From: an uncultured delta proteobacterium
Lineage (GTDB): Bacteria; Desulfobacterota; RBG-13-43-22
Direction: 5' to 3'
DNA length: 64,000 bases
Assembly (NCBI GenBank): GCA_963743305.1
Contig: CAVUPH010000033.1
Span: 1 to 64,000 of the forward strand
Shown here: positions 1 through 64,000 of the stretch, one piece after another
How positions within the stretch are numbered: the first letter of the stretch is position 1
How the letters are laid out: every line of letters begins with the position of its first letter
The notes under the pieces: model-generated
What the model was told of the DNA's origin: nothing
The model's database searches: none
Seen by the model: the letters and a program-made list of their open reading frames with translations, nothing else
Program-made: the position numbers and the translations under genes

Positions 1-443
1 TTTGCTAGGCATAGGATGCGGTTGGTGAGGGTCTGTTATCCTTCAGAAATCAAAAAAACAACGCTATGATCTGCCGGAGCCCATTTTTATCGGAAAGAAG
101 ATGGCTCCACTACCGGCCATTATAGCTGGACGAGAGGGTGGGATGGGCTGTAGAAGCCCGGACCGGCACCGACCGGAAAGGTCAATCCCCTTTCGGGCAG
201 GGGAACCCCCTTGCGTAAGCTCGCTCCGCCGGACGGGGGGGAATTTCCTGATGTGGTCCCGGGCTTCCAGAAGGGACATTTCCGGAAGCAGGGAACAACA
301 AAAAGCACGGCGCCGGCAGGCTGTGTCCGGCATTTGGGCAGAGATTGCTTCAATTCCTGCCGCGGTACTTGGGAATTGCGTAGCAGATCGATTAGATCCG
401 AGAGACGCAGAGGGACCATCAGAGATCGATGCTTAAGACCGTA

Positions 444-1106
444 TTAGGGGAGGTCTAAATAACCCAGATTTTCTCCGACCAACTTCACTTGAAGGCGATC
501 CTTGACGGCCTGGCCTTCGATAATAGACCACATATTGCAAATACGGGTCGGGGTGTGGCAATCGCTGCACAAACCGGTTTCTTTGCAGGGGTTATCTATA
601 TTCAGCCGGATGCAGTTCATGGGCGCGGCCACCTGTTTGGGGTCTGCGGTCCATGGCCTCCTGCAGGTTCAGGGCGACCTTATTCATGCCGATGACAAAG
701 GATGACTTTTTTGGGGCCAAAGGCCATCGCCGCCACTCGGTTCCCCATCCCATCCAGATTCACCAGTTTTCCATCGAGCGTGATGGCGTTGCTGCTGGCG
801 ATCATGAAGTCGGCCGTCAGCCCCCGGCGGCGCTCCGCGAGGCCTTCTTCCGGTGAATATTGCCGGCAGGTAAGGATCGATCACGGTAATCCTGGGGTTG
901 GCCTTCAACCGTTCCCACAGCCCCATTTCTACCAGGGAAGTGGACCCGCAACGGAAGACCGAGGAGCCGTCCGGGATCAGGGCCGCCACTTCCTCCCGAG
1001 CCTGGGCAATGGTCGGGGCGTAGGTCCCGGACATGCGTCGCTTTTCCAGGGCCTTGATAATCTGTTGAGCCAACTTTTCTTTAAAAATTTCTTGTGGGGC
1101 AGCCAT
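444..1106 (-). CDS. LutC/YkgG (LUD domain) lactate-utilisation family protein, frameshifted
   Basis: N-terminus ([14 protein letters not shown]...FRCGSTSL) in ORF 684-1106 and C-terminus (AAPMNCIRL...C.ETG.C.DC..P.RICN...LVGENLGY) in ORF 444-632; joined by indels. Confidence 0.75.
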
Positions 1107-1164
1107 GAAATCCTCCTTTTAGTAGTTAAATAAAGCCGTGCACTCATGTCATTGCGAGGTCGAG

Positions 1165-1276
1165 TGTAGGGGAGGGGTTAATCCCCTCCCGCACCCAGCC
1201 GGGCATAAATCATGCTCCTGAAAAAATTTGAATCCTTAATTCCCAAAGTCGGGAGGGGATTAACCCCTCCCCTACA
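1165..1276. repeat. GTAG-type REP doublet (REPIN-like), perfect 27-bp inverted repeat
   Basis: tgtaggggaggggttaatcccctcccg (1165-1191) / cgggaggggattaacccctcccctaca (1250-1276). Confidence 0.85.
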
Positions 1277-1360
1277 AAAAAGGAGAGCTTGAATATTTTC
1301 ATGTTTCGCGGGTGTCCGCCCTGGGCATGGGGGGTTACTGGAATGCCATTTGTTGATAAC

Positions 1361-1488
1361 CTCGCAAAAAGTCGTCACCCCGGTGAAAACCGGGGTCCAG
1401 TGATTTCATAACCGATTGAACCTACTGGATTCCGACTTTCGTCGGAATGACGAAAACGGCCTTTCGGCGGCTTTTTGCGAGTCCGTCA
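1361..1488. repeat. Nested palindromic repeat: CTCGCAAAAAGTC...GCTTTTTGCGAG shell containing a CGTCA..CCGG..GTCCAG/CTGGATTCCG..GGAATGACG REP pair
   Basis: Inverted arms read directly; same shell at 11472-11511 and 58764-58894. Confidence 0.8.
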
Positions 1489-1502
1489 TTTGTTGTGGGG
1501 TT

Positions 1503-1969
1503 CCTCAAAACGGGCTTCCCAGACGTTCCTGAAGGTTGCGGCGGTGTTCTTTTTCTTCTTCATAATGAGCCGGAGATCATCCCGGCTTTGGGTATCTTCA
1601 ACGAAAGGCTCTCAGCATTTCATAAAAAACTGCCGTGTCCTGCTCGAATTCGGCGGATATACGCATAACGGTCTGGATATCCTGGGCCTTGGAAAGATCC
1701 TGTTCATCCAGAGAAAAGGCTTTTTCTCCCAGGACGTTCTGAAACAGCTCCCGGCCCATGGCTTCCAGGTTCTCGTCCACTGGTTTGATTCCCACCCGAT
1801 TTTTAAACTCGGTGAACCAGCGCTGATGATCCAGCTCCTCGTCGGCCAGCAGGCCAAACAGATCCGCCAAGGAGGGATCGGAGGTCTCTCGCTGAGCCCG
1901 GCGATAGGTGCTTTCCCCGTTTTTTTCAATCTGTAACGCAATTTCAATAATGTCGGTTATGGTAAACAT
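1503..1969 (-). CDS. Rubrerythrin/ferritin-like protein (frameshifted at the 3' end)
   Basis: IEIALQIEKNG...LADEELDH...EQDTAVFY; second EExxH motif (EEEKEHRRNL) recovered only after two 1-nt shifts near 1600 and 1560; 3' end approximate. Confidence 0.75.
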
Positions 1970-2017
1970 ATTGTCCTATCCTGGCGTTCAACGATTCACG
2001 CCGTGCAACAATAAAAC

Positions 2018-2047
2018 TTGACAGGTAAAAGGCTGTTCCACTAAATT
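2018..2047 (+). promoter_or_regulatory. Putative sigma70 promoter
   Basis: TTGACA-18nt-TAAATT upstream of the CoA-transferase gene. Confidence 0.45.
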
Positions 2048-2122
2048 TATTAAATATCTTACAGGGTGTCAATTCATAAACGGGAGTTTTTTCGTTCCCG
2101 TTTCGAGGATCGAGGAGGATTC

Positions 2123-3313
2123 ATGGATCCATTAAGTCAAATAACCGTCCTTTCGTTGGAACAAGCTACTGTGCTGCCCTATTTGACCTTCCGGTTGGTC
2201 CAGGACGGTGTTCGGGTAATCCGTTTGGAGCATCCGGTCTTTGGTGACCCCAACCGCATGGTGGGGGATAACGTCCTCCAGGAAGAGCGGATGTTCAGTT
2301 ATTTTATGGCCATCAACGCCGGGAAAAAAGCCCTGACCTTAAACCTGGGTGTTCCGGAGGGACAGCAGATCTTAAAAGACCTGATTATGAAACTAAAGGT
2401 CGATATTTTTGCCACCAACCAACTTCCTCGAAACTATGCCAAGCTGGGCATCGATTATGGAATCCTCAAGGCCGTCAAGCCGGATTTGATTTGGTTGGGA
2501 ATCACCGGGTTCGGCCCGGACAGCAACGAGGCGGCCTACGATCCGATACTACAGGCCCGGGGCGGCCTGATGGAATTGACCGGGGAGGCGGACGGTGAAC
2601 CCCAGGTCCTGGGCATCCCGCTGCCGGATATGGGAGCCAGCGAACACGCCTACGGTCTGCTGATGAAGGCCCTGTTTCGTCGCCAGGCTACCGGTCAGGG
2701 CAGCCGGATCGACCTATCCATGTTCGAAAGCACGGTTTCCTGGCTGACCGTACCCATCACTCTGAGCCGGTCTTTCGGCAAAAAGATCACCCGGCGGGGA
2801 AACACCCATGAGTTCTTCGCCCCCGTTTCCGTCTACCCCACGGCCGACGGCTACGTTTACGTGGCCGGCGGCAACGACAAGCAGTGGAACGCCCTGACAC
2901 AGTTGCCCGGTTTTGAATCGCTGGCTCAGGAGCAATACCGGAAGAATGCCGGCCGGATCGCCGAGGTGAAAGAAGCTGAATCAGGAGATCAGCGCTATTA
3001 CCCGAAAATTCGAAAGCACCGTATTGATCAGCCTTTTTAATCAAATCGGGGTGCCTATTTCCGAGATTCATTGTATTGATCAGGTGGTTCAGGACCCCTT
3101 GGTCGTCGAAATTTGTTGAAGGCCAAGGATCCGAAGACCGGTATGAAAATTACCCTGGCGCCGCCGCCCCACATGACCGAGTACTTGAAATCCAGCGGCG
3201 GTCGGCTTTCTTTTCCACCCCGTTTCGGGGAGCATAATGAAGCGATTTACGGGCAGGTGTTGGGTCTCGGCCCGGACCAAATAAATGAAATGAAAGAAAA
3301 GGGGATCATTTAA
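2123..3313 (+). CDS. Family III (CaiB/BaiF) CoA-transferase, frameshifted
   Basis: SYFMAINAGKK, ITGFG, AYDPILQARGG, PLPD motifs; C-terminus PPRFGEHN...MKEKGII in ORF 3113-3313; GAGGAG RBS before ATG 2123. Confidence 0.85.
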
Positions 3314-3316
3314 TCC

Positions 3317-3728
3317 ATGACCAGTGAGAAGAAAATCAATCGAAAAATAAGGATCTTGATCGCCAAACCGGGATTGGACGGCCATGACCGTGGCGCCAAG
3401 GTAATGGCCCATGCCCTGCGGGATGCCGGGATGGAGGTTATTTATACCGGTTTGCACCAGACCGTGGAAAGCATCGTCCAGGCGGCCCTCCAGGAGGCGG
3501 TGGATGTGGTCGGCCTGTCCATCATGTCCGGGGGCCCATTTACCCATCAGCAAAAAACTGATGGCCTTGATGGCCGAAAAGGGGCTCCGGGACCGATTGG
3601 TCCTGGTGGGCGGGGTGATCCCCAAACGGGACATTCCGGCTTTAATGGATCTGGGGGTGGCCGGTGTGTTCCCCGGAGGGACCCCATTCAAGGTGCCGAT
3701 TGAGTTTATTCGAAGCAGTTTACATTAA
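3317..3728 (+). CDS. Cobalamin-binding domain subunit of an acyl-CoA mutase (methylmalonyl-CoA mutase C-terminal-like), one frameshift
   Basis: [27 protein letters not shown]|[18 protein letters not shown]; shift in a G-run near 3535. Confidence 0.88.
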
Positions 3729-3792
3729 AACGAAAAGCACCTTGCCCCGATCTTTATTTTAAATCCCAAGGGCATCCATTACGCTGGTCCGC

Positions 3793-5183
3793 ATGTCTGA
3801 ACCTCATAAAATCCGCCTGCTGGTCGTTGACGACGAAAAGAACCAACGGGAGCTGCTGCAGGGCTTCCTGCAGAAAAAGGGGTATACCGTCCACGCGGCG
3901 GAGGGCGGTGAGGCTGCTCTCGGCTGGCTGAGAGAAAACGGCTGCGAGGTCGTGTTCACCGACCATAAAATGCCCGGCATGGATGGCACCACCCTGCTCC
4001 AGGAAATCAAAAAACGGCATCCTGAAACGGTAGTGGTCCTGATGACGGCCTACGGTACGGTGGAAAAGGCCGTCGAGGCCATGAAAATGGGCGCCTACGA
4101 TTATCTGACCAAGCCCATTGATCTGGACGAACTGTTGATTCTATTGGAGCGGATCGAGAGCAGTCTGCTGCTGACCTGGGAGGTGAGGCAGCTTCGCCAG
4201 GAACTGAAAACAAAATTCAGCTTCGAGGGATTGATTACCCACAGTCCCCGGATGGAGGATGTCCTCTCCCTGGTGGCCCGGGTAGCCCCCAGCCAGTCCA
4301 CGGTGTTGATCCGGGGGGAGAGCGGTACGGGCAAAGGGCTGCTGGCCCGGATCATCCATTACCACAGTCCGCGATCTTCCGGTCCGCTGGTGACCCTCAA
4401 TTGCGCGGCTATCCCCGAGAACCTCCTGGAAAGCGAGCTTTTCGGCCATGAAAAAGGGGCGTTTACCGGTGCAATTTCACAGCACCAGGGGAAATTTGAA
4501 CAAGCCCACGGGGGGACCCTATTTTTAGACGAGATCGGCGATTTTTCCCTGGTTCTCGGCAGTCTAAACTATTGCGGGCCGTTCAGGAGAGGGCTTTTGA
4601 GCGAGTAGGGGGCAGCAAAACCATCGAGGTGGATGTCCGGCTGATTTGGCTACCGATCAGGACTTGGAGCAGCTCATTCAAACAAACCGCTTCCGGGAGG
4701 ACCTCTACTACCGCTTGAACGTGGTCTCCCTCTTCCTCCCGCCCTTGCGGGAGCGGAAAGAGGATATCCCCATCCTTTTGGATCATTTTTTGAAAAAATT
4801 CGGCCGGGCCAATGGGAAAGAGAACATCGAAGTATCCAAGGAAGCCCGGGACCTGCTCCTGCGTCACGATTACCCGGGCAATATCCGAGAACTGGAGAAC
4901 CTGGTCGAACGGGCCGTAGTCCTGGCTAGGGACAATCTGATTACTACCCGGGAGATCCCCTTCCATTTAAAGGAGGGCCGGGATGAGCCGGATTCACCGC
5001 CCCCGTCGTCTTCCGATCTCCCCGATGGAACAGTTGGACGCCCTGGAAAAGTACCTGATCCGGCAGACCTGCAGGAAACCCTACGGGGTCCAGACCCGGG
5101 CGGCCGAAAAACTCGGCATCAGCGAACGGGTGCTACGCTATAAACTCAGAAGTACGGCATTTGAAAAGAACGTCGAACATTGA
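3793..5183 (+). CDS. NtrC-family sigma54-dependent response regulator, several frameshifts
   Basis: REC domain (VVDDE, TDHKMP), [49 protein letters not shown] ([18 protein letters not shown]) spread over three frames. Confidence 0.88.
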
Positions 5184-5239
5184 ACATCGAACGTCCAACC
5201 TCGAATGAAAAATAAAACCCCATTGTCGAACAGGGAGCA

Positions 5240-5420
5240 CCTATTTCGGCACGGAAAACCAGTCGGAGTTCTCCTCTCTCCTGAAGACTACGATGATTTG
5301 GTTTACAAGAAAGCGTTTCTTGATTCTGTCGGAAGAGGGAGGAGCGGAGGACTGAAGTGGGGATCTTTACAGCACCAAAGAACTGAAGACGGCATTGATG
5401 GAGAGAGAACCGGGTGACTG
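5240..5420 (+). pseudogene. Phd/YefM-family antitoxin remnant
   Basis: HGKPVGVLLSPEDYDDLVYKKAFLDSVGRG, then DLYSTKELKTAL in another frame; N-terminus missing. Confidence 0.65.
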
Positions 5421-5501
5421 AAACGAGATGGAAATCGCCTTGACATCCTGACTGTTTTTGAGGGACATCGATTATTGCGATCGGGTGAAATTAAGGCGTA
5501 G
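5421..5501 (+). pseudogene. C-terminal fragment of a RelE/ParE toxin
   Basis: Reads KRDGNRLDILTVFEGHRLLRSGEIKA*, a typical ParE tail, directly after the antitoxin. Confidence 0.6.
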
Positions 5502-5589
5502 ATCATCCATGATTATCTATTCACACCTTCCATGCAATGGCTGGCAATATTCGTTGGCCCGACATCATCAATAGGTTTCCCTTAAAGAA

Positions 5590-6212
5590 AAGGGAAGCTT
5601 GCCGAAGTCAAAGACAATTTATGTGAGCTCGTCACGGTCACTGGACAGACAAATTCTGGAAAGACCGTTCTCGCTCGGAAAATTCTGCCTCCGGAAGAAA
5701 GCATATGGATTGATGGCGGCGTGGTGTCTCAAGAAGATGATTTCTGGCAAGTGATAATCGAACAGCTCCAGCTCATCCAATCGGCGGAGAAGGAAAACAA
5801 GGAAGAAACCGCCTGCAAGATCGGGGGCAAAGGCACAGCGGAGACCCACTTCTTTATGCACAAGAATCGGGAGAAATAAGTGCCGAGCCGGAAAAGACGC
5901 GTGGCACGACGAAGACAGGTAACCGTACCGGTTTCATCCCGTGTGACGGCCCTCAAAGGTCTGCGTGCTTCAAATCTACCGCTTGTTGTCGATGACTTTC
6001 ACTACATTCCTCGTGATATGCAGGGGAGCATCGTGCGCGCGTTAAAGCCGCTAATATTCGATGGGTTGCCCGTTGTGATCATAGCAATCCCACACCGCCG
6101 ATACGATGCTCTTAAGGTTGAAAAGGAAATGACAGGTCGTATTTCACCCATAGAGATCCCAACCTGGTCGATAGGCGAACTTCAGTTCATTTCAGATACG
6201 GGTTCTTCTTAA
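5590..6212 (+). pseudogene. P-loop/AAA ATPase fragment
   Basis: Walker A VTVTGQTNSGKT (~5630-5670) and Walker B LVVDDFH; internal stop at ~5878; truncated at both ends. Confidence 0.65.
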
Positions 6213-6369
6213 GTATCGGTTGTCACCATACTTCAACTATTATTTTAAACGCTGTTTTAAGGAGGCGCGCGAGGAAATTGAGCGGAAAAAGAGAGAGGTG
6301 CGGGTTCCGGATAACGAAGATGTCGAAGAGCCCGTTGATTTTTCCCATCTTTTTTCAGAGGTGTTTTCT

Positions 6370-6816
6370 ATGGCCCATCGTGAAATCTGGCATGAAATGA
6401 TCATCAAAGCCTCCCCCGGCGAGCTTTACCAAGCTTTGACCGATGTAAATAAGCTGGCGCATTGGTGGACCACCGAGACGCGGGGGGAATCTGCTGTCGG
6501 GAAGAAACTGGAATTCTGGTTTTATGGGAAATTCTTAAAGGAGATGGTTGTGACCGCTCTGAAGGCTGATGAACTCGTGCGGTGGCGAGCAACTGAGCGG
6601 AGCGATCCTGATTGGGTCGACACCGAAATTGAATGGAAGATCTTTCGCGAAGGCGACAAAACGTTTCTTCACCTTCGCCACTCGAAATGGCGCGAGGATG
6701 CCAAATTTTTTCCTCAGTCTTCAATGCACTGGGTGCTTTTCATGCTTAGCCTCAAGGAATTTGTCGAGACGGGCAAAGGGCGTCCGCATCCTTACGACAA
6801 GCCGGTGGGCCTATAA
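6370..6816 (+). CDS. SRPBCC/AHSA1-domain protein
   Basis: IKASPGELYQALT...LAHWW...WVDTEIEW...LHLRHSKW...W..FMLSLKEFVETGKGRPHP. Confidence 0.85.
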   Translation: MAHREIWHEMIIKASPGELYQALTDVNKLAHWWTTETRGESAVGKKLEFWFYGKFLKEMVVTALKADELVRWRATERSDPDWVDTEIEWKIFREGDKTFLHLRHSKWREDAKFFPQSSMHWVLFMLSLKEFVETGKGRPHPYDKPVGL

Positions 6817-6952
6817 AGTTCTTCTGAAGGCGCGTAGTTGGCGAACGTGACAAAGCAGAATAGCCCAACTAGCCGTTGGAGCCTGCCGCGTAGCTTGGTG
6901 GCACCTCCGGAACTAAGGTTCCGACGGCTCGTCACCCACGGCTTCAGTTCAT

Positions 6953-7243
6953 ATGATCTGCCCAAGGAATGGAACATTGGCAACAATTGAAGTAAAAATT
7001 ACAGAAAATGAACGGGACCTAATTATTGATCATACCTTTGCCGGGGATGACCTGACGAAACAGATTAAGCTGGCTGAGCTGAATGGGAAATATCTGCTTG
7101 CCAAATATACATTTGAAGATCTTGATGAATTAGTGGGATATATCGCAGCAGAATCAAATTATACAGAAGACTCAAAACTGCAAAAACAATTGGATAAACT
7201 TTTTGAAAAATTGAGCCGTATTATCAAAAATAACGATGGCTGA
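6953..7243 (+). CDS. Hypothetical protein (AT-rich, cassette-like)
   Basis: 96-aa ORF with low GC, flanked by attC-like sequences. Confidence 0.6.
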   Translation: MICPRNGTLATIEVKITENERDLIIDHTFAGDDLTKQIKLAELNGKYLLAKYTFEDLDELVGYIAAESNYTEDSKLQKQLDKLFEKLSRIIKNNDG

Positions 7244-7255
7244 AAATTAGTGTTA

Positions 7256-7380
7256 GATAAACCCTTGTTACCCGCTCGACCGGGAACCCGGGGCGGCCTT
7301 TTAACATTTGTCCTATCGAGTTGAACCAGGCTATAGCCACTTCCACACCAGGTTTCCGGCGGATGGACAACCCGTTGGCG
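7256..7380 (+). repeat. Degenerate attC-like site
   Basis: Imperfect hairpin ttgt..cccg..ccgggaacccgg / ccaggtttccggcggatggacaa ending in GTTGGCG, followed by RBS and the GNAT ATG. Confidence 0.45.
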
Positions 7381-7407
7381 GGTAAAAAAGGGAGGAATAC
7401 GAAGCGC

Positions 7408-7920
7408 ATGAATCTGAAAATCAGTATCAGAAGCGAAACCGAAGCCGATGTGAGCGTAATAACCGAGGTGACTGCCGCCGCATTTAAGACCCTGGAGATC
7501 AGCAATCACACGGAGCAATTTATTATATTGGCACTACGCGCCGCCAAGGCCCTGACGATATCGCTGGTCGCAGAAGTGGATGGCCGTGTAATTGGTCATA
7601 TAGCCTTCTCTCCCCTGACCATTTCGGACGGCACACGAAATTGGTACGGCCTGGGACCTGTATCGGTGTTGCCGGAGTACCAGCGGCAGGGCCTTGGCCA
7701 GGCCCTGATACGGGAAGGGCTGTCACGGCTGAAAGATATGAACGCCCAAGGGTGTTGTCTCGTGGGGCATCCGGATTACTACAGGAAATTCGGGTTCAAG
7801 AACATGTCCGGACTTGAGCTTGTTGGAGTGCCACGGGAGGTCTTCTTCGCTCAGTCTTTCGACGGGCATACTCCGCGGGGCACTGTCACTTTTCACGAGG
7901 GATTCAAGGCGGACGGGTAA
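7408..7920 (+). CDS. GNAT N-acetyltransferase (YhbS-like)
   Basis: ISLVAEVDGRVIGHIAFSP, GLGPVSVLPEYQRQGLG, LVGHPDYYRKFGF. Confidence 0.92.
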   Translation: MNLKISIRSETEADVSVITEVTAAAFKTLEISNHTEQFIILALRAAKALTISLVAEVDGRVIGHIAFSPLTISDGTRNWYGLGPVSVLPEYQRQGLGQALIREGLSRLKDMNAQGCCLVGHPDYYRKFGFKNMSGLELVGVPREVFFAQSFDGHTPRGTVTFHEGFKADG

Positions 7921-7972
7921 CAAGAGGGGGGCAGGAGACGCTTTACAGCGCGCCTGACCCTTAGCGTTACTG
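7915..7972 (+). repeat. attC-like site (short type) overlapping the GNAT stop codon
   Basis: GGGTAAC...agggg.gcagg.gacgct-ttac-agcgcgcctgaccct..GTTACTG; ~58 bp with AAC/GTT cores and bulged stem. Confidence 0.6.
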
Positions 7973-8181
7973 GAGCCTGAGGCGTAGCCGCCGATGCGGC
8001 CAAGCCCCGGCATCCGGCCGGGACAAAAATATCCGGTCGATCCTGTTAATCCTGTCAAATGAATGCGGTATTCGATTCTATTTTCGTACTAAGGAATGGG
8101 AGCAGGCCTGGACATCGTCGCGGCGCCGGAAAGTCCAATACTTAAAGGGTGGGCCTTCTTGTTGGGCGATGACCTCCGTGG

Positions 8182-9471
8182 TTACGGTTTCGTACAGGCC
8201 TGATAGATATTTGCAAAGAGTTCCGGTATAAGCTTGTTGGGTGTGGCCGAGAAGGCCACCCGGAGCAAATCGGGTTCAACGGAAATAACCCCGGTGTCGT
8301 ATTGGACGAGCAGCTTTTTTCGGACGGCCTCGGGGTCGGCGTTTTTGAGCCGGAGGCACATGAAATAGCCACTGTTATAGGGGAGGGCCTGGAAAGCCTC
8401 CCCATAGCCGCCGGCTTGGATAGCCTTGGTAACCGTCTCATACCTGGAACGCAGGAGGTCATTCTTCTGCTGTTTTTCCGACCAGTATTCCGGGTCCTGG
8501 TAGGCCTTGGTCAGCAACGACTGGCCCAGGTGCGACATATTGGAAGCGTCGGCTCGGATGGCTCCGGCCGTCTTGGCCTCCAGGGCGCTGTAGATTTTCT
8601 TTTTATCTCCCGGTCCCCCCACTCCGTAGGTGATAAAGCCGATCCGAAAGCCCCAGACATAATCCTCCTTGGTGGGGCCGTCGAGTTTGACGGCGACCAC
8701 CCGCTCGTGCAGGTTCGCCAGTTTTGAAAACAACGATTCCGTCAGGATCCCTTTTTCGTAAACCAGGCCGAAGTAGGCATCGTCCACCAGGACCACCAGA
8801 CTCTTCCCCCGATCGGCCGCCTCTCGGATCACCTTGACGATCTCGGCCGCCTCCTCGATAGTCGGCGTATAGCCGGTGGGGTTGTTGGGAAAATTCAGCA
8901 ACAGCAGTGCCTTGGATTGACCTTTGAGGGAATCCGCCAAGCCGGAGAGATTGAACCCCTGGCCGGAGAACAGGTCAAAGGCCTTCATCCGGGCCCCTTT
9001 TTTGGAAAGGAACATCAGGTCATAGTTTTCCCAGTAGGGGGCGGGTATGATCATCTCGTCCCCCCGGTTCAGGAAAAGCTCGGCAACGGTGCTCAGACCA
9101 TGGGTCAGTGCCCCGGTAACAATCGGCTCGCTGAACTCCTTGCCGGTCAATCCCGGGTTCTTTTTAAGCAGCATCCCCTTCCAGGTTTCCCGCAGTTCCT
9201 TCTTCCCGGGGCTGGGCGCGTAAGGATAGACTTCTTTGGGCTGGAGTTGGCCAAGATACTTGTGAATAGTTTGAAGATACATGGGTTGGCCGTTCTCTTC
9301 CAGCGCAATCCCGATCGTCGCGTTGATCCGCTTCCCGGCCGCTTCCGCCGACTGTGAAAGTATGCCTAGCTTGGGAAAAAAAAGAGCCTGCCCGGCTTCC
9401 GAGAGAAGGTCAACCAGGTAGGGATTCTCTCCCGTCAAGGTTTCGTTTAGAGTTTTCGCCTGTGGGTCCAT
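8182..9471 (-). CDS. Class I/II PLP-dependent aminotransferase
   Basis: NFPNNPTGY, VDDAY, DGPTKE...WGFRIG motifs. Confidence 0.9.
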   Translation of the reverse strand: MDPQAKTLNETLTGENPYLVDLLSEAGQALFFPKLGILSQSAEAAGKRINATIGIALEENGQPMYLQTIHKYLGQLQPKEVYPYAPSPGKKELRETWKGMLLKKNPGLTGKEFSEPIVTGALTHGLSTVAELFLNRGDEMIIPAPYWENYDLMFLSKKGARMKAFDLFSGQGFNLSGLADSLKGQSKALLLLNFPNNPTGYTPTIEEAAEIVKVIREAADRGKSLVVLVDDAYFGLVYEKGILTESLFSKLANLHERVVAVKLDGPTKEDYVWGFRIGFITYGVGGPGDKKKIYSALEAKTAGAIRADASNMSHLGQSLLTKAYQDPEYWSEKQQKNDLLRSRYETVTKAIQAGGYGEAFQALPYNSGYFMCLRLKNADPEAVRKKLLVQYDTGVISVEPDLLRVAFSATPNKLIPELFANIYQACTKP

Positions 9472-9694
9472 CTGGATCTCCTTGAATATTATTGTCTATT
9501 TTCGCAGTATAATAAAAAAAGGCTATCCGCTCAATATAAACTTCCGGCTAGGGAAAAAAAGAATCTCGAGCCCCCTCCGGTTTCCCGCGATCTGGAAAAC
9601 CCTTTGGTTCCAGGTTGACTTTTCTCTCCCGCCCAATTAGATTTTAATTATAGTCTCATGCTAGAATCATAGGACTGTAACCAGGAGGATAATA

Positions 9695-9898
9695 ATGGCT
9701 GCCCCGAAGTGGAGAAACGTTCATCTCTATCAATGCCCTTGCGGATATGAATACGAGCCGGAAAAAGGGGACGCCGAAAAAGGGTGGATTCCCGGAACGC
9801 CTTTTGAACAGTTGCCGGAGGCCTGCACCTGTCCCTATTGCCAGCGGGCCAAGGTCCATTTCCGGGAAAAAAATTTTTCAGTCCAGGTTACGGAGTAA
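9695..9898 (+). CDS. Rubredoxin-like protein
   Basis: CPCGYEYEPEKGD...PGTPFEQLPE..TCPYC; AGGAGG RBS. Confidence 0.85.
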   Translation: MAAPKWRNVHLYQCPCGYEYEPEKGDAEKGWIPGTPFEQLPEACTCPYCQRAKVHFREKNFSVQVTE

Positions 9899-9990
9899 CA
9901 GGCGACACCCTGATGTCAATCCCTAAGGGGCCAAAGGCCCATTTTCTGGAGGCTGAGGCCTCCAACGCACTTGAAGAAAGGAAACTTCAG

Positions 9991-10617
9991 ATGACGGACC
10001 CTACGCTGGAAATATTCTCCGATTACGCCTGACCGTGGTGCTATTTCATTACCGGGCGTATTGAAAGATTGCGGGCGGAGTATGAAATCGGCTTACGGTG
10101 GACGGCTTTTCCCCTCCACCCGGAAACACCGGAAAACGGGCAAACCCTGGAACAGCTTTTTGCCGGGCAGGCAGTGGACCTGGATCAGGTGATGGTTCGT
10201 CTAAAGCGTGCGGCCCAGGAAGCGGGGTTGCCTTTTACGGACCGGACGATGACCTATAACAGCCGCCTGGCCCAGGAGCTGGGAAAATGGGCCGAGCGTG
10301 AGGGCCGAGGCGACGGCTTTCACCGTGCGGTTTTTCGGGCTTATTTTGCCCAGGGAACCAATATCGGGAAAGTACGAGAACTCCTGGACTTGGTCCGTTC
10401 CCTTGGGCTTTCGGAAGCGGAAGCCGAAAGGGTGTTGAGGGAGAGGACCTTCAAAGAGGCGGTGGATTTAGACTGGGCCCGGTCGCGCGAACTGGAGATT
10501 CGGGCGGTCCCTACCTTTGTACTGGACCGGCAGTCCCTGGTGGGCGCCCAGCCCTATAAGAAAATAACCGCCTGGCTGGATGCCGCCGGGGTGAGGAGGC
10601 GTGAAAATGGAAAGTAA
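9991..10617 (+). CDS. DsbA/FrnE-like thioredoxin-fold selenoprotein (Sec at TGA 10030-10032)
   Basis: MTDPTLEIFSDYA-TGA-PWCYF is in frame with ORF 10069-10617 (FPLHPETP...AVPTFV...VGAQP); hairpin at 10044-10066. Confidence 0.85.
10044..10066 (+). promoter_or_regulatory. Putative bacterial SECIS hairpin
   Basis: tttca-t-tac[cgggc]gta-t-tgaaa starting 11 nt after the in-frame UGA, with a G-rich apical loop. Confidence 0.6.
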
Positions 10618-11311
10618 ACGAAAACGGCAACCTGCTCCGGCCTGCGCCTCCTGCGACCAGCCCATCGCCCGAAGAATTTGTTTTTCCGAAGCGGGTCTGG
10701 GTTCGAAGGGCTGTCCGACCTTGGCTAAGAAAACCGTTCTGGAAGAGGCCAACCGGGAATATGAGCTGCCGGAGGTGCGGGAGTTTGCCCGCCAGGCCTC
10801 TATCCAAGAGGCCGAATGCTATGCCAATCGGCATGAACGCCCTTATGTCTTGCAGCCTACCAAAACCCGGATGGTGGAAATCATCGAATTTGCCCGCCGG
10901 ATGGGCTACCGGCGATTGGGGCTGGCGTTTTGTTTAGGCCTGGTCAAAGAGGCGGCCCTGGTGGAAGAAATTTTAGTCGGGCAGGGCTTTGAGGTCATTT
11001 CAGCGGTTTGTAAAGCAGGTCAAACCCCCAAAGAAAAAATAGGGATTAGGGAAAAAGAGAAAATCTATCAAGGGACTGCAGAAGCCATGTGCAACCCCAT
11101 ATTTCAGGCTAAGCTGCTCAACGAAGGAAAGACGCAGTTCAATATCCTCTTGGGTTTGTGTGTGGGCCATGATTCGCTCTTTTTTAAGTATGGTCTGGCC
11201 CCCACCACGGTTTTGGCTGTTAAGGACCGGGTCACCGGCCACAACCCCTTGGCGGCAATTTACCTTTCGGATTCCTATTACCGAAAAATTAAGACCGCCC
11301 CAAAAGAATAA
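10607..11311 (+). CDS. DUF1847 family Cys-rich (metal-binding) protein
   Basis: CASC...GCPT, GLAFCLGL, CKAG, MCNPIFQA, GLCVGHDSLF, KDRVTGHNP. Confidence 0.85.
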   Translation: MESKRKRQPAPACASCDQPIARRICFSEAGLGSKGCPTLAKKTVLEEANREYELPEVREFARQASIQEAECYANRHERPYVLQPTKTRMVEIIEFARRMGYRRLGLAFCLGLVKEAALVEEILVGQGFEVISAVCKAGQTPKEKIGIREKEKIYQGTAEAMCNPIFQAKLLNEGKTQFNILLGLCVGHDSLFFKYGLAPTTVLAVKDRVTGHNPLAAIYLSDSYYRKIKTAPKE

Positions 11312-11352
11312 GAACCAGTCAAGAAATAACCTGTACAATACCGCTGATATCT

Positions 11353-11432
11353 CCGTTCATGCTGAGCCTGTCGAAGCATGGCCGTATCTCACCCTTCGAC
11401 TGCTCGACAGGCTCGCAGCTCAGGGCGAACGG
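11353..11432. repeat. REP-like doublet (CCGTTC..CTGAGC.TGTCGAAG / CTTCGAC..GCTCAGGGCGAACGG)
   Basis: Imperfect inverted repeat between convergent genes. Confidence 0.7.
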
Positions 11433-11471
11433 TTGTAGGGCCGCTTTGTCAAGTTGTTTATAGACCCTAAC

Positions 11472-11511
11472 CTCGTAAAAAGTCTTAAAACGACTTTTTG
11501 CGAGTCCGTCA
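11472..11511. repeat. Empty CTCG(C/T)AAAAAGTC...GACTTTTTGCGAG shell repeat
   Basis: 13-bp inverted arms with a 7-nt loop; its end supplies the comEC stop codon. Confidence 0.75.
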
Positions 11512-13956
11512 ATAACTAAAGGGTCCTTTCAAGGTACTTTCCCCCACCCATTTTCCTTTCCAACAGCTAAAACGGATGGCCCCCTCCTGGTCGGTGCGCA
11601 GGATTTTAACGCCCCTATCCAAATAGCGATGGAGAATCTCGGGGTGGGGCACTGGAAAGCGTACGGATCCTCGGGCCGAGAAAACGGCCCAGCGGGGGGC
11701 CACGGCCTCGATGAAGGCCGGTTGGCTGGAAGTGAGGCTCCCGTGGTGGGGGACCTGGAGGACCCGACTCCGGAGGTCGGACCCGCGGTCCAATAAGCTG
11801 TTTTCTACCGGCGCTTCCATGTCCGCCGGCAACAGCACGCGCTGGCCCTGATAGTCGATTTGCAGGACCAGAGAGGAGTTGTTTTGTTCGTGCCAGTTAA
11901 ACGGCTTGGGTCCCGAGGGAAGCGTTGGTTCAGGGTGTAAGATCCGGACACGGACGTCGCCGAAATTTTTTAACCAACCGGCCTTGGGTTGGAAGGAGGG
12001 AATTTTCTTCCGCTGGATCAGGTCTTCGAGGCGTAAAAAAGCTTCCGAATCCGCCCGCTCCCCGTTCCACCAAAACGCTTTGACGATAAATTTTTCCAGA
12101 ATAAAAGGCAGCCCGTTGAGGTGATCGGGATGGAGATGCGTCAAGACCACCGTATCCAGCGAGAAAATTTTCTTCTGCCGGAGAAAGGGACCGACTACGC
12201 GTTCGCCCAGATCAAAGGCCGGATTGGGCGAACCGCCTCCGTCCACCAGCAGGTTTGTGCCGTTGGGGAATTCAACCAGGACGGCGCTGCCGTGTCCCAC
12301 ATCCAGGAAGGTCACTGTAAGTGGGCGGAGCCCAAGAATGGTCTTAATCTGGGGAAAGGAAAAGGTCAGGAGGAGGCCGGCCAGGGCCAAGCCGAGGGCC
12401 CAGGAGGCGCGGGGTATCTTTTTTCGATTAAAGAGGATCAGCAGTACCAAATAGTAAAAGAATATTTCCGTCCAGGAAGGTCGGGAAAAGTGAACAAAGG
12501 CGCCGGGCAGGGAAGCAAAAAACTGGGCAATTCCCCAGGTCCATTCCAGCAAGAGGGTGATGATTCTAAATAAGAAAGCACTGGCAAAGGGAAAAATGGG
12601 GGAAAACCCGATGGCCAATAGACCCAGGGGTACGATGAAAACTCCGGTCAAGGGGACCAGCAATAAATTACTGATCAGACCGATAAAGGAGATCTGGTAA
12701 AACCACCAGGCGACCGCGGGGAGGGTGGCCCATTGAGAGACCAGCGAGACGCAAAAAATCCCCCAAAGATAAAGCAGACCTCGAGAACCCCAAGACGGAT
12801 CTGGTTTTTCCGGGCCCCCGGCGGGGAGCCACAATTTAGGCAGAAGATAACCGATGGCCCAGACGGAAATGAAAGACAATTGAAAGGAAGGACGGAACAG
12901 GGAGGAGGGCGCCAAGAGCAACAGCAGCAAGGCGGCCAGGGCCAGATTGTTTAACAGGTCGGATTGCTTTTTTAAAAGCAGGGCCAGGAACACCAGAGTG
13001 ACCATCAAAAGGGCCCGGGAAACAGGGGGACTCAAGCCGGCTAAGAGGGCATAACCGGCTACCGGAACAAAGGATCCGACCAAGGCCCAAAAACGGACAT
13101 TTAAGTACAACAGGGCCGTTTCGGACAGGCTGAGTAAAAAACGAAAAAAGAAAAAAGCCAAACCGCCGACCAACCCGAGGTTCAATCCGGAAAAGGCCAG
13201 CAGATGGGCTACGCCGGCCTGATTAAAGGCCTCCCGGAATTCCGGAGAAATCTTGCTTTGGTCACCGGTCAGCAGCGCCCGGGCGATTCCGTTGAGCGGG
13301 GCGGGGATGTGGGCGTCGATGAGGGTATTGACCCGAAGACGGGCGGACAGAAAGGAAAGCCGTTTTCCCAGGGTATGGTTGGGACCGGATAAAATCAGGA
13401 GGTCGGGCCGTTCCAGAAATCCGGTCACCCAAATCCCCTGGCGATCCATGACCTTTTGAAAGTCATATCCTCCCGGATTATGGTAGCCCTCGATGGGATG
13501 CAGTCGGCAGACGAATCGGATCGGGTCGCCTGTTTCCAGGTTGTCCACGGTACCGTTAACGGTTAAGAGGATCATTCCCTGGGTGGGAAAGTCTTTCCCC
13601 TGATAACGATAGGCGCTCAGGCGGACAATCAATCGGGTCCGGTCCGGCGAAAAGGTCGGCTCCTGCTGAATGATTCCTGAAAATTGATGAAGTTCCCGGT
13701 CTACAAGAATGGCGGGTACCATCGGCTCGGTAAAACGGGGCGAGAAGAACGAGGTCTGGCTGAGGCCAACGGCCAGGAAAAAAAAGGTTCCCCAATAAAA
13801 GACTAAAGTCGGCCTAACAAAATAAAGGAGACCGAGGGCCACAAAAATAAAGATTAGAACGTAGGGAACATAGGACACCCAACCGGGCGGAAGGGAATCC
13901 CCCAGGAAGAGGCCGACCATGAAGGTCAGCACCAAAGGGATGGCGGGACGGGACAT
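11509..13956 (-). CDS. comEC: DNA internalisation competence protein ComEC/Rec2
   Basis: DUF4131-like N-terminus, HLLAFSGLN, SFQLSF, beta-lactamase-fold FLDVGHG, THLHPDH, PHHGS. Confidence 0.93.
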   Translation of the reverse strand: MSRPAIPLVLTFMVGLFLGDSLPPGWVSYVPYVLIFIFVALGLLYFVRPTLVFYWGTFFFLAVGLSQTSFFSPRFTEPMVPAILVDRELHQFSGIIQQEPTFSPDRTRLIVRLSAYRYQGKDFPTQGMILLTVNGTVDNLETGDPIRFVCRLHPIEGYHNPGGYDFQKVMDRQGIWVTGFLERPDLLILSGPNHTLGKRLSFLSARLRVNTLIDAHIPAPLNGIARALLTGDQSKISPEFREAFNQAGVAHLLAFSGLNLGLVGGLAFFFFRFLLSLSETALLYLNVRFWALVGSFVPVAGYALLAGLSPPVSRALLMVTLVFLALLLKKQSDLLNNLALAALLLLLLAPSSLFRPSFQLSFISVWAIGYLLPKLWLPAGGPEKPDPSWGSRGLLYLWGIFCVSLVSQWATLPAVAWWFYQISFIGLISNLLLVPLTGVFIVPLGLLAIGFSPIFPFASAFLFRIITLLLEWTWGIAQFFASLPGAFVHFSRPSWTEIFFYYLVLLILFNRKKIPRASWALGLALAGLLLTFSFPQIKTILGLRPLTVTFLDVGHGSAVLVEFPNGTNLLVDGGGSPNPAFDLGERVVGPFLRQKKIFSLDTVVLTHLHPDHLNGLPFILEKFIVKAFWWNGERADSEAFLRLEDLIQRKKIPSFQPKAGWLKNFGDVRVRILHPEPTLPSGPKPFNWHEQNNSSLVLQIDYQGQRVLLPADMEAPVENSLLDRGSDLRSRVLQVPHHGSLTSSQPAFIEAVAPRWAVFSARGSVRFPVPHPEILHRYLDRGVKILRTDQEGAIRFSCWKGKWVGESTLKGPFSY

Positions 13957-14104
13957 GGGAAATGTTGTTAGAAATATTCAGGCTTTACATATTCTTTAAC
14001 GGTATAACAGGAATACCGAATAAGGGCAGCGAAGTCAATTGAATAAGCCGTGAGAATAATGGTCCCAGATTTTAGAAATCGTGCATTGGAAGAGATTATA
14101 GACA

Positions 14105-14134
14105 TTGCGATCATAGGTATACAAAGGGTATAAT
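14105..14134 (+). promoter_or_regulatory. Putative sigma70 promoter of brnTA
   Basis: TTGCGA-18nt-TATAAT 9 nt before the ATG. Confidence 0.5.
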
Positions 14135-14143
14135 TCATATGCC

Positions 14144-14404
14144 ATGGAGTTTGAATTCGACCGGGAGAAAAGCGATAAGAACAAAGTAAAGCACGGGATC
14201 GACTTCTATGAGGCGCAAGCCCTGTGGGATGATGCCGACCTCATTGAGGTTCCTGCCAAGACAACGGATGAACCCAGATTCGTCGTCATCGGAAGGATCG
14301 AAGATAAGTACTGGTCAGCGGTTATCACTTATCGTGGCAACAAGGCAAGGCTGATATCCGTAAGACGTTCGCGACGAGAGGAGATTGACGTATATGAAGG
14401 CTGA
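14144..14404 (+). CDS. brnT: BrnT family toxin
   Basis: MEFEFDREKSDKNKVKHGIDF...EPRFVVIG...RLISVRRSR. Confidence 0.9.
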   Translation: MEFEFDREKSDKNKVKHGIDFYEAQALWDDADLIEVPAKTTDEPRFVVIGRIEDKYWSAVITYRGNKARLISVRRSRREEIDVYEG

Positions 14405-14618
14405 GGAATTTGACAAGAAATTTGATGAAGGCGAGGACGTTAGCCAGTATCTTGACTTTTCCAAGGCTCGGAGACCCATCCAGGAGCAAAGGAGGGTCAA
14501 CGTCGACTTTCCTCTATGGATGATTCAGCAGTTAGACAAGGAAGCGAAACGTTTGGGAGTGCCCCGCCAGTCAATCATCAAACTTTGGGTAGCCGAGCGA
14601 CTAAAGAAAGCATCGTAA
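14394..14618 (+). CDS. brnA: BrnA/CopG-family antitoxin
   Basis: MKAEEFDKKFDEGED...RVNVDFPLWMIQQLDKEAKRLGVPRQSIIK; overlaps brnT. Confidence 0.88.
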   Translation: MKAEEFDKKFDEGEDVSQYLDFSKARRPIQEQRRVNVDFPLWMIQQLDKEAKRLGVPRQSIIKLWVAERLKKAS

Positions 14619-14746
14619 TGCTAAAGATTCCAACCAGTAAATCCAGCAGACCCAAAAAGCCGGGTGGCGCGTAGTATTGCCGTATAAGGCTTTTTTCAGA
14701 TTCTGGTCACCCGATTGCCGGATGGCACCAAGTTTATAATGACAAT

Positions 14747-14840
14747 GACCTGAATCAAGCGGATGGACCTGAGCGGCGGTCACGGTCCTCGGCGATGGCT
14801 GGATGATTGGCCGCCGCCCAGTCATCCGCAACGTTCGGTC
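14747..14840 (+). repeat. attC-like site preceding hicB
   Basis: gacctgaatcaagcggatggacctgagcggcgg...ccgccgcccagtcatccgcaacGTTCGGTc; long stem with extrahelical bases. Confidence 0.6.
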
Positions 14841-14855
14841 TACTAGGAGATGAAA

Positions 14856-15054
14856 ATGAAGGGTGAATTCACAGCGATAATAGAAGCAGCACCCGAAGGC
14901 GGCTTTTGGGCCATTTGTCCTGAGGTGCCTGGGGCTAACGGACAGGGCGAAACTATAGAAGAAACCAAGAATAGTCTGCGGGAGGCTATCGAATTGATCC
15001 TCGATTAAAGAACCGTTGGCAAAGAAAATTTTGAAGAATCTGAGCCCAGAATGA
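14856..15054 (+). pseudogene. hicB: Truncated HicB antitoxin (14856-15008) joined to the C-terminal tail of a HicA toxin (15004-15054)
   Basis: MKGEFTAIIEAAPEGGFWAICPEVPGANGQGETIEETKNSLREAIELILD*, then IKEPLAKKILKNLSPE* in another frame; AGGAG RBS. Confidence 0.75.
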
Positions 15055-15137
15055 ATGACCGTGGCAAGGGCCAAGCAGCATTTTATCCCCGACCAAATCT
15101 GGCATTCCACCCCTCGATGTTATAAACGGGAACTCCT

Positions 15138-16400
15138 TTAACCTGTTTCCTTGATCCGTTCAATTTTGGCCCCCAGGGCGGAGAGCTTTTTCTCCAGGGT
15201 TTCATAGCCCCGGTCCAGGTGATAGACCCGGGAGATTTCCGTGATCCCCTCGGCCCGTAAACCCGCCAGAACCAGGGAGGCGCTGGCCCGCAGGTCGGTG
15301 GCCATGACCGGCGCCCCATTCAGGCGGGAGACGCCTTTGACCACCGCCTGGTGGCCGGAAACCTGGATGTCGGCGCCCATTCTTTGGAGTTCACTCACGT
15401 GCATGAACCGATTTTCGAAAATCGTTTCCTGGATGATGCTGGTATCCTGGCTGACGGCCATGAGGGCCATGAACTGGGCCTGCATGTCGGTGGGGAAACC
15501 CGGATAGGGGCGGGTGGTCACGGAGACGCTTCTGACTTTTCGGGGTCCGGAAGCCGTCAGTCCCGCCTTGTTTTGAGCAAACTCCACCCCGGTCTCTTTC
15601 AATTTCGTGATCAGGGCTTCCAGGCAGGAGCCGTCATAATCCGTCAGGGTGATTTCTCCCCCGGTGATTCCGGCCGCCACCAGGTAAGTTCCGGCTTCGA
15701 TGCGGTCGGGCATAACCCGGTAGGTGGCGGGATGCAGGGAAGGGACTCCTTCGACGGTGATGATATCCGTTCCCGCCCCCGCGATCCGAGCCCCCATCCC
15801 TTTCAAAAAAATGGCCAGATCCACTACTTCCGGTTCCTTGGCGGCATTGGCCAAGGTGGTTTTTCCCTTAGCCAGGGTTGCCGCCATCATCAGGTTTTCC
15901 GTCCCGGTGACGGTCGGCAGGTCAAAGACGATTTCAGCACCTTTCAACTGGCGGGCCTTGGCTTCGACGTACCCGTGTTTCAGTTCCAGGCGGGCCCCCA
16001 TCTGTTCCAGGCCTTTCAGGTGCAGGTTGATGGGACGGGCGCCAATGGCGCAGCCGCCCGGCAGGGACACCCGGGCTTTGCCCAGCCGGGCCACCAGCGG
16101 TCCCAGGACCAGGATCGAGGCCCGCATGGTCTTGACCAGATCATAGGGGGCTTCCCAGCCTTTTACCTGGGAGGTATCTAAACGCAGTTCGCTGGGCGAA
16201 ACCTCTTCACACGAGACCCCCAGCCAGGAAAGCAATTTTTTGTGGGTGCGGATATCCCGCAGGGTGGGCAGGTTAGTCAGGGTCGAAATCCCTTCGGTTA
16301 ACAAGGCGGCGGCCATGATCGGCAAGGACGCATTTTTTGCCCCGGAAAGGGAAACCTTTCCCTTTAGAGTCCGACCGCCGTGAATTAGAATTTTATCCAT
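15138..16400 (-). CDS. murA: UDP-N-acetylglucosamine 1-carboxyvinyltransferase
   Basis: [45 protein letters not shown]. Confidence 0.98.
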
Positions 16401-17301
16401 TGAATTTCCCTTTCAGCACCCGGTCTTTCCCGGCATAGTCGCGACGAATCAGGGCCGGATCAAAGCCGTTCCGTCGGGCTATTTCCAGCACCGACGGTCC
16501 CTGTGTTTCGCCGATCTCCAGGAGCACCCAGCCGCCGGGTTGGAGGATCTGACGGGCTTGGCCCAGGAGTTCCCGGATAGCGTCCAGCCCGTCCGGTCCG
16601 CCGTCTAAGGCGTTCAGCGGTTCGTAATTTTTTATTCCCGGGTCCAATTCCCGGATTTCTTCCCGGTTTAAATAAGGGGGATTGGAAATCAGCAGATGAA
16701 TTTGCTTTTTGTGGAGAGCGAAAGGGGCCAACCAATTTCCTTGCAGGAAAGAGACCGCCTGGCCAACCTGGTGCTGCCGGGCATTGGCTTCGGCCGTTTT
16801 CAGGGCCGACCAGGACCGGTCGCTGGCCGCCATGAACCCCGGTTCGCTCGGGGTGGTCAACAGGGTCTTGGCCAGGGAAATGATTATAGCCCCTGAACCC
16901 GTTCCCAGTTCGATCGTATTTTTCAGGGAAGGGTCGGCTTGGAGCAGGGCCAAGGCCTCTTCCACCAGAAGTTCGGTTTCCGGCCGGGGAATAAGGACTG
17001 AGGGGTTTACTTCAAAAGAGAGCGACCAGAATTCCTTGCGGCCCAGAATATAGGCGACCGGTTCATTTTGGACCCGGCGGAGCAGAAGGGCTTTGAAGGC
17101 CGCCAATTCGGCCGGGTTCAGCGGTCGATCAAATTGCAGAAATAACCCCAGGCGATCCAGGCTGAGGACCGTGCCCAAGAGGAGTTCCGCACTCAGACGG
17201 GGTTCCAAAACCCCTTTCCCCCGGAGGTATTCCCGGGACCAGTCGATGGTTTTAATTACGGTCCAGGGTTCATCGGTCTTTTTATTGGTTGTTTCGGCCA
17301 T
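16393..17301 (-). CDS. prmC: Release factor glutamine methyltransferase
   Basis: [22 protein letters not shown]; downstream of prfA. Confidence 0.96.
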
Positions 17302-17440
17302 TTATTCAGGGTGGTGGTCGCACCCGGGGGAGTGAGGGGGGGAGGTAACGATGGTCCCCTTTAGTTGCTTACACCATTTTAATCCGAGCATTTATCTCTT
17401 TTGAATTTCGAATTTGAACCAAAAATCCAAAAATTTTTGG

Positions 17441-18502
17441 TTAGGCTTTGAGGTGTTCCGACTGGTAATGGGTATTCAGGGCCTCAATGACTTCGGATAA
17501 TTTCCCTTCCATGATTTCATCCAAATGATAGAGGGTCAGCCCAATGCGATGGTCGGTCAGCCGGTTTTGGGGGAAGTTGTAGGTCCTGATGCGCTCGCTG
17601 CGGTCACCTGACCCGACCTGGCTTTTGCGGTTTTCGGCGATCTTATCCTGCTGTTCTTTGACTTTTAAGTCCTGGATCCGGGCCCTCAATATCTTTAGCG
17701 CTTTGGCCTTGTTTTTATGCTGAGATTTTTCGTCCTGACAGGAAACGACCAGACCGGTAGGTAAATGGGTGATCCGAATCGCGGAGTCGGTGGTATTGAC
17801 GCTCTGCCCGCCCGGCCCGGAGGAACGGAAGACATCCACCCGGATTTCTTCCGGATCGATGACCACATCCACTTCTTCGGCCTCCGGCAAGACGGCCACG
17901 GTAACGGCCGAAGTGTGCAGCCGCCCTTGAGCTTCGGTGGAGGGCACCCGCTGCACCCGGTGGACCCCGCTTTCATATTTCAATTTGCTGTAGGCCCCCT
18001 GACCCTCGATCAAGACGATGATTTCTTTGAATCCACCCATGCCGGTGGGATGGTCGCTCATGACTTCCACGCGCCAATGCATGATTTCGGCGAATTTGGA
18101 GTAGAGGCGAAACAGGTCGGCGGCAAAGAGGGCGGCCTCATCCCCCCCGGTCCCGGCCCGAATTTCCAGCAGGGTATTTTTTTCGTCGTTGGGGTCCTTG
18201 GGCAGCAAAAGGACCATGATCTCTTCTTCCACCCGGGTCGATTGCTCCCGGAGTTGCTGCATTTCGGTCCGGGCCAGGTCGCGCATCTCCGGGTCGGGGT
18301 CTTCCAGAAGTTCCGTGTTTTGCCGGATGGCTTCGCTCAGGGCCTTGAGTTGGCGGTATTTGCCGATGAGGGGGGCCAGATCGGAATGTTCCTTGGCCAG
18401 CTTCTGGTAAGCCGCCTGGTTGCGAAGAATTTCAACATCCCCGAGGGATTCCTCGACCTTGGCAAAACGGCCCTCCACTTCCTCCAGTTTCTCGAACAGC
18501 AT
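17441..18502 (-). CDS. prfA: Peptide chain release factor 1
   Basis: [17 protein letters not shown] (PxT), GPGGQSVN. Confidence 0.98.
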
Positions 18503-18511
18503 AGGCGGTAG

Positions 18512-19450
18512 TTAAACAATCTGCGGGTTGACGGGTCGCCCTTCCAGGCTAAGTACTCGGGACAGGGCCTGCAGGGCAACTTCAATCTGGTCTTCGGTAG
18601 GTTCCTGGGTGGTAAGATGTTGAATCCAGAGGCCGGGGAGAATCATTACCCGGACCCAGGGAAGGTTGGCCTTCTTGCCTGAATATTTAATGGCTTCGTA
18701 GGCTAACCCCGTGATGGGAATCATCAAGAGGATTTTGAAAAATATATAGAAGCCATTTTTTACCCAGACCGATAGACCGGCGAATTTGGGCAGAAATGGA
18801 AATAGAAATGAAAAAAGCAGGATGCTGATAATCAACAAGAGCAGAATGAACGAAGTGCCGCAGCGGGGGTGCAGGGTGGAGTGACGCTTGGCGTTCTCTA
18901 CGGTCAAGGCCTCCCCGGCTTCGTAGGTAAAGATCGATTTATGCTCCGCCCCATGATACTGAAAAATACGACGAATCTCCTTGAACCGGGAGATAATCCA
19001 GATATAGGCAATGAAGATAAAGACCTTAATGAGACCGTCTATAATATGAAAGGTCAGGGACTCCACCCCGAAGCGGTAGGGCGAAATCGTCCCCAGGAAG
19101 GCGCTGATGGCATGGGGCAGGGCGACAAAAAGGCCCAGGCCGATCAAGATGGCCAAGCTCATGGTCAAAAACATGGTCCAGGAACTAAGGTCCTTTTTTT
19201 CTTCCTCCTCGGCCAAGGCTTGGTTGGCGGAATAATTAAGGGCCTGAATCCCCTGGACCAGGGTCTCGATGAGGGTCAAGGTACCCCGCAGCACCGGCCA
19301 CTTGAGAAAACTCCAGCGATCGGACCAAGGATGGAGGAGATCTTCCTTAAAAGCAATCTCCCCGTTAGGCTTTCGTACCACCACGGCTAAGGATTTAGGG
19401 GCTTTCATCATTACCCCTTCAATAACTGCCTGTCCGCCGACTTGAATCAT
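18512..19450 (-). CDS. DUF1385 membrane protein
   Basis: VGGQAVIEGVMM, YHGAEHK, HPRCGTSF, TTQEP. Confidence 0.93.
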   Translation of the reverse strand: MIQVGGQAVIEGVMMKAPKSLAVVVRKPNGEIAFKEDLLHPWSDRWSFLKWPVLRGTLTLIETLVQGIQALNYSANQALAEEEEKKDLSSWTMFLTMSLAILIGLGLFVALPHAISAFLGTISPYRFGVESLTFHIIDGLIKVFIFIAYIWIISRFKEIRRIFQYHGAEHKSIFTYEAGEALTVENAKRHSTLHPRCGTSFILLLLIISILLFSFLFPFLPKFAGLSVWVKNGFYIFFKILLMIPITGLAYEAIKYSGKKANLPWVRVMILPGLWIQHLTTQEPTEDQIEVALQALSRVLSLEGRPVNPQIV

Positions 19451-19468
19451 AGTAAAGGGGGCTCCTGA

Positions 19469-19693
19469 TTAATTGGCTTCCGGTTGGGCCGCCTTGACCT
19501 TGGCGTACTTTTTCTGAAACCGCTCCACCCTTCCGGCGGTGTCCATCAGTTTCTGCTTACCGGTAAAAAAAGGATGGCATTGGGAACAGATCTCTACCCG
19601 GATTTCCTTTTGCGTCGAGCCGGTGGGAAGTTCCGCCCCGCAGGCGCAGCGGGCAGTGATTTGATGATACGGGGGATGAATTTTTTCTTTCAT
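19469..19693 (-). CDS. rpmE: 50S ribosomal protein L31 (Zn-binding type)
   Basis: [26 protein letters not shown]. Confidence 0.97.
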
Positions 19694-19720
19694 GATTGTT
19701 TTTCTCCTTACCTTAAACGA

Positions 19721-20971
19721 TTATCTATTCATCAAACTCAAAAATTCGGCATTGTTCTTCGTGCCTTCCATTTTCTCCAGGAGAAACTCCATGCTGTCCA
19801 CCGGGGTTAGAGGTGCCAACAGTTTGCGCAGGATCCAGACCCGGTTCAGTTCATCCGGAGACAGGAGCAATTCTTCCTTGCGGGTCCCGGATCGATTGAT
19901 GTCAATGGCCGGAAAGATACGCTTATCGCTCAGCTTCCGGTCTAAATGGATTTCCATGTTGCCGGTTCCCTTAAATTCCTCGAAAATCACTTCGTCCATT
20001 CGGCTCCCGGTATCGACCAGGGCGGTGGCCATAATGGTCAGGCTCCCCCCCTCTTCAATATTTCGAGCCGCGCCAAAAAAACGTTTGGGCCGATGCAGGG
20101 CATTGGAATCCACCCCACCGGAGAGAATCTTGCCGCTGGGAGGAACCACGGTATTGTAGGCCCGGGCCAAGCGGGTGATACTGTCCAGGAGAATGACCAC
20201 GTCCCGTTTGTGTTCAACGAGTCTTTTGGCTTTCTCTATAACCATCTCGGCCACTTGGATGTGACGCTGGGCCGGTTCGTCAAAGGTTGAACTGATCACC
20301 TCGGCCTTGACCGAACGCTGCATATCGGTGACTTCTTCGGGCCGTTCATCGATCAATAGTACAATCAATATAATGTCTTTATAATTTTTAGCAACGCTGT
20401 TGGCGATATTTTGCAGGAGCATGGTTTTTCCGCTGCGGGGCGGGGAGACAATCAGTCCCCGCTGACCCTTGCCGATGGGGGTCAACAGATCCATAATCCG
20501 CACCGAATAATTTTTGGATTCGTCGGTCTCCAGGCCGATACGCTGATTGGGATAAAGGGGGGTCAGGTTGTCGAACAGAATTTTATCGCGGGCCAGTTCC
20601 GGGTCCTCGTAATTAATGGCCTCCACTTTCAGGAGAGCGAAGTAGCGTTCGTTATCTTTGGGAGGGCGAATCTGACCGGCCGTGACGTCCCCGGTTCTCA
20701 GGTTAAAACGACGGATTTGGGAGGGAGACACATAAATGTCATCCGGTCCGGGGAGATAATTATAATCGGGCGCCCGAAGAAAGCCAAACCCGTCCGGGAG
20801 AATTTCCAAAACCCCCTCGCCATAGATGAGGCCGTTTTTTTCCGTCTGGGCTTGCAGAATGGCAAAAATGAGTTCTTGTTTTCTCATCCCGCTGGCCCCC
20901 TCGACGTTCAGTTCTCGGGCCATGGACGTAAGTTCGCTAATTTTTATTTCTTTCAGTTCGGCTAGGTTCAT
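19721..20971 (-). CDS. rho: Transcription termination factor Rho
   Basis: [36 protein letters not shown]. Confidence 0.99.
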
Positions 20972-21248
20972 TGCTTCCTCGGTTTTTTAGTTGATAAAGG
21001 TACTCAGGCGTGACCTTAATTAGTTAGACCTATCTGGAGAACAGGGTAATTCCCATCCCGAAAGAGGAAGTTGATTCAGTGAGTTCCTTGAGGGTTGGGT
21101 TTAATTCCAAAAAGATTGGATTGTGTAATGGGATTTGCCGGATTTTTTGGGTTACTCGGTCTTTTCAGGATGGTGCGGATAATTTAAGGATTCTTTTCTC
21201 CTTCCCGCTGTATTTAGGATACATAGATAGAACATAAAAAAAGAATTG

Positions 21249-22199
21249 TCAAGATTTTTTTAGCAGGTCAAGTAGTTGGCTCATATCGGCCGGCCAGGGG
21301 GAGGTAAATTCCAACTGGATTTGGGTCCGGGGATGGGAAAAAGCCAATCGGCCGGCATGCAACATTTGGCGGGAAAGTGAACCCAGGCTGATGGACAGAG
21401 CGGGATCCAACCCTTTGAACCCTCCTTTTTTTAACCCATAAAGGGGATCACCCAGGATTGGCAGGCCTAACGCGGCTAAATGGACCCGAATCTGATGGGT
21501 TCGTCCGGTTTTTATTCGTAAGCGAAGTCTATTAATCCCCGGGTGGTATCTTTCCAGGACCAGCCATTCGGTCAGGGCCGCTTTCCCCCGAACCTCATTA
21601 ATGGCCATTTTTTTTCGATCGATGGGGTGCCGGCCGATCGGACGAGTAATGGTTCCCTGTCGCTGGGGGGGAGTTCCCCAGGTTAGAGCTTGATATTCTT
21701 TGAAAATTAGGCCCGATTGAAATAGTTTGGTCAGCGCCTGGTGGCAGGTGTCATTCTTAGCCACAATCAACAAGCCCGAGGTATCCTTATCCAATCGGTG
21801 GACGATCCCGGGGCGAAAGATCCCGCCGGCCGTTGATAGATTTTGCCCGAGATGCAGCAGGGCATGGACCAGGGTCCCTGAATAATTACCCGGAGCCGGA
21901 TGAACCACCAAACCGGCCGGCTTATCGATCACCAGGAGGTCCGAATCCTCGAAAACAATCGAAAGGGGGATCGGTTCGGGTTGTAAGAGAATAGGGTCCG
22001 ATTCCTTCGGGGTTAAGACCACTTGATCTCCGGTTTTTAAACGGTAGCCCGATTTGGCCGGCCGGCTGTTTACGGTAACCCCGCCCTCCTCGCCCCATTT
22101 TTGAATTTGGCTGCGAGAAAAATCAAGCCCCTGGCCGGCTAAAAAGAGGTCTAATCGTTTTCCGGCGTCCGGCCCTTGAATAATGAATTCATAAACCAT
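21249..22199 (-). CDS. RluA/RluD-family pseudouridine synthase
   Basis: S4 domain, KPAGLVVHP, GIVHRLDKDTSG, TGRTHQIRVH. Confidence 0.95.
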   Translation of the reverse strand: MVYEFIIQGPDAGKRLDLFLAGQGLDFSRSQIQKWGEEGGVTVNSRPAKSGYRLKTGDQVVLTPKESDPILLQPEPIPLSIVFEDSDLLVIDKPAGLVVHPAPGNYSGTLVHALLHLGQNLSTAGGIFRPGIVHRLDKDTSGLLIVAKNDTCHQALTKLFQSGLIFKEYQALTWGTPPQRQGTITRPIGRHPIDRKKMAINEVRGKAALTEWLVLERYHPGINRLRLRIKTGRTHQIRVHLAALGLPILGDPLYGLKKGGFKGLDPALSISLGSLSRQMLHAGRLAFSHPRTQIQLEFTSPWPADMSQLLDLLKKS

Positions 22200-22205
22200 A
22201 GGGAA

Positions 22206-22315
22206 CCCTAAATCCGAAATCCGAAACAAGCACGAAGGTCCAAAATCCAAAGGTTCAAAACTAGAACATTTCGGATTTAGGATTTCTAACCAAAAATTTG
22301 AAAATTTTTGGTTAG
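22206..22315. repeat. AAATCCG heptamer-type palindromic repeat plus terminal hairpin
   Basis: aaatccgaaatccgaaac...tttcggatttaggatttc, then ctaaccaaaaatttgaaaatttttggttag. Confidence 0.65.
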
Positions 22316-23313
22316 CTTTTGACTTCGGTGAAAATCATACGGCCGGTTCCGGTTTGCAAGACGCTGGTGACCATGACGTCTTTATTTTGGCCGATGTATT
22401 TTCTGGCATTCTCCACCACCACCATGGTCCCGTCATCCAGGTAAGCGATTCCCTGCCCGGGGGTCTTACCTTCCCGGATGATTTGAACGGCGAGGATTTC
22501 CCCGGGCAGGACCACCGGCTTGAGGGCATTCGCTAGACTGTTTAGGTTGATAACCCGGACACCCTGCAATTCGGCCACCTTATTCAAGTTGAAGTCATTG
22601 GTAACGATGGTGCCGTTCAGTTCCAGGGCCAAGTCTACCAGCTTGGCATCCACGTTGTCCTTGGGGGGGTTGCGGTCGACAATGTGAACATTCAGGGCGG
22701 GCTGGTTTTGGATTTTTTCGATGACTCCCAGGCCTCGTCGGCCTCGGGTTTTCTTAAGGGGGTCCGCTGAATCGGCGATATGGTGTAGCTCCTGGAGCAC
22801 AAATTGGGGAATGATCAAAGTTCCTTGGACGAATCCGGTTTCACAAATATCGGCAATCCGCCCGTCAATGATGACACTGGTGTCGAGCAGATAACGGTTC
22901 AGGTTTCCCGAAGAAGAAAAAGGAAGGCTGCGGGTATTGAAAAAACGGGCCCATTCATCGGTTTTCCCCCCCCCCAACCTCAACCCCAGATACCCGAAGA
23001 GTACACTGAGCAAAAAAAATACCGCAGGAGTAAAAGTCGGATCGGGGAGGAAAATGACCAAAACTTCCAAGGACAATCGGGCCAAGATCAAGGCAAGTAG
23101 TAACCCCAGGCAACTTCCGAACAGCCGCCGTAAGGGGATTCTTCTCAATATTCTATCCAGGGCGAGCATCCCACCGGCCAGCAACAGCCCCAGGAACACT
23201 CCCCCGAGAGCAGCCCAGGGTAGAGCGGTCCGGACCCCGATTTGACGGCCAATCCAATAGCCCGCGAATAGACAGGCTAAGGTCAATAGAGTTGTTGAGA
23301 GGTAATAAGGCAT
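22312..23313 (-). CDS. PIN/TRAM-domain membrane protein (YacL-like)
   Basis: N-terminal TM helices, LLDTSVIIDGRI, TNDFNLNKVA, YLDDGTMVVV; next to carD. Confidence 0.93.
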   Translation of the reverse strand: MPYYLSTTLLTLACLFAGYWIGRQIGVRTALPWAALGGVFLGLLLAGGMLALDRILRRIPLRRLFGSCLGLLLALILARLSLEVLVIFLPDPTFTPAVFFLLSVLFGYLGLRLGGGKTDEWARFFNTRSLPFSSSGNLNRYLLDTSVIIDGRIADICETGFVQGTLIIPQFVLQELHHIADSADPLKKTRGRRGLGVIEKIQNQPALNVHIVDRNPPKDNVDAKLVDLALELNGTIVTNDFNLNKVAELQGVRVINLNSLANALKPVVLPGEILAVQIIREGKTPGQGIAYLDDGTMVVVENARKYIGQNKDVMVTSVLQTGTGRMIFTEVKS

Positions 23314-23516
23314 TCGCTCACCCCCTTCCTGGAAAAGCAGTACTCCGACCGAAGTAAGAGTGAACCGCTAATTTGGAATTAGCCTTTTGAAGGCCCTGAA
23401 AAGAGGAAAAGGGAGCCTGAATCCCCAAGGTGAAGCTCCTGATTATGTTTTAGGAGGGGGAAGAGGTGAAAAATTAAAAGTTTAGGATAAAAGGATTTCG
23501 CCGCCCAATTGAAAGG

Positions 23517-24002
23517 CTAATGCATGAAAATCCGCTGAATATCTTTTTCTACTTTTTCTTCGTTGACTTTTTTGGCGATGGATATTTCCTTGACCAGCAG
23601 GTTCTTAGCCGTATCCAACATCTTACGCTCGCCGAAGGAGAGTTCTTTGTCCACCCGAAGCAGAAAGAGGTCCCGCAATACTTCAGCCACTTCGTACACC
23701 GAGCCGGTCTTTATTTTTTCCATGTACTCACGGTAACGGCGATTCCAGGTCTGATTGTCAAACTCAATGTTTTTAGCCTTTAAGATTTTGAAAATTTTGG
23801 GGACTTCTTCCTCCCGAACAATTTCCCGCAAGCCCACATGTTCGGCATTCTGGGTGGGGATCATGATGACCATGTTATTTTCCAGAATACGCATGATATA
23901 GAAATGTTGATTCTGTCCGTAAAGCTCCTTGGCCTCGATGGACTCGATTCGTCCAACGCCATGGGCCGGGTAAACCGCCAAATCACCTACCCTGAAGATC
24001 AT
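23517..24002 (-). CDS. carD: CarD-family transcriptional regulator
   Basis: FRVGDLAVYPAHGVG, QTWNRRYREYMEKIKTG, LSFGERKML. Confidence 0.95.
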   Translation of the reverse strand: MIFRVGDLAVYPAHGVGRIESIEAKELYGQNQHFYIMRILENNMVIMIPTQNAEHVGLREIVREEEVPKIFKILKAKNIEFDNQTWNRRYREYMEKIKTGSVYEVAEVLRDLFLLRVDKELSFGERKMLDTAKNLLVKEISIAKKVNEEKVEKDIQRIFMH

Positions 24003-24119
24003 GAATCGCCCTCCTTCTAGATTAGTGGACAGATGAATTATAACATAGTTGGGCATCAAAACCAAAATAAAAAAATAGTGAGTTAATCCAATTTGTTAAA
24101 GAGATCAACGGGAAACCGT

Positions 24120-25457
24120 TCAAACCCGGGAAAGAAAAGTCAGGCTTTCCAAATGAAAAGTCTGAGGGAAAAAGTCCAGGGGTATCGTCCATTGAAGTCG
24201 CCATCCTTTTTGGATCAAAAAGGCTAAATCCCGAAAAAGGGTCATGGGTTCACAGGATAGGTAGTATAGGTCGTGGAGGGCCAGAAGATCCACTTGCGGA
24301 AGGATTTCCCAGGCTCCGGTTCGGGGGGGGTCCATAAAGACCACGTTGAATCGCGATTCCTCTCTAAGCAGTTGATTGAGGGCGGAGTAAGCCGAGGCCT
24401 GATGAAAAATACAGTGACTTATTTTATTAACACGTTGATTATATTTGGCATTCTCAACGGCCGGGGCCAGGGACTCCACCCCGATCACTCGTCCGGTCTT
24501 AAGGGCCAGAGGGATGGAAAAATTTCCCTGGCCGCAAAAAAGATCCAAACAGGCGACCTGAGGGCCCCAACAGGGTTGGCTTAATAGAAAGGCGATCAAT
24601 CGCAGGTTCTGGGCCAGGTTGACTTGGGAAAAGACTTGAGGGAAGAAGGTCAATTCCACCTTGCGATCCAGAGGAGTGGTTTCGACCGGAAGCACAACCC
24701 GTTGCCCATGCCGATCGGGGGAAAAGGGATCGAGGCCGAACAGCTTATTTTCCTGGGCCGTTCCAAAAAAGACGGCTTGAATATCAGGAATATCCAGAAG
24801 CATTTCGGTAACCTGCCGGATCGTCCCCTTCGAGGGACGGCGAGGTACCCGAAAGAGAACCAGACCTTTTTCCCCTTCCCCGAGGCATTGGATTTCCAGT
24901 TCCGTCTGTTCGCCCAGAAAAGGAATATCCCGAATCACCCGGGAGAGGCTGACCAGGATGCGGTTGACAGCGGCATTGGCCAGGAAACACCGCTCCACCG
25001 CCACCAATTGGTGGCTTCGGGCCTGAAAAAAGCCCAGACCCGATTGTCGTCCGCGGCCCTGGATCTTCAACCGCAGGCGATGGCGATAATAGAGAGGCTC
25101 GGGAGAATCCCTGAGGGGTTGAATGGGCGGGTCCTCCATTTGGAGCGCGTGCCGGAAGACCTCTCTGAACCCGTTTTCCTTAATCCGTGACTGGACCGAC
25201 GAGGAGGCATGCTGAAGATGGCAACCACCGCAAATCCCAAAGACGGGGCAGGGGGGGGTAACCCGATCCGGCGAAGCTTCCAACACCTTGATCAGCCTTC
25301 CCCGCGAATAGGTCTTCCGGTCCTCCTTTATTTCAATTTCCACGGATTCACCCGGCAAGGTAAAGGGAACAAAAACAATTTTTCCCTCCAGCCTCCCCAG
25401 TCCCTCTCCCTGCATGGAAATGGCGGTTATACGAATAACGGCCATCTCATAATCCAA
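24120..25457 (-). CDS. TrmA/RlmD-family RNA (uracil-5)-methyltransferase
   Basis: TRAM domain, CPVFGICGGC Fe-S motif, FSQVN, LDLFCGQG, MDPPRTG, YLSC, FFPQTFHLE. Confidence 0.9.
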   Translation of the reverse strand: MDYEMAVIRITAISMQGEGLGRLEGKIVFVPFTLPGESVEIEIKEDRKTYSRGRLIKVLEASPDRVTPPCPVFGICGGCHLQHASSSVQSRIKENGFREVFRHALQMEDPPIQPLRDSPEPLYYRHRLRLKIQGRGRQSGLGFFQARSHQLVAVERCFLANAAVNRILVSLSRVIRDIPFLGEQTELEIQCLGEGEKGLVLFRVPRRPSKGTIRQVTEMLLDIPDIQAVFFGTAQENKLFGLDPFSPDRHGQRVVLPVETTPLDRKVELTFFPQVFSQVNLAQNLRLIAFLLSQPCWGPQVACLDLFCGQGNFSIPLALKTGRVIGVESLAPAVENAKYNQRVNKISHCIFHQASAYSALNQLLREESRFNVVFMDPPRTGAWEILPQVDLLALHDLYYLSCEPMTLFRDLAFLIQKGWRLQWTIPLDFFPQTFHLESLTFLSRV

Positions 25458-26115
25458 TCATCCAGACCCAGACCGGGATGGTAAACATGGAAATCAAGGT
25501 GCTCAGCATGATGATGGAGGCGGATACTCCTTTATCCGCACCCAACTCCGAAGCCATGATGTAGGTGACGACGGCCGTTGGGCAGGCCAGCAGGATGACG
25601 GTGAGGCGAAAGTCTAACCCGGTGACCAGTCCATAGCGAAGCAGAAGAACCCCGAACCCGGGGAGGATGATAAGTTTCAATAATGTTCCCAGGATACTGA
25701 AAAAATTCATAAAGGGGATCATAAACCCGGCGAGGACCCCGGCCTTGCTCAAACCCGGGCTGCCGTAGAGGTTATGGGCCAGGGCCAACCCGATGTAGGC
25801 CAGGTTTCCGCGGAAAGATCCCTGGGCCAGAGCGCCCGTTATCGCCCCCCGAAGCCCTAACGTTTTTCCGGTGACCAGGACCAAAAGCCAGATGAAGCCC
25901 ATGGCCCCATACGTAATGATGACCAGTCGGGGATTGAAGCTGCCTTGAAACGGGGCCCGGGAGATTTCCCAGAATACCAATACCGGCAGGAAAACCTGAT
26001 AGACTAATTGGTTAAGAATTTGGACGAAAGCCTCATCAACCTTCGCCGCCATTTTTAAAAAAAAGCCAAGAAAAATGACAGCAAAAATAGGCAGGATGAG
26101 TTCCAATAATGTCAT
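25447..26115 (-). CDS. AEC (auxin efflux carrier) family transporter, internally deleted
   Basis: PIFAVIFLG, RGNLAYIGL, ACPTAVVTYIMA; 222 aa, central NP-containing segment missing. Confidence 0.75.
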   Translation of the reverse strand: MTLLELILPIFAVIFLGFFLKMAAKVDEAFVQILNQLVYQVFLPVLVFWEISRAPFQGSFNPRLVIITYGAMGFIWLLVLVTGKTLGLRGAITGALAQGSFRGNLAYIGLALAHNLYGSPGLSKAGVLAGFMIPFMNFFSILGTLLKLIILPGFGVLLLRYGLVTGLDFRLTVILLACPTAVVTYIMASELGADKGVSASIIMLSTLISMFTIPVWVWMIGL

Positions 26116-26285
26116 AGGCAGGAGATTCCAAAAAAATTTCCCTATTATAACGTCTGGGGTTTGGTAGATCCAGGGTTAAATCCGAGACGATAATATTTGG
26201 TTGACCGCTTTCCTCAAAATATGGTATTTAAACCAGAATTCAAAATCCTCTCTAAATTGATACCCTGAATCTATAATTCAGAAAA

Positions 26286-27233
26286 ATGACTTCCACATTA
26301 ATAGGTCACCCGGATCGGATAGAGCCTTTCCAAAATTTTCTTCGGGTTATTGCCCAAGACAAAGAGACCATGCTCATTTCCGGACCGCTAGGCTCTGGAA
26401 AAAAGAGAACGATCCAATTCTTGATTGAAAATGGAGCCAAGGCCCAGGACCCCGTTTTTTTTATTGAGGGACTTCATTTTTCAGAAGAGGTTTGGAACCG
26501 AGCGCTAACCGCTTTGAGGGAAAGTGGAACATTGGTTCTGGAAGGACTGCAACGACTCCCCTTAGCCGTGCAGTCCCGGTTGAAGGATTGGCTAATCGGT
26601 AATGGACCTTTGTGGGCTGAGAATCAAACTCGGCCCCGGGGATGGAGGGTAATCGGAACCACCAGCGAGGCCCAAAATGTATTTGCTGAATTACTGTTCC
26701 AGTTCCCCTTGCATATTCAACTGCCTTCCTTGAACGAAGTCCTGGAAGATATCCCGTACCACCTGAAATTTTTTCTTAGAGAAAAGCCCATCCGCTATAT
26801 TCGCTACTTTTTTCTCTTAAAAACCACTTGTCATCAATGGGCCGGAAACCTTCGGGAGTTGGAACATTACTTGGAACAAGCCATGGTCTATTACCTTTCC
26901 ATGGCCTTGGTAGCCGGGTTCAAAGGCGGAGAAGAAGTTTTTGGTGAAAAGCGCCTGCGCTATTATCAGGATGTCTTAAAGGGAGAGTGGTGGTATTACC
27001 CCTATCGGTTTCAGTCTGGTTTTACCGAATCCTTGCCACATATTTTGAACCAGACCGATTTCAGGCAGCAATTGATCGACCAAAATCTAGTGATCCCCTT
27101 GCTCGGGGAGGAATCCGGATTTTTGGTGTTGGATTTGAAAGATCCGGAATTTGAGCTCAAGGCGATCCGGATTTATAATTTATTCCAGGAGTTTATGGAA
27201 ACCGCTCAATCAATCAGACAAGGTAGAAAATGA
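26286..27233 (+). CDS. Degenerate sigma54-activator-like AAA protein with an unrecognised C-terminal domain
   Basis: GPLGSGK, GTLVLEG, LPLAVQSRL, LPSLNE..EDIP, WAGNLRELEH; no GAFTGA, no DE, no HTH. Confidence 0.65.
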   Translation: MTSTLIGHPDRIEPFQNFLRVIAQDKETMLISGPLGSGKKRTIQFLIENGAKAQDPVFFIEGLHFSEEVWNRALTALRESGTLVLEGLQRLPLAVQSRLKDWLIGNGPLWAENQTRPRGWRVIGTTSEAQNVFAELLFQFPLHIQLPSLNEVLEDIPYHLKFFLREKPIRYIRYFFLLKTTCHQWAGNLRELEHYLEQAMVYYLSMALVAGFKGGEEVFGEKRLRYYQDVLKGEWWYYPYRFQSGFTESLPHILNQTDFRQQLIDQNLVIPLLGEESGFLVLDLKDPEFELKAIRIYNLFQEFMETAQSIRQGRK

Positions 27234-27895
27234 TGGCGAAAAACGGCAACGGCAACGGTAACGGCAAGGGCAGATCTATGGAGGGAATTTATTCCTTTTA
27301 TTCCCCTTTTTACGATTTAATCTTTGGAAAATCCCTGGAAGCCGGGCGCAGGCTGGCTTTCAAGTATCTCGATCCTTCCGGCCCCAAAAAAGTATTGGAG
27401 GTGGGGATCGGGACCGGTCTGACCTTGCGGCATTACCCCAAATCCTGCCATATCGTCGGGATTGACATTTCCGCCAAAATGATCGAGCGGGCCCGAGAGC
27501 GGGTCGCGCTTCTGGGCAACGGCCATACTATCGACCTGGAGGTCATGGATGCCTGTAATATGACCTTCGAGGATAATTCCTTTGACGCGGTTCTCTCCCC
27601 TTTCGTCATCACTACGGTCAAGGATCCTCAACAATTCTGCCGGGAAATCCTCCGGGTGTGCAAACCCGGCGGGCAAATCATTATCGTCAATCATTCCAAA
27701 GATCCAGACCGCTTATTCGGAAAATTGGAGGCCTGGGCCTCCCCGTTTTTTTCCCGGGTCGGCTTTGTGACCGACTTGGATGTGGTCAGCCTGGTCCGTT
27801 CCACCGAGATCGAAATCCAGCAGATCATTAAGTGCAACCTCTTCAATTTACATAAAATCATCTTGGGGCACAAACCAAAAACCAGCCCTGTTTGA
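27230..27895 (+). CDS. Class I SAM methyltransferase (PmtA phospholipid N-methyltransferase-like)
   Basis: YSPFYDLIFG, VLEVGIGTG, GIDIS, VCKPGGQIIIVNH. Confidence 0.85.
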   Translation: MMAKNGNGNGNGKGRSMEGIYSFYSPFYDLIFGKSLEAGRRLAFKYLDPSGPKKVLEVGIGTGLTLRHYPKSCHIVGIDISAKMIERARERVALLGNGHTIDLEVMDACNMTFEDNSFDAVLSPFVITTVKDPQQFCREILRVCKPGGQIIIVNHSKDPDRLFGKLEAWASPFFSRVGFVTDLDVVSLVRSTEIEIQQIIKCNLFNLHKIILGHKPKTSPV

Positions 27896-27904
27896 TTTTA
27901 TTCT

Positions 27905-29326
27905 ATGATTCAAAAAATATCCAAAAAAGAAGCCGAGGCCTTAGGAAGAAAACTGGCCTATAAAACCCACCTGGTCTGGGATGCCCTGAAGCCCTCGGAG
28001 GAACAAAAGCTTTGGAAACTGGGGGAAGACTATAAAACCTTCCTGGATGCCTCCAAAACTGAAAGAGAGACTGTTGCGGAAATTTCCCGGCTGTTAAAGA
28101 GGGGTGGATTTGATTCGGCCGAGAAGAACCGGGCGGGAAGTCGCGTTTACCAGATTTTTAAAGACAAGGTCCTGGCCCTGGCCGTTTTAGGAAAAGAACC
28201 GCTGACCGCCGGATTGCGCCTGATCGCCTCGCATATCGATGCACCGCGCCTGGACTTGAAGCAGCGCCCCCTCTATGAAGACGTGGACCTGGCTTTTTTC
28301 AAAACCCATTACTATGGGGGAATCAAGAAATATCAGTGGCTGGCCCGCCCGCTGGCCTTGCACGGGACGGTGATGAAAAACAACGGAGAAAAAATTAACC
28401 TGGTCATCGGCGAAAAACCGGATGATCCGGTCTTCACCGTTTCCGACCTGTTGCCTCATCTGGCCAGGAAGGTTCAGATGGATAAAAAGCTTTCCGAGGC
28501 CATAGAGGGAGAAAAATTGAATATCCTTCTCGGAAGTCTGCCCTTAGGACCCCCAGAGGGTAAGGACCGTTTTCGGCTGGCCGTCTTGAAAATTCTTTAC
28601 GACCGTTTTGGGATCGTGGAAGAAGACCTGACCAGTGCTGAATTAGAGGTGGTCCCGGCGGAATCGGCCAGGGATGTGGGTCTGGATCGGGGGGTGGTCG
28701 GCGCCTATGGGCAGGACGACCGCGTCAGCGCTTTTTGCAGTCTCCAGGCCGGCCTGGAGGTTTCGCCGGCCAAGAAAAATATTCTTTTGCTTTTCTTCGA
28801 CAAGGAAGAAATCGGCAGCGAAGGCAATACCAGCGCCCGGTCCCAGCTCATAGAGTTCTCTTTGGAACGCCTGTTTAGTTTAAAAAAAGAACCCTTTTCC
28901 CGGAAGATCCTGGTTCGCACGCTGGCCGAAACCAAGGCGCTGTCGGCCGACGTGGCCGGCGCCCTGGATCCCGATTATCAGGAGGTTCACGAAAAACGGA
29001 ATGCCCCCCGAATGGGGTATGGTCTCTGCCTGACCAAATTCACCGGGTCCGGGGGGAAATACGGTTCCAGCGATGCCAATTCCGAGTACCTGTTTTGGGT
29101 GAGAAGCCTTTTCAATCGCCAGGAAGTGATCTGGCAGACGGGGGAATTAGGCAAAGTGGATGAGGGCGGGGGCGGAACCATCGCCAAATTTTTAGCCGCC
29201 TTGGGGATGGATGTCCTGGACTGCGGGACACCGGTCCTTTCCATGCATTCCCCCTTTGAGCTGGTCAGCAAAGCGGACCTTTTTATGACCTACAAGGGGT
29301 ATAAAGCGTTTCTATCGGCACCCTAA
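27905..29326 (+). CDS. M18-family aminopeptidase
   Basis: SHIDAPRLDLK, HYYGGIKKYQW, GQDD, DKEEIGS, SMHSPFE. Confidence 0.93.
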   Translation: MIQKISKKEAEALGRKLAYKTHLVWDALKPSEEQKLWKLGEDYKTFLDASKTERETVAEISRLLKRGGFDSAEKNRAGSRVYQIFKDKVLALAVLGKEPLTAGLRLIASHIDAPRLDLKQRPLYEDVDLAFFKTHYYGGIKKYQWLARPLALHGTVMKNNGEKINLVIGEKPDDPVFTVSDLLPHLARKVQMDKKLSEAIEGEKLNILLGSLPLGPPEGKDRFRLAVLKILYDRFGIVEEDLTSAELEVVPAESARDVGLDRGVVGAYGQDDRVSAFCSLQAGLEVSPAKKNILLLFFDKEEIGSEGNTSARSQLIEFSLERLFSLKKEPFSRKILVRTLAETKALSADVAGALDPDYQEVHEKRNAPRMGYGLCLTKFTGSGGKYGSSDANSEYLFWVRSLFNRQEVIWQTGELGKVDEGGGGTIAKFLAALGMDVLDCGTPVLSMHSPFELVSKADLFMTYKGYKAFLSAP

Positions 29327-29334
29327 AAACTATA

Positions 29335-29529
29335 AATCCGAAATCCAAAATTCGAAATCCGAAACAAATTCAAATGACCTAAATTCGAAATTAAAAACAC
29401 CTCAACCCTTGAACAGGGGAAGATTCGGGAATCACCCACCTCCCGTCGAGGGAGGGGGAGATGTTTCGGTCATTTGGATTTTGCATATTCGAGTTTGTTT
29501 CGAAATTCGTGCTTCGGATTTCGAAATTG
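29335..29529. repeat. AAATCCG/TTCGAAA heptamer palindromic repeat with a nested CCTCCCGTCGAGGGAGG hairpin
   Basis: aaatccgaaatccaaaattcgaaatccgaaacaaattc...gagtttgtttcgaaattcgtgcttcggatttcg between convergent genes. Confidence 0.7.
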
Positions 29530-29532
29530 CAG

Positions 29533-30906
29533 TTAAAAAAGGGCCGCCAGACACTCTTGAAGAGAAGATACGCCGATTAACCCCATGACCGTCTGCCCGG
29601 GAAGTTGATCTCTGTTATTCTTGGGCAGGAGACAGCGGGTAAACCCCAGCTTTTCCGCTTCCTTAACCCGGACGGGGGCCTGGCTTACGGCCCGAATTTC
29701 ACCGGTCAGGCCCACTTCACCGAAAATAATGGTACTGGAAGGAATCGGGCGATCCAAGAAACTGGAAGCCAGAGAGGCGGCGATCCCCAGGTCCACCGCC
29801 GGTTCATCAATGCGCACCCCTCCGGCTACGTTGACAAAAATATCCAGACCCAGAATATTCAAACCCACCTTTTTTTCCAGGACCGCCAACAGTAAGGATA
29901 CCCGATTGGGGTCCACCCCCATGGCCGTCCGACGGGGGACCCCGAAATTGGATTGGCTGACCAGGGCCTGCAATTCCACCAGAATAGGCCGGGTCCCTTC
30001 CAGGCTGGGCACCACCACCGATCCGGATACGTTCAAGGGCCGCTCGGACAGGAATAGGGAGGAAGGATCCAGGATTTCTTCCAGACCGGTATCCTTCATC
30101 TCAAACACCCCGATTTCATTGGTCGAACCAAAACGGTTTTTGACCGCCCGCAGAATCCGGTAGGCATGACCCCGTTCGCCTTCAAAGTAGAGGACGGTAT
30201 CCACCATATGTTCCAGGACCCGGGGACCGGCCAAGATCCCCTCCTTGGTTACGTGACCGACGATAAACAGGGAGCTGACCGTTTTCTTGGACCAGAGGCT
30301 CAAACGGCCGGCTACTTCCCTGACTTGGGAGACGCTACCTGGGGCGGAGGCCAGGTCCCCGGAATAGATGGTTTGGACGGAATCGATGACCAAAAACCGG
30401 GGTTTAAGTTCCTGCAAGGTCCGAAAAATCTTTTCCAGCGAGGTTTCGGCCAGGACATAAACCGGTCCTTCAGTCACCCCTAAGCGTTCTCCCCGCATCT
30501 TGACCTGGCGGGCGGATTCTTCCCCGGAAATATACAGAGCCGTTCCACCTTCCCGGACCAGGGCGTGCAGGGCCTGGAGCACCAGGGTAGATTTGCCGAT
30601 CCCCGGATCGCCGCCGATCAATATGACCGACCCGGGCACTACCCCGCCGCCCAGGACCCGGTCCAGTTCTTGAATCCCGGTGAGGAAGCGTTCCTCGCTT
30701 TGGCCGGAGATGTCCTTTAACAACCGGGGGGCTTCATCGGGGAAAGAGAAATCTCCACCCAGGACAACGGCCGTTTTGGGGTTGACCCGGACCTCTTCCA
30801 CCAACGTGTTCCAATTTCCGCAGTCCGGGCAGCGTCCCAGCCATTTCGGGCTCTGCGAACCGCAGGACTGGCAAACGAAAACGGTTTTTTCATTTTTTCC
30901 GGGCAT
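29533..30906 (-). CDS. radA: DNA repair protein RadA/Sms
   Basis: CQSC...CPDC Zn finger, GDPGIGKST, KNRFG. Confidence 0.98.
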   Translation of the reverse strand: MPGKNEKTVFVCQSCGSQSPKWLGRCPDCGNWNTLVEEVRVNPKTAVVLGGDFSFPDEAPRLLKDISGQSEERFLTGIQELDRVLGGGVVPGSVILIGGDPGIGKSTLVLQALHALVREGGTALYISGEESARQVKMRGERLGVTEGPVYVLAETSLEKIFRTLQELKPRFLVIDSVQTIYSGDLASAPGSVSQVREVAGRLSLWSKKTVSSLFIVGHVTKEGILAGPRVLEHMVDTVLYFEGERGHAYRILRAVKNRFGSTNEIGVFEMKDTGLEEILDPSSLFLSERPLNVSGSVVVPSLEGTRPILVELQALVSQSNFGVPRRTAMGVDPNRVSLLLAVLEKKVGLNILGLDIFVNVAGGVRIDEPAVDLGIAASLASSFLDRPIPSSTIIFGEVGLTGEIRAVSQAPVRVKEAEKLGFTRCLLPKNNRDQLPGQTVMGLIGVSSLQECLAALF

Positions 30907-30982
30907 TGGCGACCTGAGGGGTAAGGGGGCACATTTTATAACGCCCCCGGTTTTTTTTGATAAGTACTACCCATATATAGTA

Positions 30983-31303
30983 GACGCTTCGCCCTTTTGG
31001 GTGGGTACCCCCATAGCTGGTATGGCGGCGGGGTCTCGGCGAAAGGGTTATCCAAAAGTACTCCGGACTTCGAATCCGGGCCTAAATTACTAGCTATATT
31101 TAAAGCAGGCCCATACTCCGAGTCTATTGACGCCTCCCAGACCGGCCCTGCCTCCGGGAAGATTTGATAACACGGGGGCCGGGTTAGAACCTAAAAAGCA
31201 ATTTGGAAAACCCTTTCGCCGAGACCCCGCCGCCACGAAGGGCCGATTTCAGACTAAGCTGTTATATTATATTGTGGCCATCCACCCCCAAAGGCGAACA
31301 ATC
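30983..31303. mobile_element. Dispersed ~320-bp non-coding element, copy A (arm X - IR - core - IR - arm Y)
   Basis: 34-bp IRs at 31023-31056 and 31202-31235 (1 mismatch); homologous to 46071-46390, 51121-51432 and 42286-42517. Confidence 0.8.
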
Positions 31304-31345
31304 ATATAATATAATGCCCGAGGTTTTTTAGAAAGAAAAATTTAG

Positions 31346-31373
31346 TTGACAGATAATAAAAAACATTTAAAAT
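31346..31373 (+). promoter_or_regulatory. Putative sigma70 promoter of tRNA-Gly/rimP operon
   Basis: TTGACA-16nt-TAAAAT with an AT-rich upstream region. Confidence 0.55.
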
Positions 31374-31384
31374 AATAAGGTTAA

Positions 31385-31460
31385 GCGGGCATAGCTCAGC
31401 TGGTAGAGTACAAGCTTCCCAAGCTTGGTGTCGCGGGTTCGAATCCCGTTGCCCGCTCCA
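31385..31460 (+). tRNA. tRNA-Gly (CCC)
   Basis: GCGGGCA acceptor stem, TAGCTCAGCTGGTAGAG D-arm, caagc-tt-CCC-aa-gcttg anticodon arm, GGTTCGAATCC, encoded CCA. Confidence 0.97.
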
Positions 31461-31602
31461 ACGCTTAACGGAGCCAGGTAGTTCCCTTTTTGAGGTGGGC
31501 CTTTGGTCTGGTCGGATGAAAGGCCATAACTTCGAATAGCGGATTATTGATAGTTTCAGAAACATTAGTCCAAGAAAGTATCAATTTTATTTCTGCTGTG
31601 CG

Positions 31603-31628
31603 AAGTGGGCTCCGGCCCACTTTTTTTG
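31603..31628 (+). terminator. rimP leader hairpin / attenuator
   Basis: AAGTGGGC-tccg-GCCCAC followed by T8, 23 nt before rimP. Confidence 0.75.
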
Positions 31629-31651
31629 TGTCCAGGGGGAGATAGAGGAAA

Positions 31652-32122
31652 ATGGGCCAGTTGCCGGAAGAGGCCTTCACTAAAATCAAAACGCTGGCCG
31701 AATCCCTCCTCCAGGAAGAAAAAATGGAATTGGCGGATATGGAATTGCTCAGGGAGGGCCGGGGATGGGTGCTTCGCCTGTTCATAGATAAAACCGGTGG
31801 GATCACCTTGGACGATTGCGCTTCCGTCAGTCGACAGCTCGGGGACCTGTTGGAGGTGGAAGACCTTATCCCCTTTCGCTATACCCTGGAGGTCTCTTCC
31901 CCGGGTTTGGACCGGCCCCTTAAAAAGGACCAGGACTTCTTGCGCCAGATCGGCAACCCGATCCAGGTCATAACCCGGAGTCCCTGGGAAGGACGGAGTT
32001 TCTTTAAGGGGAAAATGTTGGATTATCAGGTGTCCGGCACTCTTTCGCTGGCTGATGAGAAAAAAGTCTGGGAGATCCCGGTTTCCCTCATTGCTAAAGC
32101 CCGTTTGGTGTTTGAGGGCTGA
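31652..32122 (+). CDS. rimP: Ribosome maturation factor RimP
   Basis: LRLFIDK.GGITLDDC, YTLEVSSPGLDRPL. Confidence 0.96.
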   Translation: MGQLPEEAFTKIKTLAESLLQEEKMELADMELLREGRGWVLRLFIDKTGGITLDDCASVSRQLGDLLEVEDLIPFRYTLEVSSPGLDRPLKKDQDFLRQIGNPIQVITRSPWEGRSFFKGKMLDYQVSGTLSLADEKKVWEIPVSLIAKARLVFEG

Positions 32123-32141
32123 TTTATAAGGAGAAAAAACT

Positions 32142-33575
32142 ATGGGCCTGATTCAACGAAAAGAAAAGGATTTGACCGGCGGGATTTCTCTGGATCTTAA
32201 ACGCGTCATTGACCAGGTCAGTCGTGATCGGGGCATAGATAAACAGATACTCATTTCCACCTTGGTCGAAGCGATTCGCCAGGCCGCCAAAAAAAAATTA
32301 GGGCTTAAACAGGAAATCGAAGTCACTTACAACGAAGAATTGGGCGAGGTCGAAGTCTTTGAATTTAAAGAGGTGGTGGAAAAAGTCAAAGACCCCCAGA
32401 CGCAGATTACCATGGAAGAGGGCCGCAATCTGGACCCGGAGTGCGAACTGGGAGACAGCTTGGGCATTAAGATGGAGACCAGTTCATTCGGACGGATTGC
32501 CGCCCAGTCGGCCAAACAGGTTATCATCCAGCGGATGAAAGACGCTGAACGGGATATTATTTTTGAAGATTTTAGAGACCGCCGGGGAGAAGTGATAAAC
32601 GGCATCATCCAGCGCTTCGACAAAGGAGCGGCGATTATCAACCTGGGGCGAACCGAAGCCATACTCCCGGTGACCGAACAAATTCCCACGGAGACTTATA
32701 AACAGGGGGATCGCTTAAGGGCCTATGTGCTGGAAATAAAAAAGATCAGTAAGGGTCCGCAAATCATCCTCTCCCGCACCCATCCCCAATTTGTGGCGGC
32801 TTTGTTTGAAATGGAAGTCCCGGAAGTATCGGAGAAGATCGTTCGGATTATCAATGTGGTCCGGGAACCGGGCGGCCGGACCAAGATTGCCGTGGCTTCG
32901 GATGATAGACAGGTGGATCCGGTGGGGGCCTGTGTGGGCATGAAAGGCAATCGGGTTCAAAACGTCGTTCAGGAATTGCGGGGTGAAAAGATCGATATTA
33001 TCCCCTGGAACCCGGACCAGGCCAAATATATCTGCAGTGCTTTGGCCCCGGCCGAAGTCGTCCGGGTGATCATCGACGAAATAAGCCGTTCCATGGAAGT
33101 GGTCGTGCCCGATGACCAATTGTCCCTGGCCATCGGCAAACGAGGGCAGAATGTTCGCCTGGCCTCCCGTTTAACCGGATGGAAAATCGATGTTAAAAGC
33201 GAATCCAAGTACGACAAGTCCATTAAGGATGGATACCAGTCCCTGCTGCAGATTGCCGGTGTGGGAGAAGTGACGGCCGATGTCCTTTACAAAAAAGGCT
33301 TCCAATCCGCTCAAGAGGTGGCCGAAGCCTCGATAGAGGAACTCATCGAGGTCCCCGGCTTGAGCCAGAAAAAAGCCGAAAAGCTTTTGGAGTCGGCCGC
33401 CTCCTACGTCCAGCTCGAGCGTCAAAAAGACGCCCTGGATAAACAAAATCAAGCCCTGGAAGAGGAACAACGGGTCGCTACCGAAGCGGCGGCTACCGAC
33501 TTGGCTCAAGAGCCGCTCGAAGTGCCCGAAGTGCCGGAAGAGCCGAAGGCCGATGAACCGGAGGAACAGCAATAA
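32142..33575 (+). CDS. nusA: Transcription factor NusA
   Basis: FGRIAAQSAKQVI, DPVGACVG, LSLAIGKRGQNVRLAS. Confidence 0.98.
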   Translation: MGLIQRKEKDLTGGISLDLKRVIDQVSRDRGIDKQILISTLVEAIRQAAKKKLGLKQEIEVTYNEELGEVEVFEFKEVVEKVKDPQTQITMEEGRNLDPECELGDSLGIKMETSSFGRIAAQSAKQVIIQRMKDAERDIIFEDFRDRRGEVINGIIQRFDKGAAIINLGRTEAILPVTEQIPTETYKQGDRLRAYVLEIKKISKGPQIILSRTHPQFVAALFEMEVPEVSEKIVRIINVVREPGGRTKIAVASDDRQVDPVGACVGMKGNRVQNVVQELRGEKIDIIPWNPDQAKYICSALAPAEVVRVIIDEISRSMEVVVPDDQLSLAIGKRGQNVRLASRLTGWKIDVKSESKYDKSIKDGYQSLLQIAGVGEVTADVLYKKGFQSAQEVAEASIEELIEVPGLSQKKAEKLLESAASYVQLERQKDALDKQNQALEEEQRVATEAAATDLAQEPLEVPEVPEEPKADEPEEQQ

Positions 33576-33869
33576 ATGGCGGCGGCTATTCGGGAAAGAA
33601 CCTGCCGGGCCTGTCGACAAAAAAGGGAAAAAAGCGCCTTCCTTCGTTTGGTGATCCATAAGGATTCTGTGCTGGAAGCGGATCCTGAACAGGTCCTGCC
33701 GGGCAGAGGCTGGTATCTTTGCCTCCAAAAAAATTGTTTATCGATTTTCGACAACCCCAAACAATGTCGCCGAGCCTTCGGTCCCTTTAGGCAGGTAGGT
33801 CCGATTCTCTGCGAATATATTAAGAATCCGCTGGTAGGGGGTACCCATGACCAAAATGCGCGTATATGA
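33576..33869 (+). CDS. ylxR: YlxR/DUF448 (RnpM) protein
   Basis: RTCRACR...LRLV...GRGWYLC between nusA and infB. Confidence 0.85.
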
Positions 33870-36408
33870 GTTAGCTAAAGAATTGGAGATGGAAAATAAG
33901 GTCCTGGTGGACGCCATACGGGAGATGAGTATCGAGGTTAAAAGCCATTCTTCATCGCTCTCCGACGAGGAAGTGGCGTTAATTAAGGGCCATCTTAGCG
34001 GGACCAAATCTTTGGTAGTGGAGGAACAACGGATCAAATCCACAGTCATTCGCCGCAGAAGGAAGGTCGTGGAGGTGGTACCGGAGCCGGAGGTAGAAAT
34101 TCCAGCTATCGAACCCCCTCCCCAGCCGGAGCTGGAAGCACCTCCGGCGCCAGAGCCACCCCCTCCCAGCAAACCGTCGCTGGAAACACCAGAGGAACGG
34201 GAAATGGCGGGTGCCCCATCCGCACCCCCGGAAAAACCACCCTTGAAAGAAGAGTTGGATCGACCGGCTAAACCGGCTCCGGAGGTTCTCCCTAAACCGG
34301 TCAGGCCACCCAAGCCACCTAAAATGACTCCGGCCAAAGTGATTCGGGCGGCTGAGCCGGTCGCCCCCCCAGTTCCAGCTCCAGCTCCGGCGCCGGCTAA
34401 GAGGATTGAAGAAAAGAAGGAGGAAGAGACTCCCAAAAAGGAAAAAGTTCCCATTAAAAAGGGCTTAAAAACCACTCGGGTGTCGCCGGAAACGGAAACG
34501 GCGAAGTCCAAGGTATTCAAAAAACGAAAAGAAATCCTGGAACGCGCGGCGCTCTACGATGATTCCGCCCGGGAAGGTCGTCCCGGAAAGGGGATGAGAA
34601 GCGGTAAATCGGCAGCCAAAAAGTATAAAAAAACCGAAATCACCACGCCGAAGGCCAGCAAACGCCGTCTCAAAATTTCCGAGGCTATCACGGTAGCCGA
34701 ATTGGCCAAGCGGTTGGGCGTGAAAAGCGGCGAGTTAATGAAAAAACTCATCGCCTTGGGTCTGATGGTGACCTTGAATCAAGCCATTGATTATGAGGCC
34801 GCCGCCTTGGTGGCCGCCGAATTCGGGTACGAAGCCGAAAAGGTTTCTTTTGAAGAGGAGCAAGCTGTCCGCTTACATACCGATCAACCGGAAGAACTAA
34901 AGCCACGACCTCCGGTGGTCACCATTATGGGTCATGTGGATCACGGGAAAACCTCTCTTTTGGACTTGATTCGAAAAACCAATATCACCCAGGGGGAAGT
35001 CGGCGGCATCACCCAGCATATCGGAGCGTATCACGTCAAGCTGGATCGAGGGGAGATCGTTTTTTTGGATACCCCGGGCCATGAGGCCTTTACCGCTATG
35101 CGGGCCCGGGGGGCCCAGATTACCGATATCGTGGTGTTAATCGTGGCGGCCGACGACGGGGTCATGCAGCAGACCAAAGAGGCCATCGATCATGCCCGCG
35201 CGGCGGGAGTGCCGATTATTGTAGCCATCAACAAGATCGATAAGCCCAACGCTAACACAGAACGGGTCAAAAGGCAGTTGGCCGAATACGGACTGGCGCC
35301 GGAAGACTGGGGAGGGGAAACAATTGTGGCCGAAGTCTCGGCCAAAAGCGGCCAGGGGGTGGACCATCTTCTGGAAATGATCCTGCTGCAGGCCGAAGTC
35401 TTGGAATTAAAAGCCAATCCCAAAAAACCGGCCCAGGGGCGAGTGGTGGAAGCCCGGTTGGATAAAGGGCGGGGGCCGGTGGCTACGGTCCTCATTCAGG
35501 GAGGGACCCTCAAGGCCGGAGATCCGTTTATCTGCGGCATTCATTTTGGGAAAGTACGGGCCCTCTACAACGATTGGGGGCAAAAAGTGGATCAAGCTCT
35601 CCCCTCCAGCCCGGTGGAGGTCCACGGTTTCAGTGGGGTGCCCAATGCCGGAGAGGAGTTTCAGGTCAGTGAAGACGAGCGGATGGCCAAGCAGGTCAGC
35701 CTGTACCGGGTGCAGAAAAAAAGGGAGGCCGAACTCTCCAAGACCAGTAAGCTCACCCTGGAAAAATTGTACGAACAAATACAAGAAGGCCAGGTCAAAG
35801 AGCTGACGCTGATTCTGAAGGCCGACGTCCAGGGATCCCTCGAAGCCATCAGTGAGGCCCTGAACAAATTAAGCACTGCGGCGGTAAAGGTCGTTACCCT
35901 TCACAGTTCCACCGGAGCCATCACCGAGACCGATATCATGCTGGCCTCGGCTTCCAAAGCCATCATCATCGGTTTCAACGTTCGCCCCAATCCCAAGGCC
36001 CAGGAATTGGCGGAACAGGAACAGGTGGACGTCCGTTTTTACGATATTATTTATAATTTGGTTTCGGAAGTGAAAGACGCTATGACCGGCATGCTGGACC
36101 CCATCCATAAAGTGGTGGTCAACGGTCACGCCGAAGTCCGTGAGTTGTTCCACGTTCCCAAGGTGGGCACCGTGGCCGGGTGCGGCGTCACGGATGGGAA
36201 GATCGACCGCAATGCCAAGGCCCGCCTCCTCCGGGACAACGTGGTGATCTTTGACGGTCGCCTTTCCTCCCTGCGGCGTTTCAAGGACGATGCCCGGGAA
36301 GTCTTGGCCGGTTTTGAATGCGGCCTCAGCCTGGAAGGGTATAACGATATTAAAGTCGGGGATACGATTGAGTCGTACTATCTGGAGGAGGTCAAGGCCA
36401 CGCTGTAA
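33847..36408 (+). CDS. infB: Translation initiation factor IF-2
   Basis: [31 protein letters not shown]. Confidence 0.99.
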
Positions 36409-36471
36409 GGGCCCTTTTTTGGATTCAAGGGTCTAAGAACCCGAACGTTGCTTTTCAGAGACTGGAAAACG

Positions 36472-36759
36472 ATGGTTATTGGCGTCCTGGAAATAGTCCT
36501 TTGGCTGCCTGAGTCCCATTCCCTGAAGGCCAAGCGTCAGGTTATCAAGAGTCTCAAGGATAAAGTGAGAAACCGGTTTAATGTCTCCATCGCCGAAGTG
36601 GGCGATCAGGAGTTGTGGCAAAAAGCCCATTTGGGAATCTGCAGTCTCAGTAACAATCGCCGGGAGGTCAATGCCCGTTTAGACCAGGTAGTCAATTTCG
36701 TAGAGCGGCTGCAGGTGGCTGTGGACCTGGAGTTTCGCCTGGAAATGATCGATTATTAA
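36472..36759 (+). CDS. DUF503 (YlxP) protein
   Basis: SHSLKAKRQVIKSL...FNVSIAEV..QELWQ. Confidence 0.9.
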   Translation: MVIGVLEIVLWLPESHSLKAKRQVIKSLKDKVRNRFNVSIAEVGDQELWQKAHLGICSLSNNRREVNARLDQVVNFVERLQVAVDLEFRLEMIDY

Positions 36760-36783
36760 ATTAGGACGGACTTGCCAATTAGG

Positions 36784-37155
36784 ATGATAAAAACCAACGT
36801 CGGCAGACCCAAACGAACCGGACAGGTTGGAGGGCTGATCCAGAAAGAAATTTCCGATCTGCTCCTGCGCAAAGTCAAAGACCCTCGCCTGGAGATGGTG
36901 ACTATTACCGGCGTGGAGGTCTCTCCGGACCTGAAGCTGGCCCGAGTTTTTTTCAGCCGCCTGGGAAATCCCGAGGAAATCCAGAATACCTGGCAAGGAT
37001 TGAAAAAGGCCTCGGGTTTCATTAAACGGGAATTGGGCGCTCGATTGCACTTACGGCATGTGCCGGAGGTGGAATTTTTTCACGATACTTCTTTTGAATA
37101 CGGCGACCGGATCGAAGGACTGTTGCGGGGCCTTAAAAAAGATCAGGAAGAATAG
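36784..37155 (+). CDS. rbfA: Ribosome-binding factor A
   Basis: VKDPRL..VTIT.VEVSPDLKLARV, LRHVPEVEF. Confidence 0.95.
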   Translation: MIKTNVGRPKRTGQVGGLIQKEISDLLLRKVKDPRLEMVTITGVEVSPDLKLARVFFSRLGNPEEIQNTWQGLKKASGFIKRELGARLHLRHVPEVEFFHDTSFEYGDRIEGLLRGLKKDQEE

Positions 37156-37164
37156 CCCTAGACC

Positions 37165-38118
37165 ATGCTGAAAAAAGAACCCCCAGCGGATCTCCATTCT
37201 CCTAGACCCTCCCCCTGGGAAGGTGTTTGGGTAATAGACAAACCGCCGGGACGCACTTCCCATCAGGTTTTGCAGAAATTCCGGGCACTTTCCCGGCACC
37301 GCAAAATGGGGCATATCGGCACCCTGGACCCTTTAGCCACCGGGGTATTGCCAGTCTGCGTGGGGTGGGCTACCAAGCTGATCCCCTTTATTTCCGTATC
37401 CCCCAAGGTTTACCGGGCCCAGATGGTCCTGGGCCGGTCTACGGACACGCAGGACGTTTCGGGGCAGGTCCTCCAAGTGTCCCTTGAACCGCTCCCCCGG
37501 CCCGAGGCTATTGTGAAAGCCTGCCAATCCTTTGTCGGGACCCAACGGCAGATCCCCCCGGTATATTCGGCCCTTAAATTTCAAGGCCAACCCCTTTACC
37601 GCTGGGCCCGGAAAGGAAAACCGATAGTCAAACCATCCCGGGAGATTACCGTTGAATCGATCCGGATTTTGGAAATCGAGGGGGGGGTAGTTGATTTCGA
37701 AGTGACCTGTTCCTCGGGCACCTATATTCGAACCCTGTGCGCGGATATAGGCACACTGCTCGGTTGCGGGGCTTATTTAAATACGCTGCAGCGAACCCGA
37801 AGCGGACCCTTTACCCTGGAACAAGCCGTCCCCTGGAAAATTCTGGAGCAAGCGGCCTTTCAAGGGGGGCAGGAAGCCTGGAGGCTGCCCTTGGATTTTA
37901 TCCTGGGGCAATACCCCCAAGTTAAGGTTGAGGAAGCCTGGAAACAAAAAATAAGGCAGGGTTGTTGGATCGAACCCGAGGAGGCCCTTTCCGAGTGGCC
38001 GGCAGTTCAACCCGGTGAACCCGTTTGTGTGATCAGTCCGGAAAACCATTTACTGGCGATTTATCACCTCCCCGGGGATTTGAAAAGAGAACTCAAACCC
38101 CTGCGGGTTTTGATTTAA
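37165..38118 (+). CDS. truB: tRNA pseudouridine(55) synthase
   Basis: DKPPGRTSH, GHIGTLDPLATGVL, PPVYSALK, SGTYIRTL. Confidence 0.96.
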   Translation: MLKKEPPADLHSPRPSPWEGVWVIDKPPGRTSHQVLQKFRALSRHRKMGHIGTLDPLATGVLPVCVGWATKLIPFISVSPKVYRAQMVLGRSTDTQDVSGQVLQVSLEPLPRPEAIVKACQSFVGTQRQIPPVYSALKFQGQPLYRWARKGKPIVKPSREITVESIRILEIEGGVVDFEVTCSSGTYIRTLCADIGTLLGCGAYLNTLQRTRSGPFTLEQAVPWKILEQAAFQGGQEAWRLPLDFILGQYPQVKVEEAWKQKIRQGCWIEPEEALSEWPAVQPGEPVCVISPENHLLAIYHLPGDLKRELKPLRVLI

Positions 38119-38147
38119 TTTATTAACTTAAACGAAGGAGGTCTAAA

Positions 38148-38417
38148 GTGGGATTAACCTTAGATCAGAAGAAAGAAGTTTTAGGTAAGTTTAGTGTCCA
38201 TCCAACCGACACGGGATCCCCTGAAGTCCAGATTGCCCTGTTGAGCGAGCGAATTAAATACCTGACGGAACATTTCAAGACCCATGCCAAGGACCATCAT
38301 TCCCGACGGGGACTGCTGAAGTTGGTCGGTCAGCGAAAGCGATTACTGGGTTACCTCAAGAAAAAGGATGCTCAGCGGTATCGTAACCTTATTCAGGAAC
38401 TGGGGATTCGTAAATAA
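38148..38417 (+). CDS. rpsO: 30S ribosomal protein S15
   Basis: [26 protein letters not shown]. Confidence 0.99.
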
Positions 38418-38453
38418 ATCCCCTGGGTTCCCAATTAAAAGGAGTATGTTTGA

Positions 38454-40550
38454 ATGCCTCATCAATTAACGACTGAAGTCAATGGCAAAACTTTAAGTAT
38501 AGAAACCGGTCGCGTGGCCAAGCAGGCCACCGGAGCGGTATGGGTCCAATACGGCGAAACGATCGTCCTGGTCACCGTGGTCTCCACCCAGGACGTCCGG
38601 GAGGGGATCGATTTTCTTCCTCTCACCGTGGATTACAAGGAGATGGCCTATGCGGCCGGACGGATTCCGGGAAGCTTTTTCCGAAGAGAAATCGGCCGTC
38701 CCGGTGAAAAAGAAACCCTCACCTCCCGTTTGATCGACCGTCCTTTGAGACCCCTGTTTCCCAAGGATTATTTTTATGAAACCCAGGTGATTGCCACGGT
38801 CCTTTCGGTGGATCAGGAAAACGATCCCGATATTTTGGCAATCATCGGGGCTTCCGCGGCTCTGGAGATTTCGGATATTCCCTTTCAGGGGCCGATTGCC
38901 GGGATTCGCGTCGGCCGCATCGAGGGGGAGTTGGTGCTCAATCCTACCAGTTCTCAACTGAAGGACAGTGATTTTAATATCATCGTGGCCGGCACCCAGG
39001 AGGCGGTGGTCATGGTGGAAGGCTGGGCGCGGATGACCAGCGAAGAGGACTTGGTCCGGGCTATTTTTTACGGCCATCAGGGGATGCAAGGCATCCTGGA
39101 AATGCAAAAAAAACTAGCTCAACTAGTCGGCCCCAAGAAAAGAACCTGGACGGGCACACCGGTCAATGAAGAATTGACGGCCCGGATGACCGCTGCCGCG
39201 GCACCCGCAGTGGCCGAGGCCTTGACCCTGTCCGGGAAAATGGAACGCCACGAGCGGATGCGGGAAATCCTGCTTGACCTCCAACAACAATTTGGCGAAG
39301 ATCCGACCCACCGTCCTCTCATCAGGAAGATATTTGAAAACCTGGAACGGGACACGGTTCGACGGATGATCGTCAAGGAGAAAAAAAGAATTGACGGTCG
39401 AAAATTTAACGAGGTCCGCCCCATTTCTTGTGAGGTCGGGGTTCTTCCCCGGACCCATGGATCGGCCCTGTTTACCCGGGGGGAAACGCAGGTCCTGGCC
39501 GTGGCCACCCTGGGGACTTCCTCCGATGAGCAGCGGATAGATTCCTTGATCGGAGAGACCTTCAAGTCCTTCATGCTTCATTACAATTTTCCACCCTTTT
39601 CCGTGGGCGAGGCCCGAATGCTCCGGGGACCGGGACGAAGGGAAATCGGGCATGGGGCCCTGGCGGAACGCTCCCTGCTTCAGGTGCTGCCCAGCAATGA
39701 CACCTTTCCTTACACGATCCGGATCGTTTCCGAGGTGCTGGAATCGAACGGTTCTTCCTCCATGGCCACGGTCTGTGGCGGCAGCCTGTCCCTGATGGAC
39801 GCCGGGGTGCCCATCACGGCCCAGGTAGCCGGTATCGCCATGGGCTTGATTATGGAAGAGGAGGAGGTAATCATTCTAACGGATATTCTGGGGGATGAAG
39901 ACCATTCGGGCGATATGGATTTTAAAGTAACCGGCACCGTGGAGGGCGTCACCGGTTTACAAATGGATATTAAAGTCCAAGGGGTCAACCAGGATATTAT
40001 GGGACGGGCGCTAGAACAGGCCCGGGAGGCCCGGCTGTCTATTCTGGCCCTGATGGAAAAGACCATCGCCCAACCACGAACCAGCTTGTCCGACTATGCG
40101 CCCAAAATAACCACCATTGATATCAATCCCGAAAAGATCCGGGAAGTGATCGGGCCGGGGGGAAAGGTTATCCGGGCCATTGTCAGTGAGACCGGGGCTA
40201 AAATCGAGGTGGAAGATTCAGGGAGAGTTATTATCGCCTCTCCGGACGGGAAAAGTTCGGAGAGGGCCATTGCCATGATCATGGAAATCGTCCAGGAAGT
40301 GGAAATCGGGCGTTTGTATATGGGAAAGGTGAAAAAAATAATGGACTTCGGGGCCTTCGTCGAAGTCCTGCCCGGGACTGAGGGGCTGATTCACATCTCT
40401 CAACTGGATAACCATCGGGTCAACAAGGTGACCGATGTCCTTCAGGAAGGGGACGAAGTGCTGGTCAAGGTGCTGGAGATGGATAAGCAGGGAAAAATCC
40501 GATTAAGCCGGAAGGCCGCTTTGGGGCAATCCCTGCCGGAGAAATCCTAA
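38454..40550 (+). CDS. pnp: Polyribonucleotide nucleotidyltransferase
   Basis: [34 protein letters not shown] and S1 domains. Confidence 0.99.
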
Positions 40551-40554
40551 GTCC

Positions 40555-41814
40555 ATGGTTCAGAAGACGGTTTTGCCCAACGGGCTCAGGATTATTACCG
40601 AAAAACTCCCTCATCTCGTTTCCGTTTCCATGGGGATCTGGGTGGATAACGGGTCACGGGATGAATCCCCGGGGCTGAACGGGATTTCCCACTTTATCGA
40701 ACATATGATCTTTAAGGGGACCCGGAACCGCAGCGCACAACAGATTGCCAAGGAATTGGATGCTATCGGAGGACTTTCCAACGCCTTCACCTCCAAGGAA
40801 CATACCTGCTTTCATGCCAAGGTCTTAGGCCACCACCTGCCGCAAGTCAGCGAGCTCCTGCTGGATATCTTCCTGCAATCGGTCTTTGAGCCGGAAGAGG
40901 TGGAACGGGAGCGGATGGTGGTCCTCCAGGAAATCAGCATGGTGGAGGATACCCCGGACGAATTGGCTCATGTCCTTTACGGGGAAACGGTTTATGAGGG
41001 AAACCCCCTGGGCCGGAACATCCTGGGGACCCCGGAAACGGTGCAGGCCTTTACTCAGGAAAATCTTCTACACTATCTTCAGCGGGCTTATGGGCCGGAG
41101 AAAGTGGTGGTGTCTGCCGCGGGGCAGTTGGACCACGAGGACTTCGTGAAGTTGCTGGCTCCGGAGCTTCTGAAACTTCCGCCCGTGGGGAAAAACCCTG
41201 ACCGTCAGAAACCCCTGCTGGCCTCCAAGTTTCGGGTGGTTCCCCGCGATTTGGAGCAGGTCCATCTGGCCATGGGGACCTGGGCTCCGGCGGCGGCCGA
41301 TGAACAACGCTATGCCGCCACGTTGCTCAACGTGCTCATCGGGGGAAATATGAGCTCCCGCCTGTTCCAGGAAGTGCGGGAGAAACGGGGGTTGGCCTAC
41401 GCCATTTATTCCTACCTGTCCTCCTTCCAGGACACCGGCATTTGGGGCATCTATACCGCGGTGGCCAAAGAAACTTTGCCGGAGACTTTGGAAGTTATCG
41501 GCCGGGAGTTGATTAAAATAAGAAAGGGGGAGGTGACGTCGGGCGAATTGGCGATGGCCAAAGAGTTTGTCAAAGGCGGCATATTGCTGGGCGCGGAAAA
41601 CAATGACAATCGCATGACCCGCCTAGCCAAGAATGAGTTTGTCTTTGGCCGCCATTTGACCTTCGAAGAAATCATGGAGGGATTAGACGCTGTTGCTTTG
41701 AAAGACTTGGTCAACCTGGCCGAGGAAACCATCCGGGGAGATCTTTTTTCTCTGGTGGCCCTGGGTCCGGTGTCGGAGGGGGAAATTCCCTTTCCCTGGA
41801 TTTCCTGGTCGTGA
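40555..41814 (+). CDS. M16 (pitrilysin) family zinc peptidase
   Basis: HFIEH motif, [23 protein letters not shown]. Confidence 0.95.
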
Positions 41815-42266
41815 GAGAATTGACTGTTCAGGTGATGCGGGTTTTCCCGGACCGGGACCTGGATTTGCCGCTCCCGGCCTACCTGAGTTCAGGGGCGGCG
41901 GGGATGGACTTGGCCGCTGCTCTGGAGGACGAGCTGGCCCTGGCTCCCGGGGAGATCCGGTTGATTCCCACCGGCCTGGCTCTGGCCATCCCCGAGGGGT
42001 TCGAGGGACAAATCCGGCCCCGGAGCGGATTGGCCTTGAAACACGGGATCACCCTGATCAACAGCCCGGGGACGATCGACTCCGATTATCGCGGAGAAAT
42101 CGGACTGCCGGTGATCAACTTGGGGACCCGTCCCTTTACTATCCGCCGGGGGGAGCGTCTGGCGCAATTGGTCGTTCAACGGGTTTACCGGGCCAATCTT
42201 CAGGAAACCGATCACTTGGAGACGACCGAAAGGGGTCAGGGGGGGTTCGGGCATAGCGGGACCTGA
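41811..42266 (+). CDS. dut: dUTPase
   Basis: [32 protein letters not shown]. Confidence 0.97.
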
Positions 42267-42285
42267 TCGGACTTCTCTTCCCCGA

Positions 42286-42517
42286 CCCTTTTGGGGTGGG
42301 TAGTCACAATTTGGCCAATTATCAATAACCAATAATCAATTCTTAATTAATAATTGACAATTGATTAATAACGATTCGTTTTTTTGAAGGGCCTTATTCT
42401 CATGCTTCGGAGTGCCCCTGAACAGGGAGGGTTAATCTGAAATCGGAGCTTTGTGGCCGCCGTGACCCGGCGGCCATAGCGGATATCGATGGTACCCACC
42501 CCCAAGGGCGAAGCGTC
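42286..42517. mobile_element. Dispersed element copy D (core deleted; AT-rich insert in arm Y)
   Basis: Y' arm (ggggtgggtagtcacaa...tctgaaatcgg) then tggccgccg-t-gacccggcggcca, then X' arm ending gggcgaagcgtc. Confidence 0.7.
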
Positions 42518-42547
42518 TCAAAATATTTTTTGTTACGGGTTTAGGCG

Positions 42548-43504
42548 GTGACGGGTTATTTAGGTATTGATGTGGGTTCCATCAGCACCAATCTGGTGGT
42601 GCTAGGCGACTCCGGAGAAGTGGTGGCCAAGAACTATCTCAGGACCCGGGGGCAGCCTATTCAGGCGGTCCAGCAGGGGCTCAGGGATATTCAAAAAGCC
42701 TTGCCGCCTGGTTTGACCATCGGCCGCGTCGGAACCACCGGCAGCGGCCGTTTTATCACCGGTATCCTGGCCGGGGCGGATGTAATAAAAAATGAAATCA
42801 CCGCCCACGCCTTAGCCGCGATCCATACGGATCCCCAAGTACAAACCGTGCTGGAAATCGGGGGCCAGGATTCGAAGGGAATCATTATCCGCAATGGGAC
42901 GGTGGTGGATTTTGATATGAATACCGTCTGTGCCGCCGGAACCGGATCTTTTTTGGATCAACAGGCCTCCCGCCTGGGGATCCCGATCGAGGAATTCGGC
43001 CCTTTAGCCCTGCAATCCAAAAGACCCACCAAAATCGCCGGCCGGTGCACGGTCTTCGCCGAGTCGGACATGATCCATAAACAACAAATGGGACATACCC
43101 GGGAGGATATTGTGGCCGGCCTTTGTCAGGCCTTGGTCCGCAATTATCTGAATAATCTGTTTAAAGGCAAAGAGATCCGAGAACCCATTCTCTTCCAAGG
43201 CGGGGTGGCCGCCAATCAGGGTATGGCCCGGGCTTTCGAACAGTCCTTGGGTTGCCCCGTCATTGTGCCGCCTCATTATGAAGTCATGGGGGCAATCGGC
43301 ATAGCCCTCCTGGCCAGGGAATCTCGACCAGAACAGGCGGGCACGCGTTTTAAAGGCTTTGATCTGACTCAAGTCCACTACCATTTTAATAGCTTCGAGT
43401 GCACCGGTTGTTCCAATGGTTGTGAGGTCTTCTCGTTTGAGACCGATGAAGATCGGCCCATTTATTGGGGGGACCGTTGTGGCCGCTGGGAAAACATGCC
43501 TTAG
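42548..43504 (+). CDS. 2-hydroxyacyl-CoA dehydratase activator (BadF/BadG/BcrA/BcrD ATPase)
   Basis: GIDVGSIST, TTGSGR, EIGGQDSK, CAAGTGSF, RCTVFAES, C-terminal CTGCSNGC. Confidence 0.92.
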   Translation: MTGYLGIDVGSISTNLVVLGDSGEVVAKNYLRTRGQPIQAVQQGLRDIQKALPPGLTIGRVGTTGSGRFITGILAGADVIKNEITAHALAAIHTDPQVQTVLEIGGQDSKGIIIRNGTVVDFDMNTVCAAGTGSFLDQQASRLGIPIEEFGPLALQSKRPTKIAGRCTVFAESDMIHKQQMGHTREDIVAGLCQALVRNYLNNLFKGKEIREPILFQGGVAANQGMARAFEQSLGCPVIVPPHYEVMGAIGIALLARESRPEQAGTRFKGFDLTQVHYHFNSFECTGCSNGCEVFSFETDEDRPIYWGDRCGRWENMP

Positions 43505-43516
43505 TCGGGGCGTTTA

Positions 43517-43996
43517 ATGGCTATCCAGAAAAAACGAGGAACCATAAACCCGGCGGAACAGGGACGCAGGACCAAAGAGGCTCAACCCTCGGGCAAAAGG
43601 AATGTACCGGATCGATGGCCACCTGATCAAAAGGGGGTCTGCCCGGACCCCGCTCAAGCTCCGAATGATGGAGTGCTACTCGCGGGATTGGAAAAAAAGT
43701 TGAAACGGGCCAACCGGCGTCTGGAATCCTTTCAAACCATCGGGAGACTACAGCGCGCCTTCTTGTCCCTTCAGTCCCATCAAATCCGGGCCCAGTTGCA
43801 TGCCGTCATGGGGTATACCGAATTGGTTTTAAGAAAAACCCAGGGGCAGTTGCCCGCTTCCCAGGCGGAAAATTTGAAGAAATTGTTGCTGAGCGTCGAA
43901 GGCTTAAAAGCCGCCATTGAGGGTTTGGAGGGATTTCCATTGTTGGATCCTAAAAAGTCCCCGACGACAGTAATGAGAAATCCGAATTCGAAATAA
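43517..43996 (+). CDS. Stand-alone HisKA/DHp-like protein
   Basis: Coiled coil followed by FLSLQSHQIRAQLHAVMGYTELV; no HATPase domain. Confidence 0.6.
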   Translation: MAIQKKRGTINPAEQGRRTKEAQPSGKRNVPDRWPPDQKGVCPDPAQAPNDGVLLAGLEKKLKRANRRLESFQTIGRLQRAFLSLQSHQIRAQLHAVMGYTELVLRKTQGQLPASQAENLKKLLLSVEGLKAAIEGLEGFPLLDPKKSPTTVMRNPNSK

Positions 43997-44029
43997 AATT
44001 GGTAAGGAACTAACCTTCGGGAGGTGCTG

Positions 44030-45442
44030 ATGGCCGACAGTACACGCTACCGCATTTTATTGGTCGAAGACCAACCCTTGGAGGCCGATTTTATCCGGCA
44101 AGAACTTTCGGATCAAGGCTATGCCGTCACCTGGGTGCAAGACGGCTTGGAGGCGCTCAGGGTGATTCGGGACACCATTCCGGATTTGGTTTTAATGGAC
44201 ATCCGGCTCCCGAAACTGGATGGGCTCGCCGTGGTCAAGCAAGTGAAATCCGATCCCCAGACTCAGTTCATCCCGGTAATCATGGTCACCGCTTTAACCG
44301 AATTGGAAGAGCGGGTCAGGGGCCTGGATGCGGGGGCGGATGATTATATCACCAAGCCCTTTCAATCCTTTGAACTTTTGGCCCGGATTCGGTCCACCCT
44401 GCGCATCCGTCGCATGTACGAGGACCTGGCCTCCACTCAGGATAAATTGAAAAGAACCCGGGAAGAAAACCGACAGTTGCGCCGGGAGATTCAGGGCAAA
44501 TACTCTTTTAATCAAATCTTGGGACAAAGTGCGGCCATGCGCCAGGTTTTCCATTTGATGGAGAAAGCCGTCGAAAGCCCCATTACGGTGGTCATCCTCG
44601 GGGAAACCGGTACCGGCAAAGAATTGGTCGCCCGCTCGATTCATTATAACAGCCCTCGGAAAGACCGAGCCTTTGTGGTTCAAAATTGCGGGGCCTTGCC
44701 GGAAAGCCTTTTGGAGAGCGAGTTGTTCGGCCATAAGAAAGGGGCCTTTACCGGGGCAGTGGCCGACAAAAAAGGCCTTTTTGAGATGGCCCATGGGGGT
44801 ACTATTTTTTTAGATGAAGTGGGGGATACCCCTCCGGCTTTGCAGGTGCGATTATTGCGGGTGTTGCAGGAAGGTGAAATCCGTCGCCTTGGCGAAGTAA
44901 AGCCCCTGACAGTGGATGTCCGGGTTATCGCCGCCACCCATAAAGACCTGAAAGAGGAAATTAAGGCGGGGAAGTTTCGGGAAGATCTTTTTTATAGGAT
45001 CTACGCCTTTCCCATTCCGCTTCCTCCCCTTTCCGAGCGGACCGGGGATATCCCGGTGCTGGCCGACCATTTCCTCAAGAAATACAATCAGCGTTTGGGG
45101 AAAAACTGTCGGCTCAGTTCAGACTGTTTAAATCTATTGGAAAAATATCCCTTTCCGGGAAATGTTCGGGAGTTGGAAAATGAAGTGGTGCGGGCCCTGA
45201 CCCTGGCGACCGAGGAAGAGGAACTCCGGCCCAGACACTTCTCCGATAGTATTCGGGAGACGGGTTGGGGGTACTCCCCGGTCAAGGAGGGTTCAATTCA
45301 GGATCAAACCAGCCATCTGGAGAAGGCCATGATTGAGGAAGCCTTGAAGGCCTGCCGGGGTAACCGCAGCAAGACCGCCTTGAAGCTGGGTTTGAGCCGT
45401 CGGGGATTATTGAACAAGATTAAGCGGTACGGTCTGGACTGA
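44030..45442 (+). CDS. Sigma54-dependent response regulator (REC-AAA-Fis HTH)
   Basis: LVED, LMDIRLP, GETGTGKE, GAFTGA, FREDLFYR, GNRSKTALKLG. Confidence 0.95.
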   Translation: MADSTRYRILLVEDQPLEADFIRQELSDQGYAVTWVQDGLEALRVIRDTIPDLVLMDIRLPKLDGLAVVKQVKSDPQTQFIPVIMVTALTELEERVRGLDAGADDYITKPFQSFELLARIRSTLRIRRMYEDLASTQDKLKRTREENRQLRREIQGKYSFNQILGQSAAMRQVFHLMEKAVESPITVVILGETGTGKELVARSIHYNSPRKDRAFVVQNCGALPESLLESELFGHKKGAFTGAVADKKGLFEMAHGGTIFLDEVGDTPPALQVRLLRVLQEGEIRRLGEVKPLTVDVRVIAATHKDLKEEIKAGKFREDLFYRIYAFPIPLPPLSERTGDIPVLADHFLKKYNQRLGKNCRLSSDCLNLLEKYPFPGNVRELENEVVRALTLATEEEELRPRHFSDSIRETGWGYSPVKEGSIQDQTSHLEKAMIEEALKACRGNRSKTALKLGLSRRGLLNKIKRYGLD

Positions 45443-45463
45443 AAAGCCGGTGACGAGAATCTC

Positions 45464-46069
45464 ATGAGTAGGAACTCCTCTTGCGCGGGGATCATCTTGG
45501 CCGGCGGTCTGAACAGCCGGATGGCCGGCCGAAACAAGGCCCGCTTGCCCATCGAGGGGCAGACCATCCTGGATCGGCTCGTGCCCCTATTCCGGGCCTT
45601 TTTCGATCCCATCCTGATCGTTACCAACCAGCCCCGGGACTATCTGGATGAAGGAGTAATCCTGGTCACCGACTTGGTCGAAATCCGGAGTTCGTTGACC
45701 GGTATCTACAGCGGCCTGTTTTACTCCCCCCGACCCCATGCCTTCATCGCCGGCTGTGATATGCCTTTTTTGAAACAGGAGCTTCTGGAATTAATTTTGA
45801 AAAATTTAGAGGCCCGATGGGATGTGGTCGTTCCGGTCACTGAGGAGGGGTATCAGCCCCTAGCGGCGATTTATTCCCGACGGTGCTTGGAACCCATTGC
45901 CAGCCAGTTGGCCGAGGGGAAGTTAAAAGTTTCCCATTTTTATTCCCAGGTGAGGATCAAGGAAGTACCCGAATCGAGTTTAAGACAGGTGGATCCGGAA
46001 TTGAAGTCTTTTTTTAACATCAATACCCCGGAAGATATGGATGGTCTGGAACCGTCATTGCAGAAATAA
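45464..46069 (+). CDS. mobA: Molybdenum cofactor guanylyltransferase
   Basis: ILAGGLNSRM, GCDMPF, FFNINTPED. Confidence 0.92.
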   Translation: MSRNSSCAGIILAGGLNSRMAGRNKARLPIEGQTILDRLVPLFRAFFDPILIVTNQPRDYLDEGVILVTDLVEIRSSLTGIYSGLFYSPRPHAFIAGCDMPFLKQELLELILKNLEARWDVVVPVTEEGYQPLAAIYSRRCLEPIASQLAEGKLKVSHFYSQVRIKEVPESSLRQVDPELKSFFNINTPEDMDGLEPSLQK

Positions 46070-46070
46070 A

Positions 46071-46390
46071 GGTTGTTCGCTCTTTGGGGCGGGTGGCCAC
46101 AACCGAGGGAAGATTATCCTGGAATTGGGCCTCCATGGCCGTCGGGTCTCGGCGAAAGGGTTTTCCAAAGGTCCTCCGGACTTCGAATCCGGGCCGAACT
46201 TACTAATTTTATTTAAAGCAGGCCCAAACTCAGAGACTTTTGGTGCCTCCAAGGCTGGCCCTGCCTCCGGGAAGAATTAATAACACGGGGGCCGGGTTAG
46301 AACCTAAAAAGCAATATGGAAAACCCTTTCGCCAAGACCCGACGGCCATACCAGATAGGCGGGGGTACCAACCCCAAAGGGCGAAGCGTC
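46071..46390. mobile_element. Dispersed element copy B (core inverted relative to arms)
   Basis: IRs at 46135-46167 and 46317-46349; arms ordered Y'...X' but core in the same direction as copy A. Confidence 0.8.
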
Positions 46391-46428
46391 AAAATAAAAT
46401 CGACCACCGTTTTTAGTAGGAGTATCGT

Positions 46429-47871
46429 ATGCCTGAATGGGAAGCCGTTATCGGTCTGGAAGTACACGCCCAACTATTGACCGACAGCAAAATATTTTGT
46501 GGCTGCTCCACTCGTTTTGGGGCCGAACCCAACTCCCATACCTGCCCGGTTTGCCTGGGACTGCCCGGTTCGCTGCCGGTTCTGAACAAAAAGGTGGTGG
46601 AGTATACCTTGCGCATGGCCCTGGCCACACAATGCACTATCACCCCGTACAGCCTCTTCGCCCGTAAGAATTATTTTTATCCGGATTTGCCTAAGGGATA
46701 TCAGATTTCCCAGTTTGAAGAGCCGATCGCCTTGGGGGGGAATCTGGAGATAACGGTTCAGGGAATTCCGAAGCGGGTAGGGATCACCCGCATCCATATG
46801 GAAGAGGACGCCGGCAAGTTAATCCATGATGAAAGCCAACCGGTAAGTTACGTGGACTTTAACCGCACCGGGGTGCCGTTGATGGAGATTGTCAGCGAAC
46901 CGGACATGAGGACCCCGGAAGAGGCCGGCGAGTACCTCCGGCGGCTCAGGGAGATCCTCCGATACCTGGGGATTTGCGACGGGAATATGGAAGAAGGCAG
47001 TTTCCGCTGCGATGCCAACAGTTCCCTGCGTCTCAAGGGAGAAACCACCTTGGGAACGAAGGTGGAATTGAAAAACATGAATTCCTTTAAACACGTGGAA
47101 AAGGCCTTGGAATTTGAACTTCGCCGGCAGCGGGCGGTATTGGAAGACGGGGACCTGGTGCTCCAGGAGACTCGACTCTGGGATGCCGCCCGGGGAGTCA
47201 CGCTCCCTATGCGCGGCAAAGAAGAGGCCCATGACTACCGTTATTTTCCGGATCCGGATCTGGTCCCGGTGGAAATCAGCCCGGAATGGATTGATACCGT
47301 CAGGAATAGTCTTCCGGAACTCCCCGGGGCCAAACGCCGTCGTTTTGTCGACGAGTACGGGTTGCCGGAATACGACAGTGAAATTTTGACTTCTTCCAGG
47401 GCCTTGGCCGAATTTTTTGAACAGTGTGTCCGGCTCCACCCCCAGCCCAAGAGCGTCAGCAACTGGATCATGGTAGATTTAATGCGAGAACTCAAGCGAG
47501 AGGAAAAGGAAATCGAATTTTGTCCGATCACCCCCTCTCAATTGGCGACTTTGCTGGACCTGATTCAAGAGGGGCAGATCTCAGGAAAGCAGGCTAAGAC
47601 GGTTTTTGAGGAGATGTTTCAGAACGGCCGGGATCCTCGGGCCATCGTGGAAGGACAGGGAATGGTCCAGATGACCGATCCCGAACAGATCCTTCCGGTC
47701 ATAGAGGAGGTCCTGGAGGTCAGTCCCGGCCAAGTGTCCGAATATCGGGCGGGGAAAAACAAGGTGTTCGGGTACTTCGTGGGCGAGGTCATGAAGCGGA
47801 CCAGGGGGAAGGCCAATCCGAAACTGGTTAACGAACTGCTGAAGAAAAAGCTGGAGGCGGATTATGATTAA
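46429..47871 (+). CDS. gatB: Asp/Glu-tRNA amidotransferase subunit B
   Basis: [37 protein letters not shown]. Confidence 0.98.
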
Positions 47872-48961
47872 AACCATTGACTGGAAAGAAAACCGGGTGG
47901 TCATGATTGATCAGCGCAAGTTGCCCTGGGAAGAAATCTATGTGGTTTGTTCCGAATATCCCCAGGTCATCGAGGCGATTCGGACTATGGTCATCCGGGG
48001 GGCCCCGGCCATAGGGATTGCGGCGGCCATGGGCGCGGCCCTGGGGGCCCAAACCCTAAGCGCGGAAAATCCGGAGCAGTTCAGGAAAGGGTTTCAGAGC
48101 ATTTGCCGCGAAATCGGTGCGGCCCGGCCCACGGCAGTCAATCTGACCTGGGCCTTGGAGCGGATGGCGGCCACGATGGAAGACCGGTTGTCCGGGCGAG
48201 GGATGGCGGTTAAAAACGCGTTGATTCGGGAAGCCCGTCGGATGCTGGCCGAGGACGTGGCCATCAACAAAAAAATGGGACTGATCGGGCAGGAAATGAT
48301 CCGGGACGGAGATACTATTTTGACCCACTGCAATGCCGGGGCACTGGCCACCGGCGGCTACGGTACGGCCTTGGGCGTGATCCGGGCTGCTAAGGCGGCC
48401 GGGAAAAAGGTCCGGGTTTTCGCGGATGAGACCCGTCCCTTTCTCCAGGGGACCCGTCTGACCGCCTGGGAACTGGCCCGAGACCGCATTCCCGTTACCC
48501 TGATCACCGACAATATGGCCGGCTATTTTATGAAGAAAGGGCTGATCGATCGCGTCATTGTGGGGGCGGACCGCATTGCCGCCAACGGAGACGCGGCCAA
48601 TAAGATCGGCACCTATTCGGTGGCGGTCCTGGCCAAGGCCCACCGGATTCCCTTCTACGTGGCCGCCCCTTGTTCCACCATCGATGCCCGGATAAAAACC
48701 GGTGAGGCGATTCCCATTGAAGAACGGGATCCGCGGGAGGTCACCCACTGGCGGGAGCTACGGATTGCCCCGGAAGGCATCAGCGTCCTGAACCCGGCGT
48801 TTGACGTCACCCCGCATTCGTATATTGCCGGGATTATTACCGAGCAAGGCCTCTTAAAGCCGCCCTTCACCCAAAGTATTCGGAAAGCCCTGCGAGGGGA
48901 GGGGAGGCGGGAGATGGAAGATGGAAGAAAGAAGAGGGAAGCAAAAAACGACGCCAGATAA
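47864..48961 (+). CDS. mtnA: S-methyl-5-thioribose-1-phosphate isomerase
   Basis: [41 protein letters not shown]. Confidence 0.96.
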
Positions 48962-49031
48962 AGGAATGGCTGTACTATTCTTTCAAGTTCAAGATGAAGC
49001 CGGCGATTGGCAACCGGGAATCAGATGAACA

Positions 49032-49829
49032 TCACTTTTTTGCCGGTACGATTCTAACCTCCATCATCTTCTCCTCTTTGTACCTCACCAACTCGGCGGC
49101 GCTGCCCAGGTTGCAGGCTATCTCGAGGTACCCGCTGCTGCCGAAAAGGGCCAGAAGGCGGCCCGGTTTTTCCTGGGTGTAGTTTTCCCTGATTCCCCGG
49201 ACGATCCGGCGGCCGATCCGAACGGTCAAATCTCTTTGATCGGAATAACGATTTGTTGCCTCCCGGCTCAGGTTGGTGATGAGGTTGCCGAAGCCGTCGG
49301 CATAGAGTACCTGGCCGATGAGCAAGTTGCTTTTGAACACCGGTTCGGGCAGGTCCAGGAGGACAGGATCGGAAATCGGCTTTCCAAAAGCAGTTATCGG
49401 AAGGCCCCGGCTCAGGTGGGCGGCGGCCGGGGCGAAGATATCCCGCCCGTGAAAAGTTTGGGAAACCGGAGTTAGAAAGTATCTTGGAGTGGTCAGGTGA
49501 AAGATACAAAAATCCGGGAAGGCCCGCAGAATTTGAGTGAATAGGCCGTTGTCGGGGCCGATCCAGTAGTGGTCTCTGGTTTTGACCGCGATCGGCCGGC
49601 GGGCGCCACCCACGCCGGGGTCGACTACGGCCAAGTGAATGGTTCCTTTGGGGAAGTAGCCGGCGATGGCCGCCAGCTTGAAAGCCGCTTCCGGGAGCCG
49701 GTGGTGTGAAAGCCCGTGGGTGATATCCACCAGCGTGGCCGAGGGGTTGATTCCCAGAATAACACCCTTCATGATCCCCACATAGGGGTCGTCCCAGCCG
49801 AAGTCTGTGCTAATGGTGATTATCGGCAT
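49032..49829 (-). CDS. SAM hydrolase (DUF62, SAM-dependent halogenase family)
   Basis: TDFG, VVDPGVG..RR, GPDNG, TFHGRDIFAP, DGFGNLITN. Confidence 0.92.
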   Translation of the reverse strand: MPIITISTDFGWDDPYVGIMKGVILGINPSATLVDITHGLSHHRLPEAAFKLAAIAGYFPKGTIHLAVVDPGVGGARRPIAVKTRDHYWIGPDNGLFTQILRAFPDFCIFHLTTPRYFLTPVSQTFHGRDIFAPAAAHLSRGLPITAFGKPISDPVLLDLPEPVFKSNLLIGQVLYADGFGNLITNLSREATNRYSDQRDLTVRIGRRIVRGIRENYTQEKPGRLLALFGSSGYLEIACNLGSAAELVRYKEEKMMEVRIVPAKK

Positions 49830-49904
49830 TTTTTGACCTTTCGAGAGTCGATTTCTTCCTTATGGTTTCGGGCGCGGCCTGAAACCGTCTTTCGCGGTTT
49901 TAAA

Positions 49905-49933
49905 TTGACAAATTATCCATAATGGAGTATAAA
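49905..49933 (+). promoter_or_regulatory. Putative sigma70 promoter (near-leaderless) of the TA operon
   Basis: TTGACA-17nt-TATAAA 6 nt before ATG 49940. Confidence 0.55.
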
Positions 49934-49939
49934 GGTAGT

Positions 49940-50173
49940 ATGAAAGTCAAGACTTCTGTCACCCTTTCCAGGGAGCTTCTGGAGATCATCGATGCCCGGG
50001 CCAGGCAATCCAAAAAGAACCGGTCTGATTTTGTTGAAACCGCGGTTCGGCTGTTTATCCGGCAATTGGTGCGGGAAGAGCAGAACGCCAGAGACCTGGA
50101 GATTATAAACCGCCGCGCTGATCATCTCAATCGGGAGGCGGCCGACATTCTGACCTACCAGACCCCGCTATGA
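49940..50173 (+). CDS. Ribbon-helix-helix (CopG) antitoxin
   Basis: [15 protein letters not shown]...[10 protein letters not shown]; overlaps the toxin ATG. Confidence 0.85.
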
Positions 50174-50496
50174 AGCGGGGCGAATTGTACCGGGTGGCCA
50201 ATCCCACAGCCAAGGACCCAAAGAAATTCCGGGTCTTTGTAGTGGTCAGTCGCCAGGTGTTGATCGACTCCCGGTTTTCAACAGTCATTTGCGCACCGAT
50301 CTATACGGCCTACGACGGCCTGGCCAGTCAGGTCCCCGTGGGACCGGAAGAGGGCCTCAAGCACGAAAGCAGCATCCACTGTGACGAACTGGTTAGCCTC
50401 TTCAAGTCGGTTTTAACCAATTTTATCGGGACGTTGGCCACGGGCCAAATGGAACAACTGGACCGGGCCCTGCGGATCGCCATGGATCTTCCCTGA
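50170..50496 (+). CDS. mazF: PemK/MazF family toxin
   Basis: MKRGELYRV...RVFVVVSRQ...VICAPI...[13 protein letters not shown]...[11 protein letters not shown]. Confidence 0.9.
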
Positions 50497-50589
50497 TTTC
50501 CATTTTGAACCGATCAGGTCGGCGTGATGGTGTCTCCTCAGGTTTCGCTCTTCCGGGCCGCATTCGATAAAGCCTGATTCCCACCGGTT

Positions 50590-51063
50590 TTCTGATTATC
50601 GTCATCGAAGGATTGAATTGTAGCCGGTTTTATGAGCCTCTCCCGGGATGACCGGACCGCCGCGGCGGTGCTGCCGGCCCTGATCGGGCTGCTGCCCATG
50701 CCCGGGGGGGCACTGTTTTCCGTCCCCATGGTGGAAACGGCCTTGTGCCGCAACCCGATGACCGGGGAACAGCGGACAGCGGTCAACTGCTGGTTCCGGC
50801 ACATCTGGGAATACTGGTGGCCCCTCTACCCGGCGGTGGCCCTGCTGCGGGTGGAACCCTGGCTGTTTATGGCCTTCTTGGCCCCCATGACCGTTGTCAC
50901 GGTCCTGGCCGGCGTACTGTTTATATTGAAACCCCTGGGGTCCGGGACCGTTCGCCAGCAGGCGAGATTTTCCTGGACGGGGCTGAAAGGATTTTTATGG
51001 GAGATTATGCCGATCCTGATCGTGGTCCTGGTCTTTGATCATCCCCCTCGTCGATTTTTTTGA
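50590..51063 (+). pseudogene. DUF401-family membrane protein fragment
   Basis: LPALIGLLPMPGGALFSVPMV, NCWFRHIWEYWWPLYP; lacks N- and C-terminal parts. Confidence 0.7.
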
Positions 51064-51120
51064 TCCATCTCTTCGGCGACTTATGGTCACCGGAAATCGT
51101 TGGTCGACTGGCCAACCATC

Positions 51121-51432
51121 TGGGGGATGGCTACAATATGTGGTAGCTTAGGCTGAATTCGGGCCTCCGTGGCCGCCGGGTCTCGGCGAAAGGGTTTTCC
51201 ACCTTGCTTTTTAGGTTCTAACCCGGCCCCTAGGTTTTCAAATCTTCCAGGAGGCAGGGCCGGCCTGGGTGGCGCCAAGAAACCCGGGGTTCGGGCCTGC
51301 TTTAAATAAAATTAAACACTTAGGCCAGGATTCGAAGTCCGGAGTACCTTTGGAACCTTTGGCAAGGCCTTTCGCCGAGACCCGGCGGCCATACCAGATC
51401 TGGGGGGTACCCAACCAAAAGGGCGAAGCGTC
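51121..51432. mobile_element. Dispersed element copy C (reverse complement of the copy A arrangement; Y end truncated)
   Basis: IRs at 51170-51193 and 51368-51391; core reversed; X' arm ends gggcgaagcgtc. Confidence 0.8.
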
Positions 51433-51803
51433 AAATAAATTGCCGCCTACCGAGAGTTTAGACGGTTCCCGATTGGCGTTCGATTAATTGACCAGCGGGA
51501 AATCGGGGTCGGATCCCAATTCCCCAGGCAATTACCTCAGAATAAGCGGCAGGACTCACTGTGCCCAGAGCGTTGCCAATAGCATCAAGCGCATAGAATT
51601 TTTGACCATCAAAAGCCAGCCCGCCTTCAAAGGGCAGGTATCCCTGATTGGGGGGGTCCTTCAACAATTTCCGTTTGAAATTTTCTCAAAAGGGCGATCC
51701 GTCAAAAACAAGACTTCAGGAAGCTATACGTACTAAAATCTGAATTTCTTATTGAAGTTAATAGGTTACATGTTTCCTAAAATCTCATAGTTTGGTTCTT
51801 TCG

Positions 51804-52697
51804 TCAAGCATTATTTGGGTGGCCAGCCGTTTGTTGCCTAATCACCTCCATGGCTTTGAAGTAGTCTCTCTGAACCTTAAGGTTTGAAATCCGGCAGTAC
51901 CGTTGTGTGGTTTTCACATGGCTATGACCCAGGAGATCTTGAATGGTGGAAAGATCGGCATCGGCATTGAGCAGTTGGGTGGCCATGGTATGGCGAAGAT
52001 GATGACAGGACACCTTGAGCTTGGCTTGGCGAGCATAAGTTTCCATGCGCCGCTGAATGCCGCGGATGGAGATGGGCTGCCCCTGACAAGGTTTCTTTTC
52101 CGCCAGAAAGATCTTTCTGGCCTTGGATGGCGGCCTCACCGTCAGATAGGCGGCCAGGGCCTGAAGGGCATCATGGCTCATATAGACGACCCGATCTTTT
52201 CCACCCTTACCGTCTTCCACCAGGATAGTCCTGCGTTTGACGTCTATGACCCCGATCGTTAGCTGGGCGACTTCTTCCACCCGTAGCCCGCAACGGAGCA
52301 TGAGCATGAACATGGCCCGGTCACGGACGCCCTTGATGGCCTTAAAAAAGGTCTCCACCTGATCATCTCTCAGGTGTCGGGGAAGGGGCTGGGACATCTT
52401 CTGGAGATGAGTCTTCTTGATGGGGTTGGTGATAATCACCCCTTCCTCATCCCGCAGGTAATGGTAGAACTGGCGAATACCGTTCAAGTGGCAGTTGACC
52501 GTCTTGGGCGCCAGCCTCTTCCTCATGAGATGCTCGATGTAGCGCGACACGGTTACGTGGGTTACGGCCTCCACCGGCACATCCAGCCAGATGATAAAGT
52601 GTTTAATGAGGTTCAGATAGTTCTTCACGGCATGGGGCGAACAGTTCCGCCGCTTTAAAAATCTCTGCCAGTTCAGGATCGCATCGGTCATCGCCAT
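51804..52697 (-). CDS. Tyrosine recombinase/integrase (XerC/D-like) 2
   Basis: CGLRVEE, GKGGKDR, HHLRH, LLGH, TTQRY. Confidence 0.95.
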   Translation of the reverse strand: MAMTDAILNWQRFLKRRNCSPHAVKNYLNLIKHFIIWLDVPVEAVTHVTVSRYIEHLMRKRLAPKTVNCHLNGIRQFYHYLRDEEGVIITNPIKKTHLQKMSQPLPRHLRDDQVETFFKAIKGVRDRAMFMLMLRCGLRVEEVAQLTIGVIDVKRRTILVEDGKGGKDRVVYMSHDALQALAAYLTVRPPSKARKIFLAEKKPCQGQPISIRGIQRRMETYARQAKLKVSCHHLRHTMATQLLNADADLSTIQDLLGHSHVKTTQRYCRISNLKVQRDYFKAMEVIRQQTAGHPNNA

Positions 52698-53742
52698 TAC
52701 TGTCCCTCCTCTCTATTTTCGACATGGCTCTAAAATACTCAGCCTCCCGGGTCTTATCAGTCAGCCGGGCATACCGCCGGGTCTCCTCAATGCTCCGGTG
52801 CCCCAACAAAACCTGGAGACACTCCAGACGCATGCCGGCGTTGAGAAACTCCGTAGCAAAGGTGTGGCGAAGGGTATGCAGGGAATATCCCTTGTCGGCC
52901 AATCCCGCCTTCACCAGATAGCGCATAAAAATGGTCCGGGCGGTGCTGTAGGACATGGTCTCTGTCCGGGTATAGATCAGGTACTCCTCACTGGGATTCC
53001 TCTTCTTCAACCACCCCCGCAGAGCCAGGACCGCATCGTCGCTGAGATAGACCACCCTCCCCAGGCGGTTCTTCTCCCCTTCGTAAATCTCTATCCTCCG
53101 CTCCTTGAGATGGACGTCGGCCATCTTGGTATTAAGCAGTTCACCGATCCGCAGGCCCGTCCTCAACAAGACCAGGACCATGGCCCGGTCACGAATATCT
53201 TCAATGACCGAAAGCAGCTTCTGGAGATCGTCAGGATCCATGGCCCGCGGCAGCCGCTCCGGTAACTGCAACCGTATCCTCCTGCTGAATAGTTCCGCGG
53301 AAACCATCCCTTCTTCTAACAGGTAACGGAGAAAGGCTTGCACACTCACCAGCCTGGTCCTGATCGTTGTAATCTTAATCCCCCGGTCCTGCTCCTGCTC
53401 AATGAACGCCTCCACATCCCTTCGGGTAATGGCTTCAAGGGATGCTTTGCCGCTCTCTCGTATCAGGCCAAGAAAAAGAATGATCGCCCCAAAACGACTG
53501 TACAAGGTCCTCGGTCTGCGGTTGCCATGAGTCAGGTGACGAAGATAGGCTTCCACCTGATCCTTCCCCGGAAGGTCCATCCGGACCAGCCGTTTTAAAA
53601 TCTGGCCAAGCGCTTCTAAACAGTCTTTAGAATTTATTTTAAATCGTAATCGCGTTTGATAATAATGGGGAGCGTTACCGGCGGGAATCTTAAAATCAGA
53701 AGATTTACTCGTCTGCTGTAGATCACTATGTCCGTTCATCAT
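52603..53742 (-). CDS. Tyrosine recombinase/integrase (XerC/D-like) 1
   Basis: TGLRIGE, EKNRLGR, HTLRH, LLGH, TRRY; AAGGAG RBS. Confidence 0.95.
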   Translation of the reverse strand: MMNGHSDLQQTSKSSDFKIPAGNAPHYYQTRLRFKINSKDCLEALGQILKRLVRMDLPGKDQVEAYLRHLTHGNRRPRTLYSRFGAIILFLGLIRESGKASLEAITRRDVEAFIEQEQDRGIKITTIRTRLVSVQAFLRYLLEEGMVSAELFSRRIRLQLPERLPRAMDPDDLQKLLSVIEDIRDRAMVLVLLRTGLRIGELLNTKMADVHLKERRIEIYEGEKNRLGRVVYLSDDAVLALRGWLKKRNPSEEYLIYTRTETMSYSTARTIFMRYLVKAGLADKGYSLHTLRHTFATEFLNAGMRLECLQVLLGHRSIEETRRYARLTDKTREAEYFRAMSKIERRDSNGDDRCDPELAEIFKAAELFAPCREELSEPH

Positions 53743-53899
53743 CTCTGTCTCCTTTTCTTAAATCAATAAGAAAATCAGACAGATGATGACTAATAAACTC
53801 TTATCTGTCAAACATCAGCTTGGTACGTATAGCAGGAAGCAGTCTTTTCCGAAAGAACAAATCTCCTTCCCTTCTAGCGCGTATAGATAGGAATAACAG

Positions 53900-55189
53900 T
53901 TAAGGCCGCTCCGGTTTTCCTCCTACCATCCGCTGGGTGATCTCCCAGATAACCTGTATTCCGGTTACCAAATCGCTGATCCGGATCCGTTCGTCCACAC
54001 CGTGTATACGCCCGGTATCTTCGGCCTCCAGCATAGCCGGGATCCAGCCATAACAGACCATTCCGAGGTCCCGAAAACACCGCGAATCGGTGAAGCCGGG
54101 GAAAATCCCGGGCAGGAAAACGGCCTGGGGAAAAAATTGTTTAGCGGTTTGTTCCAGACATTGAAAAAATTCGTTTTCAACCGGGGAAAGTGAGGCCGGA
54201 AAGGATTGAATGGCCTGCAGGGAAAAGGGGCCGGGAGGAAGGGTTTCTTTGATTTCAGCCTTCACGGCCTCCAGGGACCGTCCGGGGAGTACCCGCAGAT
54301 CCAAGGTAGCCTCGGCCCGGGCGGGGATCACGTTGGGTTTGAAACCGGCCTGGAGCATGGTGATGCTCAGGGTGTCCTGGAACATGGCCCGCAAGTGCGG
54401 GATCTGAAGGAGGGGATGGCCGGCCAAGGCCTCCGGGGTCAGTTCCGCCAGTCCCAGATTTTTCAACAGGGTCTGCATCTCGGGGAGGACCCGCAAAGGG
54501 CGTCGAACGGCTTTCAGAGCCGACAAGCCTTCCAGCAGGGTATCGCAGGGATTTTGTCCGTGAGGTACGGAACCATGGCCGGCTTTCCCTTCGGCGGTCA
54601 GCCGAAGCCAGAGGGGGCCTTTCTCGCCGAAGCCCAGGATGACCGCCTCCCAATCTCCCATTTTCCAGCCGGAACCCCCTTCGTTCAACAACCAGGCGGC
54701 TTCCAGTTCCGAGGCATGATGCTTCGTTAGATATTCGGCCCCGTTTTGGCTGCCGGTCTCTTCATCGCAGCAGACGACCAGCACCAGGTCTTTGCGCAGG
54801 GGCAGTTTCTCCCGTTTGGCCAGAACGAAGGCCATTAGTTCCATGATCCCCATGCCTTTCATGTCCAAGGCGCCCCGGCCGTACAGATATCCGTCCTTGA
54901 CCATCCCGCCAAAGGGGGGGACCGTCCATTCCTGGGGATTGGCGCCCACCACGTCACAGTGGTGCAGGAGCATCAACCCTTGGGGATCTCGGTCAGAGGT
55001 CAGCCGGCTGATCAGGTTGGGGCGTTCCGAATCCGCCCCCAGGATGGCAGCGGGAAGTCCTTCTTTCTTGAGGAAGCGGCTTAGAAACTCGATGGCCTTT
55101 CGTTCGTTGCCCGGCGGGTTGGTCGTGTCAATCCGAATGTATTCCGAAAGCAAATCGGTCGCCTCCTGTTCAATAGCCTTCCAATCCAT
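53900..55189 (-). CDS. M20/M25/M40 metallo-hydrolase (ArgE/DapE-like)
   Basis: HHCDVV, GRGALDMKG, DEE, NEG, GHGS, IHGVDE. Confidence 0.93.
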   Translation of the reverse strand: MDWKAIEQEATDLLSEYIRIDTTNPPGNERKAIEFLSRFLKKEGLPAAILGADSERPNLISRLTSDRDPQGLMLLHHCDVVGANPQEWTVPPFGGMVKDGYLYGRGALDMKGMGIMELMAFVLAKREKLPLRKDLVLVVCCDEETGSQNGAEYLTKHHASELEAAWLLNEGGSGWKMGDWEAVILGFGEKGPLWLRLTAEGKAGHGSVPHGQNPCDTLLEGLSALKAVRRPLRVLPEMQTLLKNLGLAELTPEALAGHPLLQIPHLRAMFQDTLSITMLQAGFKPNVIPARAEATLDLRVLPGRSLEAVKAEIKETLPPGPFSLQAIQSFPASLSPVENEFFQCLEQTAKQFFPQAVFLPGIFPGFTDSRCFRDLGMVCYGWIPAMLEAEDTGRIHGVDERIRISDLVTGIQVIWEITQRMVGGKPERP

Positions 55190-55191
55190 AG

Positions 55192-55536
55192 TTATCCTTC
55201 CCGCACGAAATGGGGCATCTGAGCCGGGATTTCCAGAGACAGCTCGATAAAGCCGGCGTAGCGGCCGTCTTGATACCAGGGGGAATGACAGATCAGTCGA
55301 TGCCGGCCTTTTTTTTCAATAGTATAGACATTGGACCTTGGATCCTCCATCATCCGGGCCAATTTGGTCCTGGCTGGCTCCGGGTGGCATTCCAGGACAT
55401 TGGTTCCGATCAACCGCCGCCCGCCCTGGCGGCCATAAACCGCTGCAGATTGATCGTTCATGAATAAAATGGTCCCTCGGGTATCGCAAACCATTACAGC
55501 CCCCGGAAATTCTGTCACCCAATCCACTGCTTCCAT
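55192..55536 (-). CDS. Stand-alone PAS-domain protein
   Basis: AVMVCD..GTILFMN, LIGTNVLECHP. Confidence 0.8.
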   Translation of the reverse strand: MEAVDWVTEFPGAVMVCDTRGTILFMNDQSAAVYGRQGGRRLIGTNVLECHPEPARTKLARMMEDPRSNVYTIEKKGRHRLICHSPWYQDGRYAGFIELSLEIPAQMPHFVREG

Positions 55537-55545
55537 GCCCAGCCC

Positions 55546-56400
55546 CTACATCTTCTTGAGTACTTGATAGATGGCCGAAAAGTCCAACGCATCCTGGTTC
55601 TTGGTAAAGGTCAGGCCGAAAAGTTCCTTGGTCACCCCGGTAAGAAAGGCCGATTTCTTAAGGCTCCGGGCCAGGTCCTGGAGATAATGAAGGTCCTTGT
55701 AGATCAGGGCGGAGGAAAAATGGGCTGAAAAATCTTCGGTCAGCAGTTTCTCGCGCTTGGCGTTTAAGACCAGGGATTGGCCGGCCCCTTCGTTTAGTAT
55801 TTCCAGGACTTTTTCCTTGCTTAAGCCGGAGGCTTCGCCCAGTACCAGGGCTTCAGCGATGGCCGCCATAAAAGCCCCCAACGCTAAGTTATTGATTAGT
55901 TTCATTTTGGTGGCCGACCCGGGTTCCTCCAGGTAGAATATCTTCCGGCTCATTTTTTCGAGGATGAATCGGGAGTCCTCGTAGGCTTTCTTGTCGCCGC
56001 AGACCAGAGACACCAAGGCCCCTTGAGAAGCAGGGACGACACTCCCCAGGACCGGCGCCTCCAGGTAATGCCCCCCCTGGCTCATCAGGATGTCGTGAAA
56101 CAAAAGGACCTCTTCGAAGTGATTGGTGGAGGTGTCAATGAGGATCTTGCCGGGTAGACCTCCCTGAATGAGGCCGTCCTTCTTGAAAAAGACCGATTTG
56201 ACCGCTCGGCTGTCAAATAGATTGATTATCAGCGTGTCGACCTTTTGGACCAACTGGGCCGGAGATTCGGCGACCGGCACACCCAGATCGGTGGCCTTTC
56301 CCGCGGTTCTATTCCAGACCACCAATTCCAGCCCTTCGGAGATCAACCGCCTGGCCATCGCCTTTCCCAAATGTCCTAAACCGATGAAGCCTATTTTCAT
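55546..56400 (-). CDS. NAD(P)-dependent 3-hydroxyisobutyrate dehydrogenase-family oxidoreductase
   Basis: IGFIGLG.LG, WNRT, EAPVLGS, KLINN, KDL. Confidence 0.92.
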   Translation of the reverse strand: MKIGFIGLGHLGKAMARRLISEGLELVVWNRTAGKATDLGVPVAESPAQLVQKVDTLIINLFDSRAVKSVFFKKDGLIQGGLPGKILIDTSTNHFEEVLLFHDILMSQGGHYLEAPVLGSVVPASQGALVSLVCGDKKAYEDSRFILEKMSRKIFYLEEPGSATKMKLINNLALGAFMAAIAEALVLGEASGLSKEKVLEILNEGAGQSLVLNAKREKLLTEDFSAHFSSALIYKDLHYLQDLARSLKKSAFLTGVTKELFGLTFTKNQDALDFSAIYQVLKKM

Positions 56401-56638
56401 GTTTCTTCTCCTATCGATGATTGATGAAGTTGTTCAAAACACGAAAATTTATTCTCTCACAAACATCGAAAAGGATCAATTGGAACCTCCAATTTATGGT
56501 TAAGAAAAGAAGTTTGAATAAATCGATATCCCGGAGAAAAATCGAAGGACTTGGTTGACACTCTGGAAATAGGAATTATCATAATTAAACAGAGGTGAAG
56601 AAAAACAGCCTACGTTGAAACAAAAGGAGAGGGAACCA

Positions 56639-56830
56639 ATGAAAAACAAAATGTGGATGACTGTTTTAGCGTTGTCCTGTTTGGCGGTTGGTCTGCTGAG
56701 TGGTGGGTGTGTGTTCCCGCAAGCCGGCCAAAGATCTGAACGTGAACAAAGACCGGTGATTGGAGTTTCTTCCGAGTTGCCGGAAGTTATCTACCAAAAC
56801 GGCTCGCGCCGTCCCCCTTCGAATCCTTAA
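56639..56830 (+). CDS. Small or truncated lipoprotein
   Basis: Signal peptide MKNKMWMTVLALSCLAVGLLSGGC, AAGGAG RBS, TTGACA promoter upstream. Confidence 0.45.
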   Translation: MKNKMWMTVLALSCLAVGLLSGGCVFPQAGQRSEREQRPVIGVSSELPEVIYQNGSRRPPSNP

Positions 56831-56869
56831 AGACGGAAGTGTTTTGAAATAATTAAAGGAGGCGACCCG

Positions 56870-57532
56870 TTGGAATTTAGTGAAGCCGTCCGCAGAAGGC
56901 GAAGCGTCCGTTTGTTTCTTCCCGACCCTATTCCCCGTGATACCATCACGCGCATCGTCGATCTGGCGCGGTGGGCTCCCTCGTGGGGAAATACCCAACC
57001 CTGGGAGATCGTGGTTGCCGACGGGGACCAGGCCAGACATCTGGCCGAGGCTTTCGAGGCGGAAGGGAAGAAAGGCACCCCACCCCGTCCTGACCTGGCG
57101 ATTCCCTTGGACTTCCCGGAAGTTAACCAGAAGCGTTATAGGGGGCTGGGAAAAGAACTGCTGACTTTCATGGGTATCGCCCGCGATGACCAGCAGGCGC
57201 GAGTGCAGCACTACCTGAACATGTACCGATTCTTCGGGGCGCCGGCGGTCATTTACCTCCTTATCGATGGGGCACTCAATGAGCCTTACGCTTGCCTCGA
57301 TATCGGGTCCATCGGAACATGCATTTGCTACGCCGCCGTGCAGGAAGGTTTGGGGACCATCTATCTCGCGGCGTCCATGCATTTCCCGGACATCGTCAAA
57401 GGGGTGCTGGGCATACCGGCGGACAAGAAGATCGTGATCGGGATCGCCCTTGGAATTCCGCACCCGACCGCGCCGGCCAGCCTGTTTCGGAGCAGCCGCG
57501 TCCCGGTCGAGGAGATCCTTCGATTCGCTTGA
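56870..57532 (+). CDS. Nitroreductase family protein
   Basis: RRRSVR.F, APSWGNTQPW, FFGAP, GLGT. Confidence 0.92.
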   Translation: MEFSEAVRRRRSVRLFLPDPIPRDTITRIVDLARWAPSWGNTQPWEIVVADGDQARHLAEAFEAEGKKGTPPRPDLAIPLDFPEVNQKRYRGLGKELLTFMGIARDDQQARVQHYLNMYRFFGAPAVIYLLIDGALNEPYACLDIGSIGTCICYAAVQEGLGTIYLAASMHFPDIVKGVLGIPADKKIVIGIALGIPHPTAPASLFRSSRVPVEEILRFA

Positions 57533-57549
57533 GGGGCGGAAATCTTCGG

Positions 57550-58743
57550 CTAGTGTTTGCTCATCATCTGAGTCACGGCCTTTTCCAGGCCGTCGAGGGT
57601 CAGTTCAAACATGGGGAAGATTTCCCGGATCTGCAGGATGGTGTGGGTGTAGGGCCAGCGTTCGGCCATGACCGGGTTGATCCAGACCGATCGCGGAAAG
57701 GTCTGGGCGATAAACTTCAGCCGTTCGAAGCTCGGCTTCCCTGACCGGTCCCCCACATAAATCGACCCGTCCATGCCCAGTAACTCGTAGGGGGCCATGC
57801 TGGCGTCTCCGAGGATGACGAAGCGGGTTTCCGGGTCCAGGCGGACCAACTGTTCCACCGGGAAAGGTTTTGTCCGGCGGGATGGATCTTCCCACAAGTA
57901 ATCATAGATGGTGTTGTGGAAGAAAAAGGTTTTCAGGTCTTTGAACTGGGCCCGGGCATAATTAAACAGGGTCTGACAAAGCTCGATATAGGGGTCCATG
58001 GACCAGCCGCCGTTGTCCACCGCCAGGATGACTTTTAAGCGGTCTTTTAAACTGCGGTCGAAGATAATTTCTATTTCCCCTGCGTTTTTCATGGTCTGGT
58101 AGATGGTCTTGTCTACATTGACCCGGTCCTTGGGGCCGGTCGGGATCAGGTTCCGCAACCGCTTCAAGGCCTCGCCGATCTGGGCCTGGGTCAAGGGCCC
58201 TTCCTGGGAATAATCTCGATAGCGCCGCTCCATGGCCACCTTGACGGCCGACTTGTTGCGCGACAGGCCTCCCACCCGCATTCCGCCGGGATGGAATCCC
58301 GAATGCCCCACCGGCGAGGTTCCTCCCGTGCCGATCCACTTGCCGCCGCCGTGATGGGCCTCGGTCTGTTCTTTTAAACGGTCCATAAAATATTTCAGCA
58401 GTTCCTCGGGAGTCAATTTTTTGAGTTGATCTTCGTCGATTCCTAAAAAGTCGGCCAGGGTCTGGGGATCTTTCAACCAGTCTTCCAGCAGGGCGCGGGC
58501 CACTTCCGAAAGCTCGAAATCTTCGGGGGAGATAAATTCCAGGCCCCTGAAATGGTGGGCAAAGGCCCGGTCGTAGAGATCGAAATACCTTTCGCTCTTG
58601 ATCAACAGCGTCCGAGCCCCAATGTAAAAATCATCCAGGGAGTTGATCAGTCCCTGACTTAAGGCCCGCTGTAGCTTCAGAAAGGCCGTGGGACTTACCG
58701 GGATCCCGGCCTCCTTCAAAAAATAAAAAAATTGTACGAACAT
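57550..58743 (-). CDS. VWA-domain (CoxE-like) MoxR partner protein
   Basis: HHGGGKWIGTGGTSP.GH, DNGGWSM (MIDAS-like), FFHN, GDASMAPYEL; real start ATG at 58743. Confidence 0.88.
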   Translation of the reverse strand: MFVQFFYFLKEAGIPVSPTAFLKLQRALSQGLINSLDDFYIGARTLLIKSERYFDLYDRAFAHHFRGLEFISPEDFELSEVARALLEDWLKDPQTLADFLGIDEDQLKKLTPEELLKYFMDRLKEQTEAHHGGGKWIGTGGTSPVGHSGFHPGGMRVGGLSRNKSAVKVAMERRYRDYSQEGPLTQAQIGEALKRLRNLIPTGPKDRVNVDKTIYQTMKNAGEIEIIFDRSLKDRLKVILAVDNGGWSMDPYIELCQTLFNYARAQFKDLKTFFFHNTIYDYLWEDPSRRTKPFPVEQLVRLDPETRFVILGDASMAPYELLGMDGSIYVGDRSGKPSFERLKFIAQTFPRSVWINPVMAERWPYTHTILQIREIFPMFELTLDGLEKAVTQMMSKH

Positions 58744-58763
58744 GGTGTCTCTTTCTTCATGGT

Positions 58764-58924
58764 TTCGCAAAAAGTCGGAAACCCCGTCATTGCGAGCGAA
58801 GTGAAGCAATCCCCATCATGGGAACTGGCTGATTCTTGGGGATTGCTTCGTCGCTTCACTCCTCGCAATGACAGTGCTGGGAACTTTTTGCGAACATATC
58901 ACTTGATGAACTCGTAAAAAGACG
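58764..58924. repeat. Shell repeat (TCGCAAAAAGT...ACTTTTTGCGA) containing a GTCATTGCGAG..GAAGCAATC / GATTGCTTC..CTCGCAATGAC REP pair, plus an extra half-shell
   Basis: Inverted arms read directly between moxR and the VWA gene. Confidence 0.8.
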
Positions 58925-58930
58925 AATTAG

Positions 58931-59782
58931 CTATATCTTGAAACGAGTCACCCCTTTTTGGGCGACCGCGTAGTCGGGGCTTTTCTTGAACAACACCCCC
59001 AGATAGGGCACCTCACCCTTAACCAGGTCCTTGGGACGAAAATCAGGGTCGGAGCGCAGGGCCCGAATCCAGTTGATCAGTTCCCGGGTGGCCGGTTTTT
59101 TTTCAATGCCCCGGATTTCGCGCAGCCGGTAGAAGGCCTGCACGGTGCTGTCCAGCAGGTCCCGGCTGATTTCCGGGAAATGAACCTGGATGATTCGGCG
59201 CATCATGTCCGGCTCCGGAAAGGCGATGTGGTGGAAGTTGCAGCGGCCCAGGAAGGGGTCGGACAGGTCTTTCTTGGCATTGGAGGTAATGACGATCACC
59301 GGGCGATGTTTGGCTTTGACGGTTTTGTCGATTTCAATGATGTCGAACTCCATCTGGTCCAGCACATCGAGCATATCGTCCTGGAAGTCCGTATCGGCCT
59401 TGTCGATTTCATCGATCAGCAGGACCACTTTTTTATCGGTCACAAAGGACTGCCCAATTTTCCCCATTTTGATATATTCTTCGATATTGCTCACCTCCCG
59501 ATTGGAGTCGCCGAAACGGCTGTCGTTCAACCGGGTCAGGGTGTCGTATTGATAAAGCGCGTCAATCAACTTCATGCTCGATTTAACGTTGAGCACGATC
59601 AGGCGCATCTTTAAGGCCTCGGAAATGGCGTAGGCCAGCATGGTTTTGCCGGTCCCCGGTTCCCCCTTCAGTAACAATGGCATCTCCAAGGACATGGAGA
59701 TGTTGATGATCTTGGCCAATTCCTCGTCCAGGACATATTTGGACGCCCCGGAAAATTTTTGCGGTTCGGTTCCACTTGCCAT
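58931..59782 (-). CDS. MoxR-family AAA+ ATPase
   Basis: KGEPGTGKT, LLIDEIDKAD, ITSN; upstream of the VWA gene. Confidence 0.93.
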   Translation of the reverse strand: MASGTEPQKFSGASKYVLDEELAKIINISMSLEMPLLLKGEPGTGKTMLAYAISEALKMRLIVLNVKSSMKLIDALYQYDTLTRLNDSRFGDSNREVSNIEEYIKMGKIGQSFVTDKKVVLLIDEIDKADTDFQDDMLDVLDQMEFDIIEIDKTVKAKHRPVIVITSNAKKDLSDPFLGRCNFHHIAFPEPDMMRRIIQVHFPEISRDLLDSTVQAFYRLREIRGIEKKPATRELINWIRALRSDPDFRPKDLVKGEVPYLGVLFKKSPDYAVAQKGVTRFKI

Positions 59783-59870
59783 GCTGTGACTCCTTCGTTT
59801 AATTTAACTGCTTATAATATAAGAAAATTTAGGTTTCTGGTCAAGGGTTTTATGACAAAACGCGGTCTAT

Positions 59871-60086
59871 TCAATGTTTTCGGCGGGTATAAATTACCTG
59901 ATACCGGTCGCCAGAGGCCATCAGGCAACTGGTGCATTCTCCGGTCAACTCCAGGGGGTCCAAAGGCTCCAGATGGACCTCGAAACCCATTTCCCGGTAT
60001 TCTTCCACCGCTTCACTCAATCGGGGTTCATCGGCGGTAAATTGTTTGACCCAGCCTTCCTTTTCTAATTCCTGATGCCGGCTCAT
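59871..60086 (-). CDS. Conserved small hypothetical protein (CxxC)
   Basis: GWVKQFTADEPRLSEAVEEY...CTSC...VIYTR; AAGGAG RBS. Confidence 0.7.
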   Translation of the reverse strand: MSRHQELEKEGWVKQFTADEPRLSEAVEEYREMGFEVHLEPLDPLELTGECTSCLMASGDRYQVIYTRRKH

Positions 60087-60095
60087 AGAATCTCC

Positions 60096-60386
60096 TTACC
60101 AGGAATGGGTGATAGCTCCCGGTTTACAGGCGGCCACGCAGGGTAGGGGAGACCGATGAAACGCCGGTTTACAGGAGCCGCAGACGTATTTGATTTTTTT
60201 ACGTTCCGAATCCTTAACTACCGCCACCGAAGTATCACGGAAAGGATCGTTCGGGTCCCCATCCAGGACCTCAAAGACCCCAGCCTGGCAGGCCAAAACG
60301 CAGTCGCCGCAGCCGTCGCATTTATCCGTATCGAGGCGGATAAAGAATTCCCCCGAACCGTCGAGATATCCGTAATGGGCGATCAT
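60096..60386 (-). CDS. 4Fe-4S ferredoxin-like protein
   Basis: CDGCGDCVLAC and CGSC...CVAAC. Confidence 0.85.
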   Translation of the reverse strand: MIAHYGYLDGSGEFFIRLDTDKCDGCGDCVLACQAGVFEVLDGDPNDPFRDTSVAVVKDSERKKIKYVCGSCKPAFHRSPLPCVAACKPGAITHSW

Positions 60387-60492
60387 AACAAATCACCGGG
60401 TTCAAGGTATAAGGTTAAAGGTTCAGGGGAATGCCTAAAGGAAAACTGAATCAAAGATCTTACCCGTCCACCTTGCGCCCTGGACCTTTTTG

Positions 60493-61353
60493 TTATTTTC
60501 CTTTTTCCGCCAGGGCCTTGGCAAATAGGGCGGCGCCGAGGGCCCCAGCGATCTGGGTATCGTAGCTGGGCTTGAGGGCCTTGAGGCCCAATTCCTTTTC
60601 CAGCCGGGAAACCACTCCGCTATTTTTGGCAATACCGCCGGTGATGGCGAAGTCTGGCTCCAGGCCGATCCGTTTCAGCAGGGTAGCCACCCGGTGGGCC
60701 ATGGCGGAGGTGTAGGCGGCGATGACTTTTTCCTTGGGCCACCCCTTCCGCAGAAGACCCGAAGCCTCGGACTTGGCGAAGACCACACAGGTACTGCTCA
60801 CCGGGGGCGGCTCTTCCTTCACTTTCAACGACAGTTCGCCTATCTCATTAATGGAGACCCCCAGCAGGTCGGCAAACACTTCCAGGCCCCGGCCGGTCCC
60901 GGCGGCGCATTTATCGTTCATTAGAAAATTGGTCACCTTGCCCTGTTCGTCGATATGGATGGCCTTGCAGTCCTGGCCGCCCATGTCCAGCACGGTGCGG
61001 ACCGTGGGGCCGTACATAAAATTGGCGCCCCGTCCATGGCAGGCGATTTCCGTGATGGCTCGTTGGGAAAAAGGCACATTGACCCGGCCGTAGCCGGTTC
61101 CCACGATAGAGCGAATTTTATCCAAAGTCAGACCGGTCCTCTCCAGTGCCCAGTTCATGGCATTAGCGGCGCTGTTGGGGCTGTCGGACCCGGTGCGCAT
61201 GTTGGCATAGCAGTAGATTTCGCCGTCGGTCATCACCACCGCCTGGGAACTTACTGAACCCACATCCACTCCGGCGGTGATGAGCGTAGCTTTTCTCCAG
61301 TCTTTATCCGGCGCGGTCCACCGGGATTCTGTCCATCTCCAAAATTCGGCCAC
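60493..61353 (-). CDS. bzdQ: Benzoyl-CoA reductase ATP-binding subunit (BzdQ-type)
   Basis: EFWRW N-terminus, GVDVGSVSSQA, GTGYGR, DMGGQDCK, NDKCAAGTG, STCVVFA. Confidence 0.85.
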   Translation of the reverse strand: MAEFWRWTESRWTAPDKDWRKATLITAGVDVGSVSSQAVVMTDGEIYCYANMRTGSDSPNSAANAMNWALERTGLTLDKIRSIVGTGYGRVNVPFSQRAITEIACHGRGANFMYGPTVRTVLDMGGQDCKAIHIDEQGKVTNFLMNDKCAAGTGRGLEVFADLLGVSINEIGELSLKVKEEPPPVSSTCVVFAKSEASGLLRKGWPKEKVIAAYTSAMAHRVATLLKRIGLEPDFAITGGIAKNSGVVSRLEKELGLKALKPSYDTQIAGALGAALFAKALAEKGK

Positions 61354-61374
61354 GCGTCTATCCTTCCTGTCAAT

Positions 61375-62142
61375 TTAGGCGCCGGCGGCCAATAGGGCCG
61401 CGCCATAGGCACTGACCGTTTCCGGGGTTTCCGGGATGAAGATTTCCGTATCCAGTTCCCGTCGCAACGATTCCACCAGCCCAACGTTTCGGGCTACCCC
61501 GCCGACGAGCATCACCTCTTTTTCCATCCCCACCCTCTGGACCAGGGAGACGATCCGGTCGGCGATGGCCTCGTGGACGGCCCGGGCTATATCCGGCTTG
61601 GGGATTTGGGAATGAATCAGAGTGACCAGCTCCGATTCGGCAAAGACGGCGCATTGAGCGTTCATGGCCACGGCTTTGGTAGACTGCAACGAAAGCGGCC
61701 CTAACTGTCCAATGGTCACTTCCAGCGCCCGGGCCATGGCTTCGGTAAAGGCCCCGGTCCCGGCGGCGCATTTTTCATTGATGGCGAAGTCCACCACCTT
61801 ACCGCCGGCGTCGATCCTGATGGCCCGTGCTTCTTCGGCCCCTACGTCGATGACGGTTCGGATGCGCGGCTCCAATCCGATAGCGCCTCTGGCCACTGCC
61901 GAAACCTCACTGACCTGGCCGTGGGCTTCGGAAACTTCTTTCCTCCCGGCGCCGGTGGAGATGATCCGATCTATTTGATTCAACTGGACCCCGACCTGGG
62001 GCAGGGCGTCCGCCCAGGCGGCCTGCATCGATTCCCTGAGGTCATATCCAACCGGGATAATGGTTTGGCCTATAATCAGGTTATCCTTTAAAAGGATGAT
62101 TTTGATGGTTTTCGCGCCCACGTCCACGCCCGCTGTAAACAT
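61375..62142 (-). CDS. Benzoyl-CoA reductase / CoA-activase subunit (BzdP/BcrD-like)
   Basis: GVDVGAK, STGAGR, DVGAEE, NEKCAAGTG, AQCAVFAES. Confidence 0.85.
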   Translation of the reverse strand: MFTAGVDVGAKTIKIILLKDNLIIGQTIIPVGYDLRESMQAAWADALPQVGVQLNQIDRIISTGAGRKEVSEAHGQVSEVSAVARGAIGLEPRIRTVIDVGAEEARAIRIDAGGKVVDFAINEKCAAGTGAFTEAMARALEVTIGQLGPLSLQSTKAVAMNAQCAVFAESELVTLIHSQIPKPDIARAVHEAIADRIVSLVQRVGMEKEVMLVGGVARNVGLVESLRRELDTEIFIPETPETVSAYGAALLAAGA

Positions 62143-62161
62143 GATGTTCTTCCTCTTTTAT

Positions 62162-64000: not shown

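Follow-up and report, generated by a model that had tools for sequence, protein, structure and literature searches.

A dispersed ISL3-type MITE with an inner hairpin module and an apparently invertible core in an uncultured Desulfobacterota bacterium

Introduction

A stretch of 64,000 nucleotides from an uncultured delta proteobacterium (assembly GCA_963743305.1, contig CAVUPH010000033.1; hereafter the window) contains four copies, A to D, of an element of about 320 bp whose core is found in either orientation between inverted repeats. This arrangement raises the question of what the core is and how it comes to lie both ways round. A preliminary description of the window had offered two readings, namely a mobile, inverton-like switch and an inner MITE (a miniature transposable element with inverted repeats) that inserts site-specifically into an outer one. 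We followed up both by comparing the copies with one another, with their orthologous sites and with related sequences in other genomes.

Results

Copy A (30983..31303, forward strand) was delimited with a family HMM and carries its core in the forward orientation; the site is empty in G002 and G003. It begins with arm X (40 bp, 30983..31022) and ends with arm Y (68 bp, 31236..31303), which by comparison with ISL3 ends correspond to an ISL3-type right and left end, respectively. Between them, an inner inverted repeat with arms of 32 bp (31023..31054 and 31204..31235) encloses a core of 149 bp (31055..31203), in which the module alignment reveals four conserved motifs, rich in GC and fixed in their spacing. 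The whole is flanked by 8-bp target duplications at 30975..30982, which is present as a single copy at the empty sites, and at 31304..31311, with 7/8 letters matching (all on the forward strand). Copy B (46071..46390, reverse strand; family HMM; empty in G002) has a reversed core (46168-46316) between repeat arms at 46136-46167 and 46317-46348, and target duplications at 46063-46070 and 46391-46398 that likewise agree in 7/8 letters. The duplications of A and B had been overlooked in the earlier reading.

The two other copies are damaged. Copy C (51121..51432, reverse strand) carries a forward core and has its Y tip deleted, as judged from its sequence and from comparison with relatives; a 9-nt duplication at the inner end of one repeat arm lies at 51351-51359, on the same strand. 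Copy D (42286..42517, reverse strand) is a deletion derivative that has also lost its Y tip, as indicated by its sequence and by G002, where a core-bearing element occupies the same X junction. It retains the X arm (42477-42517) and a collapsed hairpin (42454-42476) in which a single T joins 9 nt from one repeat arm to 13 nt from its partner, and a second AT-rich repeat at about 42311-42429 splits its Y arm (all on the reverse strand). Copy A folds with z = -7.85 relative to dinucleotide shuffles and an HMM search of G000 finds 134 loci, counting whole and partial ones together; the repeats A to D are therefore not a product of chance. The dispersed element is thus confirmed, with the coordinates and two-arm anatomy first reported for its copies. 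The sequence likewise bears out the hairpin end of the core facing X in A and C and Y in B, the absence of the core from D, and the covariation of the repeat halves within each copy. The inner repeat had been given as 34 bp; it is indeed present, but its true length is 32 bp, and 34 bp is reached only by chance extension.

No open reading frame of transposase length lies inside the element, which is non-autonomous. Among the 85 copies with both tips, 52 have 8-bp target duplications alike in at least 7/8 letters, compared to 1.4% in a shuffle, and these duplications are 84% AT. The empty sites for copy A in G002 and G003 hold one copy of the duplication, the site of copy B is empty in G002, and a contig of run X2 at copy B skips 328 bases, corresponding to the element plus one duplication. 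The Y tip matches the ends of the autonomous ISL3 elements L507, L508, L514 and L520 at 27-30/42 positions, whereas the shuffled maximum is 24, and the X tip corresponds to the other end of the same four elements. Y would hence represent the left and X the right ISL3 end, the nearest ends being about 70% alike and located in four relatives. These duplications, empty sites and ISL3-like ends bear out the mobile-element reading and, on sequence grounds, identify the element as a non-autonomous ISL3-family MITE.

The partner transposase was sought in G000 (90% complete), where no ISL3 transposase was found. Neither the ISL3 loci fetched nor 37 metagenome matches contained an autonomous element with exactly these ends; the autonomous ISL3 elements are without the inner module. 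An origin from IS1595, prompted by a shared subterminal box, was dropped because its ends score at chance (22/42) against 27-30 for ISL3 ends. Profiles for IS1 and IS6, each run against five genomes, gave no match. The plasmid and phage collections searched held no match to the element, and in a viral scan of 92 stretches each of the 80 listed held one match only, which we take as chance. A loose pattern scan across genome contigs returned mostly unrelated taxa among the matches listed.

Core orientations were taken from the HMM architecture of each copy. Copies with both arms are forward in 31 cases and reversed in 5. Of 94 cores placed on the tree, 21 are reversed; explaining them takes 20 changes, no fewer than 8 of them forced by starred branches, and the reversed cores are scattered with no clustering relative to shuffles. 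At sites shared between G000 and its closest relative, G002, the orientation agrees in 8/10. Opposite cores at the same junction are found in G000:C14 versus G002:C22 and in L559 versus L564; moreover, between G000:C42 and G002:C25 the whole interior is flipped at the outer repeats while tips and duplication are unmoved, and swapped tips occur in 4/75 copies. The same-site opposite pairs and the changes on the tree bear out an inversion of the core after insertion. In the inner-flipped pairs tested, the cores are 85-89% identical (61/72 and 64/72), whereas cores at sites without an inner flip differ at 2-11/149 positions; given this divergence, the flipped pairs may also stem from core exchange between copies, or from the same 8-mer having been hit twice by insertion. 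At the copy A site, the opposite orientation seen in G001 may likewise reflect an independent later insertion, given that the site is empty in both G002 and G003 and that L539 is inserted about 30 bp away. The elements in G001:C27, G002:C23 and G003:C51, considered as one shared site, turned out to have inserted separately within a single intergenic region, so they are left out of the counts.

Recent bursts of the ~320-bp element consist of full, forward copies throughout. A neighbour within 5% exists for none of 15 reversed cores, compared to 20/58 forward cores, a figure inflated by orthologous pairs. This forward-only pattern could reflect the orientation of the founder together with age.

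The inner arms share 136 deviations where 24.5 are expected, and 86 copies contain 20 rare paired variants; in the outer repeat, 12 shared deviations stand against 152 unpaired ones. Paired arm changes also occur at fixed sites, and in G002:C22:421353 and L420 one arm has been overwritten with the sequence of its partner. Among 16 short forms with both tips all lengths differ except for one pair, and the coreless forms, D among them, represent a variety of deletions at microhomologies, with varying junctions. These sequence comparisons show recurrent inversion of the core, together with arm conversion and deletion.

The 32-bp arms and the 149-bp core form a module of 213 bp that is present in 19/21 genomes of the family. 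Its motif spacing is fixed, as judged from total length and outer spacings (the spacing of the third motif is noisy), while core identity between lineages is 46%, and small hairpin insertions fall in inner arm ends, linkers and the central loop. The arms measure 31-33 bp in 53/67. The module lies inside five unrelated types of ends, or shells, one of them without terminal repeats; they include shells with ISL3-type ends and 8-bp duplications, TA-bounded, 10-bp-duplicating and TTAG-bounded ones, the last without a terminal repeat. The alignments show this sharing across shells. Tips of shells 2-5 did not match fetched IS ends above shuffle, apart from one further shell-5 tip. A free module was never found: 54/57 matches outside shell 1 carry a shell signature and three have worn shell-3 ends, as classified by eye. 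The outer ends of the module arms differ between shells, with no constant tip, duplication of its own or fixed empty junction. No module stands beside the Y1, IS110, IS1595, ISL3, IS256, IS4/IS5-type or tyrosine-recombinase loci fetched, and an idea of an IS110 bridge RNA was rejected, as 15 IS110 loci held no match to the module model. The original suggestion of an inner MITE inserting site-specifically thus survives in part: the inner part is a separate entity, as its four other shells indicate, but site-specific insertion in its simple form is not supported, because free module, fixed empty junction, constant tip and own duplication are all missing from the matches.

Discussion

Taken together, we consider it rather probable, with appreciable room for doubt, that the element is an ISL3-type MITE carrying a module whose core flips passively, by template switching or inverted-repeat recombination, recurrently but slowly, over evolutionary time and not as phase variation. 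An ISL3 transposase acting in trans would move the X and Y ends into AT-rich 8-mers and duplicate the target, the 213-bp module travelling between the ends. After insertion, a copy would behave like any close, long inverted repeat. Template switching during replication or recombination between the arms would copy one arm onto the other and yield the paired changes, and the same process would occasionally flip the spacer; skipping of the hairpin at short direct repeats would leave coreless forms such as D, and the outer terminal repeats would flip likewise, more rarely. The inversion of the outer repeats, the conversion of the inner arms and the assorted deletions fit such a process, and not an invertase or an inner MITE. 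Several points count against this reading: the sharp arm length, which a passive process does not predict; the 149-bp spacer, because the inversions reported in yeast are far shorter, at 2-5 bp (in the portion of PMC8604942 available); the diverged cores of the flipped pairs; the ISL3 transposase missing from G000 (90% complete); and, among the loci searched, the lack of an autonomous element with exactly these ends or with the module. For the module, the likeliest role would be to draw both ends together in cis, as a hairpin or as an array of protein-binding sites. On this reading the module is older than its shell, and its retention probably reflects better propagation of the full, forward form. 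In a bolder version, it would be a portable propagation element that raises the mobility of any non-autonomous carrier through an orientation-dependent hairpin or protein-binding array, is captured by mechanistically unrelated shells, and lets core inversion switch a copy off as a source. This version is tentative and, on balance, doubtful; if true, it is MITEs, not genomes, that the module would parasitise or enhance.

Other accounts of the module are less probable. It might be functionless, handed on between shells through nested insertion and subsequent loss of the old arms, its apparent conservation reflecting a few source copies that founded bursts. Nesting is common: shell 1 sits in shell 1 (G000:C22:96020), and shell 3 adjoins a shell-4 tip (L283) and a coreless shell 2 (L445). 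Shell 3 also bears unrelated hairpin cargo. However, long hairpins are deleted in each shell examined and yet 19/21 genomes retain the module, whose motifs and length stay constant as the remaining core drifts to 46% identity; we hold this account to be unlikely. We regard as more doubtful still a cassette that a dedicated enzyme cuts out and reinserts, or swaps, through the 32-bp repeats in either orientation, even though it would offer a route into five shells. The presence of a single module in five shells, its tree including at least 7 changes of shell, the fixed arm length (31-33 bp), two conserved boxes in each arm flanking a variable stretch of 8-9 bp, and the more divergent cores of flipped pairs would suit it. 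So would the poorer agreement of core and arm neighbours in reversed copies (median rank 9 versus 1), which is, however, confounded with age. Against the cassette stand the lack of a free module among the 57 matches outside shell 1, cores that cluster by shell and not by genome (7 changes versus 30.8 shuffled), variable coreless junctions, and transposase and tyrosine-recombinase loci with no module next to those fetched.

The fold also invites a reading as a transcribed structured RNA, a selfish or regulatory passenger on other elements like ssr9 with ISPpu9, which we judge improbable. The fold is strong, 96% of cells are paired, two-sided changes are many in the closing stem, motifs and spacing are invariant at 46% identity, and small hairpin insertions fall at inner arm ends, in linkers and in the central loop. 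The covariation nevertheless lies wholly within the inverted repeat, where conversion at the DNA level explains it, and the two inner 4-bp helices show no two-sided change; being invariant, they speak neither for nor against an RNA. Rfam gave no match at gathering score in the window, nor, for six loci of the element, one with E up to 10, and promoter-like matches near copy A occur only downstream of it. Least probable, by a wide measure of doubt, is a true inverton, whose core would bear a promoter and be flipped, at phase-variation rates, by an invertase that thereby controls adjoining genes. The repeats and their spacing fall into the inverton size class (as given in the available part of PMC11892184), two tyrosine recombinase genes start about 370 bp from copy C, and 33/35 full copies are flanked by one or more genes that start away from the copy, by crude ORF calls. 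Yet the arms are free to vary at many of their positions; the recombinase element occurs once in G000, and none of its three G002 copies lies close to a module. Low-depth contigs from four runs on 32000-51990, a range that has copy A outside it, gave no strand-changing joint among those listed, but as they do not bridge the loci they speak neither for nor against switching. The active switch first proposed is not borne out, given the 31:5 bias, the 8/10 agreement of orthologous sites, the flips of a second, unrelated repeat pair (the outer repeats), no linked invertase, and no core promoter in a scan of copy A limited to sigma-70-like sites.

As an ISL3 MITE the element is ordinary. In the part of PMC11448079 available, a 187-nt ISL3-derived MITE is described from Microcystis aeruginosa PCC 7806 that is likewise non-coding and dispersed, with an 8-bp duplication, terminal repeats matching ISL3 and a hairpin fold. 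The element described here differs in its size of about 320 bp, its inner 32-bp repeat and its invertible core; its copies are old and diverged instead of identical, and an exact autonomous partner was not found among the loci searched. REPINs and their RAYTs, as portrayed in an extract of PMC3116915, are similarly lineage-wide, long-lived and extragenic with paired inverted arms, whereas our module is never free and always lies within another element's ends. No module-model match occurred near 25 Y1 transposase loci (of 48 matches), and no constant terminal tag, such as GTAG or CGTC, is apparent in the module alignment. The section of PMC12288879 available presents ssr9 as a demonstrated sRNA passenger tied to one IS, ISPpu9 of the IS110 family. 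Both are short non-coding modules between IS-type ends, presumably spread by transposase; unlike ssr9, our module inhabits five unrelated shells, inverts, and is known from DNA sequence alone. In the literature searched we found no description of one conserved module shared, within a single family, by five mobile shells unrelated to each other. If the module promotes transposition across transposase classes, it would add a new layer to mobile-element biology and offer a direct assay for why some MITEs far outdo their parents.

With invertons, as outlined in the same part of PMC11892184, the element shares a segment between inverted repeats of 10-40 nt that is found in two orientations. It departs from them in that a linked invertase or promoter was not found, orientation is biased and slow to change, and mixed orientation was not seen in low-depth, non-bridging reads. 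Closest to our preferred reading of passive flipping are the template-switch repeats of PMC8604942 and PMC5941160, whose available portions report that arms are homogenised and spacers inverted through template switching, in searches of spacers up to 70 bp. Arm homogenisation and recurrent, reversible spacer inversion are common to both, while our spacer is 149 bp long and repeated at about 100 paralogous sites. These paralogous and orthologous copies provide, within a bacterium, natural replicates of the conversion of inverted repeats, the inversion of a 149-bp spacer and the deletion of hairpins. They also illustrate how, in screens based on sequence alone, such a repeat can pass for an inverton or for a covarying RNA.

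Four copies of the element in the window

Re-examination of the sequence placed all four copies of the ~320-bp element where the preliminary description had put them, and its claim that copy B carries an oppositely oriented core also held. Copy A (30983-31303) consists of a 40-bp X arm, a 32-bp inverted repeat (IR), a 149-bp core, the second 32-bp IR and a 68-bp Y arm. The core of copy B (46071-46390) is reversed relative to X and Y, i.e., its hairpin end faces Y. Copy C (51121-51432) has a forward core, lacks the Y tip and has 9 nt duplicated in one of its IR arms. Copy D (42286-42517) is without core and Y tip, and its Y arm is interrupted by a second, AT-rich repeat. The neighboring genes named earlier agree with Pfam and ARAGORN (tRNA-Gly, RimP, GatB, BadF/BcrA ATPase and a RadA-like ATPase). 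The insertion site of A is unoccupied in the related genomes G002, the closest relative, and G003, and that of B is unoccupied in G002. At B, a contig from the sequencing run X2 omits 328 bases, corresponding to the element plus one duplication.

The AT-rich repeat of ~165 bp has a very AT-rich palindromic center (window about 42311-42429; G000:C26:19296-19460, where G000 is the window's own genome) and gives 85 whole or partial matches in G000. Five of these contact copies of the main element, and at D and at C26 its insertion lies within the Y arm. The stretch 50170-51063 contains a gene for a PemK/MazF-type toxin and, after it, a DUF401 gene that is truncated beside copy C and continues further in its G002 ortholog. 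Two overlapping tyrosine recombinase genes (PF00589; 51804-53742, minus strand) form a separate ~2.2-kb mobile unit, present once in G000 and three times in G002 (95-97% identity, at other sites). Intergenic regions of the window also contain low-complexity AAATCCGAAA-type repeats, some direct and some inverted (17403-17451, 22204-22322 and 29328-29520), and at 1165-1276 the window has an inverted repeat of 27 bp without mismatch, separated by 58 nt.

The element resembles ISL3 at both ends

A profile search yielded 134 element loci in G000 (4.9 Mb, 90% complete). Copies with both arms and core comprise 31 forward and 5 reversed forms, 16 loci retain X and Y only, and the remainder are fragments. 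The flanks repeat exactly 8 bp: at least 7 of 8 letters match in 52 of 85 copies with both tips, taken from G000 and its relatives, compared to 1.4% of shuffled pairs, and lengths of 7, 9 and 10 bp received no support in the same copies. The Y tip matches the ends of an ISL3 subgroup (fetched loci L507, L508, L514 and L520) at 27-30 of 42 positions (shuffled maximum 24), and the start of the opposite end resembles the X tip. Thus, Y corresponds to the left and X to the right end. An ISL3 transposase is present in 9 of the 21 genomes of the bacterial family and was not found in the 90% complete G000; neither the fetched ISL3 loci nor 37 metagenome matches included the exact autonomous parent. 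Judging from these sequence features, the element is an ISL3-derived MITE and a new member of that group.

A subterminal box ~25 bp from the tip is common to IS1595 and ISL3 elements of the family and to the Y arm (L489:1350-1408 and 2355-2413; ends of L507 and L520); we take it to resemble an NrdR site. Two near-identical copies with an identical left flank lie on different contigs (G000:C3:7714 and C16:41278), possibly because a segment was duplicated, either in the genome or in the assembly.

Arm conversion, core loss and core inversion

The two IR arms have 136 departures from consensus in common, against 24.5 expected under random pairing (86 copies; 9 of 95 with misregistered arms excluded), and 20 of the paired variants occur in at most two copies. 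At the outer repeat, 12 departures are common to both ends versus 152 unpaired (76 copies). Among five pairs compared at fixed sites, G000:C12:134236 shows one and C36:48991 two paired changes, and at G002:C22:421353 and L420 one shell arm is now a copy of the other. This pattern indicates that the inner IR arms undergo conversion.

The site of copy D is occupied by a full element in G002, L538 and L566 represent one site with a full and a coreless element, and L544 and L562 display two distinct coreless joints at one site where the relative G001 is full. Short forms with both tips (n = 16) range from 47 to 167 bp, only a single pair having the same length and junction, and the joints coincide with short direct repeats (e.g., GGCC or GGTC). 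The coreless forms are thus deletions.

A tree was computed from 149 columns for 94 cores of G000-G003 and leaves many forks unresolved. On it, the 21 reversed cores require 20 changes, at least 8 of them forced by well-supported branches, and cluster no more than shuffled labels. Opposite cores occur at the same junction in G000:C14:361525 and G002:C22:39035, and in the metagenome loci L559 and L564 (flanks 97.5% identical). Between G000:C42:30368 and G002:C25:51596, whose cores are sisters in the tree, the entire interior is inverted at the outer repeats with tips and duplication unchanged; of 75 copies that retain both arms, 4 have their tips swapped. Orientation is the same at 8 of 10 sites common to G000 and G002 (core in both, flanks 92-97% identical). 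Phase variation proceeds at 1e-2 to 1e-5 per generation. From the median end branch (0.061) and the 22% of reversed cores, we estimate roughly 3-4 flips per copy per substitution per site, which would be far below such rates. These comparisons show that the core inverts recurrently, if slowly, in copies already inserted. In the inner-flipped pairs tested, however, the two cores are just 85-89% alike, which counts against inversion in place; those pairs may instead reflect a swap of cores among copies or a second insertion into the same 8-mer. As for a route to inversion after insertion, template switching is described as yielding both arm homogenization and spacer inversion (PMC5941160 and PMC8604942), although the spacers there are far shorter than the 149-bp core; homologous recombination between the 32-bp arms would have the same outcome.

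One module in unrelated shells

The IRs and core form a 213-bp module. Starting from a divergent match in G010 (L009), a second group of copies came to light in the other genera of the family. A covariance model built on IR and core matches 19 of the 21 genomes of the family, which also constitute the entire order as sampled; with tighter filters, it matches none in a sample of 146 further genomes of the phylum. Dimensions are constant: of 67 modules, 53 have arms of 31-33 bp and 58 have cores of 146-151 bp, with an inner-end to inner-end span of 150.5 ± 1.9 (25 aligned modules). Cores within the ends described so far (shell 1) are just 46% identical to others, and four short GC-rich motifs hardly vary.

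Four further end types enclose the module. Shell 2 has no terminal repeat; its boundary is TTAG, present as two copies in L423, where the site is filled, and as one in L633, where it is empty. In a further pair (L621 and L622) the boundary would be TTA or TTAT, a less clean fit. Shell 3 has terminal repeats and is TA-bounded, shell 4 has GG...CC ends and 8-bp duplications, and shell 5 has 10-bp duplications (L268, L411). A shell signature was found on 54 of the 57 non-shell-1 matches inspected, the other three having worn shell-3 ends by eye. Both core orientations recur here (e.g., 17 to 7 in shell 2), as do coreless forms. Cores group by shell: 7 changes are needed, where the minimum is 4 and shuffles give 30.8 (54 of the 57 matches plus six shell-1 rows). 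Thus, the module was captured a few times and then spread along with each shell, plausibly by nested insertion and later loss of the old arms (L283, L445). No module adjoins the fetched Y1, IS110, IS1595, ISL3, IS256, IS4/IS5-type or tyrosine-recombinase loci checked, which are part of the matches (e.g., 25 of 48 for Y1).

In genus g4, a ~50-bp double-hairpin repeat occurs alone, in tandem or within the central loop or arms of the module (L127, L132, L134, L141, L278). Other hairpin cargo replaces the module between shell-3 ends (G000:C13:190743-190912; L389, L390, L395), one such copy lying just upstream of a RAYT-like ORF. Y1-transposase matches number 7-12 per genome in G000, G002, G005, G009 and G015, mostly in ~330-aa frames, and several adjoin IS110 genes.

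Motifs and lengths are kept while the remaining sequence drifts, a readily deleted long hairpin is retained across the family, and recent shell-1 bursts are all full and forward, all of which points to selection on the module. In shell 1, none of 15 reversed cores has a neighbor within 5%, compared to 20 of 58 forward cores, a figure inflated by orthologous pairs; no burst was seen among coreless shell-1 forms with both tips. We favor a putative cis role in transposition, in which pairing would unite the ends or the module would bear a protein array with ~30-bp spacing. Alternatively, the module may be an RNA passenger or a neutral hitchhiker. Covariation is found solely in the IR stem and is explained there by conversion at the DNA level.

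Comparison with known systems

The preliminary description had offered two readings, and the element behaved in our tests neither as an inverton-like switch nor as an independent inner MITE inserting site-specifically. In the literature searched (subscription papers and ISfinder were outside its scope), neither this MITE family nor one module common to unrelated shells is described, and the cross-shell module is the part that merits pursuit. In comparison with the respective papers (also PMC3184786 and PMC11892184), the element is distinct from REPINs (PMC3116915) and from the ssr9 passenger (PMC12288879), and we place it among the ISL3-derived MITEs (PMC11448079).

Follow-up and report, generated by a model that had tools for sequence, protein, structure and literature searches.

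A 2.1-kb unit of two overlapping tyrosine recombinase genes as a variant of recombinase-only transposable elements

Two overlapping tyrosine recombinase genes on a contig of an uncultured delta proteobacterium (CAVUPH010000033.1) raise the question of whether such a pair, with no companion gene between its short inverted ends, is a mobile element in its own right. Recombinase-only elements have so far been either trios (RIT) or pairs needing extra proteins (Tn554, SE, GInt), and few of them have well-characterized ends, targets, and empty sites. The stretch analysed here, 64,000 nucleotides of this contig, is referred to as the window; within it the putative mobile unit occupies positions 51724-53832 on the minus strand (2109 bp) and consists of the two recombinase genes and about 200 bp of ends (Table 1).

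Table 1. Coordinates of the unit, its ends, and its target in the window
Feature	Position	Strand	Remarks
Core copy 1 (CAGGAAG; gene sense CTTCCTG)	51717..51723		element 3' end junction, attR-like
13-bp terminal arm, element 3' end, + strand CTATACGTACTAA	51724..51736		pair I1; relatives ..T[AT]CGTATAG
Subterminal 17-bp repeat, 3' copy, gene sense TCAATAAGAAATTCAGA	51739..51755		pair I3; conserved across family
Recombinase B, 297 aa, Xer-like	51804..52697	-	Pfam Phage_integrase 6.7e-40 + SAM-like domains
Recombinase A, 379 aa	52603..53742	-	Pfam Phage_integrase 1.8e-37
Potential hairpin	53744..53783	-	pair I4, 17-nt arms, 88% complementary
Sigma-70-like promoter (TTGACA-17-CATCAT)	53783..53811	-	10/12 matches; predicted
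13-bp terminal arm, element 5' end, + strand TTGGTACGTATAG	53820..53832		relatives CTATACGTA[AC][CT]AA
Core copy 2 (CAGGAAG)	53833..53839		element 5' end junction, attL-like
Distal target motif, gene sense TTCAAACGGAAAT	51667..51679	-	38 nt beyond core; target's, not element's

A repeat search recovered the ends as inverted pair I1, near-identical 13-bp arms at both extremities, in agreement with the end sequences and inverted arms given in a preliminary description of this locus. On the plus strand the left junction reads ...AAGACTT CAGGAAG CTATACGTACTAA... and the right junction ...TTGGTACGTATAG CAGGAAG CAGTCTT..., with 2109 bp separating arm from arm and core from core. The direct repeat expected at both junctions is present, although its length is 7 bp (CAGGAAG) and not 8: the eighth base (C) doubles as the first base of the left arm, a 152-bp solo end elsewhere in this genome (contig C16) lacks that C (ending ...TATAGCAGGAAG/T), and relatives likewise carry a 7-bp repeat. 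Among 29 units with enough flank, the 7-bp repeat is perfect in 26 and missing as a perfect repeat in three. The second inverted motif described earlier was recovered as pair I3 (51739-51755 and 53763-53779; 17 nt, 94% complementary). Arms, subterminal repeats, and a spacing of about 2.1 kb recur in 35 units of other genomes, at protein identities as low as 47%, and therefore reflect more than chance.

The two genes lie on the minus strand with a 95-nt overlap, gene B having its own ribosome-binding site (GGAGGG) inside the 3' end of gene A. Recombinase A is extended by roughly 60 residues at its N-terminus, and its C-terminal tail varies. The complete R-K-H-R-H-Y sets already read in these co-oriented proteins of 379 and 297 aa extend to the relatives: R198, K224, H289, R292, H315, and Y324 of A, and R139, K164/K167, H232, R235, H258, and Y267 of B, are invariant in 32 sequences. 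Values of dN/dS (0.11-0.24 for A and 0.07-0.17 for B, in 8/8 pairs) indicate purifying selection on both genes, and the identity of A to its window counterpart tracks that of B (r=0.98), related copies not being independent of one another. An AF2 model of A (pLDDT 75; residues 1-35 unstructured and of low confidence), built from a shallow alignment, contains one SAM-like core-binding domain, with a single helix ahead of it and, at low confidence, another at the C-terminus; a lambda-Int-like arm-binding N-domain was looked for in this shallow-alignment model and none was seen. Prediction of a complex between residues 36-350 of A and B scored 0.31, against a mark of 0.32.

The affinities of both proteins could suggest a host XerC/XerD-type system for dimer resolution, with a dif-like junction and no mobile element. 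The best PDB matches of the pair are Xer proteins, the best NCBIfam matches are XerA for A (157 bits, cut-off 220) and XerC for B (204 bits, cut-off 335), and public annotations of relatives read "integrase/recombinase XerD" or "tyrosine-type recombinase/integrase". However, scores against XerC/XerD (TIGR02224/TIGR02225, cut-offs 335.15/329.6) are 141.8/128.1 bits for A and 204.4/175.7 for B, that is, about 128-204 bits where 330-335 would be expected of a member; the unit is multi-copy and variably placed; the same site is empty in congeners; and the genome encodes a separate, stronger Xer-like gene in contig C41. A host function of this kind consequently has almost no probability. The earlier label "XerCD-like" holds insofar as both proteins score best against Xer models, and fails insofar as both lie below the NCBIfam cut-offs. 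The likeness to XerC/XerD-dif extends to a pair of Xer-like paralogues and, on our reading of the half-sites, to two different half-sites around a short centre; however, Xer is a single-copy host function, whereas the element is mobile, at up to five loci per assembly. IMEX borrow the host Xer proteins, whereas this unit encodes its own pair. Scores against the integron integrase model TIGR02249 (71 and 109.6 bits) likewise fall below the cut-off of 265, and no cassette array was found around the window unit.

A search for further copies returned 41 related loci with differing flanks in MAGs labelled delta proteobacterium, Syntrophales, or Smithellaceae, with the arms and the size of about 2.1 kb retained. 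Up to five loci occur per assembly (CAXXVL), with three in two others. Within the order, 8 of 21 genomes have the element; for the phylum the count is 16 of 401 sampled genomes, both figures including G000. A plasmid collection yielded no relative above 37% identity. Many metagenome contigs bearing A have lengths of about 2.0-2.4 kb, close to that of the element itself. The CAXXVL copies at different sites encode near-identical or identical proteins, which points to recent transposition, and decayed solo ends are present in the window's own genome. A candidate second element in contig C19, raised by an nhmmer match, was rejected; tblastn finds no recombinase there, and what remains is a solo 3' arm about 25 nt long.

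Tyrosine recombinases generally sit at the ends of larger integrative elements, and the pair could on that account be the integration module at the edge of an island, phage, or ICE, the 2.1-kb unit being merely its end. This is extremely improbable given that both arms and both cores lie only 2109 bp apart, that most of the 35 units keep a length of 2109-2124 bp between flanks unrelated on both sides, and that in the same-genus genome G002 the flanking peptidase gene is 91% identical and the insertion site uninterrupted. Homologous pairs are thus not tied to a third gene or a larger island: 31 of the 35 units contain two intact genes and nothing else, at identities of 47-100%, as the preliminary description had proposed for the window unit. 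The four exceptions comprise one unit with a nested transposon (the long unit L006, where the rve+AAA insertion is not cargo), two with frameshifts, and one with a doubtful end. Related units share no conserved third ORF of 150 aa or more in sense orientation.

The window site is empty in both G002, which has three copies elsewhere, and the congener G003, which has none. The sequences are GGACTA-CAGGAAG-CAGTCTC in G002 and GGACTA-CAGGAAG-TAGTCC in G003, each with one copy of the core, so that natural empty sites reproduce the junction predicted from the window. The converse case is provided by the L005 site of G002, which is unoccupied in G000 with the core variant CTTCCAG. Breaks at 51712 and 53839/53844 were seen in short-read contigs from further metagenomes, one of which runs on into a different flank. 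The palindrome reported for the reconstructed empty site is real at this locus, but does not generalize: flank complementarity at offsets 1-6 across 26 sites is 66/156, compared with a permuted-partner mean of 67.4, a control which rules out the proposal that the target must be a hairpin.

With units of two genes, ends conserved among homologs (arms and subterminal repeats alike), and empty sites that match, the unit displays all the operational features of an insertion sequence (2109 bp, mobility genes only, 13-bp inverted arms, a 7-bp direct repeat, and multiple copies). It is very probably an autonomous, IS-sized element, which would move by conservative site-specific recombination through its own two paralogous tyrosine recombinases. 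To our knowledge, tyrosine recombinase chemistry is not known from the listed IS families.

RIT elements are among the closest described systems. According to PMC10214605, each combines a trio of recombinases, RitA/B/C (315-410 aa), with terminal repeats of 34 bp; their hosts are chiefly alpha- and beta-proteobacteria. They are IS-like, contain recombinase genes only, and occur in several copies, their mobility being inferred from distribution (PMC3414803, PMC10214605). RitA is described as having two core-binding domains and RitC as having an extra C-terminal helix (PMC8138268). The present element shares with RIT the multi-copy state and recombinase genes with short overlaps between terminal inverted repeats. 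It differs in having two recombinases (in the window and in 31 of 35 units) and not the ritA-ritB-ritC trio, in arms of 13 bp versus 34 bp, in a defined, duplicated 7-bp core with natural empty sites, and in its hosts, the MAG groups named above.

Tn554 encodes TnpA, a large TnpB (~630 aa), and TnpC, makes no target duplication (according to passages citing Murphy & Lofdahl 1984), and is flanked by 6 bp from the donor. SE and GInt elements have four core genes (intA-tfp-intB-srap or ginA to ginD), and SEs regenerate no empty site. All three types encode a recombinase of ordinary size beside a large one, need one or two additional proteins (TnpC/Srap, Tfp), and carry cargo. Two adjacent catalytic tyrosine recombinases, short imperfect inverted ends, a crossover-type sequence of 6-7 bp, and site preference are common to these systems and the element described here. 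However, its recombinases measure 379 and 297 aa with no third gene and no cargo, 26 of 29 units have the same 7 bp on both sides and the empty site a single copy, there are two genes in place of the four of SE and GInt, and natural empty sites occur in congeners. BIM, finally, is described as one tyrosine recombinase with a conserved non-recombinase SMC-domain protein (PMC3414803), whereas both proteins here belong to the Phage_integrase family.

RIT and Tn554-type elements being the known elements built on several tyrosine recombinases, the unit might be a degenerate member that has lost one gene and is no longer self-mobile; A does match, at 36% over 216 residues, the ordinary-sized partner of a 409+695-aa pair on an alphaproteobacterial plasmid. 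This derivation has only a slight probability. The two-gene state is conserved (31 of 35 intact over 47-100% identity), both genes are under purifying selection, the near-identical CAXXVL copies at different sites reflect recent transposition, neither a recombinase above 600 aa nor a TnpC-sized ORF was found in the window unit, and the perfect 7-bp repeats are unlike Tn554, with its lack of target duplication. The inability of the preliminary description to assign the unit to a described family agrees with the failed features of RIT, Tn554, SE, BIM, and Xer and with the literature searched, in which no published description of such a two-recombinase element was found (ISfinder lying outside the comparison). 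We regard the element as a variant of recombinase-only transposable elements, set apart from RIT, Tn554, SE, and BIM by those of their defining features that were compared.

Cores are heritable, differing by clade (CTTCCTG, CAAATAC, and CACCTAC). Around them the target consensus comprises T(-2) in 23/26 sites, A(+2) in 25/26, and T(+4) in 21/26, and a general position consensus is limited to T(-2)/A(+2) and A(-4)/T(+4); these target half-sites (A-Y-T-N / W-A-R-T) are unlike the element arms (..TATAG / CTATA..). Beyond the core lies a distal motif (Table 1; also written TTCAAACGNAAAT) that loosely resembles the subterminal repeat of the element (TCAA-N3-GAAA). It occurs at the same offset in 16/22 occupied CTTCCTG sites versus 26/1567 CTTCCTG occurrences in the genome and 1/22 left flanks, having been derived from the same flanks in which it was then counted, and it is also present at the unoccupied G002 and G003 sites and about nine unoccupied G000 sites. 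Insertions favour an intergenic module marked by this motif. Of 12 listed sites, 10 are followed 125-706 nt downstream by the start of a same-strand ORF (at least 100 aa); the exceptions are the window's own site and one at a contig end. An Rfam search of the window ends and target and of 12 unoccupied sites returned no family for the target module; the sole real match was a c-di-AMP riboswitch, about 125 nt downstream of one site.

The idea that the element itself carries a tail of about 65 nt was discarded, as the tail varies widely among near-identical elements of a single genome and is also present at unoccupied sites. Over 97 nt, however, the window copy and L005 have tails that are 87% alike, although the left flanks of the two belong to different loci.

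Among classical insertion sequences, IS1397 targets REP/BIME units and IS110-family elements target REP-like sequences, using DDE or DEDD transposases. The element similarly prefers a repeated intergenic module outside genes; however, its enzymes are tyrosine recombinases, and its target match is the 7-bp core.

We propose that the 7-bp sequence is the crossover (overlap) region. Recombination of attL with attR would release a circle with an arm-core-arm junction (13-7-13), which would integrate where the same 7 bp adjoins suitable short half-sites. The loxP site is organized as 13-8-13, and the predicted junction, two inverted 13-bp arms around an asymmetric 7-bp spacer, is comparable; Cre, however, is a single recombinase acting on identical sites, whereas here there are two proteins and the target half-sites differ. 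Because the core would travel with the element, a changed core would retarget a whole lineage, and the CAAATAC and CACCTAC clades look like such retargeting events. Integration may favour an intergenic, usually promoter-upstream module marked by the motif 38 nt from the core.

Each integrated junction would pair one element-type half-site with one target-type half-site, and A and B may share these out in the manner of XerC and XerD at dif. One recombinase could instead perform the chemistry at both kinds of half-site, with the other, although catalytically competent in sequence, serving as a regulator or directionality factor dispensable for strand exchange. The arms are near-identical inverted repeats, so that one protein could bind both and a homodimer could occupy the circle junction; B is more conserved than A across relatives; and the 5' subterminal repeat lies over the translation start region of A, which suggests autoregulation. 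However, both catalytic hexads are invariant across the 32 sequences, unexpected for a purely regulatory paralogue, and target and element half-sites differ at their best-conserved positions, which calls for two specificities. We regard the single-enzyme arrangement as unlikely, though with an appreciable chance of being correct, and infer heteromeric action of A and B.

A junction of the predicted kind appears in one metagenome contig, L076, which reads flank-core-element-core followed by 38 nt of the element's other end, a circle-type or tandem junction. It derives from a 44%-identical relative and not the window element, and could be a circle, a head-to-tail tandem, or an assembly path. In the metagenome junction scan, genes were carried in 4 of 24 matches; the other 20 were set aside as unrelated AT-rich palindromes or sites without the genes. 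The junction pattern had 0 matches in viral contigs, and Logan contigs from four runs (one an RNA library) contained no joints, circle junction, or skipped form of the window unit. Coverage of genes A and B in the RNA library was indistinguishable from DNA.

Upstream of gene A, the promoter region retains TTGACAG and GTCATCATCT in relatives. An accessory or regulatory binding role is probable for the subterminal 17-bp repeats, whose 5' copy overlaps the translation start region of gene A; in the potential hairpin there, this copy (53763-53779) would pair with both the ribosome-binding site of A and its start codon. Its consensus fold has 18 pairs with compensatory changes in only three, so the leader hairpin is conserved but not proven.

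Combining these elements, we tentatively suggest, as a possibility somewhat short of even likelihood, an unnamed "recombinase-in-duo" family that would represent the smallest self-sufficient tyrosine-recombinase transposon, in which the two paralogues share out the half-sites of element and target type, the 7-bp core serves as an inherited address open to switching, and a second motif 38 nt away guides integration into a repeated promoter-upstream module. If true, the pair would form a compact integrase system of two proteins, and a 7-bp change could re-programme its target.

For annotation, the point is that public pipelines name these genes "XerD" or generic tyrosine-type recombinase/integrase. 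For the biology of recombinase-only elements, this family offers a cleaner and smaller case, with two ordinary-sized recombinases, exact ends, a duplicated 7-bp putative crossover sequence, and natural empty sites, as well as several core "addresses" within one protein family and dozens of independent insertions from which the target rule may be read. It opens the questions of why such elements need more than one recombinase, by what route a site-specific recombinase becomes a transposase with relaxed target choice, and whether the target can be altered by altering the core, for which the 2.1-kb size is well suited to tests in E. coli.

Genes A and B of the element overlap by 95 nt, and the GGAGGG ribosome-binding site of B lies within the 3' end of A. 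Both products are Phage_integrase family proteins with N-terminal SAM-like core-binding domains, and the two are paralogues at 29% identity. The unit terminates in inverted arms of 13 bp that mismatch at one position (+ strand: CTATACGTACTAA and TTGGTACGTATAG), is adjoined on either side by CAGGAAG, and carries a promoter-like TTGACA-17-CATCAT directly inside its 5' arm. The overlapping genes, inverted arms, and second inverted motif reported in the preliminary description are thus all present in the sequence; its account of the ends stood as to anatomy but not as to core length, the duplicated core being 7 bp rather than 8, as read from a solo end in the same genome and from relatives. Within the conserved potential hairpin, compensatory change was found in only 3 of 18 pairs. 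Some IS elements silence outside read-through transcripts by means of a hairpin, and by analogy this one might silence transcripts entering from outside. Elsewhere in the window, two small ORFs (49922-50496; 83 and 108 aa, 4-nt overlap) look like a putative toxin-antitoxin pair, judged by size, overlap, and sequence.

Coordinates of the element and of its target module (window positions; for sites in the window's own genome, G000, contig:position)
Feature	Position	Strand	Detail
Gene A	53742..52603	-	ORF, 379 aa
Gene B	52697..51804	-	ORF, 297 aa
Whole unit	51724-53832	genes on -	2109 bp
Subterminal inverted pair	51739-51755 and 53763-53779		17 nt, 16 positions matching
Potential hairpin, conserved	53744-53783	-	Arms: -10 region and 5' subterminal repeat versus ribosome-binding site and ATG of A
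Target module in window	51643-51723		
Module sites in G000 (loci L081-L088)	C13:259717, C14:28281, C7:198374, C19:79964, C13:235565		
Module sites in G000 (loci L081-L088), further	C21:60208, C15:118015, C13:228259, C37:31143		

When species, each represented by a single genome, were scanned for relatives of A, 41 loci with differing flanks were found, in MAGs whose record titles read delta proteobacterium, Syntrophales, Smithellaceae, and similar; five loci fall in assembly CAXXVL and three in each of two further assemblies. Both ends could be located in 35 units. The arms are kept across these (consensus CTATACGTA[AC][CT]AA ... T[AT]CGTATAG), length is 2109-2124 bp in most, and exactly two intact overlapping genes are found in 31. 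The remaining four comprise locus L006, two frameshifted copies, and one unit with a doubtful end. In L006 (4911-10589), the element copy is split by a 3.5-kb insertion with genes for a transposase of rve/Mu type (418 aa) and for an AAA ATPase (267 aa); the insertion is a nested transposon rather than cargo, and the original observation that the unit holds no third gene or cargo extends to its relatives.

The distribution of the element is patchy: with G000 counted, a close relative of A (E<=1e-60) occurs in 8 of 21 genomes of the window's order, and a relative at E<=1e-70 in 16 of 401 genomes (12 of 254 genera) sampled evenly across the phylum. Insertion polymorphism is confirmed by empty sites. 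In the congeneric genome G002, which has three copies at other places, the window's site is empty (GGACTA-CAGGAAG-CAGTCTC) beside the same peptidase gene (91% identical); G003, also congeneric, is without any copy and reads GGACTA-CAGGAAG-TAGTCC. Both match the single-core empty site predicted beforehand. In the reverse case, G000 has no insertion at the site that copy L005 fills in G002, and its core there is CTTCCAG. G000 itself holds one intact copy, a 152-bp solo 5' end covering the first 17 codons of A at 97% identity (G000:C16:9593-9744; L002 1501-1652), and a solo 3' arm of ~25 nt adjoining CTTCCTG (G000:C19:~3072-3100). Contigs assembled from four public runs end at 51712 and 53839/53844, the behaviour of a repeated element in short-read assemblies, and one such contig runs past 53844 into another flank. 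Over their initial 97 nt, the right flanks of L005 (7019-7116) and the window copy (51625-51723) share 87% identity, with left flanks from different loci; this likeness could have arisen if copies recombined and exchanged flanks, or if the two target modules are related. We consider the mobile, two-gene nature of the element well supported and highly probable.

A perfect 7-bp direct repeat flanks 26 of the 29 units with sufficient flank. The core is CTTCCTG (gene sense) in most units, CAAATAC in one clade of three, CACCTAC in another clade of three, and CTGCTAT in one distant member; the two clades are nested among CTTCCTG elements, and their arms are essentially unchanged. Every unit, whatever its core, has its own core on either side, as predicted by conservative site-specific recombination across a 7-bp overlap region, and the core would correspond to that region. 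The core behaves as a heritable address.

Flanking bases at 26 sites (T(-2) 23/26, A(-4) 14/26, W(+1) 23/26, A(+2) 25/26, R(+3) 22/26, T(+4) 21/26) define target half-sites A-Y-T-N and W-A-R-T. The palindromic empty site noted in the preliminary description is borne out for the window copy and its empty sites, but not as a general rule. The target half-sites are mutually symmetric and unlike the inner arm bases of the element (ATAG / CTAT), so that each integrated junction joins one element-type and one target-type half-site. These mixed junctions are our main reason for proposing that A and B would have distinct DNA specificities, like XerC and XerD, with a division of labour between them; the subterminal repeats presumably have a role as well.

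A distal motif (consensus TTCAAACGNAAAT) begins ~38 nt past the core, in the flank on the element's 3' side. Of 22 occupied CTTCCTG sites, 16 contain it, versus 26 of all 1567 CTTCCTG in G000 and 1 of 22 left flanks, a partly circular count because the consensus was derived from the same flanks. The motif is also present at the window's site in G002 and in G003, empty in both, and at ~9 unoccupied G000 sites; because empty sites carry it and near-identical elements within one genome have very different tails, it is assigned to the target, and would matter for integration. The core and motif lie in a repeated intergenic module of ~60-100 nt, consisting of a short stem around CTTCCTG, ~35 variable nt, and AGAGTTCAAACGNAAATCGTT. 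Copies in G000 number ~12, mostly upstream of a same-strand gene: at 10 of the 12 listed sites, a same-strand ORF (at least 100 aa) lies 125-706 nt downstream, the other two being the occupied site of the window copy and a contig-end site. A c-di-AMP (ydaO) riboswitch lies ~125 nt downstream of one site (G000:C13:228001-228134; L087 2-135, minus strand; 78.8 bits versus a gathering score of 38). From these positions, the module seems to be located upstream of promoters. Querying Rfam with the window ends and target and 12 unoccupied G000 sites did not identify a family matching the module.

Both recombinases look functional and appear to work as a pair, judging from their sequences. The full catalytic sets recognized at the outset do not vary in an alignment of 32 A and 32 B sequences (A: R198, K224, H289, R292, H315, Y324; B: R139, K164/K167, H232, R235, H258, Y267). 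With the overlap excluded, dN/dS values in 8/8 pairs are 0.11-0.24 (A) and 0.07-0.17 (B), and conservation is higher in B. Measured against the window copies, the identities of the two proteins correlate at r=0.98, a statistic that is not independent, the copies being related.

Searching metagenome contigs for an arm-N7-arm pattern gave 24 matches, four of them with the two genes. L076, a single 2246-bp contig from a 44%-identical relative of the window element, runs from flank through core, the entire element, and core again into 38 nt from the opposite element end; reads across an arm-core-arm junction must therefore have been in that sample, and the junction could be that of a circle or a head-to-tail tandem. 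No such junction for the window's own element was found in the assembled contigs of the four public runs. L061 (1828-1925) holds two tandem 42-bp mini-units, each a 5'-type arm, ~20 nt, and a 3'-type arm, with CCAAGTG between and after, on a contig without a recombinase gene; these may be non-autonomous derivatives. Two 5-kb contigs without the recombinase genes (L059 1086-1124; L064 1907-1945) carry an unoccupied perfect palindrome, ATTATGTTACGTATAG-CACCTGC-CTATACGTAACATAAT (16-7-16), which looks like a circle junction or dif-like site. In two distant relatives (L063 ~2011-2035; L072 ~250-274), the core separates the element from an opposite-type solo arm, as though insertion had taken place at an arm-core-arm site or beside a decayed copy.

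Top scores for A and B were to Xer models, far under their cut-offs; the nearest solved structures to B are archaeal XerA-type proteins, and relatives in public records are labelled 'integrase/recombinase XerD' or 'tyrosine-type recombinase/integrase'. Compared by description, as given in three papers (PMC3414803, PMC8138268, PMC10214605), the element differs from RIT elements (three recombinases, 34-bp repeats) in its two recombinases and 13-bp arms; from the Tn554 family (large TnpB, TnpC, no target duplication) in lacking both proteins and having a 7-bp direct repeat; from SE and GInt elements (four core genes) in having two genes; and from BIM (one recombinase plus an SMC-domain protein) in that both proteins are recombinases. 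Table 1 of PMC10214605 (2023) gives five groups of prokaryotic tyrosine-recombinase transposons, with no two-gene element among them, and no description of such a two-recombinase element was found in searches of full-text literature. An adjacent tyrosine recombinase pair on the alphaproteobacterial Sulfitobacter plasmid NZ_CP025813.1 (L080 2931-6244; 409 and 695 aa, 4-nt overlap), annotated only as 'tyrosine-type recombinase/integrase', looks like a Tn554-like 'ordinary plus large' pair, distantly related to the element. That the element could not initially be assigned to a described family agrees with these differences, and mobility together with the two-gene state supports the interpretation as an autonomous, IS-sized, two-recombinase element. 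We rate it as belonging among recombinase-only transposable elements; its anatomy is unusually clean, and its target rule can be read.
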